Assembly: GCA_044892505.1 (NCBI GenBank) | Contig: CM097883.1 | Location: 45,570,001-45,634,000, forward strand | Length of the DNA stretch: 64,000 nt | Source: Schmidtea nova | Taxonomy: Eukaryota | Reading direction: 5' to 3' | Part shown: in pieces, positions 1 through 64,000 of the stretch | Position numbering within the stretch: position 1 is the stretch's first letter | Layout: every line of letters starts with the position of its first letter | Notes under the pieces: generated by a model | Seen by the model: only the letters and a program-made list of their open reading frames with translations | Told to the model about the DNA's origin: nothing | Database searches by the model: none | Made by a program: the position numbers and the translations under genes

Positions 1-3000
1 CAAACATCGCCGCCGAAAGCATATTGGAATAATCTCGATCCTGGTACTATTCCTGATGTGATTCTCAAGCTCACACAGCCAGAGCAAAGATTACTGTCCA
101 GAGTAATTCCCTTCGTCAAAATCATCAAACTCGCTGGAATCTTTGGACAGTATGGATTTCGTGGCCAAGCAGTGCTCTTCGCCCAGGACATCTTTGAGGT
201 TAGTGAGAAGCTACCGAACATGCTACCTCGATCAACTGACAATGCTGGAATCGTAGTCGTGACTGAAGTACTAGAGAACCTGAACATCACTCGAGAGTAC
301 ACTATCACGAGATCGCGACTGTACGATGCATTGCGGTGGTTAATCACAAACAATCCGCTTTACAAAGATGTCGGCATCAACCACTTTGCAAGAATAGAAG
401 AGAGTGACATTGTACGAGTCGTGCCTCAACAACCTGAACGTGACGAAACCGAACATGACGAAAACTCAAGTGCATACATATCGATCGGAGATGCCTCAAG
501 AATAATTCGAGCTTCATGGCACCAAGGAGACGAATTCATATTCCAATCGGGATACGCAGGAGTTCAATGCTGCGCTATGGCTCTAGCCAACATCGTAAGA
601 GCCGCCATTCTATCGCCTAGCAAATGGAACACGCTAACACTCAACAGTAACATGATAGAAGGTGATGGAATGTATGAAACCATTCGAATAATGACAAATG
701 GTGAACCGAATGGCCTTCCAATATATGATGATGGATATCTTATGGTACGGCACTTCACTGCGATCAAGAGAGACTTCATCATGTACGACAACAGCTTTAT
801 ATAAGGTTGCTTTCTATATATATGTGTGTGAAACAAAATTACAAATCAATTTTTAGTGCTTTTCTCTCAACCGATTCACTTCAAATTTTGCACACTTGCT
901 CACTTCCGGTGACAATACATGGAAATTGATAAATTTGACCAAAAAAAGTTAATTAAGTTTACTAAATAACAATTTGAATTTCCCCATACATTTAACAATG
1001 GACGAGAGGTAAATGTGTTGGTGTCTCCAGACTGGAGAAAGACAAGTCTCGTCGTGAAAAAGAAAGCAGTGAACAATATCAAGCACGATTAGATCAGAAG
1101 AGAGAGTATATGTCAAATTTAAGAGCTGCAGAAACTCCAGAGCAACGTCAAGCACGATTAACTCAAAAGAGAGAGTATATGTCACACCGAATAGCTACAG
1201 AAACACCAGAACAACGACAAATGCGGCTCACACAGTTATCACAAAACATGTCTGAACGATTAGCTGCAGAAACACCTGAACAACGACAAGCACGGCTCGC
1301 TCAATTAAGACAGCAAAACTCACAGCTGCAACAACGATTGAACGCGGATATTGCAACATTCAACAAATCCATCAATACATTCTGCGATAAGATCTGCCAA
1401 GTCTGCATGAAGCGATGCTATCCAACGCAGATCACAACTTGCCGTGCGAGCCAAGATGCATTAACTTACCTACCTGCAGCACTGAAAGCATCTTCATCGC
1501 TCACTGTCTGCCACAGATGCAAGAATCACATCACAAGCAAGAAGCAAACATCGCCGCCGAAAGCATATTGGAATAATCTCGATCCTGGTACTATTCCTGA
1601 TGTGATTCTCAAGCTCACACAGCCAGAGCAAAGATTACTGTCCAGAGTAATTACCTTCGTCAAAATCATCAAACTCGCTGGAATCTTTGGACAGTATGGA
1701 TTTCGTGGCCAAGCAGTGCTCTTCGCCCAGGACATCTTTGAGGTTAGTGAGAAGCTACCGAACATGCTACCTCGATCAACTGACAATGCTGGAATCGTAG
1801 TCGTGACTGAAGTACTAGAGAACCTGAACATCACTCGAGAGTACACTATCACGAGATCGCGACTGTACGATGCATTGCGGTGGTTAATCACAAACAATCC
1901 GCTTTACAAAGATGTCGGCATCAACCACTTTGCAAGAATAGAAGAGAGTGACATTGTACGAGTCGTGCCTCAACAACCTGAACGTGACGAAACCGAACAT
2001 GACGAAAACTCAAGTGCATACATATCGATCGGAGATGCCTCAAGAATAATTCGAGCTTCATGGCACCAAGGAGACGAATTCATATTCCAATCGGGATACG
2101 CAGGAGTTCAATGCTGCGCTATGGCTCTAGCCAACATCGTAAGAGCCGCCATTCTATCGCCTAGCAAATGGAACACGCTAACACTCAACAGTAACATGAT
2201 AGAAGGTGATGGAATGTATGAAACCATTCGAATAATGACAAATGGTGAACCGAATGGCCTTCCAATATATGATGATGGATATCTTATGGTACGGCACTTC
2301 ACTGCGATCAAGAGAGACTTCATCATGTACGACAACAGCTTTATATAAGGTTGCTTTCTATAAATATGTGTGTGAAACAAAATTACAAATCAATTTTTAG
2401 TGCTTTTCTCTCAACCGATTCACTTCAAATTTTGCACACTTGCTCACTTCCGGTGACAATACATGGAAATTGATAAATTTGACCAAAAAAAGTTAATTAA
2501 GTTAACTAAATAACAATTTGAATTTCCCCATACATTTAACAATGGACGAGAGGTAAATGTGTTGGTGTCTCCAGACTGGAGAAAGACAAGTCTCGTCGTG
2601 AAAAAGAAAGCAGTGAACAATATCAAGCACGATTAGATCAGAAGAGAGAGTATATGTCAAATTAAAGAGCTGCAGAAACTCCAGAGCAACGTCAAGCACG
2701 ATTAACTCAAAAGAGAGAGTATATGTCACACCGAATAGCTACAGAAACACCAGAACAACGACAAATGCGGCTCACACAGTTATCACAAAACATGTCTGAA
2801 CGATTAGCTGCAGAAACACCTGAACAACGACAAGCACGGCTCGCTCAATTAAGACAGCAAAACTCACAGCTGCAACAACGATTGAACGCGGATATTGCAA
2901 CATTCAACAAATCCATCAATACATTCTGCGATAAGATCTGCCAAGTCTGCATGAAGCGATGCTATCCAACGCAGATCACAACTTGCCGTGCGAGCCAAGA

Positions 3001-4720
3001 TGCATTAACTTACCTACATGATATACTCGTGGGAACACTTATGCAAAACAAAACAAACAACCGGCCTGATAAACCTATGACGACTGAAACCGCTACACAA
3101 CGGAAAAGACGATTGGAAAAGGAAAAACAAAAACGCAAGGACAAACTAAAGAACGAGAGTGAAGAAGCGAAACGTGCCAGACTGGAGAAAGACAAGTCTC
3201 GTCGTGAAAAAGAAAGCAGTGAACAATATCAAGCACGATTAGATCAGAAGAGAGAGTATATGTCAAATTTAAGAGCTGCAGAAACTCCAGAGCAACGTCA
3301 AGCACGATTAACTCAAAAGAGAGAGTATATGTCACACCGAATAGCTACAGAAACACCAGAACAACGACAAATGCGGCTCACACAGTTATCACAAAACATG
3401 TCTGAACGATTAGCTGCAGAAACACCTGAACAACGACAAGCACGGCTCGCTCAATTAAGACAGCAAAACTCACAGCTGCAACAACGATTGAACGCGGATA
3501 TTGCAACATTCAACAAATCCATCAATACATTCTGCGATAAGATCTGCCAAGTCTGCATGAAGCGATGCTATCCAACGCAGATCACAACTTGCCGTGCGAG
3601 CCAAGATGCATTAACTTACCTACCTGCAGCACTGAAAGCATCTTCATCGCTCACTGTCTGCCACAGATGCAAGAATCACATCACAAGCAAGAAGCAAACA
3701 TCGCCGCCGAAAGCATATTGGAATAATCTCGATCCTGGTACTATTCCTGATGTGATTCTCAAGCTCACACAGCCAGAGCAAAGATTACTGTCCAGAGTAA
3801 TTCCCTTCGTCAAAATCATCAAACTCGCTGGAATCTTTGGACAGTATGGATTTCGTGGCCAAGCAGTGCTCTTCGCCCAGGACATCTTTGAGGTTAGTGA
3901 GAAGCTACCGAACATGCTACCTCGATCAACTGACAATGCTGGAATCGTAGTCGTGACTGAAGTACTAGAGAACCTGAACATCACTCGAGAGTACACTATC
4001 ACGAGATCGCGACTGTACGATGCATTGCGGTGGTTAATCACAAACAATCCGCTTTACAAAGATGTCGGCATCAACCACTTTGCAAGAATAGAAGAGAGTG
4101 ACATTGCACGAGTCGTGCCTCAACAACCTGAACGTGACGAAACCGAACATGACGAAAACTCAAGTGCATACATATCGATCGGAGATGCCTCAAGAATAAT
4201 TCGAGCTTCATGGCACCAAGGAGACGAATTCATATTCCAATCGGGATACGCAGGAGTTCAATGCTGCGCTATGGCTCTAGCCAACATCGTAAGAGCCGCC
4301 ATTCTATCGCCTAGCAAATGGAACACGCTAACACTCAACAGTAACATGATAGAAGGTGATGGAATGTATGAAACCATTCGAATAATGACAAATGGTGAAC
4401 CGAATGGCCTTCCAATATATGATGATGGATATCTTATGGTACGGCACTTCACTGCGATCAAGAGAGACTTCATCATGTACGACAACAGCTTTATATAAGG
4501 TTGCTTTCTATATATATGTGTGTGAAACAAAATTACAAATCAATTTTTAGTGCTTTTCTCTCAACCGATTCACTTCAAATTTTGCACACTTGCTCACTTC
4601 CGGTGACAATACATGGAAATTGATAAATTTGACCAAAAAAAGTTAATTAAGTTTACTAAATAACAATTTGAATTTCCCCATACATTTAACAATGGACGAG
4701 AGGTAAATGTGTTGGTGTCT
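1..4720 (+). repeat. Tandem 1544-bp units of the Helitron 5' coding region
   Basis: Units restart at ccagactggagaaag at 1027, 2571, 3177 and 4721. Unit at 2571 is partial (to 3017) and is followed by the ORF start (ATG 3041). Truncated ORFs 58..804, 1110..2348 and 2723..4498 all end YDNSFI*. Confidence 0.95.
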
Positions 4721-4803
4721 CCAGACTGGAGAAAGACAAGTCTCGTCGTGAAAAAGAAAGCAGTGAACAATATCAAGCACGATTAGATCAGAAGAGAGAG
4801 TAT

Positions 4804-6375
4804 ATGTCAAATTTAAGAGCTGCAGAAACTCCAGAGCAACGTCAAGCACGATTAACTCAAAAGAGAGAGTATATGTCACACCGAATAGCTACAGAAACAC
4901 CAGAACAACGACAAATGCGGCTCACACAGTTATCACAAAACATGTCTGAACGATTAGCTGCAGAAACACCTGAACAACGACAAGCACGGCTCGCTCAATT
5001 AAGACAGCAAAACTCACAGCTGCAACAACGATTGAACGCGGATATTGCAACATTCAACAAATCCATCAATACATTCTGCGATAAGATCTGCCAAGTCTGC
5101 ATGAAGCGATGCTATCCAACGCAGATCACAACTTGCCGTGCGAGCCAAGATGCATTAACTTACCTACCTGCAGCACTGAAAGCATCTTCATCGCTCACTG
5201 TCTGCCACAGATGCAAGAATCACATCACAAGCAAGAAGCAAACATCGCCGCCGAAAGCATATTGGAATAATCTCGATCCTGGTACTATTCCTGATGTGAT
5301 TCTCAAGCTCACACAGCCAGAGCAAAGATTACTGTCCAGAGTAATTCCCTTCGTCAAAATCATCAAACTCGCTGGAATCTTTGGACAGTATGGATTTCGT
5401 GGCCAAGCAGTGCTCTTCGCCCAGAACATCTTTGAGGTTAGTGAGAAGCTACCGAACATGCTACCTCGATCAACTGACAATGCTGGAATCGTAGTCGTGA
5501 CTGAAGTACTAGAGAACCTGAACATCACTCGAGAGTACACTATCACGAGATCGCGACTGTACGATGCATTGCGGTGGTTAATCACAAACAATCCGCTTTA
5601 CAAAGATGTCGGCATCAACCACTTTGCAAGAATAGAAGAGAGTGACATTGTACGAGTCGTGCCTCAACAACCTGAACGTGACGAAACCGAACATGACGAA
5701 AACTCATTGCAAAGAATAATTCGAGCTTCATGGCACCAAGGAGACGAATTCATATTCCAATCGGGATACGCAGGAGTTCAATGCTGCGCTATGGCTCTAG
5801 CCAACATCGTAAGAGCCGCCATTCTATCGCCTAGCAAATGGAACACGCTAACACTCAACAGTAACATGATAGAAGGTGATGGAATGTATGAAACCATTCG
5901 AATAATGACAAATGGTGAACCGAATGGCCTTCCAATATATGATGATGGATATCTTATGGTACGGCACTTCACTGCGATCAAGAGAGACTTCATCATTTAC
6001 GACAACAGCTTCAGTATCGATATCGAAGAAGACTCTCCATACTTCGGTAGTTTGCAGGATGATAAGAACGATGATGATACCCTGCAAGATGGTGTATTCG
6101 GAAGAAGATCATTGAAAAAATCTCTTGAACTGCTCTTCAGGGAACACAGTGCAGGAATATTGATAGCGGAATCGAAATATTTGGGAGTCTTGCACTAAGA
6201 TGACAAGTTCTACTTCACAGATTCACACTCATGTGGTGCAAAAGGCTCTTCAACAAGATCAGCAAATGGAAGAGCATGTGTAATCGAATGTGATACAATT
6301 GAAGAACTCACGCGCCTGTGTAAGAGAGCAACAGGATCACGCAACTACATCGACGTTCATCCCAAGAACGATATC
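4804..6375 (+). pseudogene. N-terminal part of the RepHel ORF (STPR-like repeats, Cys cluster, DUF6570-like region, herpes-tegument/C76-like cysteine protease), split by one nonsense codon
   Basis: ETPEQRQARL repeats; CxxC...CxxC; GQYGFRGQAVLF; ASWHQGD..F...AG.QC motif; reading through TAA 6196 gives DDKFYFTDSHS and stays in frame to ATG 6376. Confidence 0.8.
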
Positions 6376-9300
6376 ATGAGATTGGAGGATTATGCAGCAG
6401 AACATCCTGAAGTTCAATTGGAGAAAGCAGACACCATTCCAATAGGACAAGCTGATACTATCACCAGATCAGAGATGCCGATATTGACATCAGTAATGGC
6501 TCCAATAGACTGTGCTCAACCAGATGTTGAAGATGAACTTGAAGTGTCTAGCAATTTGAACGAGATTACCCGGAAAACACGAGACAACATCGTCAATGAG
6601 GCTCACGAATTGAAATCTGAAGAGTATGCCTGGTACTTCCTCTTCCCGTACGGAATCAACGGATTGAAACATGAACGACTGGTTAAGATCACACCTCTTG
6701 ACTACTTCCAATACCGAATACTCGGCACAGACACCAGATTCCAAAGAACCGACTATCTGTTCTACGCATTGTCGATGTTCGAGTATTACAGAGTCAAGTC
6801 ATCAATAGCAGCATGCGCACAGAAAATTGAAGGCCAAGAAGGACAAGTAGAAGATGTACACCTCAACCTCAGAAGTCTGAGAGGATCTTCAGCATACTGG
6901 AAAACCGCACTGAATGATCTGATAGCACAAATCAGATGCCTTGGACCGCCTACCTACTTCGTTACCTTCAGCTGCAATGATTTGAACTGGCTCGATATGA
7001 GAAAAGCCCTCCTCATAGCCGATGGAAGACCAAATGAAGACCCGAAAAATCTGGATTCTTTCACCACACAAGCACTAGTCGAGCGATATCCAGTAATAGT
7101 GAGCCGACACTTCATGATACGAGTCAACGCGCTGATGAAATTCATACGCAGTAACACAGAGGTGTTTGGAGGACAACTTGTAGACTTCTGGTGGAGAATT
7201 GAGTTCCAGAACAGAGGCAGTCCACACTTGCATATGGTAGTGTGGATCAAAGACCATCCGCCTTTCACTACACCAGAAGGAATCGAACAATTGGATCGAA
7301 TATGCAGCTGCGAACTGCCTGAAGAAAACACAGAGCTCTATGAATTGGTTAAGATTCAAATGCACCGCCATTCAACAACATGCAAGAAGAACGATCCAAC
7401 ATCCAACATATGCAGATTCAGCTTCCCTCGTCAAGTGTGCACAGCTACCCGTATCATCGCACACACTTCAGATGACTTCATACGCAGCGGTGGTAGAATC
7501 TGTCTTCTGAAGCGACGGTATGAAGATCGTTGGGTCAACAACTACAATCCAACTCTTCTGAAGCTATGGCAAGCCAATATGGACATTCAACCGTGTGGAT
7601 CTAATGAGTCAATCGCATTCTACATCGCCAAATACATATCAAAGGCAGAACCTACTGAGCTCGATGTAGGAGTTGCTCAAGCCATACTGCAAATACGCCG
7701 CGAAGAAACCAACATCTCAAGAAAACTCTTCAAGATATGTATGAGAATACTGAAAGAGCGACACGTTTCGGCATGCGAATGTGTCTATCGTCTGGCACAC
7801 CTTCATATGAGAGATAGTTCAAGAAGAACAATATTCTTGAACACTCGAAAGCCAGAACAACGGTATCGAATGATACAATTTGATGAAATTGGACGTGCAT
7901 CAGGATATGCAAAGAGCATCTTCGATCGTTACGAGCGACGACCAGCATCAACATCAGAATATGACTTCGATAACATGAGCTTGATTGAGTTTGCGATGTG
8001 CTTCGAAGCTTACTATGCCAAGAAACAAGATGACGAAGATGGAGCCGATAACGATGCATACGAAGCTGAGGCCGAAGTTACAACAAGAAGAAAGCTCATC
8101 ACGCTTACGGACAATACGAAGATGGCAGTAAGAAACACACCGGCAATAGTACGAGTCCCATATTTCATGGCAGCCAATGATCCTGAGAACTATTACTACA
8201 GTCTCCTTCTTCAGTACATGCCATACAGACGAGAAATCGAACTAATCGAGGAGTTTGACACAGCACGAGATGCACGACTGAAAGAAATCAGTAGTTATAT
8301 GGAGACCTTCAGAGAACGCGATCGTCAATTGGAAGACGCATTTGTTCAGGTTCATGCATTCCAAGTACTTGATGAACCACATCCAAATATCGAGGATGTT
8401 GAAGAAGATGTAGTAATAGATGATGCCATGACCAATGAACAATTCCAGATAGCTCAGCGTGCAATGAATATGGGACAGCATGAAATATTCGTACGAATCA
8501 CCCGCAGCATTCAACAACAAATGAACGGCGATACACACCGCGAGAGATTGTTCATAACAGGAGGTGCTGGAACTGGAAAGACATTTGTGTTCAACCTACT
8601 GAAGAATCAAGTCAACAGATGCTATGCAAAGACTGCGGTTAAGGTGGCATCGTTAACAGGAGTAGCAGCGCGACTCGTAGGCGGACAAACGTTACACAGT
8701 CTTCTCAAGTTACCAGTTCAGAAGGATGGAAAGCTTGTACATAATATGCCACTTCTGACTGGCAACTTCCTACGAGTTATGCGACAGCAATGGAAAGACA
8801 CAGAGTTCTTCTTCATAGATGAAATATCGATGGTTCCCTATGAAATGCTCTGCATGATTGACTCACGGCTGAAACAACTGAAGAACAGTAATGATCTCTT
8901 CGGCGGAATCAACGTCCTACTGTTCGGAGACCTGATGCAGTTGCCACCAGTTAGAGGAAAACAAGTGTTCAATCAGCCTGATAGAATGATACCTGTTACA
9001 CACCTATGGCGCCTGTTCACACTGATAGAATTGACTGAGAACATGAGACAACAAGGCGATACAACATTCATCGAAGTCCTGAATGCTCTACGGGTTGGTG
9101 AACTTCGAGAACGACATATGGACATCCTAATAAAGAAAGTCACCACAGAAGCCAATGGTGAATTCTCTGTAGAGAAAGCGCTGCGCATATACCCGACTAA
9201 CAAGAAAGTCGATGAACATAATCAAGCTGTCCTGGCACATTTCAAAGCAAAGAACACTGAAATGTATAAGATCAGAGCTCAGGACAGACTTGTGGATGGT

Positions 9301-9861
9301 CCAGATAACAACATCGACTATGACAAGATTACTCCTACCGACATCAACAAGACAGCTGCCCTTCCAAGAGAGCTTGAGATATTCGTGGGTGCGAAGGTCA
9401 TGCTGAGATCAAACATCGATATTTCAAAGGGCTTAGTCAACGGTGCAATTGGCTTCATCACAGAAATCATATGGCCCTACTTCCGAAGAGCGCAAATACA
9501 TGCAACAGATGTGCCATCACTAAGAATTGACTTCGGTAGAGACGGTGCACACATCATTGAGCCGATATCGAAGCAATTCCCAGCGAAACGAAATGCCGGA
9601 ACAATAGAGAGAAGAATGCTACCTATAGTACTATCGTGGGCTTCAACTGTACACAAGATGCAAGGCAGTACAGTAGATTATGCAGTGATTGACCTGGGAT
9701 CCGATTTGTTCGCAGAAGGTCAGGCATATGTAGCACTAAGTCGAGTGAGATCTCTGGATGGTCTACAGATACAGGAATTGGACTGTGCCAAGCTAACTAG
9801 AAAGAAACCTTGCAACAACGACGCTTTGGCTGAGATGGAAAGATTGAGATCGATACCATGA
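6376..9861 (+). CDS. Helitron Rep-Helicase (HUH endonuclease + PIF1-like helicase)
   Basis: RGSPHLH, NNYNPTLL..WQANMDIQ, ITGGAGTGKT, GGQTLHS, FIDEISMV, FGDLMQLPPV, TVHKMQGST, GQAYVALSRV. In frame with 4804..6198 across a single TAA at 6196-6198. Confidence 0.95.
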   Translation: MRLEDYAAEHPEVQLEKADTIPIGQADTITRSEMPILTSVMAPIDCAQPDVEDELEVSSNLNEITRKTRDNIVNEAHELKSEEYAWYFLFPYGINGLKHERLVKITPLDYFQYRILGTDTRFQRTDYLFYALSMFEYYRVKSSIAACAQKIEGQEGQVEDVHLNLRSLRGSSAYWKTALNDLIAQIRCLGPPTYFVTFSCNDLNWLDMRKALLIADGRPNEDPKNLDSFTTQALVERYPVIVSRHFMIRVNALMKFIRSNTEVFGGQLVDFWWRIEFQNRGSPHLHMVVWIKDHPPFTTPEGIEQLDRICSCELPEENTELYELVKIQMHRHSTTCKKNDPTSNICRFSFPRQVCTATRIIAHTSDDFIRSGGRICLLKRRYEDRWVNNYNPTLLKLWQANMDIQPCGSNESIAFYIAKYISKAEPTELDVGVAQAILQIRREETNISRKLFKICMRILKERHVSACECVYRLAHLHMRDSSRRTIFLNTRKPEQRYRMIQFDEIGRASGYAKSIFDRYERRPASTSEYDFDNMSLIEFAMCFEAYYAKKQDDEDGADNDAYEAEAEVTTRRKLITLTDNTKMAVRNTPAIVRVPYFMAANDPENYYYSLLLQYMPYRREIELIEEFDTARDARLKEISSYMETFRERDRQLEDAFVQVHAFQVLDEPHPNIEDVEEDVVIDDAMTNEQFQIAQRAMNMGQHEIFVRITRSIQQQMNGDTHRERLFITGGAGTGKTFVFNLLKNQVNRCYAKTAVKVASLTGVAARLVGGQTLHSLLKLPVQKDGKLVHNMPLLTGNFLRVMRQQWKDTEFFFIDEISMVPYEMLCMIDSRLKQLKNSNDLFGGINVLLFGDLMQLPPVRGKQVFNQPDRMIPVTHLWRLFTLIELTENMRQQGDTTFIEVLNALRVGELRERHMDILIKKVTTEANGEFSVEKALRIYPTNKKVDEHNQAVLAHFKAKNTEMYKIRAQDRLVDGPDNNIDYDKITPTDINKTAALPRELEIFVGAKVMLRSNIDISKGLVNGAIGFITEIIWPYFRRAQIHATDVPSLRIDFGRDGAHIIEPISKQFPAKRNAGTIERRMLPIVLSWASTVHKMQGSTVDYAVIDLGSDLFAEGQAYVALSRVRSLDGLQIQELDCAKLTRKKPCNNDALAEMERLRSIP

Positions 9862-10494
9862 ATGAGTACATGAAGAAGTACAATCAAATAAGACATATGC
9901 CAACAACAATATCAACATACACCGACTTGACAAACTGACAAAGTGCTCTCGGATCGCACTATAAAATGTAAGGTCCAAAAGATAGATCGTTAGATAGATC
10001 TATCTTTTGCAAAATTTTACTGTAAAAATCTTTTGTATGAAATTTTCCCTTCTACAAAAAATTTAAATAATCACTTATTTAATAAATATAATAAAAATGT
10101 AAAAAAAATTAAAAGAATAAAAAAAAATGTAATATAATTTTCCCTTCTACAAAATATAACAAAAAAAATTTCTCAGCCAAGTGGAGTTCTGCTCGCATAA
10201 AGCATGGATTTGAAAAAAGAATTTTTTTTTGATTTACTAGTTTATATTCATGGACTTTATTCGTGCTCATCTAAAAAGAGGAAACTAGGATTAACATACA
10301 CTATGGTTATTGCAGCTTTATGTCCCCCTTCTACACTCGAGTGGTATGTCGCTGTTCATACGAAACAACACGTTCACTGATTCGTCTGTCCTTCAAACAT
10401 TCAACATTTCGCCAATCAGCATCATGCATGGCATCATCCCTTTAATCCAATTACAAATTTCGACACAAACATTTTTTAAACAAAAACACTATCT

Positions 10495-11077
10495 TCACAT
10501 TTTTATAGAGCTTCGGGAGAACTCAACCAATTCCTGATCATATTGTCTGTCCATCAGTCCCTTCCCGTCTGGTTGATAGATTTCGGGGCACGGGTCCCAG
10601 CATAGATGGTCATTAAAGACGAAGACCTCCCATAATCTCCTGTCGCCTTTCTACTGGTGCTGCTCCATATTGATTCTTCCAGGCGCATTGAAGTATGGTT
10701 GCATTTCACCGGTGTGCATACATCGTGGCCGATCCATCAAGATATAACCGAGCCTGTAGAGATCGTGGCCCGTCATTGAATCGTTGGTCAATATCCATCG
10801 GGGTCGACGTTGTTGATTTTCGAATTGTAGAAACCACTGGATTGAGTTTTTGTTCGGGAAACTCGGTAGTATCGACCACTCGGGGTCACCTTCCCACCTG
10901 AGTCGCACCTTAAATAAGCACGATGGTGAGCGCGCAGCAGAATCCATGTCTGCGAACCCAAGCCCGGAGATATCGTCGAGCTCTGTCTGAAATATATTCA
11001 GGGGCCATCTCAGCGTCTGTGACTTCCATATTTTGACTCGTGATGCACGGCTGGCGCCTTGGTTTTTTTCTGTCCAT
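10495..11077 (-). pseudogene. 'RWEG' family ORF, copy A (frameshift and premature stop)
   Basis: MDRKKPRR...ARRYLRAWVRRH / MDSAARSPSCLFKVRLRWEGDPEW...LGYILMDRPRC...*KGDRRLWEVFVFNDHLCWDPCPEIY; colinear with 32453..33055. Confidence 0.8.
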
Positions 11078-12229
11078 CTAGAAAGAAGGGTGTGTTTTAA
11101 TCTCAGCCATCTGGAGAAGGGTTTAGCATCCTTTCACCTCATTTATCCACAATCATACTCATTATTTAAAGTTTCTCACCTGAACTTTTCCGTGATAATT
11201 CATTTTTTATTATTATTGTCAATTGTCATCTGATCGTTCGTTGTTTATTTCTTGTTAATATTGTTGATCAGTCCTACACTAGTTGTAGTTAGGTACCGTA
11301 GGCCTACCTACGATCATCATCACAGTACTATGTCATTAGCATGGTTTGAATCTCATCATTCATCTATCTTCCTTATGAAGCGGCCATCGCTGTATGCAGC
11401 CAAGCATGAGTTATACATCAAATTAAGATTATTTCACTGCATACTGATTTATTCATCAGACCATACTTCATTCACCAAGCAACGATTTATTTATCACACA
11501 CCGTTTGATTCATTCAATATTGATTTGTTCACCAAATTTTGATTTATGCCATCAAACACTATTTTACTTATCCAACAAGGCTCATGTACATGTCGGGAGT
11601 AAAGTCGAGGCAGTTAGTCGACCCTCGTCGCTCAAAAAATTTCGTTTCAATGCTTATGTGACCTAATACAACCACCGGTGACGACCTCTCCGCCTATGCG
11701 CGGCTCCCCCCTTTTATTACGTACCGTTATTTCTCGCATGCACTCTCTCGATCGTATCGCCTTGTCATCATCGATCAACCCTAATGGGATTTAGCTCTCG
11801 GGTAGTCTGACTTTTACCGATATCATTAAAGAACCACTCCACTTGCATTACAAATTTGACATCCTATGTGCACCCTTTACCCCACAAAATCAAATTTAGG
11901 ACACTTAAGGTCTCGCCGCATCAGCACCTCACATGAGAATGTGTTGTGCCAAGAGGCCGAGAATCCCGTCAGATCGACTGACCTTCGGGACAAAACTTAT
12001 GGATTTTAATGATGAGGGTTTAATCAATGTTCATCACAAAAATACAACTAACGTACCTTTTATTTCCGATTAGATTCGATAATTACAATAATGTTCCGAG
12101 TAGCTATCAATGAGCTGACCAAATTTGACTCTGGTAAAAAATGACTCACTGCTACTGATTTTACTGCTGTATTTATACTGAATGACGTTGCTGGCCAGCC
12201 AATCAGAATTGTGCACGTGTGCAAATATT

Positions 12230-13370
12230 GGTTATCTTTCATGCTTAATGATTTTCTTTGCGTATTCAATTCGGTGAGTTATTGTTTGTTCATTTATCAT
12301 TCTTCTGTTAATCTTTGTTATGTTTTAGATTATCATCGGTATCGGCCCACGCCTCTCAGATTTTGGTTCCATCTGAGAAAGTTTTTGTATTGTTATTTAT
12401 TTTTGATTTAATTCTTTTGTTAACTTTCAGGCTTTGATGTGTACTGGAAATATGCCGACTGGTAGGTTATTTTTGCTCAATTATTTGCTTTATTTATAGT
12501 TATTTTATTTGATTTATTTTTATGTTTTATTTTCAGATTGCTTGGCCCAACATTTTGAATTACTTGGTTTAAAATTAGAGTTTAAAATGTTTGCGAAATT
12601 ATTAATTGGCAATGAACTTGACATGTACAAAGCTGGTTTTACTAAAAATAATGCTCTATTGGCCGTGTTCCTATCTATCGTTGGTCGACCTCATCATCAA
12701 GGTTTCTATATTTCTATGTCTATGTCTATTCAATGTGCGCTATCTTTTTGTGTCTCTAGAAGAACAGCTAGATAGGCTTTACCTCATGTATTTGAAGAAT
12801 TAATTAAGCAGGAAGAGACTTAACAGGTCATCTAATGAAAATTATAAGGAGGGACACAGTTTTATAACTACATCCTAAAGAATTTGTCAGAAATATTAAA
12901 AAAATATTATATTTCGCTCTTGATATAAAACTTAAAATGCAATCAAACGTCTATACATCTTAAGAAGAATCTTGTGCAGGATTAAAAATCTAGGAAAAAA
13001 TTTCGACTTGAAATTGGTTCAAGATTACTTTCACAATTATCATTGTTTTCCAGTAGCAGTAAATTGGTTTGATAGAATTCTTGATAACAGCGTAGAATTC
13101 TTAAAGACTTTCAATTATTTTTATGTGATATGATAGATATAGAATTCGGAATTATGGGCACTGAAATTCGAAATGAGTTGAGGGAAAAATCTCTCAAAAA
13201 GTAACAGATTTCAAAAGGATCATGGGAATATTATTTGAAAGAATTAGCAATATAAAATACCTATCTATTAAGGCAAATGTAGACAAATCAATCCGTATTA
13301 TGCTAAATGAACTTGGATAATTCACTGAAAAACTTTTAAGTAGGAAAAATATTTCTATTAAGGATAATAA
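12230..13370 (+). pseudogene. Spliced gene transcribed divergently from the LTR promoter (three short 5' introns), decayed
   Basis: GT..AG introns 12274-12328, 12381-12430 and 12462-12536; ATG 12452 gives MPT/D CLAQHFELLGLKLEF...; later frameshifts and stops; product unrecognised. Confidence 0.55.
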
Positions 13371-13729
13371 TTAAATTTTGTTTTAAATAAATTTACTGTT
13401 TCAATTGAGTGTTGTTAATAAATTTAAATATTAATATACAAAATATTCATTATATTCATTATATTAGAATATTCATTATATTTAGTTACAAGACATTTTC
13501 TGGTGGAAAAAATTTAAAATTTAACAATTGCATTTTCTTAAAATTATTAATTCATTTTTTGATAATAATAATTTTCATTGTCAATTGGAAATAATTTAGA
13601 ATTGAAGGAATCAAGACCTTTTTAAGGTCGAAATATTCATCAAATAACCGTTACGGAGAAATGCTCAACACTTTTACCTTTTTGTATTTTAGTAAGCTCT
13701 GCTAACAAAACAACATAATTTAATAAAAA

Positions 13730-13739
<10 letters not shown>

Positions 13740-13762
<23 letters not shown>

Positions 13763-16505
13763 CAATAATTCTCATAATGACTATAGATCAAAATTTTTTT
13801 TTTATAAACAATAACACAATATTTCGGCACAGCCTTTATCAAGTGTGTATTTCTATCGTTATATTTACTTAATCCTAAATAGTAGCCTTAATTATTTTTT
13901 TAATATTTTATAATGATTTTATTGGATGAAAAAATTTATTTTATTTTAATTTTTTTGTGCGAATTGAATGTTGATGGACGGTTTGTATTTTTTTATGAAA
14001 AAAGTCTCGGAAGCTAATCTTTGTAATGAATTTTTGAATCCCTCTTGTAGGATCTGGCATTTTGTTTCTTCTATAGATGGAGTTGTTTTATGTACTTTTT
14101 CCCAGTGTTCGTAATAATTACTGGTTTTGATTTTAGTATGTTCATTAAGTCGGGTGCGAAAAGTTCTATGTGTTTCTCCTATGTAAGTAGCGTCACATTT
14201 TTGACAAGAAAGTTTATATACTATATTTTTGGAAAAGCAAAAGCATCGGGTTGTGGAACGACAAAGACATTTATGTTTGGAGATGTTGGAAATTGGTGGC
14301 TTTCGGAGTTGTGATTTTAACGGTGCGGAGGTTATGAACGTTGGACGGATGTGGATAGGCAAATCTGTTTGATTAAAAATGTTGGTGATTTTGTTGGCTG
14401 TAGTGTCATTTAGGAAAGGTAATCTTAGATATGTTGTGTGTTTGTTATTGTTATTGTGTTTCTGGCGTTTTCTATTGTTGCGTTTATTGTGGTATGGTTC
14501 GTTAAGGAAGTGTTTCTTTACAAAGTCTTCAGGGTATCCATTTTGGAGGAATCGTATTTTGAAGTTTTCTAATGTTTCTTGTATTTTGTTTGCTTCTGAA
14601 CAGTTTCTTATGGCTCTTTTTCTTTCTCCTATTAGTAATGCGATTTTGCGTTGAAGTGGAACGTGGCTTTTCCATGGGAGGATATGACCGCTATGTAAAC
14701 CTTTAGAATATAGCTCGGTGTTTGCATTTAGTGTATCTTGGCCTTTTGTGAAACTTACCATGGTATCTAAAAACGGTATTTTACCTTCTGTGTTCGGTGT
14801 TTCAAAAGTAAATTGTATGTTGGTGTTAGTAGAATTTGCGTGTGATAGGATTTGATTGAGAGGGATTGTGGAGACTATGAAGATGTCGTCGATGTATCGT
14901 TTCCAGAAAAGTATTTTGTCCCCAAAAAAAGATATGATCTTAGATTCTATAAAGTTCATGTAGAAGATGGCTAAGATGGGAGAAAGGTTATTACCCATGG
15001 CTAATCCATGAATTTGTTTGAATGGTTTTTCTTTAATTATGACAGTATCTGAATTTATTGCTAATTTTAGAAGTTCTATAAAGTCTTGTTTAGTTAAGTC
15101 TGCGAGGTCAGTATTGGCTTTATGAGTTTCAAAGAAAGAAGCTGCGATATCGAAAATGTTATTCTCTCCGTGAAGAGGAATAGATCCGTAAAGATTGGAA
15201 ACGTCAAGAGATCCCCAGAAGTACTGTTGTCCTGAGTTTAACGGAAGAGACGTATTTGTAATTTCGGAGACGAATTCAGTTGTGTTTTTAAGATGAGAAG
15301 GAACCAAAGGCAAAAGTGTTTTTAGAATTTCTGAAAGAACTTTAGAAAGTGTTGTGGAAGGAGTGTCAACTGCAGATACAAGAGGTCTACCTTTTAAAGG
15401 ACTTTTGTGATCTTTAGGTAACATAGTCATATTACTAGGTAAAGGCTCACTGCAGTTGCATTTTAAAAGTAAATCTTTGATTTGAAGGTTAATTTGTTTA
15501 TTTGCAAGTGTTGAAAGTTTCTTATTGTATAAAATCTGAGTCGATGCAGGTAAGATTATTTTGTTTATCGGTTCATAGTTCGAGAGATGTTCTTCAAATA
15601 GAGTATTGTATTGTTCTGTGTCAAGAGCAATTAGTCGATTTGTTTTATCTGATGGAAGAATTGTGAAGTCTTTGGAATTCTTAATTTTCTTTGTTTGAAG
15701 TGAAAGAATTTTGTGTTGAGCAATGTTTTTCAAGAAAGATAATTTGTTCTCTGACTAAAGTTTTGACTTTAGTTTCTAAACAGCTGAGTTTTTCTTCAAG
15801 TTCAGTCGAAAAGACAGGCATATTTGGATATGTTCTACGATTTGGATCCAGAAGATGATTGTGCTTTTCAGCTAAACTTGAAGATTTGGTGGATGAAATT
15901 GGTTTTAGATGGTATCCTATTTGTCTTCTTAGGCTTATAAGAGAGGCGTTAGTGATGATTTCGGCTTTTTCTAAATCTTTCTGGTTAGGTGGAGGAACAA
16001 AAGATGGTCCTAGAGCGAGGATGTTTTCTTGTGTTTTTGAAAAAATGTGATTAGATTTGTTTGTAAATGGAAGAATTGAATTTGAGTGTGAGTTAGTGTC
16101 TTTAGTGTTGTTTGAATTTGTTGAAAGTAGCTTTTCTAATTTTTTATGCTTGCGAATGTCGAGATTTTTGGAGAAATTCTGGCAACAAGTATTATCTTCA
16201 CAAGTAAGAGGAGCACAAGGAAAACTAGTAAATTCGTTTAGCTTTTTGTAACAAGCTGAAATTCTAAGCTTAAGCCATTCTTTTTCCTGTTTTTCTTTAA
16301 GCTTCAATGCTTGTAAAGATGGATAGGTTGATTCCAGTTTGTTGGTAACAGTCAGGCCCACGGGAATGATGTTTCTTCTTTTGCATTCTTTTAAAAAATG
16401 TAAGTGTGATTTGATTTTGATGATTTTGAGACTATAAAATAACGATAGATCTACTCGGTGATGGGCGTCCGCCAATATACTATCATAATTATCTTTTTTC
16501 ACCTT
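13740..16505 (-). mobile_element. Penelope-like element (RT + GIY-YIG), near full length, 2-bp deletion frameshift near 15690
   Basis: ORFs 15681..16514 and 13946..15733; RT motifs SLDVSNLYGSIP, GLAMGNNLSP, RYIDDIF; GIY-YIG NIVYKLSC..C..TYIGET.R...R..EH. Confidence 0.93.
13810..13852 (-). ncRNA. Hammerhead ribozyme variant (mirror copy in the minus-strand pLTR)
   Basis: Reverse complement of 18378-18419. Confidence 0.6.
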
Positions 16506-18510
16506 GCTCAACACAAAATTCTTTCACTTCAAACATAAAGAAAATTAAGAATTCCAAAGACTTCACAATTCTTCCATCAGATAAAACAAATCGACTAATT
16601 GCCCTTGACACAGAACAATACAATACTCTATTTGAAGAACATCTCTCGAACTATGAACCGATAAACAAAATAATCTTACCTGCATCGACTCAGATTTTAT
16701 ACAATAAGAAACTGTCAACACTTGCAAATAAACAAATCAACCTTCAAATCAAAGATTTACTTTTAAAATGCAACTGCAGTGAGCCTTTACCTAGTAATAT
16801 GACTATGTTACCTAAAGATCACAAAAGTCCTTTAAAAGGTAGACCTCTTGTATCTGCAGTTGACACTCCTTCCACAACACTTTCTAAAGTTCTTTCAGAA
16901 ATTCTAAAAACACTTTTGCCTTTGGTTCCTTCTCATCTTAAAAACACAACTGAATTCGTCTCCGAAATTACAAATACGTCTCTTCCGTTAAACTCAGGAC
17001 AACAGTACTTCTGGGGATCTCTTGACGTTTCCAATCTTTACGGATCTATTCCTCTTCACGGAGAGAATAACATTTTCGATATCGCAGCTTCTTTCTTTGA
17101 AACTCATAAAGCCAATACTGACCTCGCAGACTTAACTAAACAAGACTTTATAGAACTTCTAAAATTAGCAATAAATTCAGATACTGTCATAATTAAAGAA
17201 AAACCATTCAAACAAATTCATGGATTAGCCATGGGTAATAACCTTTCTCCCATCTTAGCCATCTTCTACATGAACTTTATAGAATCTAAGATCATATCTT
17301 TTTTTGGGGACAAAATACTTTTCTGGAAACGATACATCGACGACATCTTCATAGTCTCCACAATCCCTCTCAATCAAATCCTATCACACGCAAATTCTAC
17401 TAACACCAACATACAATTTACTTTTGAAACACCGAACACAGAAGGTAAAATACCGTTTTTAGATACCATGGTAAGTTTCACAAAAGGCCAAGATACACTA
17501 AATGCAAACACCGAGCTATATTCTAAAGGTTTACATAGCGGTCATATCCTCCCATGGAAAAGCCACGTTCCACTTCAACGCAAAATCGCATTACTAATAG
17601 GAGAAAGAAAAAGAGCCATAAGAAACTGTTCAGAAGCAAACAAAATACAAGAAACATTAGAAAACTTCAAAATACGATTCCTCCAAAATGGATACCCTGA
17701 AGACTTTGTAAAGAAACACTTCCTTAACGAACCATACCACAATAAACGCAACAATAGAAAACGCCAGAAACACAATAACAATAACAAACACACAACATAT
17801 CTAAGATTACCTTTCCTAAATGACACTACAGCCAACAAAATCACCAACATTTTTAATCAAACAGATTTGCCTATCCACATCCGTCCAACGTTCATAACCT
17901 CCGCACCGTTAAAATCACAACTCCGAAAGCCACCAATTTCCAACATCTCCAAACATAAATGTCTTTGTCGTTCCACAACCCGATGCTTTTGCTTTTCCAA
18001 AAATATAGTATATAAACTTTCTTGTCAAAAATGTGACGCTACTTACATAGGAGAAACACATAGAACTTTTCGCACCCGACTTAATGAACATACTAAAATC
18101 AAAACCAGTAATTATTACGAACACTGGGAAAAAGTACATAAAACAACTCCATCTATAGAAGAAACAAAATGCCAGATCCTACAAGAGGGATTCAAAAATT
18201 CATTACAAAGATTAGCTTCCGAGACTTTTTTCATAAAAAAATACAAACCGTCCATCAACATTCAATTCGCACAAAAAAATTAAAATAAAATAAATTTTTT
18301 CATCCAATAAAATCATTATAAAATATTAAAAAAATAATTAAGGCTACTATTTAGGATTAAGTAAATATAACGATAGAAATACACACTTGATAAAGGCTGT
18401 GCCGAAATATTGTGTTATTGTTTATAAAAAAAAATTTTTGATCTATAGTCATTATGAGAATTATTGATAATAATAATAAAAAAAGATCAAAGGTGAAAAA
18501 AGATAATTAT
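16504..18510 (+). mobile_element. Inverted, 5'-truncated second Penelope-like copy ending in a pLTR
   Basis: Reverse complement of ~13740-15722; ORF open to 18283; pLTR contains ATG 18454 (MRIIDNNNKKRSKVKKDNY), which is the missing start of the minus-strand ORF. Confidence 0.93.
18378..18419 (+). ncRNA. Minimal type I hammerhead ribozyme, U3-A8 core variant
   Basis: aatacacac-TTGATAA-a-ggc tgt gcc-GAA-ATAT-T-gtgt tatt: core, 3-bp stem II, palindromic stem III, AUU cleavage triplet, stem I; ~35 nt upstream of the PLE ATG. Confidence 0.6.
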
Positions 18511-18526
18511 GATAATAATAATAATG

Positions 18527-18561
<35 letters not shown>

Positions 18562-18955
18562 TTTATATACAATTTATTTTCCGTTTATAGAAAAATTCGA
18601 GTTCGGGATTTTATTGTTGCAAAATATTTTTTGTGCGTATGAAATGTCACGAAAAAAGTGTTTATTATATGATAAGTTGCTTTTGGTCTAGTTTTTGATC
18701 AGTCTAATATTTTAAATGTTCATTTCGCCATTAAACAATTGATTAAATTGGAGCACTAATAGTGAATCGTGAATTCTGCGATAAATTACTGTTTTATAAA
18801 AATTTGAGTCATATTAGGTAGAAAATGTTTATAATGCCAATAAAACAGACATATCTTGCAAGTTATTTCCCTCGAATAGTGTGTGTAGATTAACAAGAAA
18901 TAGCATAAATTAATATTTCAAATCAGTTCTTATTGAAATTGAATTTTGCTTTGTC

Positions 18956-19218
18956 GTCTGGACTGAATAATTGACCAAATGGTCCAGCTCTCACAGAATT
19001 CATAGTTCCTTGTTCCAAATCAATCAGAACTGCTCGGGGAACTTACTTTTCACCAGTAGCCTCCTTATAATATACATTAATTATTTCTAGTTGCAAATCG
19101 GAATCTCTGTGGTATGTACCAGTTGGATCAATACCATGCTCATCATAAATAACTTCCTAAAACTTGGCACCAATTTGGTTATCACAAAGACCAGCTTGCG
19201 AAAATGGAATTTCCACAT
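18956..19218 (-). pseudogene. TUBB: Beta-tubulin 5' fragment (about codons 1-88)
   Basis: Manual translation: [84 protein letters not shown]; two stops plus a frameshift after the ATG; no introns; not in the ORF track. Confidence 0.92.
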
Positions 19219-19630
19219 TATACAAAGACATAGAAGCCACTCGTATTGACTGAATTTCGGGGCTATGGTAAAAAAGTTCCCCCAAATTGGAAGCAACGGA
19301 AATTGGAGGAATAATGTCAGATAGATCGTGCAACGAATACGTCAGTGTCGATGCATTCTGTAAGTCTGAAAAGTTTTTGAATTCAACATGATGAATTAAT
19401 ATTAATATCGCAATTAATATCGCAATTCATTAATGTTGTTGAAAATTCATTGTAAATATCATTGTCAGCAAAAAATATCGACAAGTTGCTTTCTTTTTTA
19501 ATGCCAGATGAATCAATGAGAACTGTTTGCGTATTGAGAATTTCTGAATTCTCGACAAAAAAGTCTATTATTTTAAAAGTTCTTCTGTGAAAGGGACATC
19601 TTTATTCATTGACAGTTAATATTGGACCAG

Positions 19631-20810
19631 TTTGTCAAAAGATTGTCCAAACCAAAAAGATACTTGTCGAAGATATCAGAATCCTCTCACAGAAATCAAA
19701 GACAGGCCATACCTTCATGGAGTGGCCCATCTCATAGAAGATAAAGACTTCATTCCAAAATCAGAATGGATGACCACAACAAGGGAATCAAATCCCATCC
19801 CAATCAAATCACAGAATACAAGAAATCAGATGAAACGAAAATCATGTTTAACAAACTAAATGTAGAAAGATTCACGAAACAACCAATCACAAAGGAACTA
19901 TTCCAATCCATCAGAAGATTCTTCCTCACCTCAATCAAATACAGCTTCAAAAATCCTAACCATAGGAATATAACATATGAAATAATGGATGCTATTATTC
20001 ATCAAACCGAATCAGGCAACAAATTCAATATGATAGAAATATCTAAGAAAATGCTTGCCCATCAAAATTGGCTCCTTAACCTCAAAGGTAATCCAAAACA
20101 GCCAATCTTAAAAAATGAAGATTCTAAACATCTAGAAACAATCAGAGATATTGTGAACCAATATCCATTTGAAAATCAAGAAGAACAAACCAGAATTGCC
20201 AACTTTTTCCAATATTACATCCACAGGAATATTATTGGAATTGCAAAATCATATAAATTCCAAAAGACAATAACTCTTTTATCAAAAAGAAAATCACCAG
20301 AACAACCAATCAAAGATCCAATTCAGAATCCTAAAAATGATCCAAATCCACAAGAAACAACAGATATCCAGGAAAAAGATAAAGAACAAATCATCATAAA
20401 TTCCCAAGTACCTATCATAGAAAACTCAGTGAACTATATCCCAAATACAAAAAGAAAACCAAGGAAACGTGCAGAACTTCACAAATAATCCAATAATCAA
20501 AGTCAAATACATATTCAAAGATGATAATGAAACATCCACACAATCTCAAATGAAATATCCTATGAACCTCAATCATATATCCTTCAAAGATAACCAAGAA
20601 CCAATCAAATATATCCCAGAAGAAAACCATCCAAAGAAACAATCAAATCTACAATCAAAGAACCAAAAGAAAGAGATAATTGCGGGAAACTCTATAAAAT
20701 CCCGCACCTGCTCCTTCCTTCTTCCAGTGGTAGGGGGACGCCCGTTCACAGGAAGAACCTACCAATGTCTTTGCATGCACGGTCATGCCTCGCTCTCTTC
20801 CAATAATAAT
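19631..20810 (+). other. Unidentified A/C-rich decayed coding segment (ORFs 19766..20488 and 20469..20828), probable TE remnant
   Basis: Long overlapping ORFs with strong A/C bias, sharply different from the flanks; no recognisable motif. Confidence 0.35.
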
Positions 20811-21089
20811 TTATTGACTTTCAATTAGTTTAGCTTGTTCAAATATATTTTCTTTGTTTGATGCTTCATAAAGCTTTTTGATTCTATCAATACGCATTTC
20901 ATATCTTGCAATTTCATCTGGCAACAGCTTCAGTTTAGTATTATCGGTTATTTCTTTTAACATAGTTTCACAATTAAAGATAAAATGTTTAGCTTGCCAT
21001 AGATCCGATGATTTATCTTGTGATATTGTACTTTCAATTTTATAAAGTAAACGATTTAGATTTATTTCAACTTTGAATTTACTCATCAT
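20811..21089 (-). pseudogene. USE1: N-terminal fragment of ER SNARE USE1-like protein
   Basis: KVEINLNRLLYKIE...DLWQAKHF...ETMLKEI...EIARYEMRIDRIK aligns by eye with the recalled USE1 N-terminus (RLELNLVRLLSRCE..DEWRLEKY..EDML..INEYSWKVDFLK); ends abruptly at the 19631-20810 segment. Confidence 0.65.
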
Positions 21090-22199
21090 AAATTATTAAA
21101 AAGTTTATAACCGCAAAATAATTATTTTAAAATTTTTTTTAAACACAACTTTTCACAAAATCACACAATTTTTTATTTAAATTTTTAAAAAACCCAATTC
21201 CCAAAATTCATTAATTTGATTCCAAATCAAAATTCAAAATGTTTTTTAAACCAATTCAAAAAAAATGTTTTTAATTTTAATTATTTTCTTACAAATTAAA
21301 ATGGTCCTTCAATCCCTCAAAGTTATTCAAATCCCATAAATCTTTAACTTAATGAAAATTATTTTAATTTAATTTTAATATGATCGCGCCTAGTGCGACC
21401 AACCGTACTTTTTTTACTCTATAATATTTTACTCTAAAATCTTTAGATCAAGAGATAATCAAGACAAAGAAAACCAAATTTAATAGAATTAATTGAAGGA
21501 AGATATTTATGAGTGTTATAGGAAAACTAAAATTAAAAATTAGATTTTGTTTTGATCAATGTTATAGAATGAAATTAAATCTGATACTATAAAAGATTGT
21601 TTTTACTAATGAATATTAGAATGCAACGAGTTATTGTTCCAAGAATTTTTGAGTCAATAGTCAACCCTAATTTTATGAAGAAACACGATTTGAAAAAATA
21701 AACCTACGTGGAAATGATCGTCATTCGTTCGTAAAATCGAAATTACGATACGATTTCATTCTAAAGACTTCGGATAAAAGAAAGTTCCACTCAAATACCA
21801 GAAATTTGAGATATTTACCAACGTTACGTACTTAGTAGCCGTAAAATCAATGATTGATCAGGAAAATTATTGAGTCGTATTTTATTTATAGTTATTATTT
21901 TAAATGAATATTGCTGAAAATCATGATTAAAAGAGATTCTAGTATAATGTGAGTTTATATTTATTTTTTCTCGTTTAGTAAAGGTATAAAAAATTACGTG
22001 CCTTGTTTTCGTATTTCCTGTCATTTAAACATAAGTATTCTTTTTATTTTATTCATTATAATTTTCCAACTCCCATTACGATCTTGGAAAAACCTTACGA
22101 CAATTTCTGTATTTTATTTATCATGATTGACCAGAAAACCAGAAATCTTCATTGAACAAATTCCCTGTTAAAAAATTATCTGATATATTTCAACTACTA

Positions 22200-23772
22200 T
22201 CACCCAGTAGTGCGGATAACTAAAGGGATTCGGGAGGGGAGTGCACATACGGAGAGTTGACAAATAGATGAGCCAGTCAGGCGATTCATATGCACAGAAG
22301 TACTAGAAACAAACCGAAACGACACTAATTCCGTACATACTATAACATGCATAGAATTTTTGTAAAACAATGATCAGGTTAAACACGAATTGGGTGAGCT
22401 GCGGATATGTTAACAAGTAATACACGTAGGAATCGAGGAAACGACGGGGAGAAATCGAGTTGCGAAACACAATTCATTAACCCTTCCCGAGGCACAATTG
22501 GTATTGATGTCTAAGGCATGAATGTCGGAGATAAATTGAGTAATGTGAGAATAGTGAATGAATGATGTCAAGTAGTAAATAGGTTGGGGTGATGTCTGAA
22601 ATGAGGAGCCAGAGTGTGCGGTTTGAAAATGAGTTTCTTGAGGTCAGTGACATGAGAGTGGAATGGATTGAATGGATTGAATGCAGTAATGTTGAGTATG
22701 AGGGGTATGGAGATGGTTTGGTCAAATAACTTTTATAATTTCAGTATATTAAAATGAAAAGAAATACGTCAACTTTGAGGAATAGCCACCGTCGTGGGAA
22801 CAGTAAAACTAGCGGTTCGAGGTCGCAGCTGACTCCATCGGTTCTGGATCTCATCCAATCTAAGGCTGACAGATGTGTCCGTCACTGGAGGAGGGAGTTT
22901 CCCAAAACCGAACTTAGTAATGCCGAGGATCACTTCGAAATGAGAGTCAGGTGGGAAGGAGACCTATCCTGGCCACTCTGAGATCCAGCTCCGAGAATCC
23001 TAGCACGTCAGTGGTTCATTGAATTTCAAGATCAAGCCGGATTACCCAGGTGGATATTACTATTTCAACCTATTCCAGGACGAATCTTGCAATAGCTGGG
23101 ATATATACTATTGGATCGACCCCGGAGTATCGTCACGGGAGAAATGATGCTTTACCCAAATCCACCATGGATCTTCAAGGAGGAATGGAGAAATGAAGTG
23201 CCGTGGACTTCGGCAGTCCAATTCCGAGAAATTTTCATCTATAACGACAACCTATGCTGGAAGCCAAATCCAGAGTTCTATTGGCCAACTGGAATCCGGA
23301 AAGAGGACAGTCCCTGTAACAAGGACTGGATCGACATGGAATTGATTTAATTCGAACTTATGTGGGATAAAAAATTGAAAATAAACTGGTCGTAGTGTCT
23401 CATTTCGTCTTAATTTGATGTTGTATGTTGAATTAGAAAGTGTGTCTGGAGAATGTAACCATGAAAGTTTGATCTGGTTTATGGGGAGTAGTAGGGAATT
23501 TCTGAGTTGATACATAGACGATCTAGAAAAGGCTGATGGTAACTCAAATTTAAATTTGTAGATGGATAAACTAGCGAAATACGTAAACGCCGATGAGACT
23601 CGACATCTACGTAGACGCATTCACCTCTTGGAAGGAAAAATTAGTCGTAAACGTTAGAGCTCGGCGAGCTGAAAAGGGCCTGATTTAGCCCCGAAAAGAT
23701 GAAAGAAGTGCACAAGAGTCGAGATAGAGCCGAGAAAGCCTTAGAGGAGCGGCCCGAGAGACAGCGGCAGTC
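22200..23772 (+). mobile_element. Diverged LTR-like unit D (RWEG pseudogene 22754..23350; ORF2 remnant ~23560-23772)
   Basis: RVRWEGDLSW.*...WFIEF...PRWILL...LGYILLDRPR..TGE..Y.NPP...WKPNPEFY; LKRA*FSPEKMKEVHKSRDRAEK matches IKATWFNPERVKTILQARYRAER of 33175..33810. Confidence 0.75.
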
Positions 23773-26700
23773 AAATTACAACTTAACCATTGATAGTTCC
23801 TTTACGTGTAGTAACAACAAGACAAAGTTAGAAGAAATTGTTGCAAAGCTTGCAGCAAAATATGGAATTCCTATACTTACAATATGTAAAAGTGATTTTA
23901 TTCGCCGTAGTCTGAAATCACAAGGATTCAGTTTGCCACAATAACCGTCTGATATAATGGTTTTAGTGGAGGACCATTACAACTTTATTAAAAATGAAAT
24001 TATATCTAAAATTGAAAAAATGAAATCCGAGAACAACAAGTTTGCTATTTCTTTAGATGAGTGGACAAGTTTTCGTAATCGCCACTATTTGAATATTCAT
24101 ATATACTATAATAATAATGAATCCGATAATTTAGGATTACAGCGAAGTGAAGGATCTTGTCCAGCTGATAAAATTTTACAACTAATGGATATGAAACTTA
24201 AAGAGTTCGGACTCGATTTTAACAATGATATTGTTTCAACTACAACTGATGGTGCAAGTGTGATGCGAGAATTTGGTGAACTGTCTGCTGCATATCTCCA
24301 GATGTGTTATAATCATGCTGTCCATTTGGCAGTAATGGAAGTATTTTACACCAAAAAAGCAAGTTTGTTGAATTATTCAGGATCAAATACCAGTGATGAA
24401 TCAAATGAAGAACTTGAAACTGATCATAGTGATAATGTAATAATTCCTGAAGATGTAATAATGAAGCAAAATATCTATAAAACGATTAGAAAAATACGAA
24501 AAGTTGTCCTGTTATTCAAAAGATCGCCTGTCCGAGACAATATTTTGCAAAACTATGTTAAAATAGTTGAGAAAAAAGAATTGCCGCTTCTGTTGCATTG
24601 CCGAACACGATGGAACACCATTGTAGCTATGATAGAAAGGTTTCTGCGCTCAAAGATCCGATATTAAAAGCATTATATGATCTGAACGTGAGTATTCAGT
24701 GGCTAAAAGATGATCAAAATAATGCCTTAAATATATTGGAATGTTTAAATGCATGTAGAATTGCAATATAAGCATTAAGTCGACTTGACGCTAATTTATT
24801 GACAGCAGAGGGTGTGTTAAAGTTTTTATTCGAGACGCTTCCAAAAAATGGTTCATTGTGTTGTAAATATTAAACTCTCATGATCATAAAATCCATAAGG
24901 TATCCCGAAGGTTGTTCGATCTGGCGGGATTTTTGGCCTCTCAGCGCAACAAATTTTTATGTGAGGGCTGATGCGGCGAGTGAATAGGTTCCAATAATGT
25001 GGGAAGGGTGCACATAGAGATCCACGAACTGTGGTCATCACTAATGAGAACGTACCTAGAGATCCATGAGCGGTTGACATGCACATAGAGATTCACAACT
25101 AATATCATCATAGAGAAGTACACATAAAGGTTACTACCAAATAGCAGCGATATCGAGGAAACCATAGGCCATTGTAATCATAGATAAGGTAACCTTACGT
25201 CAACATCAGAGAGTAATGAAACAGGCGCATCAGGGCGATGAAGCACTAGCATGGATATAAATAACTACCACAAATGGTAGCGAGAGAGCAGATAGAATAG
25301 CTGTCAGAATAAAGCGTGATAGTTTACGACCCAGACCCCAGCCAAATCCGATTCACAGCATGATGTGAAAATAAACTATAGACGTCGATAATAAGTAGAT
25401 GATGTAAAATAATTCCAATTTGTGATTAGCGTGGTCAGTGTAATGCCGATGTTGATATCATTTACCAAGGCGTAAGTCATTAATATGCGATCACTGGAGG
25501 ATGGTAGGCCGTATTATAAGCCTGAACCGTTGGTCGTACAATAATCAAAAAAACAACCGTATAAAAAATCGTTACGACAAGAGTAAATTTTCAGAATGCA
25601 TGAATAGGAATGAATGTTTAACAGACAGGGAGAGTGAGAGTATGATAAGGATTGTTTGAGAGAATGATGAATGCAGGATTACAATATGTTTAATGACCTA
25701 TTTGCCTCACAGAATATGCGAAGACAGATACAATGGAGTTATCAGTGTCAACAGAGGAAGTGGAAAACCGCTGAAACAACAACCTTCACTGAAAGTCCAG
25801 CATCGATACAGAAGACTGCCGAACGACATGCGTATCTGGAGGCGCAGGCATGTAAGTCTGCTAACAAGGCTAAACTCGACAGTATATCATTATCGCGTCA
25901 GATGGGAGGGTGAACCCTCCTGGCCGAGACCAATATCCGATGAAGCCTGCGAGCATTCACTAGAGTTCATGGAACAACAGTTAAAACCGCTAATACGGCA
26001 TTTTCAGCCGTTGGGCAGCGTCCACCAATATATCAAGTGGAACGCAGACGGAGTTAAGTTTTACCCCTGTTGAGGAAATTCCAAACATAATCTCCAAGTC
26101 GGAAGGATTGATGCGTACGAAGCGAAGGAATCGATTAGGTGCGAAAAGACGTCGCGAGAGGAGAGCCTATGCTGAAAGAATAGGAATCGAGGTAGATTTT
26201 CTAAGAGGGCTAACCGAAAAGCAGTTGTTGGAGGTCATTAACACAGATGTTTTGATGAGTTAAATAAATGTTTTAGGGTTAAAGTGTAGTCTTAGAATTG
26301 TATGTAGAATGCATGGAGGATTTCATGAATAAAAGAATAATTAAATAAACACAATTCATTTGAAGGCCAGGGATCGAATAAAAATAAATGACCCTAGACA
26401 TAGATGAAAGGTGTATGAATAAATTGGGACCGTAACAAATTCACATAGATCTTCTAACGATAGTGGTGGACCCGTGAATAAATGAAGGAATAGTAGCCGC
26501 AAGGTTGCTCACCTGCCTCATCATTTCACAACGTTGATACAGTATTAACATGATGAGTAGTTAGGGACACATCATGGGTATCAGTGGGGTAAGCGTGTTT
26601 ATGTTGGCGATATTACCCTGACTTTAACATCAAATAGAATCTCAGTTGAAAATCATACCAACAAACCAGAACTAGTATCTTTACTAAAGTCTCTTCAAGA

Positions 26701-27365
26701 TCCTGAAAGTTTAAAGAAAATTGAAGAAAATGAATAGGTAATGAATAGGTTATTTAATAATAATTTGAATACTACAGTTCCATATATTTCAAAACAAGCT
26801 TCTCAGATTGATGACGATATTGAAATTCAAAATGGATCTAGTTTGGCTCAACAATTAGAGGAATCGATTAGGGAAAGCTTTGTAGCTACTACTTTAAAAG
26901 TGATTGAGGATGATTTTAGTTCCTTATCGAAGGAAATAAATATTTTTGCAGCAACAGGAAAAATAACGGCTAATTTACAAATGCTGAAAAATGCACTATT
27001 TTGTATCAGACACACATCAACACAAAATGAAAGGAATTTCTCTATTTTAGGAATTTTCGTTTCAAAGTATAGAACACGTTTAGCTGATATTTCAATTAAC
27101 AATTTGTGTATATTAAAAAGTTATTTTAATAAAAATGTTATAGAATAAGAAATATGTAATTAGGAATATATAAAGAAACCAATGTTTTTCGTTCTAATTT
27201 TCTTAAATTTTTTCTGCTTCTATTAATTTTTTTTGGAATCCCGAATCTCGGGATCCTCGAGATTTTCAAAACGGGATTCCTGAATCTCGAGAAAAAAAAT
27301 AATGGTTAATTCGGGAATTCCCGAATCTCGAGAATGAAAAAAAGCTCGGGAAATCACAATCACTA
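23773..27365 (+). mobile_element. hAT DNA transposon, decayed, 5'-truncated, interrupted by unit B
   Basis: LDEWTS, TTDGASVM, CYNHAVHLAV, RTRWNT and C-terminal TSTQNERNFS (26741..27148); subterminal cgggattcccgaatctcg repeats 27236-27350 and an end ...cacta at 27365. Confidence 0.88.
24859..26663 (+). mobile_element. Internally deleted solo-LTR-like unit B
   Basis: TGTTG...CAACA ends; structured motif 24905-24980; RWEG fragment (25693..26073); ORF2 C-terminus RNRLGAKRRRERRAYAERIGIEVD (26102-26263); 3' structured motif 26461-26620 homologous to 33985-34143. Confidence 0.75.
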
Positions 27366-29599
27366 GTTGAGATATTTGATGTTATTGTTGGAATGAGTGC
27401 ATAACTTCGGTAGTTGTCGGAGAGGCTGATAGCAATGAGCACGGAGTAGCAACAGAGAATATCGACATTGCTACGGTAAGTTGTCGACTAATTGTGTATT
27501 GTTGGTTCTGATTATGATTGGAATGTGCCACGGCAACTGGGTTTATGATATGGGCTGAAGTGTTACTTCTGTTAACGGGAAATGAAACCGATAATAATTA
27601 AGAATGATTCTGATTGTCCGATGAAATGAGCGTAAATTGTGATTGAATAGAATGATGTTGAGGCAAGTACACTCCGTGATTGTGAATAATGCTGGTGTAA
27701 ATGACTTGTTGCGGCTGTGGATGAATCTGATTGAGCATATTATGTTCGTGAGCTACTGAACTGAGAATAAAATCGTGTAAAAATTTGTCGTTTCTGACAC
27801 TAATTTCGTTGCTAATACCCTTAAAAGGTTTCTTCTTGTGCTCTTTTTAAACTGCTTCTTTCTTCGTGTTTATATAAACAACTACTTTTAATACTTTTTC
27901 CTCTAAATGATTTTGATATGTTATTATTATTTTGTTAATTAATTTAAGCACTTATTTTATTTTTCATTAAAAAAATTTAAATAATGTCATTTTCAAAAAC
28001 TGAAACGAAATATATTTCTTACCCTATCTTGATTTTTATTGATTTTTACCAAAAGTTTACAAAACAGATTACAAAAGAACTCAATATGGAAAAATGTAAT
28101 TTATACTTTTTTATAATCTAATTTTTTTAAGTGCAAAGATAAAAATGTTGGTTGGATAAAACATGGACGTAAAAGTAAATTATTATTAAAACTTACCGAA
28201 CTTTCTGGAATTTATGGTATCAGTGAAATTGTTAATATCTCTGAAAATGATGTTGAAACATGCAGTTGGACTTAAAATCTGAAAATTTAACTATGAAGTT
28301 AAATTAAAGACCAAAAGTAATAGTTTTAAATCAAATTTTGCTGAAATTTTTAATAAAATTATATAAAATAATTATTATTTTAATATAACTGAATGAAAAT
28401 TGGGCAGTAGTTTGCAGTTTAAAATGATATTTTATAAAAATAAATAATAATTGTTTTAAAATAGTATTTTAATTTATCTTGTTTTTAAACTTTGTTATTT
28501 AGAAATTGTATTTGTAAATTTGATAATAAATTTTTGAGCTTTTGTATTTAATCAAATTTAAATCATTGATATTGTTTATTATAAAATAAATAAAGCAATT
28601 TTTGAAAAAAACTAAATTAAACTTAAAAAATTAAATTTCCTTTGATAATTGAGTAAAAAAATGAAACAATCTTAAATTATAAAACATTTAAAAATTATTA
28701 TGCATTAAGAAAAAATGTACTGTCATAATTAAAAATTTTTTGTTACTTGCACAAAGTCCTTCAAATGAAGGTAATAATTTGACAATGATGTCAAGATATT
28801 TTTTAAGAATTTTTAGTAATATCTTGCTTATTTGATCTAATGGTGAATGTAACTGTAATGTTGTTTTTGATCTTACTTTATATAAATATTATATTTGAAT
28901 ATAACATTTATTTTAAAGTAAAAATTTATATTATTGAAATAATTTTTGTATATCTAAATTAAATAAAATTTGTTTTTTATTTCTGTTCGAAACCAGTCTG
29001 GAAAAATGTATGAAATCACATAAAGTGTGACGTTTCGATTTGCATAATTTTAATTTGCGTCAATCTTTCTTAAGACCAATTTCAACTCAAATCGAGACAA
29101 TTTTTCTGTTAAAATAACAAAATATTCGAACATATTTTAATTAACAAAAAAGCAGTAGTAATTAAAATTCAACATAAAATTATGATTCAAATATTCATTA
29201 AACAATTTTCAATGCTTACATTGATTTTGACTTTAATATTCAGTAACTAATTTCAGGCTGAAAAAAGCGTTACATAACAATACAAAGACTTATGTTTGAA
29301 AATATATAATATATGTATGTGTTAAAACAAATGTTTAACCAAAATAAATTGTAATTTATAAGTTTGCCTTTTTCAAATTTTAATAAATTTCATCGAAATC
29401 AAAAATTTTAAAAATAATATATTAAAAATATTTAGAAAACAGTATTGTTGGTAAAGTAAAAATGAAGAAAAAATAAAATTAAATTAAAGATAAAAATATA
29501 CAAAGCTTAGGCTTATTACTTATTTTTGGAACCTTGGTGGTTTTATAAATAATCTATATAATTCTTTTGTAATTTCTTCGACCATTTACAAGCAACATA

Positions 29600-30100
29600 A
29601 AGTTAAGTTCCCTTCCTTTAGCAGTAGTTACTAGGCAACTTTAAAACTACACCAAGAGGTTAAGTCTATTTGTGAAAGAGCTACGACTCCTTGGCTTCTA
29701 ATATTCAGGTCATTCATTGCGTTCAGGTCCCCCAATAAAAGGTTTTGGTAGTCTTTATCTTTAAACGTCTTTTCACATTGATACTATAATTTTATTCCTT
29801 TTTTTAAACTCTCTTTATCCAATTTAACTTCTTAATATGCTCTTCGTACTGGTGGGTTACTACTCAGCAACGTGTTGACTTTATTTGAATATAATGTTCG
29901 GTATGAACCTTTTCTCTGACTCCGAGCGCTCTTTAAATAATCAATGAACTAATTCAACACAGAAAAGATCTTTATTGACACTTAAACTTTACATTACAAT
30001 TTACAATTCACTTTATTGTACGGCAGAGATCCCAATGAGAAACTGCCTCAAGTGCTAAAATATTTATTCTTACAAACGAACTTTCAAATCCTTGCACGAG
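29600..30100 (-). pseudogene. Possible heavily decayed LINE AP-endonuclease remnant
   Basis: Fragments RLPKPFIGDLNA and SQIDLT resemble APE motifs LPKPFILLGDFNA and S.IDL; many stops. Confidence 0.3.
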
Positions 30101-30912
30101 TCTGCTTGATTTATTCAACTAGTTATTCTTTCTCTCAAAGTTCATTTGGCTTTGTTTGATTATTATTTTAATCACTTTTGCTTTGGAACCTCGTGGCGGC
30201 ATTTCTGAGTTGAGATCTCTTTATATAGGAGATCTCTCCTCAGCTGTTAATTTGATTTGGTTCACAAATTTTGATTAGTTTTGATTAGGTTCCTCGGGAA
30301 CTAATGGTGTTTGAAACTCTGCCGCTTCCGCCGTTCCCTTGGAAAATTGTAAGTTTAATTCAAACATCGAAGACTCCGTAATAATATTTGAATTTTTTTG
30401 GTAGATTTTTTCCCTTATTTAATAATTAAATTGATTTGTTTATCTGTATTTTAGTTAATTATTTGATTTTTATTTTCTTAATAACTTTTCCTAAAGGCCC
30501 CAAATACATTTTATATTATTATTTTTAGCCTCGGCATATACCTATGTCCCCCGGGAAATATTGATTTATAATTTTAACTATTCTTTTATTAAATTGATTT
30601 ATCTTTCGATTTCGTGCGAATTTATTATAATTTTCCTTTACATTGTGTAACCTCAACATGTCTTCTCGTTTAATTTAGATTCNNNNNNNNNNNNNNNNNN
30701 NNNNNNNNNNNNNNNNNNNNNNNNNNNNNNNNNNNNNNNNNNNNNNNNNNNNNNNNNNNNNNNNNNNNNNNNNNNNNNNNNNNNNNNNNNNNNNNNNNNN
30801 NNNNNNNNNNNNNNNNNNNNNNNNNNNNNNNNNNNNNNNNNNNNNNNNNNNNNNNNNNNNNNNNNNNNNNNNNNNNNNNNNNNNNNNNNNNNNNNNNNNN
30901 NNNNNNNNNNNN

Positions 30913-31200
30913 GCAGCATCTGAAAATAATGTACAATCAATAAAATAAATTAAATACAGAATAACAACAAAATAAATTACCAACACCAAAGCGTAACAAA
31001 ATAGGCGGCAACATCTAAAAGAAATAACATATTAATCAAAACAACAAAAATCTTCAAAACTCACTCATGCGAAGCAGATAAAATCTGAATATGACAGCGC
31101 GTGGGCGGATGTCACCAAAGAGCTAAAACAAAATAGAATAAAAATTAAATCACACAAAAATAAACTTACCGCATGATTAACCAAACAAATCGGCGAGTTA
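30913..31200 (-). other. 5' exons of the divergent spliced gene (homologous to 12230-12540)
   Basis: GT..AG introns 31123-31169, 31015-31064 and 30920-30980; ATG in exon 3; phase-1 G|AT junction as in copy A; continues into the gap. Confidence 0.6.
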
Positions 31201-31266
31201 AGTTAGGCAGCAAAAAGCCGACAACATGAAAAAAATGAAGCAAACATACACACATACTCGATGCTG

Positions 31267-31403
31267 ATTGGCTAACCAACAACACCGGTTGAGTATAAAT
31301 ACTGAAGTCAAATCAGTATTTAAAAATGTCATTTTTACCAAGTGTAACTTGCAGTTGAGCACTGAGAACATTGTAAATCCAACTTGAAGGAAAAATAAAA
31401 GGT
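31267..31403 (+). promoter_or_regulatory. CCAAT-TATA promoter, non-coding first exon and splice donor
   Basis: ATTGG 31267, TATAAATA 31294-31301, Inr-like TCAGT/TCATT, AAAAG|GT at 31402; same order in unit A on the minus strand. Confidence 0.6.
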
Positions 31404-32452
31404 AATTGTTGTGTGTTAGATTTTTACTTTAAACCCTCATAATTATTTGTAACCATATTAAAATCAATAAGGTTTTCCGGAGGCCTAACAGCCTGACGGA
31501 TACTTGGGGCCTCTCAGCGCAACACAATCTTTCGGTTGTGAGGTGCTGATGCGGCGGGACCATAGGTGTATTAAATATTTGGAAAGCGGAAGGGGTTAAA
31601 TGCACATAGGGTATCGAGTAAGACCTAATGATCATGAACGAAATCAAGGTAGAGATGATCTAATATAAACGTTATGCATCACGATGATAGGGTATCGAGT
31701 ATAAACTAGTAGTCGTAAACGAGCGTAAAGTGAAGCCCGTTTTGTAGGAAGGATATATATCGTGGCGAAGTCTAGACGAGGGATAGACGTGTAGTGAATA
31801 ATATTAGGGTAGATGAATTAGGTGACGACGAGGGTAGGTATATGTCAACATTAGCGCGTACGAGTTCGGGCATAGTGAACCTAGTATCAAGGGTTAAGGA
31901 TAATCGATAACCTCTGTCAGCTGTGCTTAGTCGCCAGGAGAGATGATAAATAAGTCACAGGCATCGAGAACTGATAAAATGATGAACCCCAGTGAGTAAG
32001 GACCACAGGAACTTACGAGAATTACCCGACATGGTATGATCATTGCTGGTTAGATGAGGAAGTGATTGAGAACGACTGATGAGATTGAATGTAATAAATA
32101 GTATTATCAATAAATAAAAACGGTTGTAGTTGAGTGGTTGAACCTGATTGATGAAAATTAAGTATAATAGTGATATGATAATAAATGCACCAAATCGTGC
32201 GTAGCTGAATCGTTGAAATAAACAGCGGAGTACACTAGCATCAAGCTATCATCTAACACGACCCACATTAAGTCACCAACAATGATCCGGCAAAAATACA
32301 GAATGTACCACTCAGACCTACAAAATTTCGTAAATAATACGGGTGGGACGACTAATATAAATAGGTCCGTTCTACCAAAGAATCCGTAGAGTAAAACAAC
32401 CATTTTCTTTAGGAATACTATGGTGAAACTGGAGAGTTAACAAAAGAAGTCG

Positions 32453-33055
32453 ATGGTCGCGTGCACTATAAAGCTAGAGGATACCATCATTCGTAGGAAA
32501 CGGCGCACCCGTTCCGTCCTCAGACCAAAGGCGAACCCGAATATCAGAGGAGAGAGCGAAGCACCCCGAAAAGTTGTCGAAGTATCACGTCGCCACTTAC
32601 GACGATGGATGAGGGCCCATATGAGTTCAGCCGCTAGCACCCCAGCTTGCGCATTTGATCTACAGTTGCGGTGGGAAGGAGATACCGATTGGGTACCCTC
32701 CTCGGATCGTATCAAGCCGGAAAATACCCGATGGTTTTATCAATTCCTAGATGAGTTAAAGCAACCCCGCTGGCTACTGAGTACCGGAATGATGTCCGGA
32801 AAAGAGCTACATCAACTCGGATACATGCTGCTAGACAGGCCTCGGTGTGGCGACACTGGGGAAGTCTTCGCCTACTCAAACGCGCCAGGAAGCGTGTCAT
32901 TAGATCAATACCCCGAGCCCAAGGATCTACGCCTCTGGGAGGTATTTATCTTTCGAGACAAGTTAAGTTGGAGCCCCGCCCCGGAGCTATACTATGAAAG
33001 TGGAATCCGTCGTGACGAGAACACGGCCGACCAGGAATTACGACCCTTCATCTAA
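32453..33055 (+). CDS. Uncharacterised LTR-encoded 'RWEG' protein
   Basis: 200-aa ORF with three diverged paralogues in the window; in-frame ATG at 32420, just after the acceptor ttttctttag (32412), is cut off by TAA 32438. Confidence 0.75.
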   Translation: MVACTIKLEDTIIRRKRRTRSVLRPKANPNIRGESEAPRKVVEVSRRHLRRWMRAHMSSAASTPACAFDLQLRWEGDTDWVPSSDRIKPENTRWFYQFLDELKQPRWLLSTGMMSGKELHQLGYMLLDRPRCGDTGEVFAYSNAPGSVSLDQYPEPKDLRLWEVFIFRDKLSWSPAPELYYESGIRRDENTADQELRPFI

Positions 33056-33246
33056 ATCGCAAGGAAACCGATCCACCGAAGGAATATTTGATGTGTATTA
33101 AAAATAAATGTATTAATTTTTGGGTTTTGTTATGTCTTTGAATGTATGAAGCGATCTGAGAGTAAAACACCTGTTTGATAATAAAGATAGTGACTGGGAG
33201 AACAGACAAACCATACATAACCCGATTAATGATACATTTTACAGAG

Positions 33247-33810
33247 ATGAGTGAACATCCAACTAGGAACTACAAACAAGAGGCAAAAGAGCATAAAGCA
33301 CGATCGCGAGTCCTAGAAAACCGCTTGCGGCAGCTAAACGAAGAGCACCAGCGAATTAAAGCCACGTGGTTCAACCCAGAGAGGGTTAAAACCATCCTGC
33401 AAGCCAGATACAGGGCAGAACGAACAATCGACGAGCAAGCTAGGGAGGTCGCCGCACTAAAGATGGAGCTGTCGAATTACTTGAGGGCATCAACCCAGGA
33501 GTTCATCACCGAGCAATTACGCCCAGTGATCAGGGCTAGCACCTTTAATCGGTGGGTGGACACAATATCGATGACAACAAGTACCCAAACGGAAATAGAA
33601 ACCATCCCGATCACAACTACCACAATATCCCCAATAATTCTGGAAGGCTCGAAACGAACAAAAAGACGGAATCGCTTGGGAGCGAAAAAGCGTAGGGAGA
33701 GACGCGCATATGCAGATCGCGTCGGAATAGAGGTAGACTTGCTCAGTGGTCTATCCGAGCAAGAACTACTAAATGTAATCCGACCCTCTGTATTGTTAAA
33801 CTATAAATAA
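33247..33810 (+). CDS. LTR-encoded coiled-coil protein with basic C-terminal (NLS/RNA-binding-like) segment
   Basis: ATG follows the acceptor ttttacag (33244); KRTKRRNRLGAKKRRERR; homologous remnants in units B and D. Confidence 0.7.
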   Translation: MSEHPTRNYKQEAKEHKARSRVLENRLRQLNEEHQRIKATWFNPERVKTILQARYRAERTIDEQAREVAALKMELSNYLRASTQEFITEQLRPVIRASTFNRWVDTISMTTSTQTEIETIPITTTTISPIILEGSKRTKRRNRLGAKKRRERRAYADRVGIEVDLLSGLSEQELLNVIRPSVLLNYK

Positions 33811-34202
33811 ATGTATAAAATGAATGAGTTGACTTGTCTTGTTTGTTTGTGGAATGTCTGAGAATCAAATATAATAAAAACCCGGATTCATTTGAAGCTG
33901 CAGATATCTAACAATTAACTTACCCTAGGACACTAGAAAGGAGCTTAAGTGGGACCGAAAGAAAGCCACAGACACCTTCTATCGGTAGTGGTGGACCCGT
34001 GAATAAACAAGGGAATAGTAGCCGAAAGGTTGCTCACCTGCCTTGTCATTTCACAACGTTGACACAGCACCAACATGATGAGTAGTTAGGGATACATCAT
34101 GGGTGTCAGCGGGGGAAATGTTTTTATGTTGGCGAGATCACCCTAACGTATAAAATCATAAGGATCTCAGTTGTCAATCCAACCAACACACCAGCATAAA
34201 TT

Positions 34203-34220
34203 TGGGGGCTCAGCCGGGAT
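34203..34220 (+). promoter_or_regulatory. Primer-binding site, tRNA-Pro
   Basis: TGGGGGCTCAGCCGGGAT vs MLV-type tRNA-Pro PBS TGGGGGCTCGTCCGGGAT (16/18), directly after the LTR end. Confidence 0.85.
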
Positions 34221-34757
34221 TAAATCGATTGTTGTGGGAAAAAATGAATTCGATATCGGCGGACAGTTTAGAGCGCCTGAACCGGGATGAATTGAATTTA
34301 GCGAGGAAAGGTAAAGTAAATAATAACAGAGGGTTTAAGTGTCCTGAAGCAAGAATGAATCGGGTTGAAAAATAATAAATAAAAGTATGAGTGTAAGATA
34401 ATGAGATTGATGAACGTGATGAAAGTATGCATGAGAATGAAAGTATGAATGATAATGGAATGGAAGTATGAGGACGAATGAAGTATGATGAATAGTACGT
34501 GGAATAACAGTATGAAAAGCAAGGAAAGGTACGAATGACGTAATGTAAAAGTATGTGGGAAGGTGTGCATGAAAATGGTATGAGTGTGAGCAACTAGCAA
34601 TGATCATGTCGGGGCGACATTCAAGAACACGGGGGGATATACACGCAGTGACGCAAAACAGAACAACAGAAAGCGAACAGTAGGGCTACCATAGAATAGG
34701 AATGATAAATAAATAAATAAAAATCGATAACAAAATTAATGAGAATTCGTTCAGGGG

Positions 34758-35216
34758 ATGGAGAACAAAATAAAAGAAATGCAAACGTTTTTCGAGACAA
34801 ACAACGAAACAGTGGAGACCATAACGAGAAAGTTAAAACGACTCGAGGTAGGAGGATACCACGAACCGACAAACAACACAGAAAGAGCTGAAATGATAAT
34901 GAGCATAAACGAGAATAAGAACACAGTGGATACAGCAACACGATATCAGTGGTATAGAGAAAGATTAAACAACCCTGAGATGAATATCGAGTGCCACAGG
35001 CTAGAGCAACAGTTAACAACAAAACACGATGAGTGGATAAGAATAACAACAGAACATACGAGACAATATCTGACGTGTTATATCTGTGAAATGAACAAAA
35101 TACAGATAATGTTGTTGCCATGTGGGCATTTTCGATTCTGTAATGACTGTAAAATAAATGAACGATGTCCTATGTGCAACCTTCCCGTATCCGAGAAAAT
35201 AACAGTGTACTTGTAA
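34758..35216 (+). CDS. Coiled-coil + C-terminal IAP/MDM2-type RING E3 ligase-like protein
   Basis: CYICEMNKIQIMLLPCGHFRFCNDC....CPMC....I.VYL* at the extreme C-terminus. Confidence 0.8.
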   Translation: MENKIKEMQTFFETNNETVETITRKLKRLEVGGYHEPTNNTERAEMIMSINENKNTVDTATRYQWYRERLNNPEMNIECHRLEQQLTTKHDEWIRITTEHTRQYLTCYICEMNKIQIMLLPCGHFRFCNDCKINERCPMCNLPVSEKITVYL

Positions 35217-35904
35217 TAGAAATAAAGTTTTGAACAGGTGCAGCTGTTATTGAAATTATGAGGGTTTAAAAATGATTTGGTAAAAATGACCTAAGTAATT
35301 ATGAGCTACTCACGAGTAGTCCGTTAAGCACCCATTGGGGGGAACCAACTGATCAACTCACCCGAGATGTGTAGAAAGGGATCCAATCGCGGATATTGGA
35401 AAGCTCTTGTGATGTGACTGATCACCACATCGTGCATCAGTGGACCAATGCGATCTTTTTATATATTTTAGTTGGGGTGAAAGGTAGGGACAACTTAATG
35501 AGGTGTAGGCGCGCGCAGAGAAAAACTATAAAAATAGGAGGATAAACTGATCAGTAAAGAGAGAGAGAAAGCAATGAAATGAGTAAGATGAATAGCGAAA
35601 CGTGGTATATGATGAAAGGCACGTAATCAGCTCGCATAAGGTAAAATCAAGTAGAAAGGTTGACGAATCGATAATAGAATAAAGGGGTATAACAGATGAA
35701 CCGAGTAAATGGAAAACTCGAGGTTAAAGGAAATCCTTGAAAGAAAGGAAATGATAAAAGGGGTCCTGGAGAGAAAGGATTTGCCCATAGTTCTTGAAAG
35801 ATAGAACTTAACGAAACGCGACAATAGATTCTCCGAAGAAGCATAAGTGACCACTGGGAGGAACATCCCGAAGCAACACATGCAACCACTGAGAGATGAT
35901 ATTT

Positions 35905-36576
35905 CGAGTTTTCGTTCGTGAGCATAGGTCTCATAGTGAGCATAGGTCTCGTCATAAAACATAACATCCTAGTGAGCGTAGGTCTCGTCATAAAACACAA
36001 CACCATAGTGAGCATAGTTCTCGTCCGTAAATATAAATCTTGTAGTGAGCAGAGTTCTCATCAATAAACGTAAGTTCTAACAGCGAACATAGTCCTCATC
36101 AGTGAGCGTAGTTCTCAGCAATAAACATAGTCATCGTAGTGAGCTTAGTTCTCATCAGGAAACATAATTCCTGTAGTCACCATCAGTGAGCATAGTTCTC
36201 ATCGGGGAACATAGTCCCCGGAGCAAAGAGTTTCCATCAGTAAGCAAAACCCTCATAACAACCATGTTTTGCCAGTGAGCATAGTTCTCGTCAGTGAGCA
36301 TAGTTCTCGTTAGTGAGCATAGTTCTCGTCATTGAGCATAGTTCTCGTCAGTGAGCATAGTTCTCGTTAGTGAGCATAGTTCTCGTCATTGAGCATAGTT
36401 CTCGTCATTGAGCATAGTTCTCGTCAGTGAGCATAGTTCTCGTTAGTGAGCATAGTTCTCGTCATTGAGCATAGTTCTCGTCATTGAGCATAGTTCTCGT
36501 CATTGAGCATAGTTCTCGTCATTGAGCATAGTTCTCGTTAGTGAGCATAGTTCTCAGCAGTGAGCATAGTTCTCGT
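35905..36576 (+). repeat. 19-bp tandem array (cagtgagcatagttctcgt), ~16 near-perfect copies at 36273-36576 plus degenerate upstream copies
   Basis: Direct reading. Confidence 0.95.
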
Positions 36577-36899
36577 TCGAAATAAAATATTGAGTAAAAG
36601 CCCACGAGAAAGACGACGAAGTGAGGCAGATGAGGACTAAATTACGTATAAAACTATCCGGATAGTGAAGATCAACAAGCGATAATGGAAATGAATAAGT
36701 GATAATGAGGATAAATGATGAATAGTGAAAATGAATAGCGAATAATGAGGAATAAGGGTTGAAAGAAACCGAATTAATAACGGGAGAGTTGAAGGTGCGC
36801 ACCTGGGTATTGATAAATGCGAGTAAAGCTGATTATGTGGCCTAATGACGTCAAAGTATGCATACAGAGGAGTAGTAAAGTAAAGTGAGTAAGTGAAGG

Positions 36900-37370
36900 G
36901 TGCTGACTGGAAAACCCAGCAGACCATGAAATTCGACGAGAGTAAAATGAAACCGGTTTGTTAAGACAAGTAAAGTGGTAAAGACGCTAGCTGGAAAACC
37001 CAGCAGGTCAAGGATAACGATCAGGAAAGATCGAGAGAACAAAAGTGAGTAACAATAAAGTGGTGAAATTGAGGACACTGACTGGAAGACCCAGCAGGTC
37101 AAAAATGATGATCATCGGAGTAAAGAGCAGTTAAAAGTCGACAGTGAAGAGATAAAGGGTGGATAATAAGAGCGCTGACTGGAAAAACCCAGCAGGCTAA
37201 TGAAACGACAATTGAGGTCGAGAATAATGAAGCAGAAGTAAAAGGTGAGATTAAAAGCGCTGACTGGAAAACCCAGCAGGCTAATGAGATAATGAGTGAT
37301 GTCGAGAGTAATAAAGTCGAGATAAAAGGTGAGATGAAAGGCGCTGATTGGAAAGCCCAACAGGCCAACG
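36900..37370 (+). repeat. Six spaced hairpin repeats (gctgactggaaaacccagcagg), period ~85-95 bp
   Basis: Copies near 36902, 36986, 37076, 37172, 37257 and 37341. Confidence 0.9.
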
Positions 37371-38241
37371 AGAGATGTCAGTTGAATTAAAGGTGAATAG
37401 AGATGAGAATTGAAATGAAGTAGTAAACGTAGTGTGAATAGGAGATAAAGTGAGTAGTCGAAAAACAGAGTAGTCGACAGATAAGGGGAAATTAGAACTC
37501 AGAGCCAGAGAAGCCTGAGAAAAAGTAAAGGGGATAATAAGAGCGCTGAGCGACAAAGTAATTGGGGAACTGGGGAAAAGTAATTGGTGTATTTGATAAA
37601 GAATAGATAATTGATGCGACTGCATAGATAATTTAAATAGACTTAAAATCAAGGGAAATGGGAAAAATGGGGATCTTCATGAATTATGACTACACCCGTG
37701 AGAGGGACGAGAAACACGATAACGGGGACGTATCGTGTAAGTGATTATTTGTTTTAAGGAAACAAATCAATCAAGCAATTCAAAGCAATCTAGCAGTCAG
37801 AGCAATCAAAAGAAACAAATCAAAGAAGAAGCAAAGCAAAAGCGGAGTAGAAAAGCAGTTGAGAATATAAGCAGTTGAGGAATAGACAAAATTGAGGGAC
37901 GAGAAACAAGATCAGGTATAATACCAATCTTAACGGAAGCAGAAAGAAAAGCAGCGAAAAGGACAAGAACAGGTAACAAGCCTAAGCAACAAAAGAACAA
38001 ACAAGTAGAGATCAGCGATAATTCGAGTAATAAAGAGAATCAAGAAGAAACCCCAGAAGATCTAGAAGTACAAAACGAAGTAGAGACGATAGACAGTGAA
38101 CTAGTCAGGGAAAACAGAACAAGAAGCGAATCAAGAGATAACGAAACAGAGAGTAGTGAAGAAGAAGAGTCGAATTCAGAAACAAGTGGTGAACTAGAAG
38201 CAAAGAAAACTAGTACAGTATTCCAAGATAGTGGAATCGGG

Positions 38242-41200
38242 ATGAGTGATCACAGAGAGGATCTAAGAGAAAAATTCAAGGGCGAACCATTCAATGGAGA
38301 CGCCAGTAGATTGGACACGTTCCTGAAGGAATTTGGCATATTCGTGGATATATGCGGATGGAGTGCAGAAACGTTAGCGAATCGAATCCCGCTATACTTG
38401 AAAGATAGCGCATTGGATCTGTATATTGAGAAGAGATCGGGAAGTAATCCACCCAGAACGTGGGAAGCAATCAAGGAGTTCTTCCAACAGACGTTTGGGA
38501 TAAATAAAGTGTTGAACGAAGCGTTCGATGAGTTCTCAGCAAGAAAACAGAGGAGAAACGAGTCAAATGCAGTGTACGCAAGCGAATTAAGAAAGTTGGC
38601 GAAACTGGCATTCAATAGAGGAAGCCCAGTAGACGAAGAATTGATGACAGCGTTATTCGTACGAGGTCTCAGGAGACCTGACATCAGAGCACAAGTGGGA
38701 TGCAAGGGATGTAAAACAGTAGATGAAGCGTTGGAAGCAGCCAACCTATTCGAATTGCATATGGCAATGAATGACATGAGAATTACGGCGGTAATGGGAA
38801 AAACGACAGAAGATGAAGAACAAGGAAAAAGAAACATGAATCAAAGTATCCCCCATTCGCAGAGATTGTTCAAAGAACCGCCAGCGAGGAAAAATAATGG
38901 ATATATCACAGTAAACACGAATGGAGGAAACAGTTACAATGACAGGCAGAATAGGCAATGTCAGACGTGTGGAAAAAACGGACATTGGCAACAAGATTGT
39001 TTTCAGAATGTAGCCTGCAAACTGTGTGGACAAAAAGGTCACTCAGAGAATCGATGTTATGGGAAAACGTGTTACACATGTGGAAAAACCGGACACATGT
39101 CAAAAGACTGTAATCAACAGAGAAGTTGGTCAAACAGTGGAAATAGACCGAATTACGGGAATCGACCAAGCTATGGGAATCAAGGCCAACAACGGAACAA
39201 CCCAAACAGCAGTGCAAACGAAGCTAGTATGAAAGAAGCTAAGTTGAGACAGGAGGTATCCAGATTACACGAGATAATCGAAAGCATGGCAAAGGGAAGC
39301 CAACAAGCTGCTCAACCAAAGATAAACATGATCCAGTTAATAGAAGCTGAGGCCGAAAGAGAAAATAGAGAAAGCCAACAGAAACATAATCAAGAATGGG
39401 CTAGAATACGACGAGAAGAAGAACAAGTCAGACAACAACGGTTACAACAGTTAAAGAAGGGAAATCCAAGGATCAACATGATGCGAGCAATGATGGAAGA
39501 AAAGCAGCAGGATGAGTCAGACGAGTTGGAAGTTAAAGAGAAAAGAAACGAAGAGCAGAAACAAGAAGAAGTGAATCAGGAAGTAGAAGCCGCAGAGCAG
39601 AATCAAAAAGTTGAAGAAGTAGAAAAAGAAACGAATCAAGAAGAAGAAGTGAGAATCAAACAAAGAGGAATGTTAGTGATCATGCCGAATGATCACGTGT
39701 GGCGATTCAAATACGATGTAAAAGAAGAAGTGGGGAAATTATTCAATAAAGTAAATAAGATGATTCCGGGAGTGACGAAACTGCCCAGAGAAGCATTCCT
39801 ACAAACAGAGGATTTGCCAGAAGTAAAATTGAAGATGACTGACACATGGGAAGATATGGGAGTAACAGAGACGAAAATAAACGTGATGATCATCAGAGAG
39901 GTGGAACCGGAGAAAATTCCCCCACCAGTGAAACACCAAACTCGGATCAGTCGAATATTCAAGGGAAAAATAAGACGAAGACGGTTGGAAGAAATAGATG
40001 AGTTAGAGAAAAGAATGGGAAAAGCTGAAGTAACGGGAAACGAAAGTGAACTAACACAGGAAGTTAGCAAAAACGAAGCGAGACCAATCGCGCATATTGG
40101 GATGCTGAGACACCCAAGACAAGAGTTGTCAGATGAAGAAGACGACAGCGAAGTTAGCAGTCTGGCAGGAGACATGCTAAAGGAACCGGAAAATGAGGAC
40201 AAAAAGATGGAAGTAGTCGAGACAATAGAAACAGTGTCGGTAAAGGAAGACGAAATTCAGAAGCTGATGGATAACGCGTTGGAAGTAATCCATAACGAGG
40301 AGTTTATCGACAGTAAACGACACCGAAAGTTCATACGAGCAGTATGGCAAATGAAGTATAAAGAGTGGTTACAAGAAAGAGAAGTGAGAATAATACAAGA
40401 ATTTATTGAGAAGCTTCTAAAAGAACCACTCAACGAATACATAATACAGATATGGATAAACGAGTGTTCACCGAGAATCTGGATAAGGAATCCAATGACG
40501 GATGGAATTTACAGATGGGTTGAAGACAGATTGGGAAGCTCGTACAAAGACAAGTTCATCTATTCGGAAAACGGATTGGTGAAAAAGGGAACGCATATGA
40601 TAGACACAGGCATCTGGCCAGGAGAAATAACAACGTTATCAATATGCAACACCAAAAAGGAAGAGAATCTACAAGGAATCGTCAAAGAAGCGAATACGTG
40701 TTACGAGATGAGAATAAAACCTCAGTTGATAGAGGCAAAAGAGAGAATCTTGGCAGAGAATTTGAATACGATGATAGAACAGATCATCCAACAAATCAAG
40801 AAACATCGAAAGGAATTGACGAAAAGCGAGTATGAGAATTTGAAGCAATGTATCGAGAACATACGAGATACAAGTCAAACGAGACATTCAAATTTCAAGA
40901 CGGACAAGCTAATTGCAAAGATGGGAAAAGAAATGTTTAAAAGAGGGGAAATATCAGATCTGAGGATTACCGTGAGATTACCGAACGAAGAAACAAGACA
41001 AATTGAGGTAATACCAGATAGTAAAGTGGGAGAAATAGTAGATGTCATCAATGAGACGATATTACAACGAGAACGGGAAGATGAATTCGAGGACGACATT
41101 GCGATAAAATACAAAGAACACCTACTGAATGAACGTGACGAAAGACGAGCGTATAAAATCGGCATATGGGATAATTATCAGACAATACATGTCATCAGAA

Positions 41201-44200
41201 TGGATGATGTGCCAAGAGCAACACCAAGAGATGAGGAAAGGAAAAAGAAACGACGAGAGGACGTTATGCGTAAGCTGAGGCAGATAGTAGAAATTTATCG
41301 GAACTGGCAGATGAAGCCAGAATGGGAGACAATATTGGGAGAATTGGATCTTAACAGACGACGATTGACGCCAGTAGAGAAACAATGGGATAACAAAGAG
41401 AAATGTTGGAAAGTGAAAAGAGGCGTGTATGAAGAAGATCCGGAAGGAGAAGACAGATATGAACGGAATACGAAACGGATATGTATGGTAACAAGGAGGA
41501 TATTACCAACGGACTTAGACGGACCAGAAACTGCAGTAATATGGGCAGAATTGGAGAAACAGAAAACGAGTGAATTGATCGAGCTGTTGAGAGGAAATAC
41601 TCGGGGAAAAAGACAAACAATAAAAGGCTTAGCACAATTCATAATCACAAATGGGGAAGACATAACGAACTTGAGAAAAGTAGCTAAAGCGATAGCAGAA
41701 TACAAGAGAGTAAATGAGTGGTGTCCGGAGCAACTAGACGATGTAATAAAAAAGTGGAGAAACAAAGAGTTTGCGGAAGAAACGCCACAGAAAATACATT
41801 TGAGGATAATGTATCCGAATCAAAGAAAAGAAGAGTTTTGGGTGATGCTAACGGAAAAAGTGAAAAGTGTTAAAGAGAAACTGATGTACGAACTACCATT
41901 CCACCTGCAACATCAAGGACGATCGTTGGATAACAATTTGGAAATCTGGCTGACACCAGTGCAATTGGATCTAATGAATACGCTAACAGTGGCACAGATA
42001 GTAGGTCAACCACTGAAGTTTAAAGAGGAAAAGAAAACGAAAGGAAGCATGAGTACACCAAGTCCGAAGAAGTCAACAATGACCCCAGGAACAAGTTCGG
42101 GACAAACAAGGACAACGCCAGTAAAAATCAGAGAGGGAACACCGCCAGAAGCGTATGACGTAGATGAGATACTAACAGACAGTGATGAAGCGATAGAAGA
42201 ATTAACAAAGTTGACTCAAAAACCAACGGCGAATATTTTTGACAGAATAATAGAGATGCCAATAACGTCACCAGCAGAAATCGACGATCAAGGAGTGGAA
42301 CAGGAGGTAGTCATAGAAATGGTAAACGATTCGGAAGACGAGCAAGAACAACCACAGTTTACTCAAGAAATGGAAAGATGGTTAGAACAACGAGCAAACG
42401 AAGGAAGGGATGTTACAGAAGAAACAGGAAGAGCAACGAGATTTGTAGAAACCGGAACTGGAATGGAAAAACGACCAAGAGGAAGACCAAAGATAGATCC
42501 AGCAACAACAATCCCAAAAACAAGGGAAGAAAGGAGACAAGAGCAATGGGAAATTTGCTTGAAGAAACTGGATAAAATCGCAGAGATCCGAGGCAAAGAG
42601 GAGAATCAAGTTTGTCAAGGAGAAGAATGGCTCACCAAAACGATAATGGATGTGTTAGCGATAATTGACCCAGAATTAAAGAATTTGTGGCGGATAAACG
42701 AACCCAGTACAAAGGCAAGGATGCTGCACAATGCGATAACACCAATTATGCCAGAATTAATAAAAGCGAAAACAAAATCAAATCATCTAGATTGGCAAGG
42801 AACCACGATGTTAATAAAAAGGCTACTTAACGGAGCAGAAACGGACAGCAAATATATGGTAGCAATCTCGTATACGATATACAATTTGCTAACGCTAAGC
42901 CGAGGAAGTCCGAAGTCAAGTCCGATGGGAAGACATATTAAAAATACGGCGATGATTATCGAGAAAGAAATTGAACCATATATCCTCAGAAAAGGAGGAT
43001 GGGAAAAGTTCATAAAAGAGAACCAGACAAAAGAGGGTTCAAACGTGATGAGAAAGAAACTTGAAGGAGTATTGAGAGAAATGGAGAATAGACAAACGAT
43101 GCAAGAAAACGGAAGATCGACGTTGAATTTAAACTCGATAATCATGATGATGTTAGTATGGTTGTTAAGCACGGAAGGTGTAACAACATTTGAGGTATTT
43201 GATTGTGATCAAATGAAGTTAGGAGAAAAGTACTCATTGAGAGGTACGGAGCAATGCAAAGATGCAACTCCAGTAGAATTGAAAGAGATCAAAAAGGAAC
43301 AATGGTACCACTTGTATCAAGAGGCAGAACTAATAAAGACAATGGTGAATGAATGCAAAGTGCAAAAGACGAGATTCGCATTCTATTGTGGGAGAGGACA
43401 TTATTCAGCAATTGTCATGCCAGGAACGGAAAGAGAACCAATCGTGTTGCAAGGGGAAGACTGCGAAGCATTATTTAAACATGGAGAAGTAACAACAAGA
43501 GATAAAATCAAGATAAAAGGAAAACCAGGAATGATGTTACAGCAGACGTATTATGTAGCAGGACGAATTACGGGAGGAGAAGGATATTGTCAAGGGGAAA
43601 CCTACCCAATATTCGGAGCACCTGCAACCAACTTAGTGGTGATGGATACGTACATAGTCGAACTGAAAAGCTACGAAGCATTCTTCGAACCGACAACCGG
43701 AGAAATGAAAACGTTATCCATGTGTAAAATTGACAGAAGCATGTGTCAAACGGGAATGTCAACATTGGTGTATAAACCGAAAGTGAACGAATGTCAATTA
43801 CAACTGCTACAAGGAGCAAAGTTCGACGAAATTCAAGGAAAAACCTTCCAAGAAGAAGACGATGATGACAAAGCTAGAGCAAAACATCTCAAAGAAGCGT
43901 TAGAGAACAAAAGACAACTGAAATCAGAGCAGAGAGAAAAACGGATAGAGATGAGAACCACACCAACAGTGTTGATAACCACAAACCAGGATGTGGGAAT
44001 GAGATTCATAAAAGGGAAAGCAACCCTTAAGTGCAGTACAACAGTATACGAAACGAACTATCCAGGAATATACGTGTCAAAGCAGGAAGTACCGAATGCG
44101 AAACCCAAGATCGACACAATGGATATCAAGCTACACTTGTATGTGAATAATAAAATGGACTTCTTATTCCATAGAGGACAAGCCTCGTTGCAAAAAGTGT

Positions 44201-47200
44201 ACTATGATCTGATAAACAACGATTGTATACTGAACCGGGAAATATTAAAGACAAAGTTGGCCGTAGCGATTACGAATCCAGATAGCGCGATGCCATTATT
44301 ACCACTGAGAGAAGGACATTTCGGAAGAGTGGTCGGAGAAGCAATGTACGTATACATTTGCGAAAAGACACACGCATCGCTAGCAGCAACAACGCAGTTG
44401 AAACCTGGACAATGTACAAACGAACTAGAAATCGATTATAAAGGAAAAGTACGATACGTTCAACCGGTGACGAGAATCATCAATCCACCAGGGTTTGAAC
44501 CAAATCCATTCAACTGTAGTAACGCGTACGGACCGCTTTATCAGAAACCAGATGGTAAATGGGTTATGTTCCCAGGAAGAACCGAAGTATTAGCACCAAG
44601 AGAATTTGAGCTAATGCAGTTGTCAAAAGATAGACAGTTCAGCGACGTAGATGTCTCAAACAACGGAATCTATAGTCCAAAAGATTTAGAAGCAGCAAGG
44701 CAGAATATATTATTCCCGGCAAGAAGAGAAGCATTACTGTCAAATATCGTAACGATAACGGGAGGAACGAATTATCGAGAAGGACCGAATTACGAACTGC
44801 TGTTGTCACCGGCACATTTCAAGAAAGCCACAGAAAACATGATGAAGGCAATGTGGGGAAGATTCCTGATATTTGGACAAATGATGGCTGGAATACTGGG
44901 TGTTATATTGATAATACAAATCGTCAGGGTGATAATAACGCAAATGTTAGCGTGTTTTGATATCTACAAGAGAGAGAAGAAAGTGAATTGGAAAATGGTA
45001 GTAGGGTTTTTACCATTTCTTGCGAAAACAATGGTGTTACACGGACACTCAAAAGACATACATCGAATAAAGAGGTTGTTGAAGATACTTGCAAAAATGA
45101 AAGGAACTAACGAAGATGTCGGAAGGAAATTCAAAAAGATAATGCAAGATGAACAAGCAAGGCGACAACTAAAGAAAGAAAGGAAAGGATTATGGGAAAG
45201 AGTGAGAGGATATCGAACGCAAGATGACTCAAGCAATGATGATGATGACGATGACGATCGAGGAGGACAAGCGAATATAAACCAGATTCCACAGTATAAC
45301 GAAAAGAGCACAGTTGAGAATTGGAGATACAGCGCTCCACCTCAATCAATGTACAACGAACCTATATACAAAGCGAAGCCGAATATGATGCAGATGATGC
45401 CGATGACAAGTAGATACCCGATAATTCCAGAAGACTGCAAAGTAAAACGAGGTGGAAGTGTAAACTCGTTAGAAGACACGCACACGATAGCAGTTATGTC
45501 CACAAATATGGGACCCATCTTAACAACAACCGTAGAAATAAACGGAAGAGAAATTGAAGCTATGATCGATACAGGCGCGAATATTTCGGCGATCGACATT
45601 AATTATATACCAGAGAAAAATCAAGGAGAAATCGAGAAGACGAATGTGCATGTAATCGCGTGCAGTCAAGAGACAGTAGAAGTAGCCGGAAGATGGTTTG
45701 TAAAAATTAAGCATCGAGGTGCAGAAATCAACACGTACATCGCTGTAATACCATCGCTGAGTGTACCATGTATTATTGGAACTGACCTGATGCCAGACCT
45801 GTTCAAGGAAATCGTAATTGATCTAGGAGCAATGAAGTTAAAAGATAGGACAGGGAAAATCTGCAGAATGAAAGTTAAAGTGGCAAGTGCGGAACAAATA
45901 GTAGTGCCAGCGAGGCACGAAATGATGTGCTACGTCAAGATCGATTCGACAATAAAAGGAGATATGGTATTCGAACCAAGTAAGAAGTTCGAAGCAAAGA
46001 AAGAATTACCAATGGCAAGAGAATTGGTTACGATAAACCAAGAAGGTGAGATACCAATTAATCTGGTAAATTTCGACGAAGAGGACAAGATAATATACGA
46101 GAATGAGAATTTGGGTAAATTGACACCCATGTCCGAAATCGAAATACCAGACAAGAACGAGAAAAGCAAAGACGAATTACCATGGAAAATCGACAGTGTG
46201 TTGTTAGACGAACGACAAAAAGAACAGTTACAGAAACTGTTGATGGAATATAAAGATATATTCGCAACATCAGATCTAGATTTGGGAACATGTGATGTAA
46301 CATTGCACACGATACCGTTGACGGACGAAACGCCAATAGCATTAAGACCATATAAACTGGCAGAAGCTCAAAAAGCAGTGGCAGAAGAAGAAGTACAAAA
46401 GATGTTAGATGCAGAAGTCATCGAACCTAGTTGCTCACCCTGGCAATTCCCAGTGGTGATGGTGAAAAAGAAGGATGGAACTCAGAGATTCTGTATCGAT
46501 TACAGACGATTAAATGCCGTTACGAAAAGAGATACGTACCCACTGCCAGACATAAACGAAATGTTGTTGACGTTACAAGGAGCAGCCTATTTCACGTCAC
46601 TGGATTTAAAGAGCGGATATTGGCAGATCAAAATGAAAGACGAGGATAAAGAGAAGACAGCATTTACAATCGGACGAGATCTGTACCAATTCAAGAAAAT
46701 GCCGTTTGGGTTAACAAACGCGCCAGCATCATTCCAGAGATGCATGAATTTCGTAACACATGGCATAAAACAATGCATGGTGTACATTGACGATCTATTG
46801 ATCTACTCCGCAACATTCGAAGATCACTTGCAAGACATCAGAAACGTGTTCGTGAAATTAAGGCAATGGAAACTGAAATTGAAGCCGTCAAAGTGCGATT
46901 GGGCAAAAGAAAAAGTGACATTCTTAGGTCACATTGTGTCAGCGAAAGGAAAAGAACCAGATCCAAGGAATATCGAAAAAGTCAAAGAATGTCCACCACC
47001 AAAGACAGTGACTCAAATACAAGAATTTTTGGGATTGTGTGGATATTATCGAAAGTTTATCAAGGACTATGCAGGAATATCAAAGCCAATGCAAGAATTG
47101 GTAAGACAAGACGTGTCGTTTGTGTGGGGAGAAGAGCAACAAGCAGCATTTGAAACATTACGAGATAAGCTGATTACAGCACCAATATTGGCCCATCCAG

Positions 47201-50200
47201 ACTTTAAGAAGCCATTTCTGTTGGCAACAGACGCAAGTGGATATGCAGCAGGAGCAGTACTAGGCCAATTTGACGAAGAAGGCAAGGAAAGAGTAATCGG
47301 ATATTACAGTCGAACATTCAGAAAGCATGAAAAGAATTACTCAGTCACGGAAAGAGAAGCCTATGCGATAATATTGGCAATCAAGCATTTCAAGTACCTA
47401 TTGTGGGGTCATGAAATATATATCACGACGGATCATCAACCATTGGTATGGTTAGGCCAACATAAAGAATCATCAAGTAGATTGATGCGTTGGGCGATGC
47501 AGTTACAAGAATACTCGCCATTCATAAAGTTTAAAGCAGGAAAAGCAAATGCGAACGCGGATTGCATGTCAAGGTTTACATTTCCAGAATTGGTGAACCT
47601 AAACGCTCTGAAAATATGTGCATTAATAGCGGAAGATTTGGATTTCAGCGAACTAAGGAAAGATCAACTCGAAGACGAGGAGTTGGGAATGATCAGCAAG
47701 TATTTGAAAGAAAGGGAAATAGAAATATTCGACAAGAACCAAACGTTGCGCGAACATATGCAGAAATATCAACATAGATATGTGATGGAAAAAGGATGGT
47801 TATTGATACAAGATGGAGAACGGAGATTGATGTGCTTACCTGCGAATAGACGAAAGGAAATCATGACTCAATATCATGACGGAAAATTAGGCGGACATAT
47901 GTCAGCGAAAAAGACAATCGGGAGATTGAGACAAAAGTATTTTTGGCCAACCATGGAAGATGATGTGAAAGAATGGATAAAGAACTGCTTAACCTGTGCA
48001 ACAAGAAAGAACGTCGGAACGAAGTGGAAAACACCACTAAAACCTATGCCAATACCTGCAGAACCAATGGCAACAATAGCAATGGACGTAGTTGGGCCAT
48101 TGCCGGAAAGTTTGAAGGGAAATCAATACATATTAGTAGTCACGGACTATCTAACAAAGTTCCCAGAAGCATTCGCAATACCAGATCAAAAAGCGAAAAC
48201 AGTCGCGAGAATATTGGTGGAAGAGATATGCTGCAGATACGGAACACCCAAGAAAATCCTAACGGATCAAGGAACAAATTTCATGAGTGAAATATTAGAC
48301 GAAGTTACGAATTACTTCCGAATCGCAAAATTACGAACATCCCCATACCATCCACAAACGAACGGACAAACAGAAAGGTTCAATGGAACATTGATACGCA
48401 TGTTGTCAAATTACGTCAGCAAACACCAGACTGACTGGGACGAGTATATAAACTTGTGTTTAATGGCATACAGAATGTCAATACATGCGGCAACAAAGCT
48501 AAGTCCATTCCAACTGATGTACGGAAGAGACTGCAACTTACCGATCGATTTAGAATACCAACCACCATTATCACAGTACATGGAGGTTGACGATTACGTG
48601 ACGAAGTTCAAAGAAAGAATGCAAGAGATCTGGAAAACGGCGGAACTGAACATCAAGTTCTATCAAGAAAGTTATAAGGATCTACATGATCAGAAAAGGA
48701 ACGTGAAAGCACATGATTTAAAAGTTGGAGATTGGGTGATAATTGAGACACCAGAGATAATACCCGGTACGGTCAAGAAACTCCAACGACTCGGCAAAGG
48801 GCCATATGAAATAACAACAGTAAACGAAAATAATGTGCGAGTACGATTGGTGAACAATCCATTGGTAAGACCAATATACGTGAATGCATGTCGATGCAAG
48901 AAAATACCAAAGACAGCAACTCTATCACCAGAGAAACGGGTAATGACAAGATCACAGACGGCGAGAATCAGTATGTTGCGAGTACAACAAAAGCCGCAAA
49001 CAAGTCTAGAAGACAATCGAAGAGAAGCAATAGACATCAAAGAACTGGCAAAGAGGACCAGAGAAATCATACCAGAATGGAAATGTTGGTTCGATTTCAA
49101 TATACTGTCAGAAGTTCGAAAGAATGTAATGGAGTATGCGAAGGATAGAACAGCACACCCAATAACAAGAACGCTGCTAGAGGAAATCCCTCAAACATTG
49201 AATCTACAAGACAAAGACGGTAACACCGCGTTGCACAATGCAATCAAGCACAGTGGGAACGAAAAAGTGAAAGAGATCGTAGAGATGATACTCGAAGGTG
49301 GAGGAGAAATTGACAAAATAAATTGGGAAGGAATCACTCCACTTATGATGATGACGATTCATGGAAGAAACGACGAGATAATCAAGCTATTCGGAAACAC
49401 CAGATCGAATTGGATGACAAAAGATAAAGAAGGACGAACGTTCTTGAATCATGCAATCGATAGAGCAAATCACCGAATACTGAAGTATATCACGGAAAAT
49501 GCCACGTGGGAAATCGACGAACTAACTAGAGGATCTATCATGAAACAAGCAATCGGGGTAAAGAATAGTAAAACCTGGAGAATATTGCTAAAGTGGAAAC
49601 GACCAGAAGGAGATTCGTGGGTCATGGATTGTAATGAAGTGTTCATAAAGGGAGAAAATGCGCTACTGAAACATTTATTAGAAGTAACATACGATCCAAA
49701 AACACTTGCAGTATTAATAGCAAGAGATACTCTACGAGTCAGCGAGAACCCAAGAGAATACAAGCTGGAAGACAGAAAGAAAGAACTATTCGGATTAATC
49801 AAGAAATGGTGCGATAAGCAATGGAATCCGGATATGAGCTTCGAACATTTCTATGACATCCAAAAACAACACAAAGAAATAAGCAAGCGATATAAAGAGC
49901 TGATAGAAGCATTGAAGTATGGACAATTCTTCAGACAAGCAGTGTATCAAGACCAACGAATGAAACAGATGCAAACGCGAATAAGAAGCAAAGCAGTGTT
50001 GTTCAATGCAAAAGCCGATTATCAAGAGAGATTAAACGCAATCGTGGCTAAAGCACAGGAGAAATTATCGGAATTCAAGGAGAATAAAAATTCGTTGGAA
50101 ATACTAGGAACAATTACAGAGAAAGTGCACAGATATGCAGAAGGGGATTATAACGAGAGTGACATAGAAACGATCAAGAACCAAATGCCAGTAGCATTCC

Positions 50201-53121
50201 TATTATCAAAGGATGGGAGATTGCCGATACACTGGGCATTACGTCGAAAGAAAGAAAACGAAGTGCTAGAAATAACGAAAGCAATGGTCAAATGCGAAGC
50301 GGACATGAATACGGTTGATGATAACGGAGATACAATCATGATAATCGCGGCAAGGAAGAAGACGAACTGCAAAGTGCTAAACGAGTTATACGCAGCAGGA
50401 ACAAAAATCGAAGGGAAGAATGGAAAGAACAATTCCATCATAGATATCGCAATACAGTGGAACAACTTCGAGATGATCAAGTTCATAAAGTCCATCAAGA
50501 GACATGAGGACATAGAATACCTGGCAAATAACGTAAAGAATTTCAGTCTAACAGTAATGATACACGACGTAGAGAAAACAAGAGCATTACTAACATGGGT
50601 GAATCCGATCAACAAGGAACCAGTGTTCAAGATCAATGACCATATGGAACAGAATCAGAATTGGTGTATCAGAAGCGCGTTATTAAGACATAAAAAGCCA
50701 GAGATAGTAGAAGAATTCTTGAAGAGAAGAGATTTGAAGTTCACGAACAATCCAAAGGAACCCGAACGAACGGGAAGATGGAAAGACTTGTTCAGAAAAT
50801 ATGTGAATGAATGGACAAATGCCAAAGGAGCAATCAAGCAAAGTAGACTAGAAGACAGGGAACCATCCAAGGAGATGGAAATACGTGAATTCGAGTCTAG
50901 CGCACTCGCGGTTCAAGCGTATGAAAGATTGATTGAAGAAATTAATGTCGAGGACGACATTTCGAAAGGACCAGGGGGTGGTTACAGAGACTTCGACGAC
51001 AAAAGTAACAACGAAAAGAACAACGAAGACAATGACAACAAAAGAACAGAAGATAATGAAAAAGAAAGACAAGAAGAACCAAAGCCAACGAGAAACGACA
51101 AAAAGGAAGAAGCCGAAGAACGAGAAAACAGCGGAACAAAAGATGAACGTACAAACTATGGAAAACGAACAGGAAGTCTACTTTGGAGACCGGAAATGTT
51201 GTGCATTGCGATATTGTTAACAATCATCGGACAAGGAGAAGCCAAGAAACAATACGTCACGCTAGAGATAATTAGAGGAAATGAAGTATACGAAAGAATA
51301 TGCTGGAAAGAAAATCTGAAGAAAAACGATACGCTGAAGTGTATGTTGTCAGACTTGAAGCGAGACGTCATCCAAATCAAAGGGTTGGAGAAAGAAAAGT
51401 CATACATAATATGCGCAGTAAAGCAGAGAGGAGAACCAAAAGCACCTCAAGTAACTGCATGTCAACTATACAAAGCAACAGAAGCGCTGAAGATACAGAA
51501 ATGGATTGAGAAAAGAAGCGAAGAGACAACGAGAAGAACAGAAGTGGAACCAGAGAAAGGGGAGAATCAAACCGAAGCAGAAGAGGGAATCAGAAACCGA
51601 ACAGAGAAAGAAAGAATAACCAAAAATCCAGCGGGCAAATTAACATTCCAACCAGAATTGATATGTGTAGCATTAATATTAATCCTCATTAAGAGAATCA
51701 TGGAGGACATAGATATCAGCGTGATGACGTTAGTAAACATCCAAGATCAACGAACAACGAATGGAAGATGTTGGGGACGAAACAATGAAGTAATTGGAAT
51801 CAGCGAAACAAGAGAAAGTCGGGAAGCAGAGACAAATGAAGAAATCGAAATAACAGAAATAGAGACAGATAAAAAATGTGAACTATGTCTCATGGAAAAG
51901 GCAGCAAACGGGAACAGACCAGGAACAAGCGAGTGTAAAGTGTTCCAAGCAAAGGAGATAATTGAGTTCCCAAAAAGAAAGAAACAAGATCAAGAAATGA
52001 TTGCGAATGAGGTAGTAACAGTGGAGATAAAAAACATGGGTCGGAGAACAATTGGGATGTGTTGGAGAAAATACATCGGAGTATCGACCAGTCACGTAAT
52101 ACCGCAATGCAGGACGAGAGAACGAGGAATCCCGTTTCAACTAAATGGATTCGAAGTCGGACAAGCCTACGAAATTTGCGTAATCCGAAGAATAAGAGAA
52201 GTAATACAAAGAAGCCTGGAGTGCAAACTGTACAAGACGCCAGAGCAAATTAACGGAACAAGAACGATCGAAATGGGAGGAAGTCGACAGAGGAAAAGAA
52301 AGTCAAGAAGAACCACGACAACCAACAGTCAAGAAACTCAACAGACAACAACGGAAAGGACGTCAATAAAAAACGAACCGGAATCAACGACTCTGATAAT
52401 ATGGAAGATCCATAAAAAGGTCCTAGAAATCTGTTGGACATTAATGCCAAACAGTATGAGAGAGTCTCCACGAAACTGTCAAAAGACATCAAATGACAAA
52501 AGGGAAATAATCGAGGTAGAAATGAGGAGGTTGAAAACAAACGCGGAATACGAAGTGTGTGCAATCGAAGAAGTAGACGCACAAGGAAATCAACAAGAAA
52601 GGTGCGAAACCTATTACACGCCAAGGAACATAACGATAAAAGGGGGAACCCGCAAGTTAGAATTCCGAGAATTGAGTCAGAAGAGAGAACAAAACGAGAA
52701 GGAAGAAACAATACCAAATCAACAAGAAAAATGGGAACCAGAGAAAGTGATCGAAGAAGTCAGACGGAGACAACAACAATACGAACAATGGGAAGCAGAA
52801 TGGAAAGGTCAATATGGCGTGATGATAAACCAAAGTGAAACTCCGAAGATGAGCATTGGGAAAACAATAATGGGATTAATCAGCATGGGAGTATTCATAG
52901 GGTGTATACCGCTGATAACGATCATGATAGTATGTTGGAGATATGGCATGAGAAATAAGACCATAGCAGTAAAGTGGCCGGACGTAAAGGTCACGAATTA
53001 CAACATAAAACTACCAAAGGAAGTACGAGAAGAACTGAAAAGACGATCAAAACACGAAGAGATGTGGGTACAGATCGAAGACGAAGAACTGTACGAAGGA
53101 AAACCAGTGATAGTTGTATAG
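38242..53121 (+). CDS. gag-pol: 4959-aa polyprotein Gag-ZnK3-UBL2-BCL2-Env-PR-RT-RH-IN-ANK-FN3-like-TM
   Basis: CCHC x3 (38959-39110); IDTGA (45568); YIDD (46783); ATDASG (47221); HHCC, MDVVGP and LSPFQLMYGR integrase; ANK (DKDGNTALHNA, EGITPLM, DGRLPIHWA); BH2-like YILRKGGWEKF (42979); glycoprotein 43130-45050. Confidence 0.95.
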   Translation: MSDHREDLREKFKGEPFNGDASRLDTFLKEFGIFVDICGWSAETLANRIPLYLKDSALDLYIEKRSGSNPPRTWEAIKEFFQQTFGINKVLNEAFDEFSARKQRRNESNAVYASELRKLAKLAFNRGSPVDEELMTALFVRGLRRPDIRAQVGCKGCKTVDEALEAANLFELHMAMNDMRITAVMGKTTEDEEQGKRNMNQSIPHSQRLFKEPPARKNNGYITVNTNGGNSYNDRQNRQCQTCGKNGHWQQDCFQNVACKLCGQKGHSENRCYGKTCYTCGKTGHMSKDCNQQRSWSNSGNRPNYGNRPSYGNQGQQRNNPNSSANEASMKEAKLRQEVSRLHEIIESMAKGSQQAAQPKINMIQLIEAEAERENRESQQKHNQEWARIRREEEQVRQQRLQQLKKGNPRINMMRAMMEEKQQDESDELEVKEKRNEEQKQEEVNQEVEAAEQNQKVEEVEKETNQEEEVRIKQRGMLVIMPNDHVWRFKYDVKEEVGKLFNKVNKMIPGVTKLPREAFLQTEDLPEVKLKMTDTWEDMGVTETKINVMIIREVEPEKIPPPVKHQTRISRIFKGKIRRRRLEEIDELEKRMGKAEVTGNESELTQEVSKNEARPIAHIGMLRHPRQELSDEEDDSEVSSLAGDMLKEPENEDKKMEVVETIETVSVKEDEIQKLMDNALEVIHNEEFIDSKRHRKFIRAVWQMKYKEWLQEREVRIIQEFIEKLLKEPLNEYIIQIWINECSPRIWIRNPMTDGIYRWVEDRLGSSYKDKFIYSENGLVKKGTHMIDTGIWPGEITTLSICNTKKEENLQGIVKEANTCYEMRIKPQLIEAKERILAENLNTMIEQIIQQIKKHRKELTKSEYENLKQCIENIRDTSQTRHSNFKTDKLIAKMGKEMFKRGEISDLRITVRLPNEETRQIEVIPDSKVGEIVDVINETILQREREDEFEDDIAIKYKEHLLNERDERRAYKIGIWDNYQTIHVIRMDDVPRATPRDEERKKKRREDVMRKLRQIVEIYRNWQMKPEWETILGELDLNRRRLTPVEKQWDNKEKCWKVKRGVYEEDPEGEDRYERNTKRICMVTRRILPTDLDGPETAVIWAELEKQKTSELIELLRGNTRGKRQTIKGLAQFIITNGEDITNLRKVAKAIAEYKRVNEWCPEQLDDVIKKWRNKEFAEETPQKIHLRIMYPNQRKEEFWVMLTEKVKSVKEKLMYELPFHLQHQGRSLDNNLEIWLTPVQLDLMNTLTVAQIVGQPLKFKEEKKTKGSMSTPSPKKSTMTPGTSSGQTRTTPVKIREGTPPEAYDVDEILTDSDEAIEELTKLTQKPTANIFDRIIEMPITSPAEIDDQGVEQEVVIEMVNDSEDEQEQPQFTQEMERWLEQRANEGRDVTEETGRATRFVETGTGMEKRPRGRPKIDPATTIPKTREERRQEQWEICLKKLDKIAEIRGKEENQVCQGEEWLTKTIMDVLAIIDPELKNLWRINEPSTKARMLHNAITPIMPELIKAKTKSNHLDWQGTTMLIKRLLNGAETDSKYMVAISYTIYNLLTLSRGSPKSSPMGRHIKNTAMIIEKEIEPYILRKGGWEKFIKENQTKEGSNVMRKKLEGVLREMENRQTMQENGRSTLNLNSIIMMMLVWLLSTEGVTTFEVFDCDQMKLGEKYSLRGTEQCKDATPVELKEIKKEQWYHLYQEAELIKTMVNECKVQKTRFAFYCGRGHYSAIVMPGTEREPIVLQGEDCEALFKHGEVTTRDKIKIKGKPGMMLQQTYYVAGRITGGEGYCQGETYPIFGAPATNLVVMDTYIVELKSYEAFFEPTTGEMKTLSMCKIDRSMCQTGMSTLVYKPKVNECQLQLLQGAKFDEIQGKTFQEEDDDDKARAKHLKEALENKRQLKSEQREKRIEMRTTPTVLITTNQDVGMRFIKGKATLKCSTTVYETNYPGIYVSKQEVPNAKPKIDTMDIKLHLYVNNKMDFLFHRGQASLQKVYYDLINNDCILNREILKTKLAVAITNPDSAMPLLPLREGHFGRVVGEAMYVYICEKTHASLAATTQLKPGQCTNELEIDYKGKVRYVQPVTRIINPPGFEPNPFNCSNAYGPLYQKPDGKWVMFPGRTEVLAPREFELMQLSKDRQFSDVDVSNNGIYSPKDLEAARQNILFPARREALLSNIVTITGGTNYREGPNYELLLSPAHFKKATENMMKAMWGRFLIFGQMMAGILGVILIIQIVRVIITQMLACFDIYKREKKVNWKMVVGFLPFLAKTMVLHGHSKDIHRIKRLLKILAKMKGTNEDVGRKFKKIMQDEQARRQLKKERKGLWERVRGYRTQDDSSNDDDDDDDRGGQANINQIPQYNEKSTVENWRYSAPPQSMYNEPIYKAKPNMMQMMPMTSRYPIIPEDCKVKRGGSVNSLEDTHTIAVMSTNMGPILTTTVEINGREIEAMIDTGANISAIDINYIPEKNQGEIEKTNVHVIACSQETVEVAGRWFVKIKHRGAEINTYIAVIPSLSVPCIIGTDLMPDLFKEIVIDLGAMKLKDRTGKICRMKVKVASAEQIVVPARHEMMCYVKIDSTIKGDMVFEPSKKFEAKKELPMARELVTINQEGEIPINLVNFDEEDKIIYENENLGKLTPMSEIEIPDKNEKSKDELPWKIDSVLLDERQKEQLQKLLMEYKDIFATSDLDLGTCDVTLHTIPLTDETPIALRPYKLAEAQKAVAEEEVQKMLDAEVIEPSCSPWQFPVVMVKKKDGTQRFCIDYRRLNAVTKRDTYPLPDINEMLLTLQGAAYFTSLDLKSGYWQIKMKDEDKEKTAFTIGRDLYQFKKMPFGLTNAPASFQRCMNFVTHGIKQCMVYIDDLLIYSATFEDHLQDIRNVFVKLRQWKLKLKPSKCDWAKEKVTFLGHIVSAKGKEPDPRNIEKVKECPPPKTVTQIQEFLGLCGYYRKFIKDYAGISKPMQELVRQDVSFVWGEEQQAAFETLRDKLITAPILAHPDFKKPFLLATDASGYAAGAVLGQFDEEGKERVIGYYSRTFRKHEKNYSVTEREAYAIILAIKHFKYLLWGHEIYITTDHQPLVWLGQHKESSSRLMRWAMQLQEYSPFIKFKAGKANANADCMSRFTFPELVNLNALKICALIAEDLDFSELRKDQLEDEELGMISKYLKEREIEIFDKNQTLREHMQKYQHRYVMEKGWLLIQDGERRLMCLPANRRKEIMTQYHDGKLGGHMSAKKTIGRLRQKYFWPTMEDDVKEWIKNCLTCATRKNVGTKWKTPLKPMPIPAEPMATIAMDVVGPLPESLKGNQYILVVTDYLTKFPEAFAIPDQKAKTVARILVEEICCRYGTPKKILTDQGTNFMSEILDEVTNYFRIAKLRTSPYHPQTNGQTERFNGTLIRMLSNYVSKHQTDWDEYINLCLMAYRMSIHAATKLSPFQLMYGRDCNLPIDLEYQPPLSQYMEVDDYVTKFKERMQEIWKTAELNIKFYQESYKDLHDQKRNVKAHDLKVGDWVIIETPEIIPGTVKKLQRLGKGPYEITTVNENNVRVRLVNNPLVRPIYVNACRCKKIPKTATLSPEKRVMTRSQTARISMLRVQQKPQTSLEDNRREAIDIKELAKRTREIIPEWKCWFDFNILSEVRKNVMEYAKDRTAHPITRTLLEEIPQTLNLQDKDGNTALHNAIKHSGNEKVKEIVEMILEGGGEIDKINWEGITPLMMMTIHGRNDEIIKLFGNTRSNWMTKDKEGRTFLNHAIDRANHRILKYITENATWEIDELTRGSIMKQAIGVKNSKTWRILLKWKRPEGDSWVMDCNEVFIKGENALLKHLLEVTYDPKTLAVLIARDTLRVSENPREYKLEDRKKELFGLIKKWCDKQWNPDMSFEHFYDIQKQHKEISKRYKELIEALKYGQFFRQAVYQDQRMKQMQTRIRSKAVLFNAKADYQERLNAIVAKAQEKLSEFKENKNSLEILGTITEKVHRYAEGDYNESDIETIKNQMPVAFLLSKDGRLPIHWALRRKKENEVLEITKAMVKCEADMNTVDDNGDTIMIIAARKKTNCKVLNELYAAGTKIEGKNGKNNSIIDIAIQWNNFEMIKFIKSIKRHEDIEYLANNVKNFSLTVMIHDVEKTRALLTWVNPINKEPVFKINDHMEQNQNWCIRSALLRHKKPEIVEEFLKRRDLKFTNNPKEPERTGRWKDLFRKYVNEWTNAKGAIKQSRLEDREPSKEMEIREFESSALAVQAYERLIEEINVEDDISKGPGGGYRDFDDKSNNEKNNEDNDNKRTEDNEKERQEEPKPTRNDKKEEAEERENSGTKDERTNYGKRTGSLLWRPEMLCIAILLTIIGQGEAKKQYVTLEIIRGNEVYERICWKENLKKNDTLKCMLSDLKRDVIQIKGLEKEKSYIICAVKQRGEPKAPQVTACQLYKATEALKIQKWIEKRSEETTRRTEVEPEKGENQTEAEEGIRNRTEKERITKNPAGKLTFQPELICVALILILIKRIMEDIDISVMTLVNIQDQRTTNGRCWGRNNEVIGISETRESREAETNEEIEITEIETDKKCELCLMEKAANGNRPGTSECKVFQAKEIIEFPKRKKQDQEMIANEVVTVEIKNMGRRTIGMCWRKYIGVSTSHVIPQCRTRERGIPFQLNGFEVGQAYEICVIRRIREVIQRSLECKLYKTPEQINGTRTIEMGGSRQRKRKSRRTTTTNSQETQQTTTERTSIKNEPESTTLIIWKIHKKVLEICWTLMPNSMRESPRNCQKTSNDKREIIEVEMRRLKTNAEYEVCAIEEVDAQGNQQERCETYYTPRNITIKGGTRKLEFRELSQKREQNEKEETIPNQQEKWEPEKVIEEVRRRQQQYEQWEAEWKGQYGVMINQSETPKMSIGKTIMGLISMGVFIGCIPLITIMIVCWRYGMRNKTIAVKWPDVKVTNYNIKLPKEVREELKRRSKHEEMWVQIEDEELYEGKPVIVV

Positions 53122-53244
53122 AGGGTGGAATATGAGTGTAAATAGTATTGTAAAAACCAATGCATAACCGTATACGTATGGGTATAAATATTATAAAACA
53201 TAAAAACAAGAAAAAGAGAATGATGTATATAATCTAGAAAAACG

Positions 53245-53595
53245 ATGAATCAAGAAACCACAGAGATGTCGATGATGACAAGATGGAAAGTGCAATGTGA
53301 CCTGCTAGCCAGAACAGTAAATGAATTACAGAGCCAGTTGACGGCAAAAACGCAATTATTAACCGAGAGTTATAACTGTAATTTCGAAGCAATGAACAAA
53401 ATCGAGATCCAACAAATACAGATAAACGAATTACAGAACGAGAACCGAACATTAAATGAAGTGAACAACTGGCAAGCAGAGGAAATTGATCGATTAACGA
53501 GACATGAAGAGGAGGAGATACCGGATAGTTGGACGAGCTGGATTGTAAATGAGATAGACGTGTATCCAGAGCCAGATTCAACGGAGGATGTATAG
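53245..53595 (+). CDS. Small coiled-coil protein with acidic tail
   Basis: Heptad-rich LARTVNELQSQL..LQNENRTL; ends YPEPDSTEDV. Confidence 0.65.
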   Translation: MNQETTEMSMMTRWKVQCDLLARTVNELQSQLTAKTQLLTESYNCNFEAMNKIEIQQIQINELQNENRTLNEVNNWQAEEIDRLTRHEEEEIPDSWTSWIVNEIDVYPEPDSTEDV

Positions 53596-53684
53596 TGAAT
53601 AAGCGGAAAATTGTGTAAATACGTGTAAATAAAGAACCAGAAAAATCAAAAATATGGGGAAATTGATGTAAATATTGTTGTAGA

Positions 53685-55097
53685 ATGAGAGCAGAAAGCG
53701 AAGCAGATTACCAAACAATCGAGATTCTAAGAGGAGAGAATCGACAATGGGGAGTAAATGTGACGTGTGTAAAGTGTAAAAATTTACTGTTAAAACCGAG
53801 ACAAACCGAATGTGGTTGCAGGATGTGCACCAAATGTATACTACAAATAATCAGTGAAAGTGAGACAAGAAAGTGTCCAGAGTGTGAAGATAAACTACTA
53901 ATCAACGAGACGAAACCAGATAAAGCAATACAAAAGGAGATCTGGAAGATAAAAACAGAATGTATAAACCAACCATGTGAGTGGAAAGGTCAAATAATCG
54001 AGCTAAGACAACATCTGGAGAAATGCAAAAATAAGAAAACGATATGTGAAAAGTGTCAACAGACGATAACCATCAAGCAGTCGAAAAAGCACAAGGATGA
54101 GTGCAAAGCAGAGATAGTAGAGTGTCAATACTGCAAACAAAGAGAGACGAGAGAAGTAATCGAAACAGAGCATCTCAACGTAGCAGAAGAGAAAGTGTGC
54201 GGAAAATTCAGAGGAATTTGTCCAAGTAATTGTGGAGCCAGAGAAGAGGTGATGTTGAAAGAACATTGGGAACAGTGCGAATCAAGACCAAGAAGGTGCG
54301 TATGGAGTAAACAAGGATGTTTAGTAAAGAAAACGAGCAAAGAAATGAAAGAGCATTTAGAAACAGAGACAGTACAACACGCAGAGATGCTAACAGAAAA
54401 TTTAAACGGAATGGAACAAACCATACAGAAGCTGGGAAAAGAAATCGAATCTCAGAGAATAATGACGGAGTTATTACTAGAAACAAGAGAGCAATTCGAG
54501 CTCACCAGAGAGAAAATGATGGAGAAAATCAAAGTCATAGAGACATTGGTAAAAGAAGTAAACGTGCGACATCAAATGTGGGTGCGAGATGCAGAGGATA
54601 TCGAGAGTTTACCTGTTGCACCATATATATGGAAAATCAAGAATTTCAACGAAAAGTTCGCAGCAGCAAAAGCAGGAAGTCAAGTGTCGGTAACAAGTCC
54701 ACCATTCTATCTGTGGAAAAATGGATACAAAGTCCGGATGAGAATTTATCCAAATGGAGATGGATCAGGAAAGGAAACGCATGTGTCATTATTCTTTGCG
54801 TTGTGTAAAGGTGGTTACGACGACATATTAGAATGGCCACTAGAAACAAAGGCTATAATGAGAGTGAAAAACTCGAAAGAAACAATAGCGAGAGTATTCA
54901 AAATTGATGGTAAGCACGAAGCTTACAAAAGACCAACCACAGAATGTTCATTAGCGACTGGAGAACCAAAATTCATACCACACCAAACAATGTGGGAAAT
55001 GTTGTACGACGACAACTTATATGTAGAGTTGGAGATCGAAAAGAAAACAAGTACAACAGTGATGAACACGAAGTCAACGAAAGGATGGTTAGAGTAG
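53685..55097 (+). CDS. traf: Full-length TRAF-family protein (RING, TRAF zinc fingers, coiled coil, MATH)
   Basis: CVKC..LL.KPRQTECGCRMC..C...CPEC; YIWKIKNF; SPPFY...GYKVRMRIYPNGDGSGKETHVSLFF; DDILEWP. Confidence 0.93.
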   Translation: MRAESEADYQTIEILRGENRQWGVNVTCVKCKNLLLKPRQTECGCRMCTKCILQIISESETRKCPECEDKLLINETKPDKAIQKEIWKIKTECINQPCEWKGQIIELRQHLEKCKNKKTICEKCQQTITIKQSKKHKDECKAEIVECQYCKQRETREVIETEHLNVAEEKVCGKFRGICPSNCGAREEVMLKEHWEQCESRPRRCVWSKQGCLVKKTSKEMKEHLETETVQHAEMLTENLNGMEQTIQKLGKEIESQRIMTELLLETREQFELTREKMMEKIKVIETLVKEVNVRHQMWVRDAEDIESLPVAPYIWKIKNFNEKFAAAKAGSQVSVTSPPFYLWKNGYKVRMRIYPNGDGSGKETHVSLFFALCKGGYDDILEWPLETKAIMRVKNSKETIARVFKIDGKHEAYKRPTTECSLATGEPKFIPHQTMWEMLYDDNLYVELEIEKKTSTTVMNTKSTKGWLE

Positions 55098-55186
55098 TCA
55101 GAGTGAACGACCCTGTAAATAAAGTGTAAAAATCGACAACAACAATAAACGTATAGTGTAACAAGTGTAAATTTGTAAATTGCAGA

Positions 55187-56347
55187 ATGGAAAACGCAAA
55201 TGGACATGTAATCGAAGAGGAAACGAGAAACGAGATGTCAAACGAACAAGAAGCAATAGAAAGAGAAATCGAAAGGAGATGTAAAATGGAAGTGGAACAA
55301 AGAACCAGAGAATTACACGAAGTGATGACAAACAATTTCTACGAGAAACTGAAATGCGAAAGACAAATGGAGTTATATCAACTAGAACTCGAGGAAGTGA
55401 ATAAAGAGATAGTACAACTGACAACACAAATAGAGAAGCTTGAAGGAACGAATGTACGAAGTCGACAGAAGATAGAAGAGACCTATCAAATGATGAGAAA
55501 ACAAGCAGAACATTATAAAAATATGATGAAAACGCGAAGAGAAGAGAGGGAGAAACAAGAGGAAAAAATGGAGGTAAAAATACTAGCAATCAAAACTCAA
55601 GCGAGACATTGGAAGATGGAGTCGAAACGAGTATATAAAGAAGCCAAAGAGATAATCAGAAAGACAGCATACAGCGAAGATTGGAAACTGTATCAAGAGA
55701 TAGACGAATTGAAAGAGGAATTAGAACAGAGAAAGCGACAAGAACAGACAAACAAAGAATGGAGTCGAAAACGGCAACGATTTATTCGAGAGCAAGCGAA
55801 GGAACTAAAGAAAACGCAATGGCAAATACAGATGATAAATGGAGAAATGCGAGGCATTAGACAAAGAGAAGAAGCGGAAAGACAAAAGTTGATCAGGGAA
55901 AAAGAAAGTCTGGAAAGAGATGTAAATGGTTATCAAGGGGTGGTGACCCAAAAGAAAATGGAACTGAAAGCTGTGAAGGAAAGACATGCGGAATCAAACC
56001 GAGCTTACGAGGAGAATATAACGAATTTGACGAAAGAAAATGAGGAACTGAAACAGCAGATAATAACCCTGAAAGCAGAGAAAGAAACCACAGAAGTAGA
56101 AACCGAACCAACAGAAGTAGAAGACATGAAGAGAAAAGTGGAAGAGATGGAAAGACAAATTGAAACTCTGAGCGAACAATCAGACTATATGGAGTATCTG
56201 TTAGATGAAGAGATACAAATCTCTCGAACGTATCAAGATGAAATTGCAATGTGGAGAAGCAGAGTGGTGTGGTTACCATTTATACCACCACCACCAATGG
56301 AGCTCCAAGATGAAGGGTTTCATGAACCAGAGGAGACGGATGTGTAA
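55187..56347 (+). CDS. Long coiled-coil (SMC/myosin-like) protein ending in ETDV
   Basis: 386-aa E/K/R/Q-rich heptad ORF with a PPPP motif near the C-terminus. Confidence 0.7.
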   Translation: MENANGHVIEEETRNEMSNEQEAIEREIERRCKMEVEQRTRELHEVMTNNFYEKLKCERQMELYQLELEEVNKEIVQLTTQIEKLEGTNVRSRQKIEETYQMMRKQAEHYKNMMKTRREEREKQEEKMEVKILAIKTQARHWKMESKRVYKEAKEIIRKTAYSEDWKLYQEIDELKEELEQRKRQEQTNKEWSRKRQRFIREQAKELKKTQWQIQMINGEMRGIRQREEAERQKLIREKESLERDVNGYQGVVTQKKMELKAVKERHAESNRAYEENITNLTKENEELKQQIITLKAEKETTEVETEPTEVEDMKRKVEEMERQIETLSEQSDYMEYLLDEEIQISRTYQDEIAMWRSRVVWLPFIPPPPMELQDEGFHEPEETDV

Positions 56348-56515
56348 AAAGAGGCGAAAAATCCGTGTGTAAAAATGTACAAATCGATGTAACAGGTATT
56401 AATCAGTAGAATAATCAGAAATGAACTGGCTCAAAACCCTACCAATCCTAACGATTATGTTAACTACAACAACAATGAACTGTTCAACAACCGAAATCCA
56501 AAGAACCCTGTCAAA

Positions 56516-56832
56516 TGAGAATCAAATATAATAAAAACCCGGATTCATTTGAAGCTGCAGATATCTAACAATTAACTTACCCTAGGACACTAGAAAGGAG
56601 CTTAAGTGGGACCGAAAGAAAGCCACAGACACCTTCTATCGGTAGTGGTGGACCCGTGAATAAACAAGGGAATAGTAGCCGAAAGGTTGCTCACCTGCCT
56701 TGTCATTTCACAACGTTGACACAGCACCAACATGATGAGTAGTTAGGGATACATCATGGGTGTCAGCGGGGGAAATGTTTTTATGTTGGCGAGATCACCC
56801 TAACGTATAAAATCATAAGGATCTCAGTTGTC
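56516..56832 (+). repeat. 3' LTR segment (317 bp, apparently identical to 33859-34175), cut by gap
   Basis: tgagaatcaaatataataaaaacccgg...ggatctcagttgtc at both sites. Confidence 0.93.
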
Positions 56833-57201
56833 NNNNNNNNNNNNNNNNNNNNNNNNNNNNNNNNNNNNNNNNNNNNNNNNNNNNNNNNNNNNNNNNNNNN
56901 NNNNNNNNNNNNNNNNNNNNNNNNNNNNNNNNNNNNNNNNNNNNNNNNNNNNNNNNNNNNNNNNNNNNNNNNNNNNNNNNNNNNNNNNNNNNNNNNNNNN
57001 NNNNNNNNNNNNNNNNNNNNNNNNNNNNNNNNNNNNNNNNNNNNNNNNNNNNNNNNNNNNNNNNNNNNNNNNNNNNNNNNNNNNNNNNNNNNNNNNNNNN
57101 NNNNNNNNNNNNNNNNNNNNNNNNNNNNNNNNNNNNNNNNNNNNNNNNNNNNNNNNNNNNNNNNNNNNNNNNNNNNNNNNNNNNNNNNNNNNNNNNNNNN
57201 N

Positions 57202-57392
57202 ATGACTATAGATCAAAATATTTTTTTATAAACAATAACACAATATTTCGGCACAGCCTTTATCAAGTGTGTATAAAGAAATACACACTTGATAAAGGCT
57301 GTGCCGAAATATTGTGTTATTGTTTATAAAAAAATATTTTGATCTATAGTCATTATGAGAATTATTGATAATAATAATAAAAAAAGATCAAA
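57202..57392. mobile_element. Head-to-head inverted pair of Penelope pLTR fragments, each with the hammerhead motif
   Basis: 57202-57274 is the reverse complement of ~57281-57353; same sequence as 18380-18490; flanked by gaps. Confidence 0.85.
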
Positions 57393-57627
57393 NNNNNNNN
57401 NNNNNNNNNNNNNNNNNNNNNNNNNNNNNNNNNNNNNNNNNNNNNNNNNNNNNNNNNNNNNNNNNNNNNNNNNNNNNNNNNNNNNNNNNNNNNNNNNNNN
57501 NNNNNNNNNNNNNNNNNNNNNNNNNNNNNNNNNNNNNNNNNNNNNNNNNNNNNNNNNNNNNNNNNNNNNNNNNNNNNNNNNNNNNNNNNNNNNNNNNNNN
57601 NNNNNNNNNNNNNNNNNNNNNNNNAAT

Positions 57628-57775
57628 CCAAATATATATTTTGCACAATATATTTCGAGAACTTAATTCTCTTCATCAGTTGCTACCCAGTCTTACATTC
57701 AAATATATTTTGCACAATATATTTCGAGAACTTAATTATCTTCATCAGTTGCTACCCAGTCTTACATTCAAATAT
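57628..57775 (+). repeat. Two tandem ~66-bp units
   Basis: aaatatattttgcacaatatatttcgagaactta...cagtcttacattc twice. Confidence 0.85.
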
Positions 57776-58000
57776 AAATCAAATAAATCGATTTTTTTAA
57801 ACGAATTAGTATTAATTTTTAAAATAAAATATATATTTTAAATTCCATATTATAGTTAAAAAATTTAAATCGATAAAAAAATTTTTAATTTAATTAAATT
57901 AATCTTAAAAATATAGTAAGTAATGTAATGAATTTTAAAAAACAATGTTGTTTAAATAATCAACAAAAACGAGTTGTTTTTTAAATAAATATTATTATTC

Positions 58001-58441
58001 TTGATGTCTTATATTAAGATAGTTACTGGCGACCACGCCGAAATTAACGTAGTTAAAATACGTAGCCAAGATAAGAAATCGGCAAGAGATGTTTTACCAA
58101 AGAAGGCTCAAGAAAACTTAGACGTTGAAAGTCGTAGATACGATGGAAAATGCGCTAAGGAAGCAGAAAAATGGAACAAAATGATCGATGATTGGATTAT
58201 AAGAAATGATCTAAAACGGACGGAAGCTTTTGATTTGTTGTTATCGGAAGAAGCGTCAATCTTGTGGAAGAATTTCAAAACCGAAGACACATCAGAGGAT
58301 GATGCTAGAGAATGGTTTATAGAAACATTCACTATTAAAAAGTCAATATTAGATAAAATCAAGGATCTTGCAACTATCAGACAAGATGACAACGAACATT
58401 TTACTACTTTCGAGATTCGAGTTCTCAAAATCGTGGAATGA
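58001..58441 (+). pseudogene. Truncated retrotransposon Gag fragment
   Basis: RYDG..A.EAEKW...IDDW...LLLSEEASILW...EWF.ETF....IRQ..NEHFTTFE.R resembles the retrotransposon capsid pattern; breaks at 58438. Confidence 0.6.
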
Positions 58442-59117
58442 TGATATTTTGTACATATGTGATAGATTTCTATGTATTTTGTATGTATTTTTGATAATAT
58501 TTCATATATATGATGTTTTTGCATGTGACGAATTTCTATGTACTTTTTATATTTTGTGTGTAACTTTGGTGATTTTCGATGTAATTGCAGTATGATGATA
58601 TTTTGTATGTATTTTGTACAATAGCATGAGGATATTTCATGTATGTAATGATACTTTGTGATAATAATTCAAGTATGTAATGTATATTTCATGTATTTTT
58701 GATATATTTGTACTATAATTTAAGAATAATTTGTATGATTACCTCAATAGTATGATAATTTTTCATGTATTTATCATAGTGACAGAGCAATTAGTAGCAG
58801 AACATTGCAAGCAGAACCCTAGTAGCAGAACCTATTCTGTGATGGTTTTGATGTGCAAAAGCTCATTACTTGAACATATTTCTAATAATAATAAATATAC
58901 TGTTACCTAATTTTCAATGTCACTTATCATCATCATTTCAATGTAACAGTTTAGCAAAACTTTCAATCATTGGTTGGTCAATAAAATGGTTGATTTTTGC
59001 AATATAAATACAACTTGTAAATAGTATTGTTTGACGTAAATGAATAAAGAAACAAATAAAGAAACAAATAAAGTTAGTTTTAAAAATATATATATTTAAA
59101 TTAATTATTTTAAACTA

Positions 59118-59634
59118 GGTTACAGATAATTTCATTACTTTGGACAATTGGAACCAATCATTTTCAATACTTGATGACCTTTTAACATCGATTGAGAAAT
59201 GCGATATCGACATTCTTTCAAAATTATTCAAATCCTTCAATAATAAATTAATTATTGGTTTAACAGAATCATTCGGATATGATAAATCCATGATGAAATT
59301 ATCCAGTTTTATTATGATTCTAAATGATATCGATTCTACTGAATTCAATTTGAATACCATTTTCTGGTCATGTATGGAATTTCGACTTGGAAAATATCGT
59401 ACTATTATTCGAACTTTCATGCTGAATGTGGATATTTTAGAGGTAAATGTAACCAATAAATTGGAAGAAATCAAACAAAGATTTCTCACATGTTCAATAT
59501 GTAATATCAATAGAGTTGGCATTTTATATTTACCTTGTGGCCATGTCATTATTTGTTCAAAATGTTTAAAAAATATTGATAAGTGCGAATCTTGTGGTAT
59601 TAATATTGATGAATATAATGTGATATACATATAA
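59118..59634 (+). CDS. Terminal exon encoding a helical region + IAP-type RING
   Basis: Acceptor ttttaaactag before 59118; CSICNINRVGILYLPCGHVIICSKC....KCESC....IYI*. Confidence 0.7.
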
Positions 59635-59719
59635 TGTCGTACAAAATATATGTATTTTCATTTAATTTATTTTTATCATTGGCTAAGAGAATGCACTTTG
59701 TGATTAATTAATTATTAGT

Positions 59720-60480
59720 CTTTTTTTGACATCTTGTATTTGTTAACTTGGCTTGCAACTGCAATGTCTTTGTTAATCTGGCTTGCTAACAATACATNNN
59801 NNNNNNNNNNNNNNNNNNNNNNNNNNNNNNNNNNNNNNNNNNNNNNNNNNNNNNNNNNNNNNNNNNNNNNNNNNNNNNNNNNNNNNNNNNNNNNNNNNNN
59901 NNNNNNNNNNNNNNNNNNNNNNNNNNNNNNNNNNNNNNNCACTGCATGGGTATTGTAATGTCTTTGTTAAGGATTTTGGCAATGAAATGTCGTTGTTTTA
60001 TCAAATGATGCTGAATGAAGTTGAATTGTAATTAATGTTCGAGTAATAAGCTTTGGCAGATAAAAACCATCACAAAAGATGTTCTGCTACTAGGGTTCTG
60101 CTAGTAAACGTTCTGTTCGTGTCTGTGTTTAGTTATTTTAGGAATTTGGCATTGGATTGTCTTTGTTAAGGGTTTTGGCAAGGAAATGTCTTTGTTAAGA
60201 ATTTGGCATTGAAATGTCTTTGTTAAGGAATTTGGCAAGGAAATGTCTTTGTTAAGGAATTTGGCACTCAATATTCTTTGTTAAGTAATTTAAAATATCT
60301 TTGTTAAGAAATTTGGCAATGAATTGTCTTTGTTATGAAATTTGGCAATGAAATGTCTTTGTTTAGTTTTTTGGCAATGAATTGTCTTTGTTATGAAATT
60401 TGGCAATGAAATGTCTTTGTTTAGTTTTTTGGCATTGAAATGTCTTTGCTAAGAAATTTGGCAATGAAATGTCTTAAAAA
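59720..60480 (+). repeat. ~29-bp satellite (aatttggcaatgaaatgtctttgttaag)
   Basis: More than 10 degenerate tandem copies at 60130-60480, related units around the 59798-59939 gap. Confidence 0.85.
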
Positions 60481-60589
60481 AATTTGTGTTAAAAAAATTT
60501 GTTAAAAAAATTGTGTTAAAAAAAATTGTGTTAAAAAAAAATTTGAACACATCCACACACATGAATATGACCATCATACTCAACTTTCA

Positions 60590-60926
60590 ATTACCTTTTG
60601 TTTGATACATATATTAAATAGTTTTGAACCTTGGACCCTTCGAGGGTTGACCATCATACTCAACTATCAAATACCTTTCAAATGATATATATATATTATA
60701 AGGTTTGAAAAAATTTGAAGGTTTTGCACCCTTTGAAGGTTGAGCACCCACCATAGACCTTCGAAGGTATGACCATTATGTGCACATCTCAATTTCCTTT
60801 TATTTGATATATAACACACAAGGTTTAAAAAAATGTTTGAAGGTTTTGGACCCTTTGAAGGTTAATCACGCACCATAGACCTTCGAGGATATGACCAGCA
60901 TACCTACCTTTCAAATACCTTTCGAA

Positions 60927-61011
<85 letters not shown>

Positions 61012-61111
61012 TTGAAAAAGGTTGAAGGTTTTGCACACTTTGAAGATTGAGCACCCACCATAGACCTTCGAGGGTATGACCAGCATACCTACCTTTCAAA
61101 TACCTTTCGAA

Positions 61112-61196
<85 letters not shown>

Positions 61197-61450
61197 GGTT
61201 TGAAAAAGGTTGAAGGTTTTGGACCCTTTGAAGGTTGAGCACCCACCATAGACCTTCGAGGGTATGATCAGCATACCTACCTTTTAAATACCTTTCGAAT
61301 GATATATATATTATAAGGTTTGAAAAAGGTTGAAGGTTTTGCACTCTTTGAAGGTTGAGCACCCCCCATAGACCTTCGAGGGTATGACCATTGTATAGAC
61401 CTCTTTAAGACCTTTGCAATGATACCCTTGTTTGAAGGTTTGACCTTATT
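60590..61450 (+). repeat. Tandem ~115-bp units separated by variable (TA)n tracts
   Basis: aaggtttgaaaaaggttgaaggtttt...catagaccttcgagggtatgacc core about 5 times. Confidence 0.9.
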
Positions 61451-61489
61451 TAACCTTTAGAAATTCAAATTTAAAATTTGAATTTGAAA

Positions 61490-61621
61490 TGAGTCATCGA
61501 TGAGTCATTAAATGATGATGAGTCATTGATGAGTCATCGATGAGTCATAAAATTTTTTCTACCCCCGGGGGAGGGGGAAGGGGTGTCTTTGTTCTTTTTC
61601 CCCCGCCCACGCAATGAGTCA
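61490..61621. promoter_or_regulatory. Cluster of six AP-1 consensus sites (TGAGTCA)
   Basis: At 61490, 61501, 61519, 61530, 61541 and 61615. Confidence 0.5.
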
Positions 61622-61649
61622 TAATGTCTTTGTTCCCGGCTCCACACAT

Positions 61650-64000
61650 CTACCTACTCGAGCTCGATAAATTAATCACGGATTTTGCTTCAATATTTAT
61701 GGCAAACAAATTCGATTTAGGATATACCACGACGGTAGTACATAAAATTAAAACGACTGGTAATCCTGTGATGCAATATCCACGACGACAACCGATGCAT
61801 TTGGAACGGAAGGTAGATGACTTAATACAAAAGTTAGTAGAAGCAAGGGTGATCAGGCGAGGTCAGAGTCCATGGAACGCACCATTAGTCATAGTAGGAA
61901 AAAGACGGATCGATCACAATGTGTGCGGATTATCGGAGTCTAAATAGTCTGACAGAGAAGGAATCTTTTCCGATGCCGAATATCACACAGCTACTGGATT
62001 GCTTGGCCGGAGCGAGGTTTTTCTCATCATTGGATCTGGGTCAAGCATATTACCGAGTGTCATTGGCAGCAGAGTCACAGGAGAAAATCGCGTTTAGTAC
62101 GAAAAGTGGGCAGTTCTGTTTTGAGCGATTACCGTTCGGATTGACAACAGCTCCAGCTACATTTAAGAGATTCATGAATACTATGTTAGAAGGTATTCTT
62201 TTTAATGGGGCGGTGGTATATTTAGATGACATCCTCATATACGGGAGGGATAAATCGGAACATGACAGCCGACTAAAAGAAGTTTTTGAAAGAATCAGAG
62301 GTACTGACGTGAAGATAAATTCGGAGAAATGTAAGATCTACAAGGATAAGTTAATATTTTTAGGGCATACCGTGAGTGAGTTCGGTATTCAAACTAACGA
62401 AGAAAAGATACGGGTGACTAGGGAAGCTACAAGACCAAAATGTGCGAAACAACTACGCTCATTTTTGGGACTGACGAATTATTATCGAAGATTCGTCAAA
62501 GATTATGCGCGTCTGGCAGCACCACTATATGCAACAACAACGGGGTGTGATAAGACCTTACAATGGTCTCAAAAACGTGAAACAAGTTTCGAGAATTTAA
62601 AAGAAACCCTGATGAAAACACATATACTGGATTATCCTAGGATGGACAGGGTATTTGTCTTAGATACGGATGCTTGTTTTGAATCGGTAGGTGCCGTTCT
62701 GAGTCAAATCACAGAGGAAGGTAAAGAAGTAATAATTGCGTATGGGTCGAGAAACCTCACATCACACGAAAAAGGGTACTGTGTGACCAGAAAGGAACTG
62801 TTGGCATTGCATGAGTATGTTACTTATTTTCGCCAATACTTATATGGGAAGGAGTTCATAGCGAGAACCGACCAAAAGGCGCTTGTATTTATGAATACGA
62901 CAAAGAAAGCGATAAGTTCACTATTCCGAACATGGATGGTGAACTTATCAGAATATAATTTTAAATTGCAGTATCGGAAAGGAGTAGAACATGGGAATGC
63001 CGATGGATTGTCGAAAATTGGAGGAAAGTTGTGCGCACAATGTCAAACACAACACGAAGAGCCGAAGAAGGAAAGAGCTAGGGTACTAAGGAAAAGAAGG
63101 ATAAGGGTTTTCAAGGAGCATGTAATTATATCAATGAATTTTTGAATCAGGAAGAAGATTTTTTCAAGAAATCTTTCCAATATGCTCACAAATACAGATT
63201 GAAGATCAACGATGACCTAATTACCGTAGAGAGAGAATCCAATGATTTAGTAGCAGTTCCAGAGAGTCCTCAAAAACAACTGGTTAAGAAGATTCATGAA
63301 GAATTATGCCATGTGGGGGGGAAAAAGTTTTTCATTACAGGGAAAATAGTTTTTTCTGGACAAAGATGTGTGAAACAGTAAGACACGTTGTAAAAGAATG
63401 TAGTATATGTGCGAGAAGGAAAATAGATCAAGGAAGAACGAAAGAACATTTTATTCCACGCGGAAGTAACGGGTTTCTGGAACAAATCGTAGTTGATTTA
63501 GCACACATGGAAAAGACAAGGTCCGGAAAGAGATATGTGGTTGTCATAATAGATCGGTTCAGTAAATTAGTATGCCTAACTGCGACAGAAAAGCAAGACG
63601 AAATGACGATATTCCGGATTATACTTCATAATTGGATTTATAAATATGGAAAGCCAGAAAGTATTCTTTCAGACAGAGGGAAAAATTTTGAAGGCAGATA
63701 TATGAAAGAGAAATTCGAAGTTTTAGGGATTCGTCAAGAATTTTCAGTACCGTATCAACATCAATCAAATGGATTGGTAGAAAGAGTAATTCGCACGATG
63801 AGAGATCTACTGGTGACTTCAATTCTTAGTAATTCTTAGAATGGTGCGAGATATTTTCCAAGGGTCGAATTCAGCATCAATGCGACTTTTCAAAGCGCAA
63901 CTAAATATTCTCCATTTGAAGTTGTGTATGGACGGAAAGTGTCACTTCATGCCAATGGACAAGGATCAGAGATCAAAGGCCAAAGAGTTGACGAGAAAGT
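61650..64000 (+). pseudogene. pol: Second, decayed Gypsy pol (RT-RNase H-integrase) with several frameshifts
   Basis: SPWNAP, DYRSLN, FSSLDL, RLPFGL, YLDDILIYG, LDTDAC, IHEELCH, VDLAH, SDRG, YQHQSNGLVER; ORFs 61624, 61919, 63142 and 63306 in different frames. Confidence 0.92.

Follow-up and report, generated by a model that had tools for sequence, protein, structure and literature searches.

The window, a stretch of 64,000 nucleotides from Schmidtea nova (contig CM097883.1, positions 45,570,001 to 45,634,000), holds one of the many copies of a Burro-type Ty3/Gypsy element. It is probable that the element's single polyprotein carries, besides Gag, UBLs, a BCL2-like domain, Env, Pol and ankyrins, a second membrane protein with a modelled FN3 fold that is likely to be the attachment partner of the Env fusogen on enveloped particles.

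The initial annotation had recognized the element but placed its borders at 30913..56832; they lie at a TG at 30893 and a CA at 56853 (Table 1). Its uninterrupted 14.9-kb reading frame is confirmed (ORF1, 38242-53121, 4,959 aa), with the domain order Gag-UBL-UBL-BCL2-Env-PR-RT-RH-IN-ankyrins-FN3x4-TM. The claim of at least six accessory ORFs holds as to number, since six separate intact ones are present (A, B, RING, C, TRAF and D), but not as to content: the BCL2, UBL, glycoprotein, ankyrin and FN3 regions counted among them are domains within the one polyprotein.

Table 1. Features of the element, in positions of the window
Feature	Position	Strand	Basis or remark
Full element	30893..56853	+	borders TG and CA
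5' LTR, 3.3 kb, TG...CA	30893..34196	+	ends and TSD
LTR ORF A, 200 aa	32453..33055	+	no family match
LTR ORF B, 193 aa	33229..33810	+	coiled-coil-like N-half, basic C-terminus; omega 0.19
PBS-like sequence	34203..34220	+	same site after 5' LTR in sister copies
RING-finger ORF, 152 aa	34758..35216	+	zf-C3HC4_3 E 3e-9
Tandem arrays, 19-bp unit and 84-91-bp unit	36216..37380	+	long leader; repeat families D1, D13, D14
ATG-less in-frame N-terminal polyprotein extension	37879..38241	+	likely non-AUG start
Gag, capsid and three CCHC knuckles	38242..39141	+	Retrotrans_gag E 6e-6; zf-CCHC; CCHC read from sequence
Two UBLs	40948-41202, 41791-41997	+	profile including UBLs of a second related family
BCL2-like domain	42544..43023	+	BH2 GGW kept; BH1 NWGR not kept
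Env: internal signal, Monjiviricetes-type fusion ectodomain (putatively gB-type), TM	43135..44937	+	PF24664 E 2e-71
PR, dUTPase-like spacer (candidate), RT, RNase H, integrase	45526..48741	+	catalytic motifs present
Two ankyrin-repeat blocks	49039..50691	+	Ank_2 E 1e-17 and 2e-20
Second membrane protein, behind integrase	51187..53121	+	signal-like segment, four FN3-like repeats, stalk, TM, tail
FN3-like repeats 1-4	51247-51483, 51712-51957, 52006-52245, 52378-52629	+	alignment; model for repeat 3
ORF C, 116 aa, coiled-coil-like	53245..53595	+	omega 0.10
TRAF-like ORF, 470 aa	53685..55097	+	RING, zinc fingers, coiled coil, MATH
ORF D, 386 aa, long coiled coil	55187..56347	+	omega 0.22
ORF E 5' remnant	56421..56519	+	comparison with sister stretches
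3' LTR remnant, 338 bp	56516..56853	+	identical to end of 5' LTR

The family has multiplied recently, as had been proposed. All 63 best-scoring genomic matches show 93-100% protein identity, and 19 of the 63 have an open frame of at least 5,079 aa. Four out of four sister copies are colinear over their full length (about 29.3-29.5 kb when the length of an LTR is added to the distance between the LTRs), with two LTRs that are 99.7-99.9% identical and 4-bp TSDs of their own, and all four retain the LTR-retroelement hallmarks (TG...CA LTRs, PBS, PPT and short TSD). Omega is 0.03-0.35 in all 28 coding segments, as against 0.49-1.06 in 18 non-coding control readings. That the architecture is a chimera or an assembly artefact of several elements is hardly credible given the colinear sisters with their own TSDs and the 5,080-aa frame common to 19/63 matches. 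The one point in its favor is the 3' junction of the window copy, which is confined to that copy's own stretch among all stretches compared and is not bridged among the contigs listed; only this local deletion could still be an assembly artefact. In a tree of RT-RH sequences of relatives other than the published Burro1-4, with a small outgroup sample, 13 Gag-Env-Pol rows form one clade with support of 99/98. Among the viral contigs searched there were only three weak matches, all to integrase.

The window copy itself retains its termini, PBS (which we take to be of the tRNA-Pro type) and 4-bp TSD, but a deletion of about 3.6 kb has removed the tail of ORF E, the PPT and all but 338 bp of the 3' LTR, with a 5-bp word common to both sides of the junction. 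(That the 3' LTR is a mere remnant was not mentioned in the initial annotation.) The deletion likely arose after insertion. Without a PPT and most of a 3' LTR, the copy is likely unable to replicate autonomously, and would probably at most supply proteins. The copy sits in an (AAT)n repeat, but microsatellite targeting was rejected, since only 1/18 outer LTR ends adjoins such a repeat. One further end has a short (AAT)n-type repeat within 40 nt.

A Pfam search with ORF1 returned CCHC, Monjiviricetes_fusion, PR, RT, RH, IN and ankyrins, and the PR-RT-RH-IN order with its catalytic motifs is that of Ty3/Gypsy elements. The spacer between PR and RT, where a dUTPase-like segment would be expected of Burro/GYPSM1, is a conserved beta-rich segment, for which the best dCTP-deaminase row has an E of only 2.3. 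The isolated UBL, BCL2-like and FN3 domains of the window gave no relevant Pfam match; these three assignments are supported only by profiles or structure. The UBL profile matches ubiquitin-fold chains (best E 0.0012; RAD23 UBL 0.005), and the two UBLs have omega values of 0.12 and 0.08. A BCL2-like profile that includes the domains of the second related family matches Bcl-xL at E 7e-6, and the domains of that family by themselves match PF00452 at E 6e-6. The loss of the BH1 motif weakens a classical anti-apoptotic reading. Env, a putative class III (gB-like) protein whose hydrophobic segments lie at aa 1632-50 and 2214-32, has an omega of 0.03, a constraint equal to that of RT and integrase. 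Sequence and profile searches of Env against the PDB gave no match. As judged by eye from entries in PMC13524379, the window Env is nearest to Smed_errantivirus entries 5 and 6, and the Envs of two smaller related families to entries 3 and 1/2.

The FN3 protein has a signal-like segment at aa 4319-29 and a TM at 52876-52932. An additional short hydrophobic stretch (aa 4473-83) lies between the first two repeats and makes the topology of repeat 1 relative to repeats 2-4 unsure. All matches in a PDB profile search were FN3 proteins (best E 1.8e-4). The AlphaFold model of repeat 3 (pLDDT 81.7) has six strands rather than seven, in a beta-sandwich with FN3 topology and an L-x-P-x-T-x-Y-type motif. 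With this model, the top 50 VIA rows were FN3-type (Z to 7.6, 76/80 aligned) and the top Foldseek rows were FN3, but with moderate scores: the best Foldseek E is 0.035 and Z stays below 8. The ESM Atlas pointed to FN3 at 0.85; recognition was low, so this is a lead only. The FN3 fold of the repeats is thus supported by modelling, directly for repeat 3 and by alignment only for repeats 1, 2 and 4, and the FN3-like surface domains first proposed from the sequence are upheld by the AlphaFold model and the VIA and Foldseek searches. A single-sequence AlphaFold model of the 659-aa C-terminus was useless (pLDDT 36). Protein searches with the C-terminal region (one over lengths of 2,727-8,679 aa only) or with a four-repeat profile found no relatives, and a viral fold search gave no row at E 0.001. 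By a fixed rule, a post-integrase signal plus a C-terminal TM is present in 10/13 clade members, and the remaining three have one of the two. The protein is less constrained than Env (omega 0.11-0.29 versus 0.03), with 0.11-0.26 in the repeats.

What would this second membrane protein do? The shared fold alone says nothing of function. The FN3 protein and ORF E could act at the surface of the host cell, where they would be decoys for adhesion or immunity or would block superinfection, rather than in virion attachment. This is a possible reading, though the less favored one: domains of the FN3 type characteristically occur in the adhesion and cytokine receptors of hosts, the repeat number differs among relatives and the other cargo resembles host signalling. 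However, the FN3 unit is not optional, since it occupies an identical position in compact families of 12 kb without ankyrins or TRAF and in six distant relatives, and it is encoded in one polyprotein with Gag and Env. Somewhat less probable is that the element stays intracellular and retrotransposes in stem cells, with Env and the FN3 protein serving cell-to-cell contact or particle assembly at membranes. Extracellular particles are not reported in the main texts on Burro and gB-type elements, and the text of PMC8532177 describes BURRO1 RNA as PIWI-silenced in S. mediterranea, with a BURRO1 knock-down that did not rescue the smedwi-2 phenotype. The intact signal and TM of Env, and its constraint on a par with that of RT and integrase, argue the other way.

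ORF A has an omega of 0.34-0.35, versus 1.03/1.59 in shifted frames, and older remnants of LTRs within the window contain homologues of it; it had no Pfam match, nor did ORF B above the cut-off. The RING ORF has an omega of 0.22 over 7 stretches and keeps a CAG acceptor-like site in 7/7. It had been called IAP-type; the RING is there, but no BIR row was found by Pfam at E 0.1 in ORF1 or any accessory ORF, so that the label depends on the RING only. For ORF C, an acceptor-like TAG is kept in 14/14. The predicted TRAF gene is borne out as a full RING-to-MATH ORF (MATH_2 E 3e-27, TRAF3_RING E 2.5e-4, omega 0.14), and ORF D gave only weak coiled-coil Pfam rows. ORF E in sister copies is a 174-184-aa protein with a signal, helical ectodomain and TM, full in 12/14 stretches scanned.

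How are these genes expressed? Within the LTR, a TATA-like box at 31294 and an Inr-like element at 31313, to which we ascribe a putative promoter role, are identical in 37/37 covering stretches, and a donor-like 9-mer at 31399-31407 is kept in 24/37. Translation of the polyprotein likely starts at a non-AUG codon, predicted near 37880: over 14 stretches, the first half of the N-terminal extension has an omega of 0.04, with 13 variants synonymous and 2 not, and a comparable ATG-less basic extension occurs in 6/6 copies of two other families. Splicing likely yields the RNAs for the accessory ORFs, 5/7 of which have a YAG at most 12 nt from their ATG, conserved among sisters. The predicted leader exon is 31315-31401, with putative acceptors at 34754, 53237, 53683, 55185 and 56418. 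ORF1 shows no avoidance of poly(A) signals (16 AATAAA versus 17.5 expected). The four sequencing runs examined have transposase-adapter ends and yielded no information on splicing. It is unlikely that the accessory ORFs form an operon whose RNAs are separated by spliced-leader trans-splicing, instead of being cis-spliced to a leader exon in the LTR. In favor of an operon, the spacers are 73-123 nt and have acceptor-like sites; flatworm operon spacers are short (median 99 bp in S. mansoni, according to the text of PMC12582326); and each of the element's 6 TGTAHATA words falls in one of three spacers, in a total of 301 bp where 0.3 would be expected, for a motif picked post hoc, after being noticed. 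On the other hand, the same text gives a flatworm leader that ends in AUG, and this AUG would not be in frame at the acceptors of C, TRAF, D and E; a donor-like site is present at 31399; and TGTAHATA is missing upstream of the accessory ORFs in 6/6 copies of other families.

The analysis shows the architecture, copy number, recent sister insertion, purifying selection and FN3 fold; polyprotein processing, splicing, particle formation, attachment and effects on host signalling are inferred, and likely run as follows. Transcription from a promoter close to the LTR's left end would give a long RNA, and the polyprotein translated from its non-AUG codon would thread the ER at two internal signals. 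The products of its cleavage by signal peptidase and the element's own protease would be capsid, enzymes, modules that modulate the host from the cytosol, and two surface proteins, and RING, C, TRAF, D and E would come from spliced RNAs via the acceptor before each ATG. On enveloped particles, the FN3 protein would attach and Env would fuse. The infectivity and manipulation of host cell survival first suggested are putative properties. More tentatively still, Burro-type and related Gag-Env-Pol elements might constitute a clade of invertebrate endogenous viruses with two-component entry, in which a gB-type fusogen and a separately anchored FN3 attachment protein are cut from a polyprotein with capsid and integrase; this broader proposal is rather doubtful at present.

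A giant env-bearing element with apoptosis and ubiquitin cargo is already known. Section 7 of PMC6431247 (2019) describes Burro/GYPSM1 as carrying UBL, MATH/TRAF, ankyrins and an in-frame Env that follows BCL2 and precedes the protease, and already proposes the provirus and apoptosis/ubiquitin-tinkering hypotheses. According to that text, Burro1-4/GYPSM1 of S. mediterranea and a Burro-like element of Dugesia tigrina are likewise about 30 kb with an ORF1 of about 4,900-5,100 aa, and share Gag with three CCHC, UBL, BCL2, Env before the protease, Pol, ankyrins, MATH/TRAF, coiled-coil ORFs and tandem repeats. Burro is given there as ">30 kb", and the window family is slightly shorter. TRAF is a full gene downstream of ORF1 in the window, whereas it lies inside ORF1 in Burro1 and in an upstream ORF in D. 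tigrina (PMC6431247). The window element has two UBLs and no BIR was found in it, whereas a BIR is reported as variable cargo for GYPSM1/Burro (PMC6431247), which argues against Burro1 itself and not against the Burro group. The Burro text of PMC6431247 makes no mention of an FN3 membrane protein, LTR ORFs, a non-AUG start or splicing. PMC13524379 describes six planarian gB-type relatives (Smed_errantivirus_1-6), and its gB-type GAG-ENV-POL errantiviruses of Platyhelminthes likewise have Env between Gag and Pol; its main text is without fibronectin, FN3, ankyrin, Bcl or Burro, and leaves the cargo and the post-integrase region undescribed. The architecture is thus largely published for Burro (PMC6431247), and what was not found in the Burro and gB-errantivirus texts is the post-integrase signal-FN3-stalk-TM protein, although Repbase entries, figures and supplements may already annotate the C-terminal region.

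The added value is this clade-wide second surface protein, which is open to test. If the proposal is true, an LTR retroelement divides fusion and attachment between two genes, an arrangement that we did not find in print. Envelopes of the gB type are widespread in invertebrate retroelements, and the conserved FN3 protein is a concrete candidate for cell choice; with many recent copies under purifying selection, the family is a workable system for asking whether such elements pass from cell to cell in an animal whose adult stem cells are pluripotent. Herpesviruses (gB with gD/gH-gL) and paramyxoviruses (F with HN) pair a fusogen with another protein at the surface, and complex retroviruses have spliced accessory genes and U3 genes, behind acceptors or inside the LTR. 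The likeness to these viruses is by analogy only, with no homology shown, and unlike them, the window element has both of its membrane proteins in one polyprotein with Gag and Pol.

The element is real and belongs to the already described Burro type of Ty3/Gypsy retrotransposons. Its ends were placed by comparison with stretches of the genome searched for copies (G000), and it lies within an (AAT)n repeat, where a 4-bp duplication flanks it. The 5′ LTR is 3.3 kb long and has ORFs A and B inside it. (A preference for microsatellite targets was rejected, since just one of 18 outer LTR ends adjoins a microsatellite.) The initial annotation had raised the possibility of a chimera of several elements. 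The four sister copies fetched are all colinear with the window copy, each with two full LTRs that are 99.7–99.9% alike and its own 4-bp TSDs, one of them having an internal deletion of 3.1 kb. With the last 706 aa of ORF1, the polyprotein, as query, G000 yielded 63 scored places, a lower bound on copy number, all 93–100% identical; 19 have an open frame of at least 5,079 aa with no stop within the match. A chimera is therefore excluded. The window copy lacks about 3.6 kb of sister sequence: its 3′ LTR is reduced to 338 bp, and both the polypurine tract and the tail of ORF E are gone. Among the sister stretches scanned, this junction is peculiar to the window copy, and no bridging contig was found among the matches listed from four DNA-like runs, contigs being prone to drop rare forms. 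As the 5′ LTR is still whole, the missing part was probably lost after insertion. ORF E, whole in 12 of the 14 sister stretches scanned, encodes 174–184 aa with a signal, a helical part and a TM segment.

Features of the window, with positions counted within it
Feature	Position	Strand	Remarks
Helitron-like Rep/PIF1 region	1-9861		STPR and DUF6570 domains; tandem duplications (1,544/2,150 bp, 100% identical) break the frame, either a recent duplication or an assembly error
LTR remnant	10519-10953	-	decayed; older subfamilies with ORF A or B homologues
Perfect inverted repeat, 1,942 bp	13751-18478		arms 844 bp apart, each with a 494-aa RT-like ORF; presumably Penelope-like
LTR remnants	22871-23326, 24850-26670		as above; apparently nested with a broken hAT transposase (22.9-26.7 kb)
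Burro-type element	30893-56853	+	begins TG, ends CA
ORF1	38242-53121	+	4,959 aa
Deletion junction	56516-56520		window copy
Palindromic sequence	57202-57353		short relative of the inverted-repeat end
Second RING ORF	59266-59631		outside the element; 28% identical to its RING
Small unrelated Gypsy pol	61898-63947		broken; 38% identical in RT-RH; outside the Gag-Env-Pol clade

ORF1 is a single ATG-to-stop frame in which Pfam places CCHC, Monjiviricetes_fusion (E 2e-71), protease, RT, RNase H, integrase and ankyrin domains. Most of the accessory ORFs listed in the initial annotation thus prove to be domains within one polyprotein; separate ORFs do exist, of 200, 193 and 152 aa upstream and 116, 470 and 386 aa downstream, the 152-aa ORF being a lone RING without BIR and the 470-aa ORF spanning RING to MATH. 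A short word recurs at several domain borders of ORF1 (aa 360, 410, 545, 1079, 2415, 3124 and 3575), a loose pattern without a control. Omega, a rough count of unique variants against the window in 7–30 stretches per region, without a codon model, was 0.03–0.35 in all 28 coding segments, against 0.49–1.06 in non-coding control stretches (18 readings) and 0.83–1.67 in shifted frames of six ORF regions. The ORF1 frame also stays open for 121 codons upstream of its first ATG, with 13 synonymous versus 2 non-synonymous variants in the first half of this extension, and an ATG-less basic extension is found in all six copies from two other families. Judging by these sequences, translation of the polyprotein likely starts at a non-AUG codon.

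What lies downstream of the ankyrins? Here ORF1 has a signal-like segment, then four repeats of about 80 aa in which Cys and Trp are conserved, and finally a stalk and a TM segment. A nine-row profile of the repeats gave five matches among PDB sequences, all to FN3 proteins (best E 1.8e-4), and the model of repeat 3, from a 24-row alignment, is a six-strand sandwich (pLDDT 81.7). With this model, the top 50 VIA rows were FN3-type domains (best Z 7.6, where values below 8 are middling; rmsd 3.0, 76 aligned), and nearly all Foldseek rows were FN3-type (best E 0.035). Gag-Env-Pol order is common to the window copy, six giant metagenome proteins and two further G000 families, and in the RT-RH tree, with 10 outgroup rows, these form one clade of 13 rows (99/98). 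Under a fixed hydrophobicity rule, a post-integrase signal together with a C-terminal TM segment was scored in 10 of the 13 members, and the remaining three pass one of the two; among the seven outgroup models that contain an integrase motif, any such segment is seen in two (three motif-less rows were left out). FN3 identity in the relatives comes from motif and alignment, with one Pfam fn3 row (E 0.06). On this pattern, the signal-FN3-TM unit is core, and the ankyrins and TRAF are optional. The FN3 protein is a candidate attachment partner of Env, and one may speculate, with considerable doubt, that the whole clade uses a two-component entry machinery in which one polyprotein supplies both the gB-type fusogen and the FN3 attachment protein.

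The BCL2-like and UBL segments of the window, searched alone, had no Pfam match. A Bcl-2 search of G000 led to a compact sister family, and profiles including its domains match Bcl-xL (E 7e-6) and ubiquitin-fold chains (E 0.001–0.005). Since the BH1 NWGR motif is not retained in the window's BCL2-like domain, this domain may as plausibly be a signalling decoy as an inhibitor of apoptosis. Between protease and RT there is a conserved beta-rich stretch that might be dUTPase-like, its best dCTP-deaminase match scoring E 2.3. The compact family (loci L071–L089 and L099–L103) is about 12 kb long, with LTRs of 1.0–1.7 kb that are 99.8–100% identical and an ORF of 2,960–3,040 aa in the order Gag-UBL-BCL2-Env-Pol-FN3-TM; of the 150 scored Bcl-2 matches in G000, most come from this family. 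Its downstream ORF looks DEDDh-type exonuclease-like by eye, with no Pfam match. A third family (L090–L098 and L104–L105) has an open frame of about 3,400 aa, which includes the same Env as well as a post-integrase membrane protein; motifs in its downstream ORF look, by eye, like those of exonucleases. The metagenomic relatives P0003, P0005, P0008 and P0009 have three protease-like domains, two before RT and one after integrase, with C2H2 fingers between the first and second in P0008 and P0009.

How might the accessory ORFs be expressed? They could form a trans-spliced operon (compare the accessible part of PMC12582326), and all six TGTAHATA words, a motif defined post hoc, do fall within three spacers; however, the motif is absent from other families. 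A YAG lies within 12 nt of the ATG in five of the seven accessory ORFs, and these sites are retained in 7/7, 14/14, 13/14, 14/14 and 25/26 stretches. In the LTR, a TATA and an Inr-like word are identical in 37/37 stretches, and 85 nt further along lies a donor-like site. The explanation we prefer is that a leader exon is cis-spliced to the accessory ORFs.

Neither the core architecture nor the idea that such elements meddle with their host, both put forward in the initial annotation, is new. Burro/GYPSM1 elements were described with Gag, UBL, BCL2, an Env in frame before the protease, dUTPase-like, ankyrin, MATH/TRAF, BIR and Smc components, and were proposed to be proviruses meddling with apoptosis and ubiquitination (PMC6431247, section 7). 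In the accessible parts of other papers, BURRO1 is silenced by PIWI (PMC8532177) and Burro is merely mentioned (PMC11410931, PMC13238120, PMC10175614). No description of an FN3 protein in planarian Gypsy retrotransposons was found in the text of PMC6431247 section 7, in the main text of PMC13524379 or among the other papers listed in literature searches. Six gB-type GAG-ENV-POL elements of S. mediterranea are catalogued in the accessible part of PMC13524379, and the window Env appears, by eye, nearest to entries 5 and 6 there, a likeness that also suggests a planarian host. To these known elements, the present analysis adds a conserved second surface protein, a likely non-AUG start and ORF E, by which entry becomes testable.

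Follow-up and report, generated by a model that had tools for sequence, protein, structure and literature searches.

A giant retroelement in Schmidtea nova splices an ATG-free leader in its long terminal repeat (LTR) to the open reading frame (ORF) called RWEG, and probably splices the same leader to seven other genes, gag-pol included, by alternative cis-splicing. The first-pass annotation had offered alternative cis-splicing or operon-like spliced-leader (SL) trans-splicing for its accessory ORFs; the cis-splice is now established for leader and RWEG through genomic copies that lack the intron, and conservation suggests the use of the other acceptors. The window is the whole 64,000-nucleotide stretch analyzed (contig CM097883.1, positions 45,570,001 to 45,634,000), and all positions below are window positions.

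A Burro-like element with genes inside its LTRs

The element is a Burro-like giant gypsy element of about 29 kb, with about 26.2 kb from LTR to LTR in full copies and a 4-bp target site duplication (TSD). The planarian Ty3/gypsy elements Burro and GYPSM1 are described as about 30 kb long, with a polyprotein of about 5,000 amino acids (aa), an in-frame fusion glycoprotein between gag and pol, ankyrin repeats, and TRAF/MATH and RING cargo (PMC6431247). The window element shares the size (about 30 kb, with long LTRs of about 3.3 kb and a TSD), the single gag-env-PR-RT-RH-IN polyprotein with env between gag and pol, and the ankyrin, TRAF/MATH, and RING cargo. It differs in that TRAF has an ORF of its own beyond pol, that two ORFs lie within the LTR after the promoter, and that none of 13 proteins matched the BIR of the IAP cargo typical of Burro1 (the RING at 34758 stands alone); because of the missing BIR match, the element is not Burro1 itself. 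The giant-element section of PMC6431247 contains no description of splicing or accessory-ORF expression in Burro, and literature searches listed no paper on splicing in Burro elements.

The visible part of the 5' LTR (30913 to 34196, plus strand, about 3.3 kb, TG...CA with a 4-bp TSD in other copies) holds the promoter, leader, and first intron together with two ORFs, RWEG and ORF2, whose position inside the 3.3-kb LTR is a correction to the first-pass annotation. LTR lengths range from 3,132 to 3,317 bp, and all 14 LTR pairs measured showed 99.8 to 100% identity between the 5' and 3' members. Downstream lie a primer-binding site (34203 to 34220, plus strand; same position in 17/17 copies aligned), which we take to be tRNA-Pro-like, and a 4,959-aa polyprotein (38242 to 53121, plus strand) ordered gag, fusion glycoprotein, protease, reverse transcriptase (RT), RNase H, integrase, and ankyrin, with zf-CCHC at aa 275, the fusion glycoprotein at aa 1902 to 2243, protease at aa 2429, and RT at aa 2741, followed by RNase H and integrase. 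The 3' LTR is a remnant (56516 to 56832, plus strand) that equals the sequence from 33859 onward at 100% and lacks the promoter, the leader, and the leader's poly(A) signal; the deletion running into it truncates a seventh accessory ORF in this copy. Two further LTRs occur in the window: copy A (10270 to 12552, minus strand), from a distant family, with a TATA box and the donor AATAAAAG followed by GTACGT at 12056, and copy D (22744 to 23780, plus strand), a fragment from a third family.

Genomic copies lacking the first intron

A TATA box (31294 to 31301, plus strand) with a CCAAT-like motif upstream is conserved in the main family and family A, and transcription is predicted to start at about 31325 to 31331. 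The leader exon (31325 to 31401, plus strand) is hypervariable, ends in AATAAA (31394 to 31399) plus AG, and is ATG-free: 47 distinct leaders totaling 3,231 nt contained no ATG against 67 expected, with an ATG at 31326 falling just outside the span used for this count. The donor proposed earlier, AAAAG followed by GT at 31402, is indeed a used donor, with 31402 the first base of the intron. It reads GTA in 19/19 unspliced 3' LTRs chosen irrespective of the donor; the leader, by contrast, is free to vary apart from its avoidance of ATG. A used major donor after a short noncoding leader is a trait of complex retroviruses.

The first intron (31402 to 32412, plus strand, GT...AG, 1,011 nt) is precisely missing from four genomic LTRs of sister copies, representing three insertions, in which the leader exon is fused directly to the RWEG exon. 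Genome-wide pattern counts gave 417 LTR matches with an intact donor GT and 13 without GT, 4 of the latter being the intron-less LTRs. For example, L122/L025 differs from the unspliced L028 by removal of exactly 862 nt, GT...AG, and L118 and L119, the two LTRs of one element (2,283 of 2,285 positions identical, TSD intact), lack 929 nt relative to the unspliced L143. The third insertion, L128/L120, is an intron-less solo LTR with a TSD; for the RWEG type of L120 no unspliced counterpart was available, and its junction was therefore verified on the donor side only. Since L118 and L122 may go back to a single origin, these copies represent two to three intron-loss events. Three other deletions inspected had joints at direct repeats of 5 to 11 nt, none at splice sites. 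The exact loss of the intron therefore shows that RNA from which these copies were reverse transcribed had been cis-spliced from donor 31402 to the RWEG acceptor, fusing leader and RWEG.

Two negative results count against use of the other acceptors: no leader-ORF2 spliced copy, which would also keep the primer site, was among the 13 matches without GT, and a genome search for a purine-preceded TRAF junction returned one match, an ordinary deletion. An earlier search for spliced copies in general, fitted to a single leader type, returned none. Four sequencing runs covered the element evenly, as DNA would, and their contigs lose rare forms, so their joints are uninformative; no GT-AG joint at these sites was among the joints listed (15, with 114 more beyond them, and 3).

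A conserved candidate acceptor before each accessory gene

The first-pass annotation reported an acceptor-like AG just before every accessory ORF, and this holds at all six ORFs it listed, each coordinate being correct; it overlooked a seventh (ATG 56421, YAG 56418). A YAG lies 1 to 7 nt upstream of 7/7 accessory ATGs, compared with 124 of the 606 other ATGs that served as controls (p ~1.5e-5). AG by itself says little, because the strand is 40% A and 346 of the 606 control ATGs have an AG 0 to 7 nt upstream. When a T-rich, G-poor tract is required in addition to YAG, six of the seven ORFs and 26 of 606 controls qualify, under a filter picked after the sites had been viewed. The same signature had been claimed for the other two LTRs. 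In copy A, YAG abuts both the RWEG ATG at 11077 and the ORF2 ATG at 10270, but on the minus strand, with the former ATG at 11077 to 11075; in copy D, YAG is present but 9 nt before the RWEG ATG at 22754, outside the 1-to-7-nt range, and abuts the ORF2 ATG at 23562.

RWEG (32420 to 33055, plus strand; acceptor 32412; AATAAA at 33103 with a GU-rich tract) had no Pfam match and no homolog in protein searches. Other copies use the homolog of ATG 32420 as their start, although in the window copy this frame is stopped at codon 7 (32438). The RWEG YAG is present in 47 of the 48 LTRs whose start could be assigned, with TAG and CAG interchanging and intron ends just 33 to 55% alike. ORF2 (33247 to 33810, plus strand; acceptor 33244; AATAAA at 33806 with a GU-rich tract) keeps YAG in 19/20 close copies, and the RING ORF (34758 to 35216, plus strand; acceptor 34754; AATAAA at 35221) in 16/16 aligned copies. 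The three T-richest tracts after the element's 51 AATAAA motifs are those following the leader, RWEG, and ORF2.

Four accessory genes follow the polyprotein on the plus strand: A (53245 to 53595, 116 aa; acceptor 53237), with YAG in 20/20 copies and 11/11 more distant ones; TRAF, encoding RING, zinc finger, and MATH (53685 to 55097; acceptor 53683), with YAG in 20/20 copies and 12/13 more distant ones; a coiled-coil-like ORF, CC (55187 to 56347, 386 aa; acceptor 55185), with YAG in 20/20 copies; and the start of ORF7 (56421 to 56520; 174 aa in other copies), whose YAG is absent in 2 of 11 distant copies, which counts against its use. YAG persists in relatives with otherwise dissimilar intron ends, and also where protein identity between families has fallen to about 50%. 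It is retained before RING, A, TRAF, CC, and ORF7 in L190, L191, and L201 at 34 to 67% protein identity (50% for RING in L201), with shifted YAG-to-ATG spacing. The tracts preceding the 3' acceptors are weak and rich in A, a point against a shared leader.

Entry into gag-pol

A perfect GTAAGT at 37737, previously read as a donor, is followed by an acceptor-like TTTGTTTTAAG ending at 37758 (37737 to 37758, plus strand). The motif exists, but a donor role finds no support: both distant relatives in which this region is present lack it, and no spliced copies were found. Of 20 stretches examined for distant gag regions, 2 contained gag. The two relatives retain an acceptor at 37758, which is likely the gag-pol acceptor, although it reads AAG, not YAG, in the window family. 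No ATG occurs in the 483 nt between 37759 and gag (7 expected). Within this interval a 121-codon ATG-free frame continuous with gag (37879 to 38241, plus strand) shows coding constraint, and ATT at 37891 is a candidate near-cognate gag start; protein searches gave no match to the gag N terminus.

Other ways of supplying a start codon fared poorly. An ATG-bearing mini-exon at 37641 to 37736 spliced into gag has no codon pattern and no good in-phase acceptor, and is unlike the distant relatives. At 8 changes per 100 nt, compared with 20 to 40 nearby, the block is conserved, and a packaging-type RNA element is as likely as a mini-exon. An AUG brought by the leader or an SL to 37758 would be blocked by the stop at 37876, invariant in 36 copies, and 37759 to 37875 also lacks a coding pattern.

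Probable alternative cis-splicing and competing explanations

A single LTR promoter probably starts all RNAs near 31325 to 31331. Donor 31402, whose splicing to RWEG is recorded in the intron-less copies, is likely also joined to 33244, 34754, 37758, 53237, 53683, 55185, and 56418, and each ORF would thereby become the first of its own mRNA. In unspliced RNA about 6.9 kb and three ORFs would precede gag, and scanning translation would hardly be possible. RWEG, ORF2, and perhaps RING mRNAs would end at their own poly(A) signals, and those of the four 3' genes in their spacers or the 3' LTR. Because the donor lies 2 nt after the LTR AATAAA, U1 binding is predicted to suppress 3'-end formation in the 5' LTR. 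Copyable RNAs are predicted to be those retaining the primer-binding site, either unspliced or spliced within the LTR, which would explain why the first splice alone left genomic copies.

Under this scheme the 3' genes require introns of 22 to 25 kb that skip four acceptors and several poly(A) signals, which counts against it. A hybrid would dispense with 22-kb introns: the LTR genes would be cis-spliced, and the four 3' genes would form an operon, cut and polyadenylated in each spacer, with a host spliced leader added to the downstream piece. The spacers, at 73 to 123 nt, resemble the roughly 100-bp operon spacing of Macrostomum, and planarians possess SL RNAs (cited in PMC8629364). Each spacer carries 3 to 5 TGTA motifs, compared with an overall density of 0.42 per 100 nt, and two of the four contain AATAAA. 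Those AATAAA motifs, however, lack a U/GU-rich downstream tract, and the other two spacers have none. Trans-splicing prevails at acceptors without an upstream donor (PMC8629364), whereas here donor 31402 lies upstream and is used. The flatworm SL ends in AUG (PMC9851317), which would be out of frame at 4/4 window 3' acceptors (7, 1, 1, and 2 nt), a weak argument since the frame is kept in just 28% of Schistosoma cases. RWEG does not require SL trans-splicing; the four 3' genes may use it, but we judge the hybrid as a whole unlikely.

It is more improbable still that the downstream YAGs are unused, with the 3' genes expressed from internal spacer promoters or by reinitiation and YAG a conserved translation context. 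An TATAAATA about 55 nt before ATG 53245 and the repeated TGTAAAT(A), which could be DNA-level factor sites, would fit promoters, and foamy viruses employ an internal promoter (PMC3694450). Yet YAG stays while ATG spacing and adjacent letters change, the RWEG acceptor, whose use is demonstrated, bears the identical signature, and spacers of 73 to 89 nt are short for promoters.

Relation to known expression programs

In HIV-1 and the adenovirus major late unit, a single noncoding leader is spliced to alternative acceptors that each lie immediately upstream of a start codon, and adenovirus uses several poly(A) sites. The window element differs in being an invertebrate LTR element with eight nonoverlapping genes in an array partly inside the LTR, and no Rev-like export factor was identified in it. 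HIV-1 shows donor-based poly(A) suppression, and foamy viruses, which splice pol mRNA separately, carry their major donor inside the LTR repeat close to the poly(A) signal, with a copy in each LTR (PMC3694450). The gypsy-like window element, not a retrovirus, resembles foamy viruses in an LTR-repeat donor near the poly(A) signal; it differs in that the donor lies 2 nt past AATAAA and that gag-pol itself likely needs splicing. Its tight same-strand row with spacers of about 100 nt and an acceptor per start is like SL-resolved flatworm and nematode operons (PMC8629364, PMC9851317), which it departs from in having a used upstream cis donor.

More tentatively, and leaning slightly against it when all its parts are taken jointly, we entertain the reading that a gypsy-lineage element independently evolved a full complex-virus program: eight genes, two inside the LTR, served by a single leader with a donor overlapping the poly(A) signal of the LTR, and gag-pol expressed from its own spliced RNA with a near-cognate AUU start. 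Translated and packaged RNAs would then be separate, because the gag-pol RNA would lack the primer site. In the boldest form of this reading a host SL would resolve the 3' genes, turning the element into a mobile operon that combines cis- and trans-splicing.

Planarian genomes abound in Burro elements, one of which reportedly protects stem cells via an accessory gene (PMC13465017). If a shared leader does serve alternative acceptors, the element or its host could activate single cargo genes, such as TRAF or RING, without producing the transposition machinery, and because genes and an intron are carried inside the LTR, solo LTRs may remain two-gene expression units.

Anatomy of the element and its surroundings

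The element was defined from 20 sister copies in the 1.25-Gb animal genome that contains the window. These place the end of the 3.1- to 3.3-kb LTR at 34196, give target duplications of 4 bp, and, by alignment, put the primer site at 34203; 5' and 3' LTRs are 99.8 to 100% identical in 14 of 14 measured pairs. Because the LTR runs to 34196, two accessory ORFs, RWEG (ATG 32420) and ORF2 (ATG 33247), lie inside it, downstream of the TATA box. The 4959-aa polyprotein (38242 to 53121) carries zinc knuckle, mononegavirus-type fusion glycoprotein, protease, reverse transcriptase (RT), RNase H, integrase, and ankyrin domains. This set and the RING (34758) and TRAF (53685) ORFs match the description of planarian Burro/GYPSM1 elements (PMC6431247), which makes a planarian host probable. 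Both this class of element and the genes it carries are already known. Literature searches (supplements, Grohme 2018, and Lee et al. 2026 excluded) turned up no account of Burro element splicing. Of 2430 candidates from a TRAF search, 150 were scored, mostly at >90% identity. The window copy has lost most of the seventh accessory ORF (ORF7) and most of its 3' LTR.

Leader, first intron, RWEG, and ORF2 (31325 to 33810; L011 to L030 and L135 to L174 among other copies) occur as many types, only ~76 to 90% alike and variously combined, versus ~96% for the internal region, a pattern that points to fast diversification and recombination of the LTR interior. Between RING and gag lie a 19-nt tandem array and 84- to 91-nt repeats (35907 to 36590 and 36899 to 37380). 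A second RING ORF outside the element (59221 to 59634) is 27% identical to the first.

Other repeats surround the element. A Helitron-like Rep/helicase region (1 to 9861) is tandemly amplified, with 1544- and 2150-nt repeats that are 100% identical. Two identical RT/endonuclease ORFs, putatively Penelope-like by layout, occupy a 1942-nt perfect inverted repeat (13751 to 18478) whose ends reappear at 57202 to 57392, beside the broken 3' LTR. A decayed fourth LTR piece with RWEG and ORF2 remnants (24856 to 26670) sits within a hAT-like transposase (23957 to 24667 and 26741 to 27148), and a piece of a host Use1-like gene (20811 to 21089, minus strand; Pfam PF09753) scored below the cutoff (E = 1e-8).

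A conserved donor, an ATG-free leader, and a likely acceptor before each accessory gene

The first-pass annotation had reported an AG acceptor just upstream of each accessory ATG, and its coordinates were all correct on re-examination. AG alone is frequent upstream of ATGs (346 of 606 controls); the stricter signature YAG within 7 nt is present at 7 of 7 accessory ATGs versus 124 of 606 controls (p ~1.5e-5), and the gag ATG has no YAG within that distance. Among 20 close copies, YAG was kept in all 20 at A (53245), TRAF, the coiled-coil-like CC (55187), and ORF7 (56421), in 19 at ORF2, and in 16 of 16 that could be aligned at RING (of 20 stretches, three lacked the element and one the region).

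Close copies carry little information, and the LTR middle, with its many divergent types, is more telling. A RWEG start could be assigned in 48 of 60 LTRs; YAG lay 1 to 11 nt upstream in 47, and the lone exception was a wrongly picked ATG. The acceptor swaps between TAG and CAG, its spacing to the ATG covers all frames, and the preceding 60 nt are only 33 to 55% alike between types. The same arrangement, claimed for the more distant copies A (10270 to 12552, minus strand) and D (22744 to 23780, plus strand), holds in their families, where RWEG and ORF2 acceptors are kept in most of 12 copies each. YAG before RING, A, TRAF, CC, and ORF7 persists, with altered spacing, at 34 to 67% protein identity (L190, L191, and L201), and losses are seen in old copies (1 of 13 for TRAF and 2 of 11 for ORF7).

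The proposed upstream donor AAAAG/GT (31402) likewise recurs in families A and D. All 19 of the unspliced 3' LTRs picked regardless of donor carry AATAAA(A)G/GTA, with strongly variable leader upstream. In 47 distinct leaders there was no ATG in 3231 nt versus 67 expected, as a shared 5' UTR should look; this count begins just past the predicted start, a position at which an ATG is present in many copies.

Genomic copies of spliced RNA

The LTR leader pattern was searched genome-wide for leaders without GT next. Of 430 matches, 417 had GT, 12 had another base, and 1 was a chance match. Among the 12, 7 were of LTR type with intron-like sequence still following (donor one base earlier, or altered), 1 continued into unrelated DNA, and 4 ran directly into the RWEG exon. 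L122/L025 matches unspliced L028 on either side, with 862 nt missing from GT to AG. L118 and L119 are the two LTRs of one element, target duplication present, lacking 929 nt relative to unspliced L143. The remaining case, L120/L128, is a solo LTR flanked by its target duplication; no unspliced twin of its RWEG type was among the copies obtained. L118 is closest to L143, and L122 is by a narrow margin closest to L118, so two or three loss events are indicated.

Because the intron precedes the primer site, exact GT-to-AG loss in an LTR is expected from reverse transcription of spliced RNA. Transcription of that RNA must also have continued past the poly(A) signals of RWEG and ORF2. Other deletions seen had junctions at 5- to 11-nt repeats. 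Not splicing but a deletion at a 9-nt repeat created an in-frame RT-TRAF fusion in one copy (L058, 1470 to 1525).

The gag start

GTAAGT at 37737, proposed as a second donor, lies in a block nearly invariant across 36 copies; it is missing in both of two distant relatives, and its use as a donor is not supported. These relatives show TTTTGTAG or ATTTTAG in place of the window's TTTGTTTTAAG at acceptor-like site 37758. No ATG occurs over the 483 nt from 37758 to the gag ATG (38242), or over 589 nt in relative L201. A 121-codon, ATG-free extension in frame with gag (37879 to 38241) has coding-like changes: 33 of 66 are synonymous, there are no new stops, and 84-nt duplications stay in frame. Of 20 further copies, 19 have an in-frame AAA-ATT-G (37888), which can also be made out in L201 and L205. 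We infer from these sequences that the gag-pol mRNA would be the leader joined to 37758, with the conserved AUU possibly serving as translation start.

3' ends

The element contains 51 AATAAA hexamers; they follow 5 of 7 ORFs (p ~0.007 versus noncoding background). The three T-richest downstream tracts come after leader, RWEG, and ORF2; the tract at RING is borderline, and those in the 3' spacers are not U-rich. The 25.6-kb element has six TGTA[ACT]ATA motifs, all of them within its short 3' spacers (53137, 53224, 53614, 53624, 53667, and 55114), with similar motifs in L190/L191; they match either the Pumilio element or CFIm UGUA sites. The donor sits between the leader AATAAA and the GU-rich tract of that signal. 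In HIV-1 and foamy viruses, donor-bound U1 suppresses 5' LTR polyadenylation (PMC3694450), and by analogy U1 at the donor is predicted to do so here.

A probable arrangement of one leader and eight acceptors

The earlier proposal of alternative cis-splicing is borne out for the leader-RWEG junction by the intron-less genomic LTRs; we infer the other seven. A single LTR promoter would yield one leader, joined alternatively to eight acceptors, and we consider this arrangement probable. The four 3' genes might instead be reached by spliced leader (SL) trans-splicing, which we judge unlikely: spacer lengths fit (PMC8629364), but the terminal AUG of the SL (PMC9851317) would be out of frame at all four 3' acceptors, although this frame argument is weak. 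More improbable still is expression from internal promoters or by reinitiation.

LTR elements reportedly can express a single gene from a spliced subgenomic RNA. An array of eight genes, with genes and an intron within the LTR, is a new variation on that theme.

Follow-up and report, generated by a model that had tools for sequence, protein, structure and literature searches.

Grohme et al. 2018 noted a BCL2-like motif in the giant retroelements Burro-2, -3 and -4; a ubiquitin-like (UBL) module precedes this motif, and env follows it in frame, ahead of the protease (PR), as described in the relevant part of PMC6431247 (2018/2019). According to the same source, Burro1-4/GYPSM1 and a Burro-like element of Dugesia tigrina have an ORF of ~5,000 aa that contains Gag, UBL, the BCL2-like motif, a mononegavirus-like env in frame, PR-RT-RH-IN and ankyrins, together with MATH/TRAF cargo and long LTRs, all of which are shared by the locus analyzed here. 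Since the presence of the domain and its place before env have already been published (PMC6431247), our finding is not a discovery. For the Burro BCL2-like motif, section 7 of that paper gives neither a fold test nor an analysis of BH1, nor does it map tail topology or processing. A functional test of the domain was not found in the literature searched, which included parts of PMC8532177 and PMC12440569; Grohme 2018 and Lee 2026 with their supplements were outside this scope and may contain one. BCL-2 folds of low identity have also been captured in the mobile genomes of viruses (ASFV A179L, KsBcl-2 and BHRF1, the motif-less DPV022 and F1L, and the non-apoptotic A52 and B14). However, these viral mimics are stand-alone genes of DNA viruses, whereas the element's version is a domain of a retroelement polyprotein and is tied to Env biogenesis.

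Here, we have analyzed a stretch of 64,000 nucleotides from Schmidtea nova (contig CM097883.1 of assembly GCA_044892505.1, positions 45,570,001 to 45,634,000; hereafter the window, numbered from its first letter). A BCL-2-like block lies in frame within one giant ORF, in which position 42547 corresponds to codon 1557. Pfam matches in this ORF comprise zinc knuckles, a Monjiviricetes-type fusion glycoprotein, aspartic protease, RT, RNase H, integrase and ankyrins. The features of the element are as follows.

30913..34196, + strand: 5' LTR, starting inside the N stretch before 30913 and containing two ORFs without a Pfam match; matches the LTRs of sister copies
34203..34220, + strand: primer-binding-site-like 18-mer just after the 5' LTR, presumably resembling a tRNA-Pro primer-binding site
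34743..35216, + strand: accessory ORF with a C3HC4 RING at its C-terminus (PF13920, E 3.4e-9)
37879..53121, + strand: polyprotein ORF, 5,080 aa, with Gag (capsid-like region, CCHC knuckles), helical/UBL modules, BCL-2, signal, Env, PR, RT, RNase H, integrase, ankyrins and a C-terminal TM
39319, 39469, 39874, 40093, 41476, 45484, 47611 and 48964, + strand: candidate protease sites (five-residue motif at domain borders)
41476..42060, + strand: last candidate protease site (41476, aa 1200) by motif, then a helical and ubiquitin-like module (UBL via homologs)
42472..42492, + strand: RGRP motif upstream of the domain, which we take to be AT-hook-like; also in families B, F and C and in the external proteins P0003 and P0005
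42604..43026, + strand: BCL-2-fold domain, predicted alpha1-alpha8 (AlphaFold2 model with residues 19/22-160 aligned structurally; Foldseek; profiles)
42841-42852, + strand: degenerate BH1, TDSK, aligned to the NWGR columns
42979-43011, + strand: BH2, YILRKGGWEKF, matching [WY][ILV]xxxGGWxx[FLI]
43027..43137, + strand: variable linker, partly helical at low confidence (pLDDT <50); 40% identity between families A and B, pN/pS 0.57
43138..43188, + strand: internal signal-peptide-like segment with a 10-aa hydrophobic core and a small-residue c-region; cleavage predicted before 43189 (site by eye)
43189..44937, + strand: Env, Monjiviricetes-type fusion glycoprotein ectodomain (PF24664, E 3.8e-74) with a C-terminal TM by hydropathy at 44881-44937
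53667..55097, + strand: accessory intronless TRAF-like ORF with RING, zinc finger and MATH (PF22486, E 3e-27; PF21363, E 2.6e-4)
56516..56832, + strand: 3' LTR remnant of 317 nt, identical to 33859-34175 and running into N

The window's copy lacks ~3.6 kb at its 3' end that are present there in three sister copies. Two of the three sister copies examined have complete LTRs (TG...CA, 3.25-3.3 kb), and the paired LTR sequences are 99.9% identical within each of the three, so the window's family (family A) is young. Of 1,099 candidate copies in the host genome, 150 were scored; 139 of these are 76-100% identical to the block and the remaining 11 (family B) 65-66%. One giant ORF in which env is placed in frame between gag and pol, the PR-RT-RH-IN order, long LTRs and high copy number agree with Burro, as does the cargo of UBL (via homologs only), BCL2-like domain, MATH/TRAF and ankyrins. 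Thus, the element is a young, high-copy giant Ty3/gypsy element of the Burro type, an assignment that rests on architecture. Two differences from the published elements should be noted. IAP-type cargo is described in Burro (PMC6431247), whereas Pfam found no BIR domain in the scanned ORFs of the window, and the MATH/TRAF gene is a separate ORF downstream of ORF1 in the window, but Burro1 carries it within ORF1, and in the D. tigrina element it is found upstream (PMC6431247). In family F (L108, about 6190-6690), a MATH-like domain is found inside ORF1, between two UBL modules. Within 37700-45600, 11 joints were seen in four contig sets (of unknown kind, all belonging to one study), none of them with GT..AG ends.

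Several further observations were made in the window. The two ORFs inside the LTR (32441-33055 and 33166-33810; 204 and 214 codons) have no significant Pfam match, and the element's leader contains a 19-nt tandem array (36050-36600). The region downstream of the ankyrins (50900-53121), also without a Pfam match, has hydrophobic segments at 51172 and 51634 and the C-terminal TM at 52876, possibly a second membrane protein. A coiled-coil ORF of 396 aa (55157-56347) follows the TRAF gene. Outside the element, we observed an older relative of the LTR end (26101-26669, 72% identical), a perfect inverted repeat of 1.94 kb (13751-18478), whose ends recur at 57202-57392, and near-identical tandem duplications within 1-6011.

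The window sequence alone gave no BCL-2 match in Pfam or in a phmmer search of the PDB, and no usable match in the ESM Atlas. BCL-2 appeared in none of the 379 candidates from a word-indexed search of longer proteins, and a profile of families A and B had no BCL-2 match. However, eight families in the host genome (A, B, C, D, E, F, H and I) carry a homologous domain at the same place. The six families other than A and B, which were retrieved with PF00452, PF24664 and two outside homologs, have ORFs of ~3,060-5,000 aa, in which this position is occupied by a helical domain with GGW at its end. Family C, found by the BCL-2 model, passes the PF00452 cut-off (32.1 bits), and families D and E, found via env alone, match PF00452 as well (E 1e-4 and 7e-4). 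Weaker matches were obtained for H (0.009), F (0.02), which is nearest to the window's family, and I (0.07). The A/B and C/D/E profiles align with each other (E 1.2e-5, 114 columns), and BAX (1.5e-3) and BOK (1.8e-3) were top-ranked in a PDB search with a profile from which C was left out. A 28-row profile of element sequences only matches Bcl-xL (E 7e-8), a value that is not wholly independent because the rows include some first found with a BCL-2-biased profile. Judged from these profiles, the homology of the window's copy to PF00452 is transitive only, through its relatives. Searching 1.84 billion representatives yielded 16 proteins. Ten of them are element-like, of which 6 show the env start, 1 shows Gag only and 3 are fragments placed in this group by similarity. 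The others comprise 3 free-standing BCL-2 proteins and also 3 repeat proteins (P0002, P0015 and P0017), the latter of which were dropped.

AlphaFold2, run on the 28-row alignment with element sequences as its only input, predicted eight helices. The best model reached pLDDT 74.8 and pTM 0.69, and the other four of the five had pLDDT 53.8-60.6. When this model was compared by VIA with 48,161 chains, the top 30 rows were all BCL-2-fold proteins, led by Bfl-1 (Z 13.2, rmsd 2.9 A, 136 residues), and the first unrelated row had Z 7.8 over 68 residues. In the Foldseek search of the PDB, 46 of the 47 listed rows name BCL-2 family proteins (TM ~0.6, best E 1.1e-3), and the viral library was led by viral BCL-2 proteins (best E 0.012); no row in either library reached E <0.001. 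The element domain is thus predicted to retain the BCL-2 fold, and we regard fold and homology to BCL-2 together as very nearly certain. The comparison with the BCL2 fold by AlphaFold and Foldseek had been proposed in an earlier note, made from the letters of the window alone, which described a helical BCL2-like block inside Gag; its identity is borne out by the homology across families and the predicted fold. The limits of the block need correction: the fold occupies model residues ~20-160, whereas 43027-43131 belongs to the variable linker, which is not conserved. In addition, 'inside Gag' holds only in the sense that the domain lies at the extreme C-terminus of the Gag side and is separated from the zinc knuckles by ~1,140 aa.

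There is one match in the ORF to the BH2 pattern, which was taken from the earlier note, and 2 of 5,000 shuffled versions of the ORF contain it; its GGW is almost invariant across the 28-row alignment. The same note had found NWGR of BH1 not to be evident, and the aligned residues agree with this. In the NWGR columns, the 18 element rows have Trp in none, Gly in 1, Arg/Lys in 14 and a small residue three places on in 2, against 10, 4, 9 and 4, respectively, of the 12 host-type rows. Compared with cellular BCL-2 proteins (Bfl-1/A1, Bcl-xL, BAX, BOK and BAK; PF00452), the element domain shares the predicted eight-helix fold, the GGW of BH2 and a hydrophobic segment after alpha8, but it lacks NWGR, is part of a polyprotein and lacks Gly-Asp at the BH3 position, as seen by eye in the model and sequence of the window's domain. 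A predicted complex of the domain with a 36-aa BH3-like stretch of the host (L035), in which the alignment was unused and the partner fold was uncertain, scored 0.01 and carries no weight for or against binding. The host genome contains many divergent host-type BCL-2 loci (L035-L043, L046, L054, L056, L060 and L063). NWGR is kept in only two of the nine tabulated, and L046, L060 and L063 are similar, stop-bearing copies.

The hydrophobic core (43138-43167) begins 45 aa after GGW and lies 9 aa before VFDC, and the Env match follows. All 14 element rows show a core of 10-14 aa located 27-59 aa after GGW and 6-11 aa before [AV][YF]DC, and 13 of them have small residues at -3 and -1 of a site placed by eye two residues before this motif. 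In the three free-standing BCL-2 proteins, by contrast, the tail begins 14-19 aa after GGW and ends the protein, whereas that of the element is signal-peptide-shaped. The possibility that the segment is a captured BCL-2 tail was rejected by distance, length and the fixed spacing to the Env start, and by its sequence the segment is most plausibly the internal signal peptide of Env itself. With Gag ahead of the segment and PR-RT-IN behind the TM of Env, cleavage would keep the segment attached to BCL-2 on the cytosolic side, where it is likely to be retained as the C-terminal membrane tail of the predicted BCL-2-bearing product. This topology supports, by inference, the dual role as tail anchor and Env signal suggested for the segment in the earlier note. 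A second, intramembrane cut by signal peptide peptidase could remove it. In a model extended through the segment, residues 162-220 have pLDDT <50, so its alignment to full-length BAX is uninformative on whether the tail fills the groove. A single hydrophobic segment that translocates a glycoprotein and stays on the upstream cytosolic protein is known from the flavivirus/HCV capsid anchor and the foamy-virus Env leader. The upstream protein in those viruses is a capsid or leader, often trimmed off by a second protease, whereas here it is a predicted BCL-2-fold domain.

How the product would be released was addressed with a five-residue motif, [RKQHT]I[NSCAG][MAV][MLIV], which was defined from matches in the window's own ORF, where it occurs 8 times versus 0.8 in shuffles. 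Its sites include positions immediately upstream of PR, between RNase H and integrase, and downstream of integrase. The motif recurs at the same borders in held-out stretches of families B and F (4, 3 and 2 matches versus 0.04-0.4), and a look-alike of the aa 1200 site is present at the aligned place in both. It is a candidate cleavage signature of the element's protease in families A, B and F; the motif differs in C, D, E, H and I. Even with a looser pattern, no candidate site was found between aa 1200 and the signal segment in A, B or F, and the last one lies ~350 aa upstream of the domain. These sites do not support a free BCL-2 protein released by the element's protease, as the earlier note had supposed. 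Given that no candidate motif adjoins the domain, a UBL-BCL2-tail product of ~570 aa is the likelier outcome. If the motifs are protease sites, this product would consist of the helical module, UBL, an acidic linker, the AT-hook-like motif, BCL-2 and the tail; splicing might yield further products. UBL itself has no Pfam match in the window's copy and was identified by PF00240 in families I (E 3e-5) and H (4e-3).

Between families A and B, where synonymous sites are near saturation, pN/pS is 0.20 (0.14-0.25) for the domain and 0.18 for the protease, versus 0.57 for the linker after the domain. Within family A, the domain value is 0.04 (29 copies, top scorers and thus biased down). Values of 0.38 for D versus E and 0.33 (0.11-1.37) for two C copies are both above those of Env or RT. 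These ratios indicate that the domain is under purifying selection. Judged by the identities between A and F (domain 31%, capsid-like region 47%, Env 48%, RT-RNase H 89%), it also evolves fast. Trees of RT and of the domain for the eight families recover the same groups, (A,B,F), C and (D,E,H,I). In a tree of 15 element rows (3 element fragments left out) and 12 host-type rows (9 of the 14 host-genome loci examined plus 3 proteins), the element rows fall on one side of a branch (support 94/86, not starred), and the donor subfamily of BCL-2 was not recovered. The simplest reading of these trees is that the ancestor of the clade captured a BCL-2 gene once, long ago. Separately, the Env ectodomain (43189-44880, compared with L031) is 97% identical between A and B with dS 0.31, whereas most flanks range from dS 1.2 to saturated, so env was apparently exchanged recently between the two families.

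With regard to function, we tentatively favor, at somewhat less than even probability, a divergent BCL-2 homolog tethered to the ER membrane that would act as a pro-survival decoy dampening host cell death. After a single ancient capture of the gene by the clade's ancestor, the internal signal would insert with its N-terminus cytosolic, and signal peptidase would free Env while the segment stays on the Gag side, which would restore the usual BCL-2 layout of a cytosolic domain with a C-terminal membrane tail. The element's protease would then cut near aa 1200, giving the ~570-aa helical-UBL-AT-hook-BCL2-tail product. In the last and weakest step, this product would bind host pro-death BCL-2 relatives via a non-canonical groove. 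In NWGR, both Gly and Arg are important for the binding of BH3 (PMC9027176). Deerpox DPV022 is without BH motifs, yet binds Bak, Bax and Bim (PMC11209288), and this precedent, together with the basic residue at the BH1 Arg position in most element rows and the protection of stem cells by the Burro1 IAP (as summarised in PMC13465017), argues by analogy only for a pro-survival role. The argument from BH1 loss against such a role is weakened, although not removed, by the divergence of the host-type rows too. On the other hand, an ER tether would place the domain away from mitochondria, and a 10-aa core would be short for a stable anchor. Since the motif-less DPV022 binds partners, whereas the vaccinia proteins A52 and B14 have the fold but neither a groove nor any influence on apoptosis (PMC2494871), the function is not decidable by sequence.

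A52 and B14 are also the model for an alternative that we consider unlikely, namely that the domain keeps the BCL-2 fold without BH3 binding and serves as a scaffold blocking innate or stress signaling (NF-kB, TRAF or ER stress). The clade-wide loss of the BH1 Trp and Gly, bulkier residues on the groove floor, rapid divergence of the domain and the presence of TRAF, RING and ankyrin genes in the same element are all consistent with it. However, the model scores higher against pro-survival proteins of cells (Z 12-13) than against A52 (Z 8.9) or N1 (Z 8.3), BH2 and the basic BH1 residue are retained, and a partner for such a scaffold was not identified. Another alternative, to which we give a slightly lower probability still, is a matrix-like structural part of the particle, in which the domain would be the membrane-proximal module linking Gag to the Env-holding membrane, possibly bending this membrane with its central helices, with little effect on cell death. 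The signal segment is immediately preceded by the domain in each of the eight families examined and in the six external proteins showing the env start, while other cargo changes place (MATH is a separate ORF in the window, but lies within ORF1 in family F), and the domain is made 1:1 with capsid and Env from one ORF. A constant position is less telling than it appears, as the families were retrieved by BCL-2 or env searches, which did not systematically cover env-bearing relatives without the domain. Moreover, the candidate protease sites would split the domain from the capsid and knuckles, and the domain is much less conserved than capsid or Env.

The view that the BCL-2 likeness is due to chance, that is, a generic helical bundle with GGW, seems highly improbable and is already largely refuted. 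It draws on the missing single-sequence match and on the fact that helical bundles can reach high Z. However, independent families match PF00452 at the same position, and the 30 BCL-2-fold rows rank above all unrelated ones, with 108-141 aligned residues compared with at most 84. The motif was also noted independently in print (PMC6431247).

Returning to the pro-survival decoy, a more specific form of it appears rather doubtful. In this form, Burro elements would have reassembled a membrane-anchored BCL-2 protein through polyprotein processing, with the captured domain using the signal peptide of Env as its tail. Each Env made would leave one UBL-BCL2 protein on the ER, which may hold host effectors of the BAK/BOK type in check without NWGR and would thereby couple Env production to survival of the producer cell. 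With the limits of the domain, its groove residues and the ~570-aa product predicted here, the role becomes directly testable on the isolated domain. The IAP of Burro1 protects stem cells from apoptosis (as summarised in PMC13465017). If the BCL-2-like domain is pro-survival, Burro elements would carry a second death brake besides IAP, kept in all eight families examined, and would provide a case of a BCL-2 mimic acting from a retroelement polyprotein.

Follow-up and report, generated by a model that had tools for sequence, protein, structure and literature searches.

The polyprotein of a giant Gypsy element of Schmidtea nova, lying in a stretch of 64,000 nucleotides (the window), continues beyond its integrase into ankyrin repeats and then into a membrane arm with four cysteine-bearing repeats. 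The slot that this arm occupies is conserved across the clade to which the element belongs. Very probably the arm is cut out as a membrane protein whose ectodomain faces the lumen. In our best reading, to which we give a probability of about 0.5, it would be a second type I glycoprotein that serves the gB-type fusogen, encoded in the same frame, as its partner in attachment or cell contact; for this reading we infer the cleavages, the disulfides, the localisation and the function.

The element and its published relatives

The main ORF (37879-53121, + strand) comprises 5,080 codons from stop to stop and 4,959 from the Met at 38242. Pfam recognised in it, in this order, CCHC knuckles, a PF24664 Env, protease, RT, RNase H, integrase and ankyrins, and the layout of the whole frame is Gag, gB-type Env, PR, RT, RH, IN, ankyrins and membrane arm. 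The Env, of gB/mononegavirus type, spans 43135-44937 (+) from signal through TM, in frame between Gag and PR (PF24664 E 8.5e-73; hydropathy). Across the ankyrin and arm regions the remaining five frames contain 13-69 stops apiece. A DSG-x3-S degron-like motif is found at 38227-38247, just ahead of the putative Gag Met, within a 121-codon upstream open extension.

The unit is flanked by 317-bp direct repeats, 100% identical between 33859-34175 and 56516-56832, and the starts of both copies are 22.7 kb apart. The 5' terminal repeat, in the portion common to both copies, was placed at 33859-34202 (+), while the 3' copy (56516-56832, +) enters an N gap of the assembly. The PR-RT-RH-IN order together with the terminal direct repeats assigns the element to the Ty3/Gypsy LTR class. 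Directly after the 5' repeat there is a PBS-like site near 34203, which we take to correspond to tRNA-Pro; Rfam and tRNA scans of the window gave no matches.

In addition, the element carries accessory ORFs. A RING ORF lies upstream of the main ORF (34743-35216, +; zf-C3HC4_3 E 3.4e-9), and downstream of it are a TRAF-like ORF with RING, zinc fingers and MATH (53667-55097, +; MATH_2 E 3e-27) and a coiled-coil ORF. Two accessory ATGs stand behind a YAG acceptor-like site, so these ORFs may be expressed by splicing or trans-splicing. All six TGTAHATA matches of the element, which we regard as Pumilio-element-like, lie after the stop of the main ORF (53122-56520), five of them in spacers that separate the 3' ORFs and the sixth within a 120-aa ORF (6 observed, 1.9 expected, 2/300 shuffles). 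In the 5' leader of the element there are a tandem array of 19-bp units and a repeat of 84/91 bp (35900-36600 and 36900-37380).

The element is likened to Burro/GYPSM1 by published description alone, and on that ground it is a Burro-like giant Gypsy element. Its architecture and its AT-rich flanks also accord with a planarian host. The passages on Burro/GYPSM1 in PMC6431247 describe giant Gypsy elements of dugesiid planarians, mapped with tandem repeats, having an ORF of ~5,000 aa (4,873 and 5,140 aa) with env between gag and pol, and (section 7) ankyrin, MATH/TRAF, BIR and BCL2-like motifs. The window element agrees with them in its single ORF of ~5,000 aa, the in-frame mononegavirus-like env between gag and pol, the CCHC knuckles, the ankyrin repeats, the MATH/TRAF cargo and the accessory ORFs. 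It differs from them in that no C-terminal membrane protein is mentioned in those passages, in that TRAF is a downstream ORF here, inside ORF1 in S. mediterranea and upstream in D. tigrina, and in that a BIR is described for Burro/GYPSM1 and none was detected in the window element (PMC6431247). For total length, where >30 kb with long LTRs is expected of Burro/GYPSM1, the window shows 22.7 kb between the repeat starts, with the 3' repeat cut by the gap.

We write "Burro-like", and not Burro1-4, because no BIR was found (Pfam gave no match in the main ORF or the scanned accessory ORFs), the Bcl-2-like motif was seen by eye alone, and the comparison was made with descriptions and not with Burro sequences, none of which was among the named matches of the protein searches. 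The motif in question, at aa ~1705 (in 42556-43182) and ~45 aa ahead of the Env signal, is read by us as BH2-like. It has no Pfam or PDB match, and the Bcl-2-like region before Env was set aside for lack of such backing. The Env signal might also serve a Bcl-2-like product as a C-terminal membrane anchor, in the way that the first hydrophobic segment of the arm (H1, see below) might for the ankyrin module.

In gene order and class III env, the element also resembles the GAG-ENV-POL errantiviruses of flatworms, bryozoans and nematodes, with HSV/gB-type env, as far as these are presented in the relevant parts of PMC13524379; the window Env and the Smed_errantivirus_1 row of supplementary file 3 of that paper, compared by eye and unaligned, have clear common motifs. 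The main text of PMC13524379 contains 0 mentions of ankyrin, fibronectin, immunoglobulin or Burro, and where it gives the gene order of these errantiviruses a second glycoprotein is absent from the description. The element type and the ankyrins are already known. The clade-wide second surface protein is undescribed in the literature searched, and so are FN3 repeats and a PDZ tail for elements of this kind; figures and older annotations could already mark the region.

Ankyrin clusters and four cysteine-bearing repeats

The C-terminus of IN ends near aa 3697 (nt ~48970) and ~1,380 aa of the ORF remain. The ankyrin repeats that a sequence-only reading had placed near 49200-49480 and 50210-50480 were confirmed by Pfam (Ank_2 E 3.2e-19; best stretches nt ~49216-49323 and ~50230-50490). 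They form two clusters with approximate borders, the first, putatively cytosolic, at 49111-49578 (+; Pfam Ank E 5.2e-9, PDB ankyrins E 2e-18) and the second at 50191-50508 (+; Ank_2 E 2.2e-7 when scanned alone). A purpose-built ankyrin profile returned 1 significant repeat and is too insensitive for repeat counting. The same reading knew of no precedent in Gypsy Pol; however, ankyrin repeats in giant Gypsy polyproteins were published for Burro/GYPSM1 (PMC6431247, within section 7), and therefore the ankyrin half is not new. Its suggestion that the module is IkB-like gained no support: there are two split clusters, the DSGxxS degron is absent from the module, and in the PDB generic ankyrins and DARPins match best, Bcl-3, a member of the IkB family, coming only at row 53 of the best 60. 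A protein search with the ankyrin region, which left out proteins of IkB length, gave 56 ankyrin-rich matches in whose annotation RT or integrase families are absent.

The four repeats of the arm, all on the + strand, start at aa 4457, 4613, 4710 and 4834 and carry four cysteines each: R1 (51247-51501) and R3 (52006-52260) are FN3-like by their models, and R2 (51715-51969, one Cys shifted) and R4 (52378-52632, after a basic and a Thr-rich linker at 52309-52362) were recognised as further repeats from sequence. They are 17-25% identical. For five of the six pairs no more than 1 in 2000 shuffles scored as high (29/2000 for R2/R4), and a profile built from any three repeats recovers the fourth with E 2e-8 to 3e-5. 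The proposed repeat pattern was right in that there are four real repeats, but only CW, the last two Cys and one Thr are invariant in all of them. G[LF]E, given as part of the pattern, is found in R1 and R3 only, and the middle Cys in three of four; R2 still has four Cys because it gained one where the others have Tyr.

The FN3-like fold also proposed for these repeats is held with moderate confidence from the models of R1 and R3; no fn3 profile match accompanies it. Among the best 50 rows of structural neighbours of the R3 model, 34 are FN3 by title and nine more are known as FN3 proteins, which makes 43; the neighbours of R1 include CD45. As modelled, the repeats share with the FN3 domains of Dscam, fibronectin and CD45 an all-beta sandwich, a Trp in strand B and the E-F turn motif. 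They differ from the FN3 of animal receptors in being shorter (six strands in the R3 model, against the seven-strand FN3 topology), in their four Cys each and in having no sequence-level match. Neither Pfam fn3 nor PDB sequences matched the repeats, and Foldseek on the PDB and viral libraries gave nothing at E <=0.001, with FN3 scaffolds as the top PDB rows. Other candidates were rejected: Pfam, PHROGs and PDB sequences returned weak and implausible matches only (MIT, HIPIP, annexin, phrog_18590 E 2e-4), and the pertinent portion of PMC2235866 did not bear out a suspected resemblance to the Cys-bearing FN3 domains of LRRN/LRFN/FLRT proteins.

No homologue of the arm was found at E <=0.001 among 1.84 billion representatives, nor at E <=0.01 among 1,494 candidates of 2,727-8,679 aa, and the exact ORF is absent from the protein collection searched.

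The slot after the integrase and the topology of the arm

Since the arm has no detectable homologue, relatives were sought with PR-IN, which gave 418 matches of 2,028-5,000 aa, 120 of them among the matches listed. Of the listed matches, fourteen have, ahead of PR, a region that matches the window Env, and the window ankyrins are matched by one protein with a truncated N-terminus. These 15 are the top 15 listed by RT-RH identity (51-57%, all other listed matches being <=48.6%). In a quick tree of 54 rows drawn from the listed matches (the window, on a long branch, the 15 relatives, 8 other env-bearing matches and the 30 next-best of 112 usable) they form one clade with the window, with SH-aLRT 99.

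After IN, 14 of the 15 listed relatives have a strongly hydrophobic segment. In 12 of the 15 the layout is simply that of a type I protein, with a signal, an ectodomain of 100-390 aa, a TM and a tail of 34-120 aa; in two others the signal is accompanied by an Ig domain recognised by Pfam (Ig_3, E 4e-8 in one and 1.5e-5 in the other) but by no clear TM, and the last has nothing of arm type in that position. A fixed 11-mer rule finds two segments in 11 of these 15, overlooking two TMs and counting one weak segment. None of the five other Gag-Env-Pol matches listed outside the clade has a post-IN hydrophobic segment. Among all 101 listed matches outside the clade such a segment is present in 13, of which five have fusion-protein Pfam matches there, from weak to clear (E 4e-13 to 0.08), seven are unannotated and one, P0129, joins two elements; on the whole these 13 look like ordinary C-terminal Env.

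What fills the slot varies. In ten listed relatives there is another kind of Cys-bearing repeat, in which an FN3-like E-F motif was recognised by eye; 15 such repeats compared with those of the window gave no significant similarity (best R4, 6/300 shuffles as high). As the repeats of the relatives are not detectably homologous to those of the window, the slot is conserved and its cargo exchanged, the kinds of ectodomain among the matches listed being FN3-like, Ig and Cys-rich. Likewise, ankyrins lie after IN in P0093 and in the Env-PR gap in P0077, and were not detected in the other 13 of the 15 listed relatives; across these relatives they are mobile cargo. Additional domains resembling aspartic proteases lie after IN, and at times in the Env-PR gap too, in P0073, P0079, P0080, P0084, P0087, P0088, P0093, P0095 and P0096; the window has none of them.

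The arm might be regarded as a host gene fragment, passively carried after a chance fusion to the end of pol and without any role, as the lack of homologues among the 1.84 billion representatives or the 1,494 candidates would allow. However, this explanation is already largely refuted, and we consider it very improbable: the frame stays open for 650 aa, the cysteines are conserved across repeats of such low identity, the third-codon composition is like that elsewhere in the ORF, and 12 of the 15 listed relatives share the layout.

The two signal-like segments reported near 51195 and 51660 and the final TM are all present by hydropathy; what the sequence-only reading had missed is that these three hydrophobic segments give the window copy a conflicting topology. 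H1 (51196-51243, +; core aa 4440-4450) is an internal signal-like segment with a basic N-side, and H2 (51658-51690, +; aa 4594-4604) a duplicated one with an 11-residue uncharged core. The final TM anchor (52864-52938, +; aa ~4996-5020) is a 25-residue uncharged run with a basic C-side, that is, in type I orientation, and is followed by a 60-aa tail (52939-53118, +) whose last residue is Val. H1 and H2 are the two top 11-mers of the ORF, H2 the highest, and the final TM is its best 19-mer. A common motif stands upstream of both H1 and H2, which indicates that H1-R1 and H2-R2 are a duplicated signal-plus-repeat cassette; because of this duplicated signal the topology is ambiguous. H1 and the final TM have the sequence features of a type I glycoprotein, and H2 complicates this for the window copy. 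By the usual cleavage rule, the signal-peptidase site of H1 would plausibly lie after Ala4455; H2 has no obvious site. No obvious splice acceptor was seen by eye ahead of H1 or H2.

With three hydrophobic segments, the topology of the window copy could therefore be split: H1 as signal with H2 as stop-transfer, leaving R1 alone extracellular and R2-R4 cytosolic, or H1 skipped with H2 as signal-anchor and R1 cytosolic, or a mixture. The hydrophobicity of H2, its want of an obvious peptidase site and the weak junction-like motif behind it (PWM 6.0, rank 14) point in that direction. On the other hand, the uncharged core of H2 (11) is far under the range of 20-30 found for the TMs of the listed relatives, if transfer stopped at H2 the final TM would be turned round, contrary to its charge bias, with the Val-ended tail in the lumen, and all four repeats have an even Cys count. 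The uncharged run of H1 (14) is within the range of 12-27 of the signals of the listed relatives, with H2 just under it, and that of the final TM (25) compares with their TM range. Together, these run lengths, the Val-ended tail and the even Cys counts favour R2-R4 in the lumen and make a split topology improbable; its variant in which H2 acts as the signal and R1 stays in the cytosol may hold. On the main reading, H1 would open translocation and H2 would pass through. The sequons (aa 4483 in R1, aa 4792 after R3, aa 4917 after R4, among others; 6 observed, 3.4 expected) are uninformative on topology by their count.

The tail ends in Val in 9 of the 12 TM-bearing listed relatives, against 9 of 105 other listed matches, a statistic inflated by kinship; the ending recurs across subclades of the listed matches. 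Such an ending is PDZ-ligand-like. In several of the listed relatives the tails are also Tyr-rich.

Processing, possible role and surroundings

The ORF contains seven copies of a [RK]-I-x-x-hydrophobic motif, among them copies at CA/NC and RH/IN, where junctions are expected. Another copy, a candidate viral-protease junction, lies at the end of IN (48964-48978, +), 28 residues beyond the last IN motif, with leave-one-out PWM rank 4 of ~5,074. A near-identical strong site is found at an equal distance after IN in P0095 and P0096, and the site is weak elsewhere among the listed relatives (ranks 4-81); as the motif was defined after inspection, this is support and not proof. The earlier proposal that the C-terminal end of Pol releases a second membrane protein is borne out in so far as the relatives have the signal-ectodomain-TM-tail layout and a protease-junction-like motif follows IN, the cleavages being putative. 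Immediately ahead of H1 a strong junction site is missing; once signal peptidase has cut, H1 would therefore keep the ankyrin module on the membrane.

According to the reading of the arm as a second glycoprotein, the polyprotein would enter the ER membrane twice. Env would be translocated first, PR-RT-IN and the ankyrin module would remain cytosolic, and the internal signal after the ankyrins would restart translocation. Signal peptidase would then free a type I glycoprotein made up of FN3-like repeats with disulfide bonds, a stalk, a single TM and a short tail with a PDZ-ligand-like terminal Val, while the viral protease would separate from IN the ankyrin module, probably membrane-tethered by H1. 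As the ORF has no stop or frameshift, the arm is made together with Gag and Env. The tail might place it at junctions or at a polarised surface, aiding cell-to-cell spread.

The same surface glycoprotein could instead act as a decoy or signalling protein which modulates the host, together with the TRAF, RING, ankyrin and Bcl-2-like cargo, and blocks cell death or immune signalling with no role in entry. This main rival accords with the TRAF and RING accessory ORFs, with the swappable ectodomains (FN3-like, Ig, Cys-rich) and the Tyr-rich tails of several listed relatives, with CD45 among the neighbours of R1, and with the cargo of Burro, which the pertinent passages of PMC6431247 present as mostly apoptosis and ubiquitin domains. 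It is weakened by the fixed position of the slot, at the canonical env place after IN and co-translated with Env clade-wide among the matches listed, and by the fact that no ligand-binding family was recognised, and we judge it rather unlikely.

Env-bearing LTR elements are usually regarded as having one surface protein. A second one in the window and in most of its closest listed relatives suggests a two-protein system for entry or cell contact. Herpes gB (with gD or gH/gL) and paramyxovirus F (with HN/G) depend on separate attachment proteins, and the arm and Env would resemble those pairs in having a fusogen plus a separate, beta-sandwich-bearing surface protein. The comparison is a functional analogy only, with no homology shown, and unlike those pairs both window proteins come from one retroelement polyprotein. 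With appreciable doubt we extend the proposal to the whole clade of invertebrate Gag-Env-Pol Gypsy retroviruses: two-glycoprotein entry from one polyprotein, by a conserved, central gB-type fusogen and an exchangeable FN3/Ig attachment protein in the old env slot, a PDZ-binding tail aimed at cell junctions, and ectodomain swaps which would set tissue tropism. If true, a swappable, clade-wide receptor-like protein would assign attachment and fusion to different proteins, as herpes- and paramyxoviruses do.

The arm has a parallel in sORF2 of MDG1-group retrotransposons, a Gypsy-element accessory TM protein tied to cell-to-cell transfer; as characterised in the relevant part of PMC11952523, sORF2 is a short FAST-like fusogen encoded by its own small ORF in env-less elements, whereas the arm is a large multi-domain ectodomain beside Env. 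A second surface protein would also account for part of the unannotated half of Burro polyproteins, and the arm is a testable handle on whether and how giant elements pass from cell to cell in a regenerating animal. In PMC8532177, BURRO1 is described as abundant and as tissue-enriched.

Other sequences surround the element. Two small ORFs (32441-33055 and 33166-33810) lie ahead of the 5' repeat (31459-34194), and diverged homologues of both are found at 22.9-26.7 kb (22739-26669), beside a 72-84% similar repeat, and at 10.5-11 kb (10519-10953, -); these stretches could represent long LTRs with ORFs in them, or else what remains of related elements. At 13751-18478 an ORF with RT is duplicated in inverted orientation over 1.9 kb; it may belong to a Penelope-like element. 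Positions 1-9861 hold a Helitron Rep/PIF1 helicase ORF with internal tandem duplications of ~1.5-2.1 kb, and 61898-63145 an unrelated Gypsy RT-RNase H fragment.

Follow-up and report, generated by a model that had tools for sequence, protein, structure and literature searches.

A selectively maintained, full-length TRAF gene in the accessory cassette of Burro-like Gypsy elements of Schmidtea nova

Does a complete TRAF gene lying inside a retroelement belong to that element as maintained cargo, and what might it do there? We examined a stretch of 64,000 nucleotides of the Schmidtea nova genome (GCA_044892505.1, contig CM097883.1, positions 45,570,001 to 45,634,000 of the forward strand), referred to here as the window. 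A sequence-only reading had described an intact, intronless TRAF gene in it and had proposed that the gene was captured by retrocopying, was retained, and belongs to a class of elements that could have fed the expansion of host TRAF genes. Burro1/GYPSM1 and a Burro-like element of Dugesia tigrina are giant Gypsy LTR elements with a polyprotein of ∼5,000 aa, and Burro elements have an env between gag and pol, ankyrins, and MATH_TRAF_C, RING and BIR cargo; in the D. tigrina element the MATH domain lies on an accessory ORF, and meddling with apoptosis was suggested (PMC6431247). MATH/TRAF cargo in Burro is therefore already published, and the general idea is not new.

The TRAF frame and its carrier

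The TRAF frame translates without a stop into 470 aa and forms a separate ORF behind pol (Table 1). Above the Pfam cut-offs, MATH_2 (E 3e-27) and TRAF-mep_MATH were recognized in the MATH region, whose best PDB sequence matches were TRAF5/3/1/2 (E 1e-25 to 1e-27). The best Pfam model for the RING (E 2.5e-4) and Sina_ZnF at residues 192 to 234 (E 2e-5) were below cut-off; the RING has RING-like spacing and matched the N termini of TRAF6/5/2 in a PDB sequence search. The His of the C3HC4 pattern is a Cys here and in the majority of the flatworm host TRAFs that were compared, while five outgroup TRAFs have the His. Between RING and coiled coil the zinc-finger region shows conserved Cys/His columns, and in the TRAF of a related family (B, below) zf-TRAF exceeded the Pfam cut-off (E 6e-10). 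The AlphaFold model (mean pLDDT 74.7, pTM 0.35) comprises the RING and zinc fingers, a single continuous helix at 229 to 306 and a beta-sandwich at 314 to 451; because of the pTM of 0.35, the orientation of the domains in it is unreliable. All 29 Foldseek hits listed were TRAF1-6 structures. Open frame, Pfam matches, model and Foldseek hits confirm an intronless, full-length TRAF frame with a RING-like N terminus, zinc fingers, coiled coil and MATH domain. On the MATH surface, NSSS/KHEA and ASGCP/ATGEP differ in the comparison with vertebrate TRAF3/5, and binding partners may therefore differ. The A-rich codon style attributed to the element was likewise confirmed: base composition of the TRAF (A 0.42, T 0.19) equals that of pol (A 0.41, T 0.18), unlike host TRAFs (A 0.32 to 0.40, T 0.26 to 0.34).

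Table 1. Features of the Burro-like element in the window (window coordinates; TRAF domains in residues)
Feature	Position	Strand	Remarks
5' LTR	30913..34197	+	∼3.3 kb; first ∼20 bases under N; matches both ends of other copies
TATA-like box and predicted donor AG/GTAATT	31294..31407	+	TATA 31294, GT 31402
LTR ORFs	32420-33055 and 33247-33810		no Pfam match; AG-ATG-type junctions in front
ORF ending in IAP-type RING, no BIR	34758..35216	+	152 aa; Pfam zf-C3HC4_3, E 3e-9
Polyprotein	37879..53121	+	5080-codon open frame
Accessory ORF, 116 aa	53245..53595	+	always directly 5' of TRAF; homologs in other families
Spacer, 89 nt	53596..53684	+	three TGTAHATA, one AATAAA, predicted acceptor TGTAG one base before ATG
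TRAF, full-length	53685..55097	+	RING 28-67, zinc fingers ∼90-230, coiled coil 229-306, MATH 314-451
Coiled-coil accessory ORF, 386 aa	55187..56347	+	homologs in other families
Hydrophobic-N-terminus ORF, start only	56421..56523	+	cut here by deletion; 174 aa in 6/6 other copies
3' LTR remnant	56516..56832	+	LTR 3' end, rest under N; 100% identical to 33859-34175

Judged by its layout, which is that of planarian Burro elements, the carrier is a Burro-like Gypsy element of ∼29 kb. Pfam orders its polyprotein as gag zinc knuckle, fusion glycoprotein, protease, RT, RNase H, integrase and ankyrin repeats, the env standing in frame between gag and pol (PF24664, E 1e-72; ankyrin Ank_2, E 3e-18). Six other copies share the 3' cassette of pol, small ORF, TRAF, coiled-coil ORF, 174-aa ORF and LTR; in the window copy the final accessory ORF and the bulk of the 3' LTR are lost to a deletion at ∼56523. 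One full copy measures 29.5 kb with 3.3-kb LTRs. The LTRs of other copies run TG...CA, and 4-bp target duplications were readable in four of four complete LTR pairs. LTRs of copies are up to 23% different though internal regions are 95% alike. The second LTR ORF has a basic C terminus, and a 19-bp tandem array occupies 35900 to 36600 in the 5' untranslated part.

Compared by description only, Burro1 and the D. tigrina element resemble the window element as giant Gypsy elements with an in-frame env, ankyrins and MATH/RING cargo. The published text describes a MATH domain only, in ORF1 or an upstream ORF, whereas here a fixed cassette behind pol contains a whole TRAF. In Burro1, MATH, BIR and BCL2 are part of ORF1 or accompany it, whereas no MATH, BIR or BCL2 was matched in the window polyprotein by Pfam, the only search behind this negative (the Burro paper used profile-profile search). 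In the window element's own family Pfam found no BIR, only the RING ORF. Our literature search found nothing on a whole element TRAF, its selection, its single origin or its retention without RT; Grohme 2018 and Lee 2026 lay outside that search and may describe the whole TRAF, and the accessible part of PMC11410931 does not mention TRAF.

Several other features lie elsewhere in the window. Positions 1 to 9861 belong to a Helitron (Helitron_like_N, PIF1 helicase); inside it are STPR repeats and tandem duplications of 1.5 to 2.3 kb that are nearly identical. An inverted repeat at 13751 to 18478, possibly a Penelope-like element, has arms of 1,942 nt that are 100% identical and RT-like frames (RVT_1, E 8e-8); its end sequence is found again as a 73-nt palindrome at 57202 to 57353, just after the Burro-like element, and also beside several host TRAF loci. 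Related Burro-type LTR pieces lie at 10519 to 10953, 22871 to 23326 and 26105 to 26669, a second IAP-type RING frame at 59119 to 59634 and an unrelated Gypsy pol fragment at 61898 to 63839.

Copy number, selection and related families

We refer to the window element's family as A. Its copies were chosen by RT, not by TRAF, as the first 40 on the plus strand among 104 RT matches. All 40 carry TRAF sequence (39 whole, 1 truncated), which bears out that the gene is carried by the element. Exact 20-base tags, whose counts are lower bounds, matched 119 times for TRAF and 116 times for RT, and reversed controls 0 times. In a TRAF protein search, 90 of 3352 candidates were scored and all were 94 to 100% identical. 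The copies analyzed were the best-scoring ones and therefore lean young.

Across 41 family A sequences the TRAF has a dN of 0.019, a dS of 0.20 and a dN/dS of 0.097 (bootstrap CI 0.072 to 0.123), and a maximum-likelihood codon model gave an omega of 0.14. By part, dN/dS is 0.048 for the RING, 0.13 for the zinc fingers, 0.08 for the coiled coil and 0.11 for the MATH domain. Elsewhere in the element it is 0.021 for RT-RNase H (a figure biased low by the RT-based choice of copies), 0.018 for integrase, 0.085 for the ankyrin region, 0.195 for the pol tail, 0.05 for the 116-aa accessory ORF and 0.14 for the first 320 codons of the 386-aa coiled-coil ORF. Twenty of 24 TRAF cysteines are invariant in 40 sequences; stops occur in 4 of the 41 family A sequences and frameshifts in none. 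Since LTR pairs are 99.8 to 99.9% identical in five of six copies (the sixth has no 5' LTR at the expected position), replicating lineages account for most of the 5% by which copies differ. TRAF changes common to several copies have a dN/dS of 0.09 and those found in a single copy 0.35, the contrast expected if selection works in replicating lineages. Retention under purifying selection is thus borne out by a dN/dS of 0.097 at a dS of 0.20. The two outcomes named beforehand as contrary to retention, presence in this copy alone and a dN/dS near 1, were both examined, and neither was found.

Searches with a host TRAF, a nested neighbor and a distant protein exposed five further dispersed families (B to F) with the same cassette, 35 to 53% identical and together well over 1,000 copies. 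TRAF identity to the window protein is 47% in B, 53% in C, 35% in D, 51% in E and 46% in F. Tags, again lower bounds, matched 92 times for C and 1,080 times for D (another D tag only 135 times), giving at least 1,291 TRAF tag matches over A, C and D; B gave ten matches in the search. dN/dS is 0.18 in B (10 loci), 0.19 in C (23 loci) and 0.14 in D (14 loci, 5 of them broken). RT is present in three of three C copies and in the upstream stretches of one of two E and zero of two F copies. Family B is without RT and integrase in both copies that have an internal region, a third being cut by another insertion, and family D has no gag, env, RT or integrase in three of three copies examined; TRAF is kept in all of these RT-less copies (B, 2/2; D, 3/3). 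The low dN/dS of family D may be partly inherited from a putative autonomous helper. This family encodes a 1036-aa protease-ankyrin ORF and, directly behind the TRAF, a 389-aa BIR-RING ORF whose best PDB match is cIAP1 (BIRC2; E 3e-14), and LTR pairs are 99.9% identical in two of three copies. The family, examined at L194/L195, L197/L198 and L200/L201, is young and very high-copy, with several hydrophobic-leader ORFs, a RING and a coiled-coil ORF. Identities among A to D rank alike for TRAF, gag, env and protease; one ankyrin segment ranks differently, a pattern that points to some recombination among these families.

Origin of the element TRAF and the host expansion

In a tree with host genes, named triclad proteins and animal outgroups, the element TRAFs form one clade (99/96), with support of 91 under a mixture model and 96/93 with E and F added. 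This clade is nested in a flatworm-type TRAF group (98/93; 99; 100/99), where the outgroup occupies one side of a branch in the mixture-model and E/F trees, not in the 99/96 tree, and consists of TRAF2/3-like proteins, with TRAF4 and TRAF6 of other animals left out. The phylogeny with host TRAFs that had been called for thus places a single element clade inside the flatworm TRAF radiation. Its sister group is two unnamed proteins (one of them P0061), to which no match above 37% was found in this genome; a look for the surroundings of P0061 turned up nothing. A profile scan of metagenomes yielded 59 loci. Pol, small-ORF and coiled-coil neighbors were absent from all of them, and one had a RING match. 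Word-based protein searches returned 5 and 16 distant TRAFs but no relatives of the element.

One old capture from a flatworm gene, whose base composition would have turned element-like afterwards, is the simplest reading of these sequences. Of the proposed capture by retrocopying, the flatworm-host origin stands with the tree. The missing introns cannot be counted in favor of retrocopying, since the nearest host TRAFs are single-exon in their coding regions too. Six host loci (L049, L050, L053, L059, L143 and L148) run from RING to MATH in one frame of 448 to 486 codons. An RNA route of capture is plausible for an LTR element. One of the six, L049, was tried as a gene between an LTR pair and rejected, as its flanks share no repeat.

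Triclad host TRAF2-like genes (D. japonica TRAF2-like A and Dendrocoelum lacteum TRAF-2/-4/-5, and Smed-TRAF-2A/B according to the accessible part of PMC7586133) have the same architecture in 450 to 490 aa, usually with the same Cys for His in the RING, and their coding regions are single-exon in this genome. Relative to these, the element TRAF is only 27 to 33% identical, forms a separate clade, has the element's base composition, and is mobile and multi-copy.

TRAF expansion in planarians has been reported, in a study with 99 MATH transcripts (PMC6109357, as far as its accessible text goes). Did the elements seed it? In a MATH search 150 of 2393 candidates were scored, of which the top 57 were not family A, and 49 of these 57 top non-element matches fall within a single 50-Mb region (G000 C2, 405 to 455 Mb). 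A large host family of TRAF/MATH genes is clustered there, exact tandem copies among them; one locus, L062, is a tandem MATH-MATH frame. The host sample comprised the top 30 plus three more, from which identical or near-identical neighbors were dropped, so that it represents best-scoring loci only. At eight host loci checked, the RING and MATH matches are 0.6 to 2.7 kb apart or lie in different frames, consistent with introns. In the MATH tree, 14 of 15 apparently intron-containing host genes form a clade of their own (100/98), and the elements group separately with the two unnamed proteins (98/98).

Seeding by elements draws some support from numbers (three families give at least 1,291 element tag matches, compared with 57 top non-element MATH matches) and from some host TRAFs that are single-exon and near Burro fragments. 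In addition, a single clade uniting the elements with the intron-containing host group was not rejected by an AU test (p 0.059). Yet none of the 23 sampled host TRAF/MATH genes nests among element TRAFs; the single-exon host genes group with D. japonica (70%) and D. lacteum (45%) proteins, have host base composition and at no locus have cassette neighbors; and the host matches are concentrated in one region. We consider it improbable that elements seeded the expansion. The suggestion that they were its source is unsupported in the sampled genes, in which the reported expansion looks like host tandem duplication.

Predicted expression signals, proposed function and alternatives

The TATA-like box and predicted donor are present in the window and in four of four other 5' LTRs, despite a differing leader between them. 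The spacer before TRAF diverges by 1.5% among copies (against a dS of 0.20) and, in each of the six families, ends T-rich with TAG 1 to 3 bases from the ATG. In family A this acceptor layout was found in 34 of 40 copies (five were missed by the anchor, one was spurious); as a chance level, 44 of 363 ATGs inside pol have YAG within 2 nt. The acceptor rule is not universal, an AG adjoining the assigned ATG being absent at several other accessory ORFs of B and C. TGTAHATA, which we take to fit CFIm/poly(A) sites and also Pumilio sites, occurs six times in 374 nt of spacer, a count reached by 0 of 10,000 shuffles, and not once in 15 kb of pol. Spliced accessory mRNAs are thus predicted by the conserved AG-ATG junctions and by the abundance of TGTAHATA in the spacers. 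The simplest model would be cis-splicing from the LTR donor; alternatively, a spliced leader could be added in trans, as is known from flatworms. Two of the four listed runs, of unrecorded kind, over the full 3' end covered LTR and spacers and contained no GT-AG joint, a result that is undiagnostic for expression.

The TRAF is an intact, selected, fixed cargo gene. We propose, with a probability of roughly 0.6, that it was captured once, is expressed from its own spliced mRNA and acts with IAP-type RING proteins to keep the expressing cell alive. A short LTR leader would be spliced to the AG just 5' of each accessory ATG, with 3'-end signals in the spacers. As general TRAF biology suggests, the protein would trimerize through coiled coil and MATH domain, bind receptor or adaptor peptides, and scaffold or perform survival-favoring ubiquitination together with the element's IAP-type RING proteins. 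TRAFs and cIAPs cooperate. The link to IAP ligases that had been drawn for the window gene holds circumstantially in family D, where the BIR-RING ORF lies directly behind the TRAF, and falls short in the window's own family, which is without BIR. Loss of a planarian host TRAF leads to lesions and lysis (PMC7586133, accessible part). The BIR-RING protein of Burro1 (B-IAP) is reported to shield stem cells against apoptosis (Lee et al. 2026, Dev Cell, as cited in the available portion of PMC13465017); it is likewise a cell-death regulator captured by an element of this kind, but a different gene, and as far as that portion describes it, family D resembles its element in having a BIR-RING ORF, here beside a TRAF. 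Burro1 RNA is enriched in the intestine and rises on smedwi-2 knockdown, according to the accessible section of PMC8532177.

Other readings give the same gene a different role. A neutral passenger, recently captured and still awaiting decay, would fit the young insertions, but a dN/dS of 0.10 at a dS of 0.20 and TRAFs 35 to 77% identical across six families leave it virtually no room, and we count it as refuted. The main rival is a decoy that joins host trimers or blocks binding sites and damps innate immunity as viral mimics do; the 28 to 33% identity to host TRAFs, the altered MATH surface motifs, the viral-type fusion glycoprotein of the element and the induction of planarian TRAF genes in a TBK1-dependent response (PMC13563047, in the part accessible) are all in keeping with it. 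A pure decoy would more likely drop its RING, however, whereas here no part of the protein is more conserved than the RING (dN/dS 0.048), which makes antagonism unlikely in our judgment. Still less probable is a role in the particle, with the TRAF ubiquitinating or scaffolding element proteins in assembly, trafficking or release rather than in host signaling: family A has one TRAF tag per RT tag and an env-like domain, but family D retains TRAF and IAP where gag, env, RT and integrase are gone (three of three copies examined). The conserved, intact RING and the adjacent IAP in family D make a pro-survival ubiquitin scaffold the best reading.

A bolder form of the survival proposal, which we hold only tentatively and think rather doubtful, is that the entire TRAF-IAP survival module is expressed as separately spliced accessory mRNAs, that a family without RT and integrase reached more than 1,000 copies through better survival of the cells or animals expressing the module, that element genes contribute a real share of stem-cell TRAF activity, and that some of the transcripts annotated as "planarian TRAF" come from elements.

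What had been a domain label on an element map becomes a gene put to the test. It is whole, old and under selection, and even families that have shed their replication enzymes keep it. Beside the reported Burro IAP it offers a second concrete target for asking whether elements buy cell survival. The mobile and the clustered host TRAF expansions are now separated, and genome or transcript counts could mix both.
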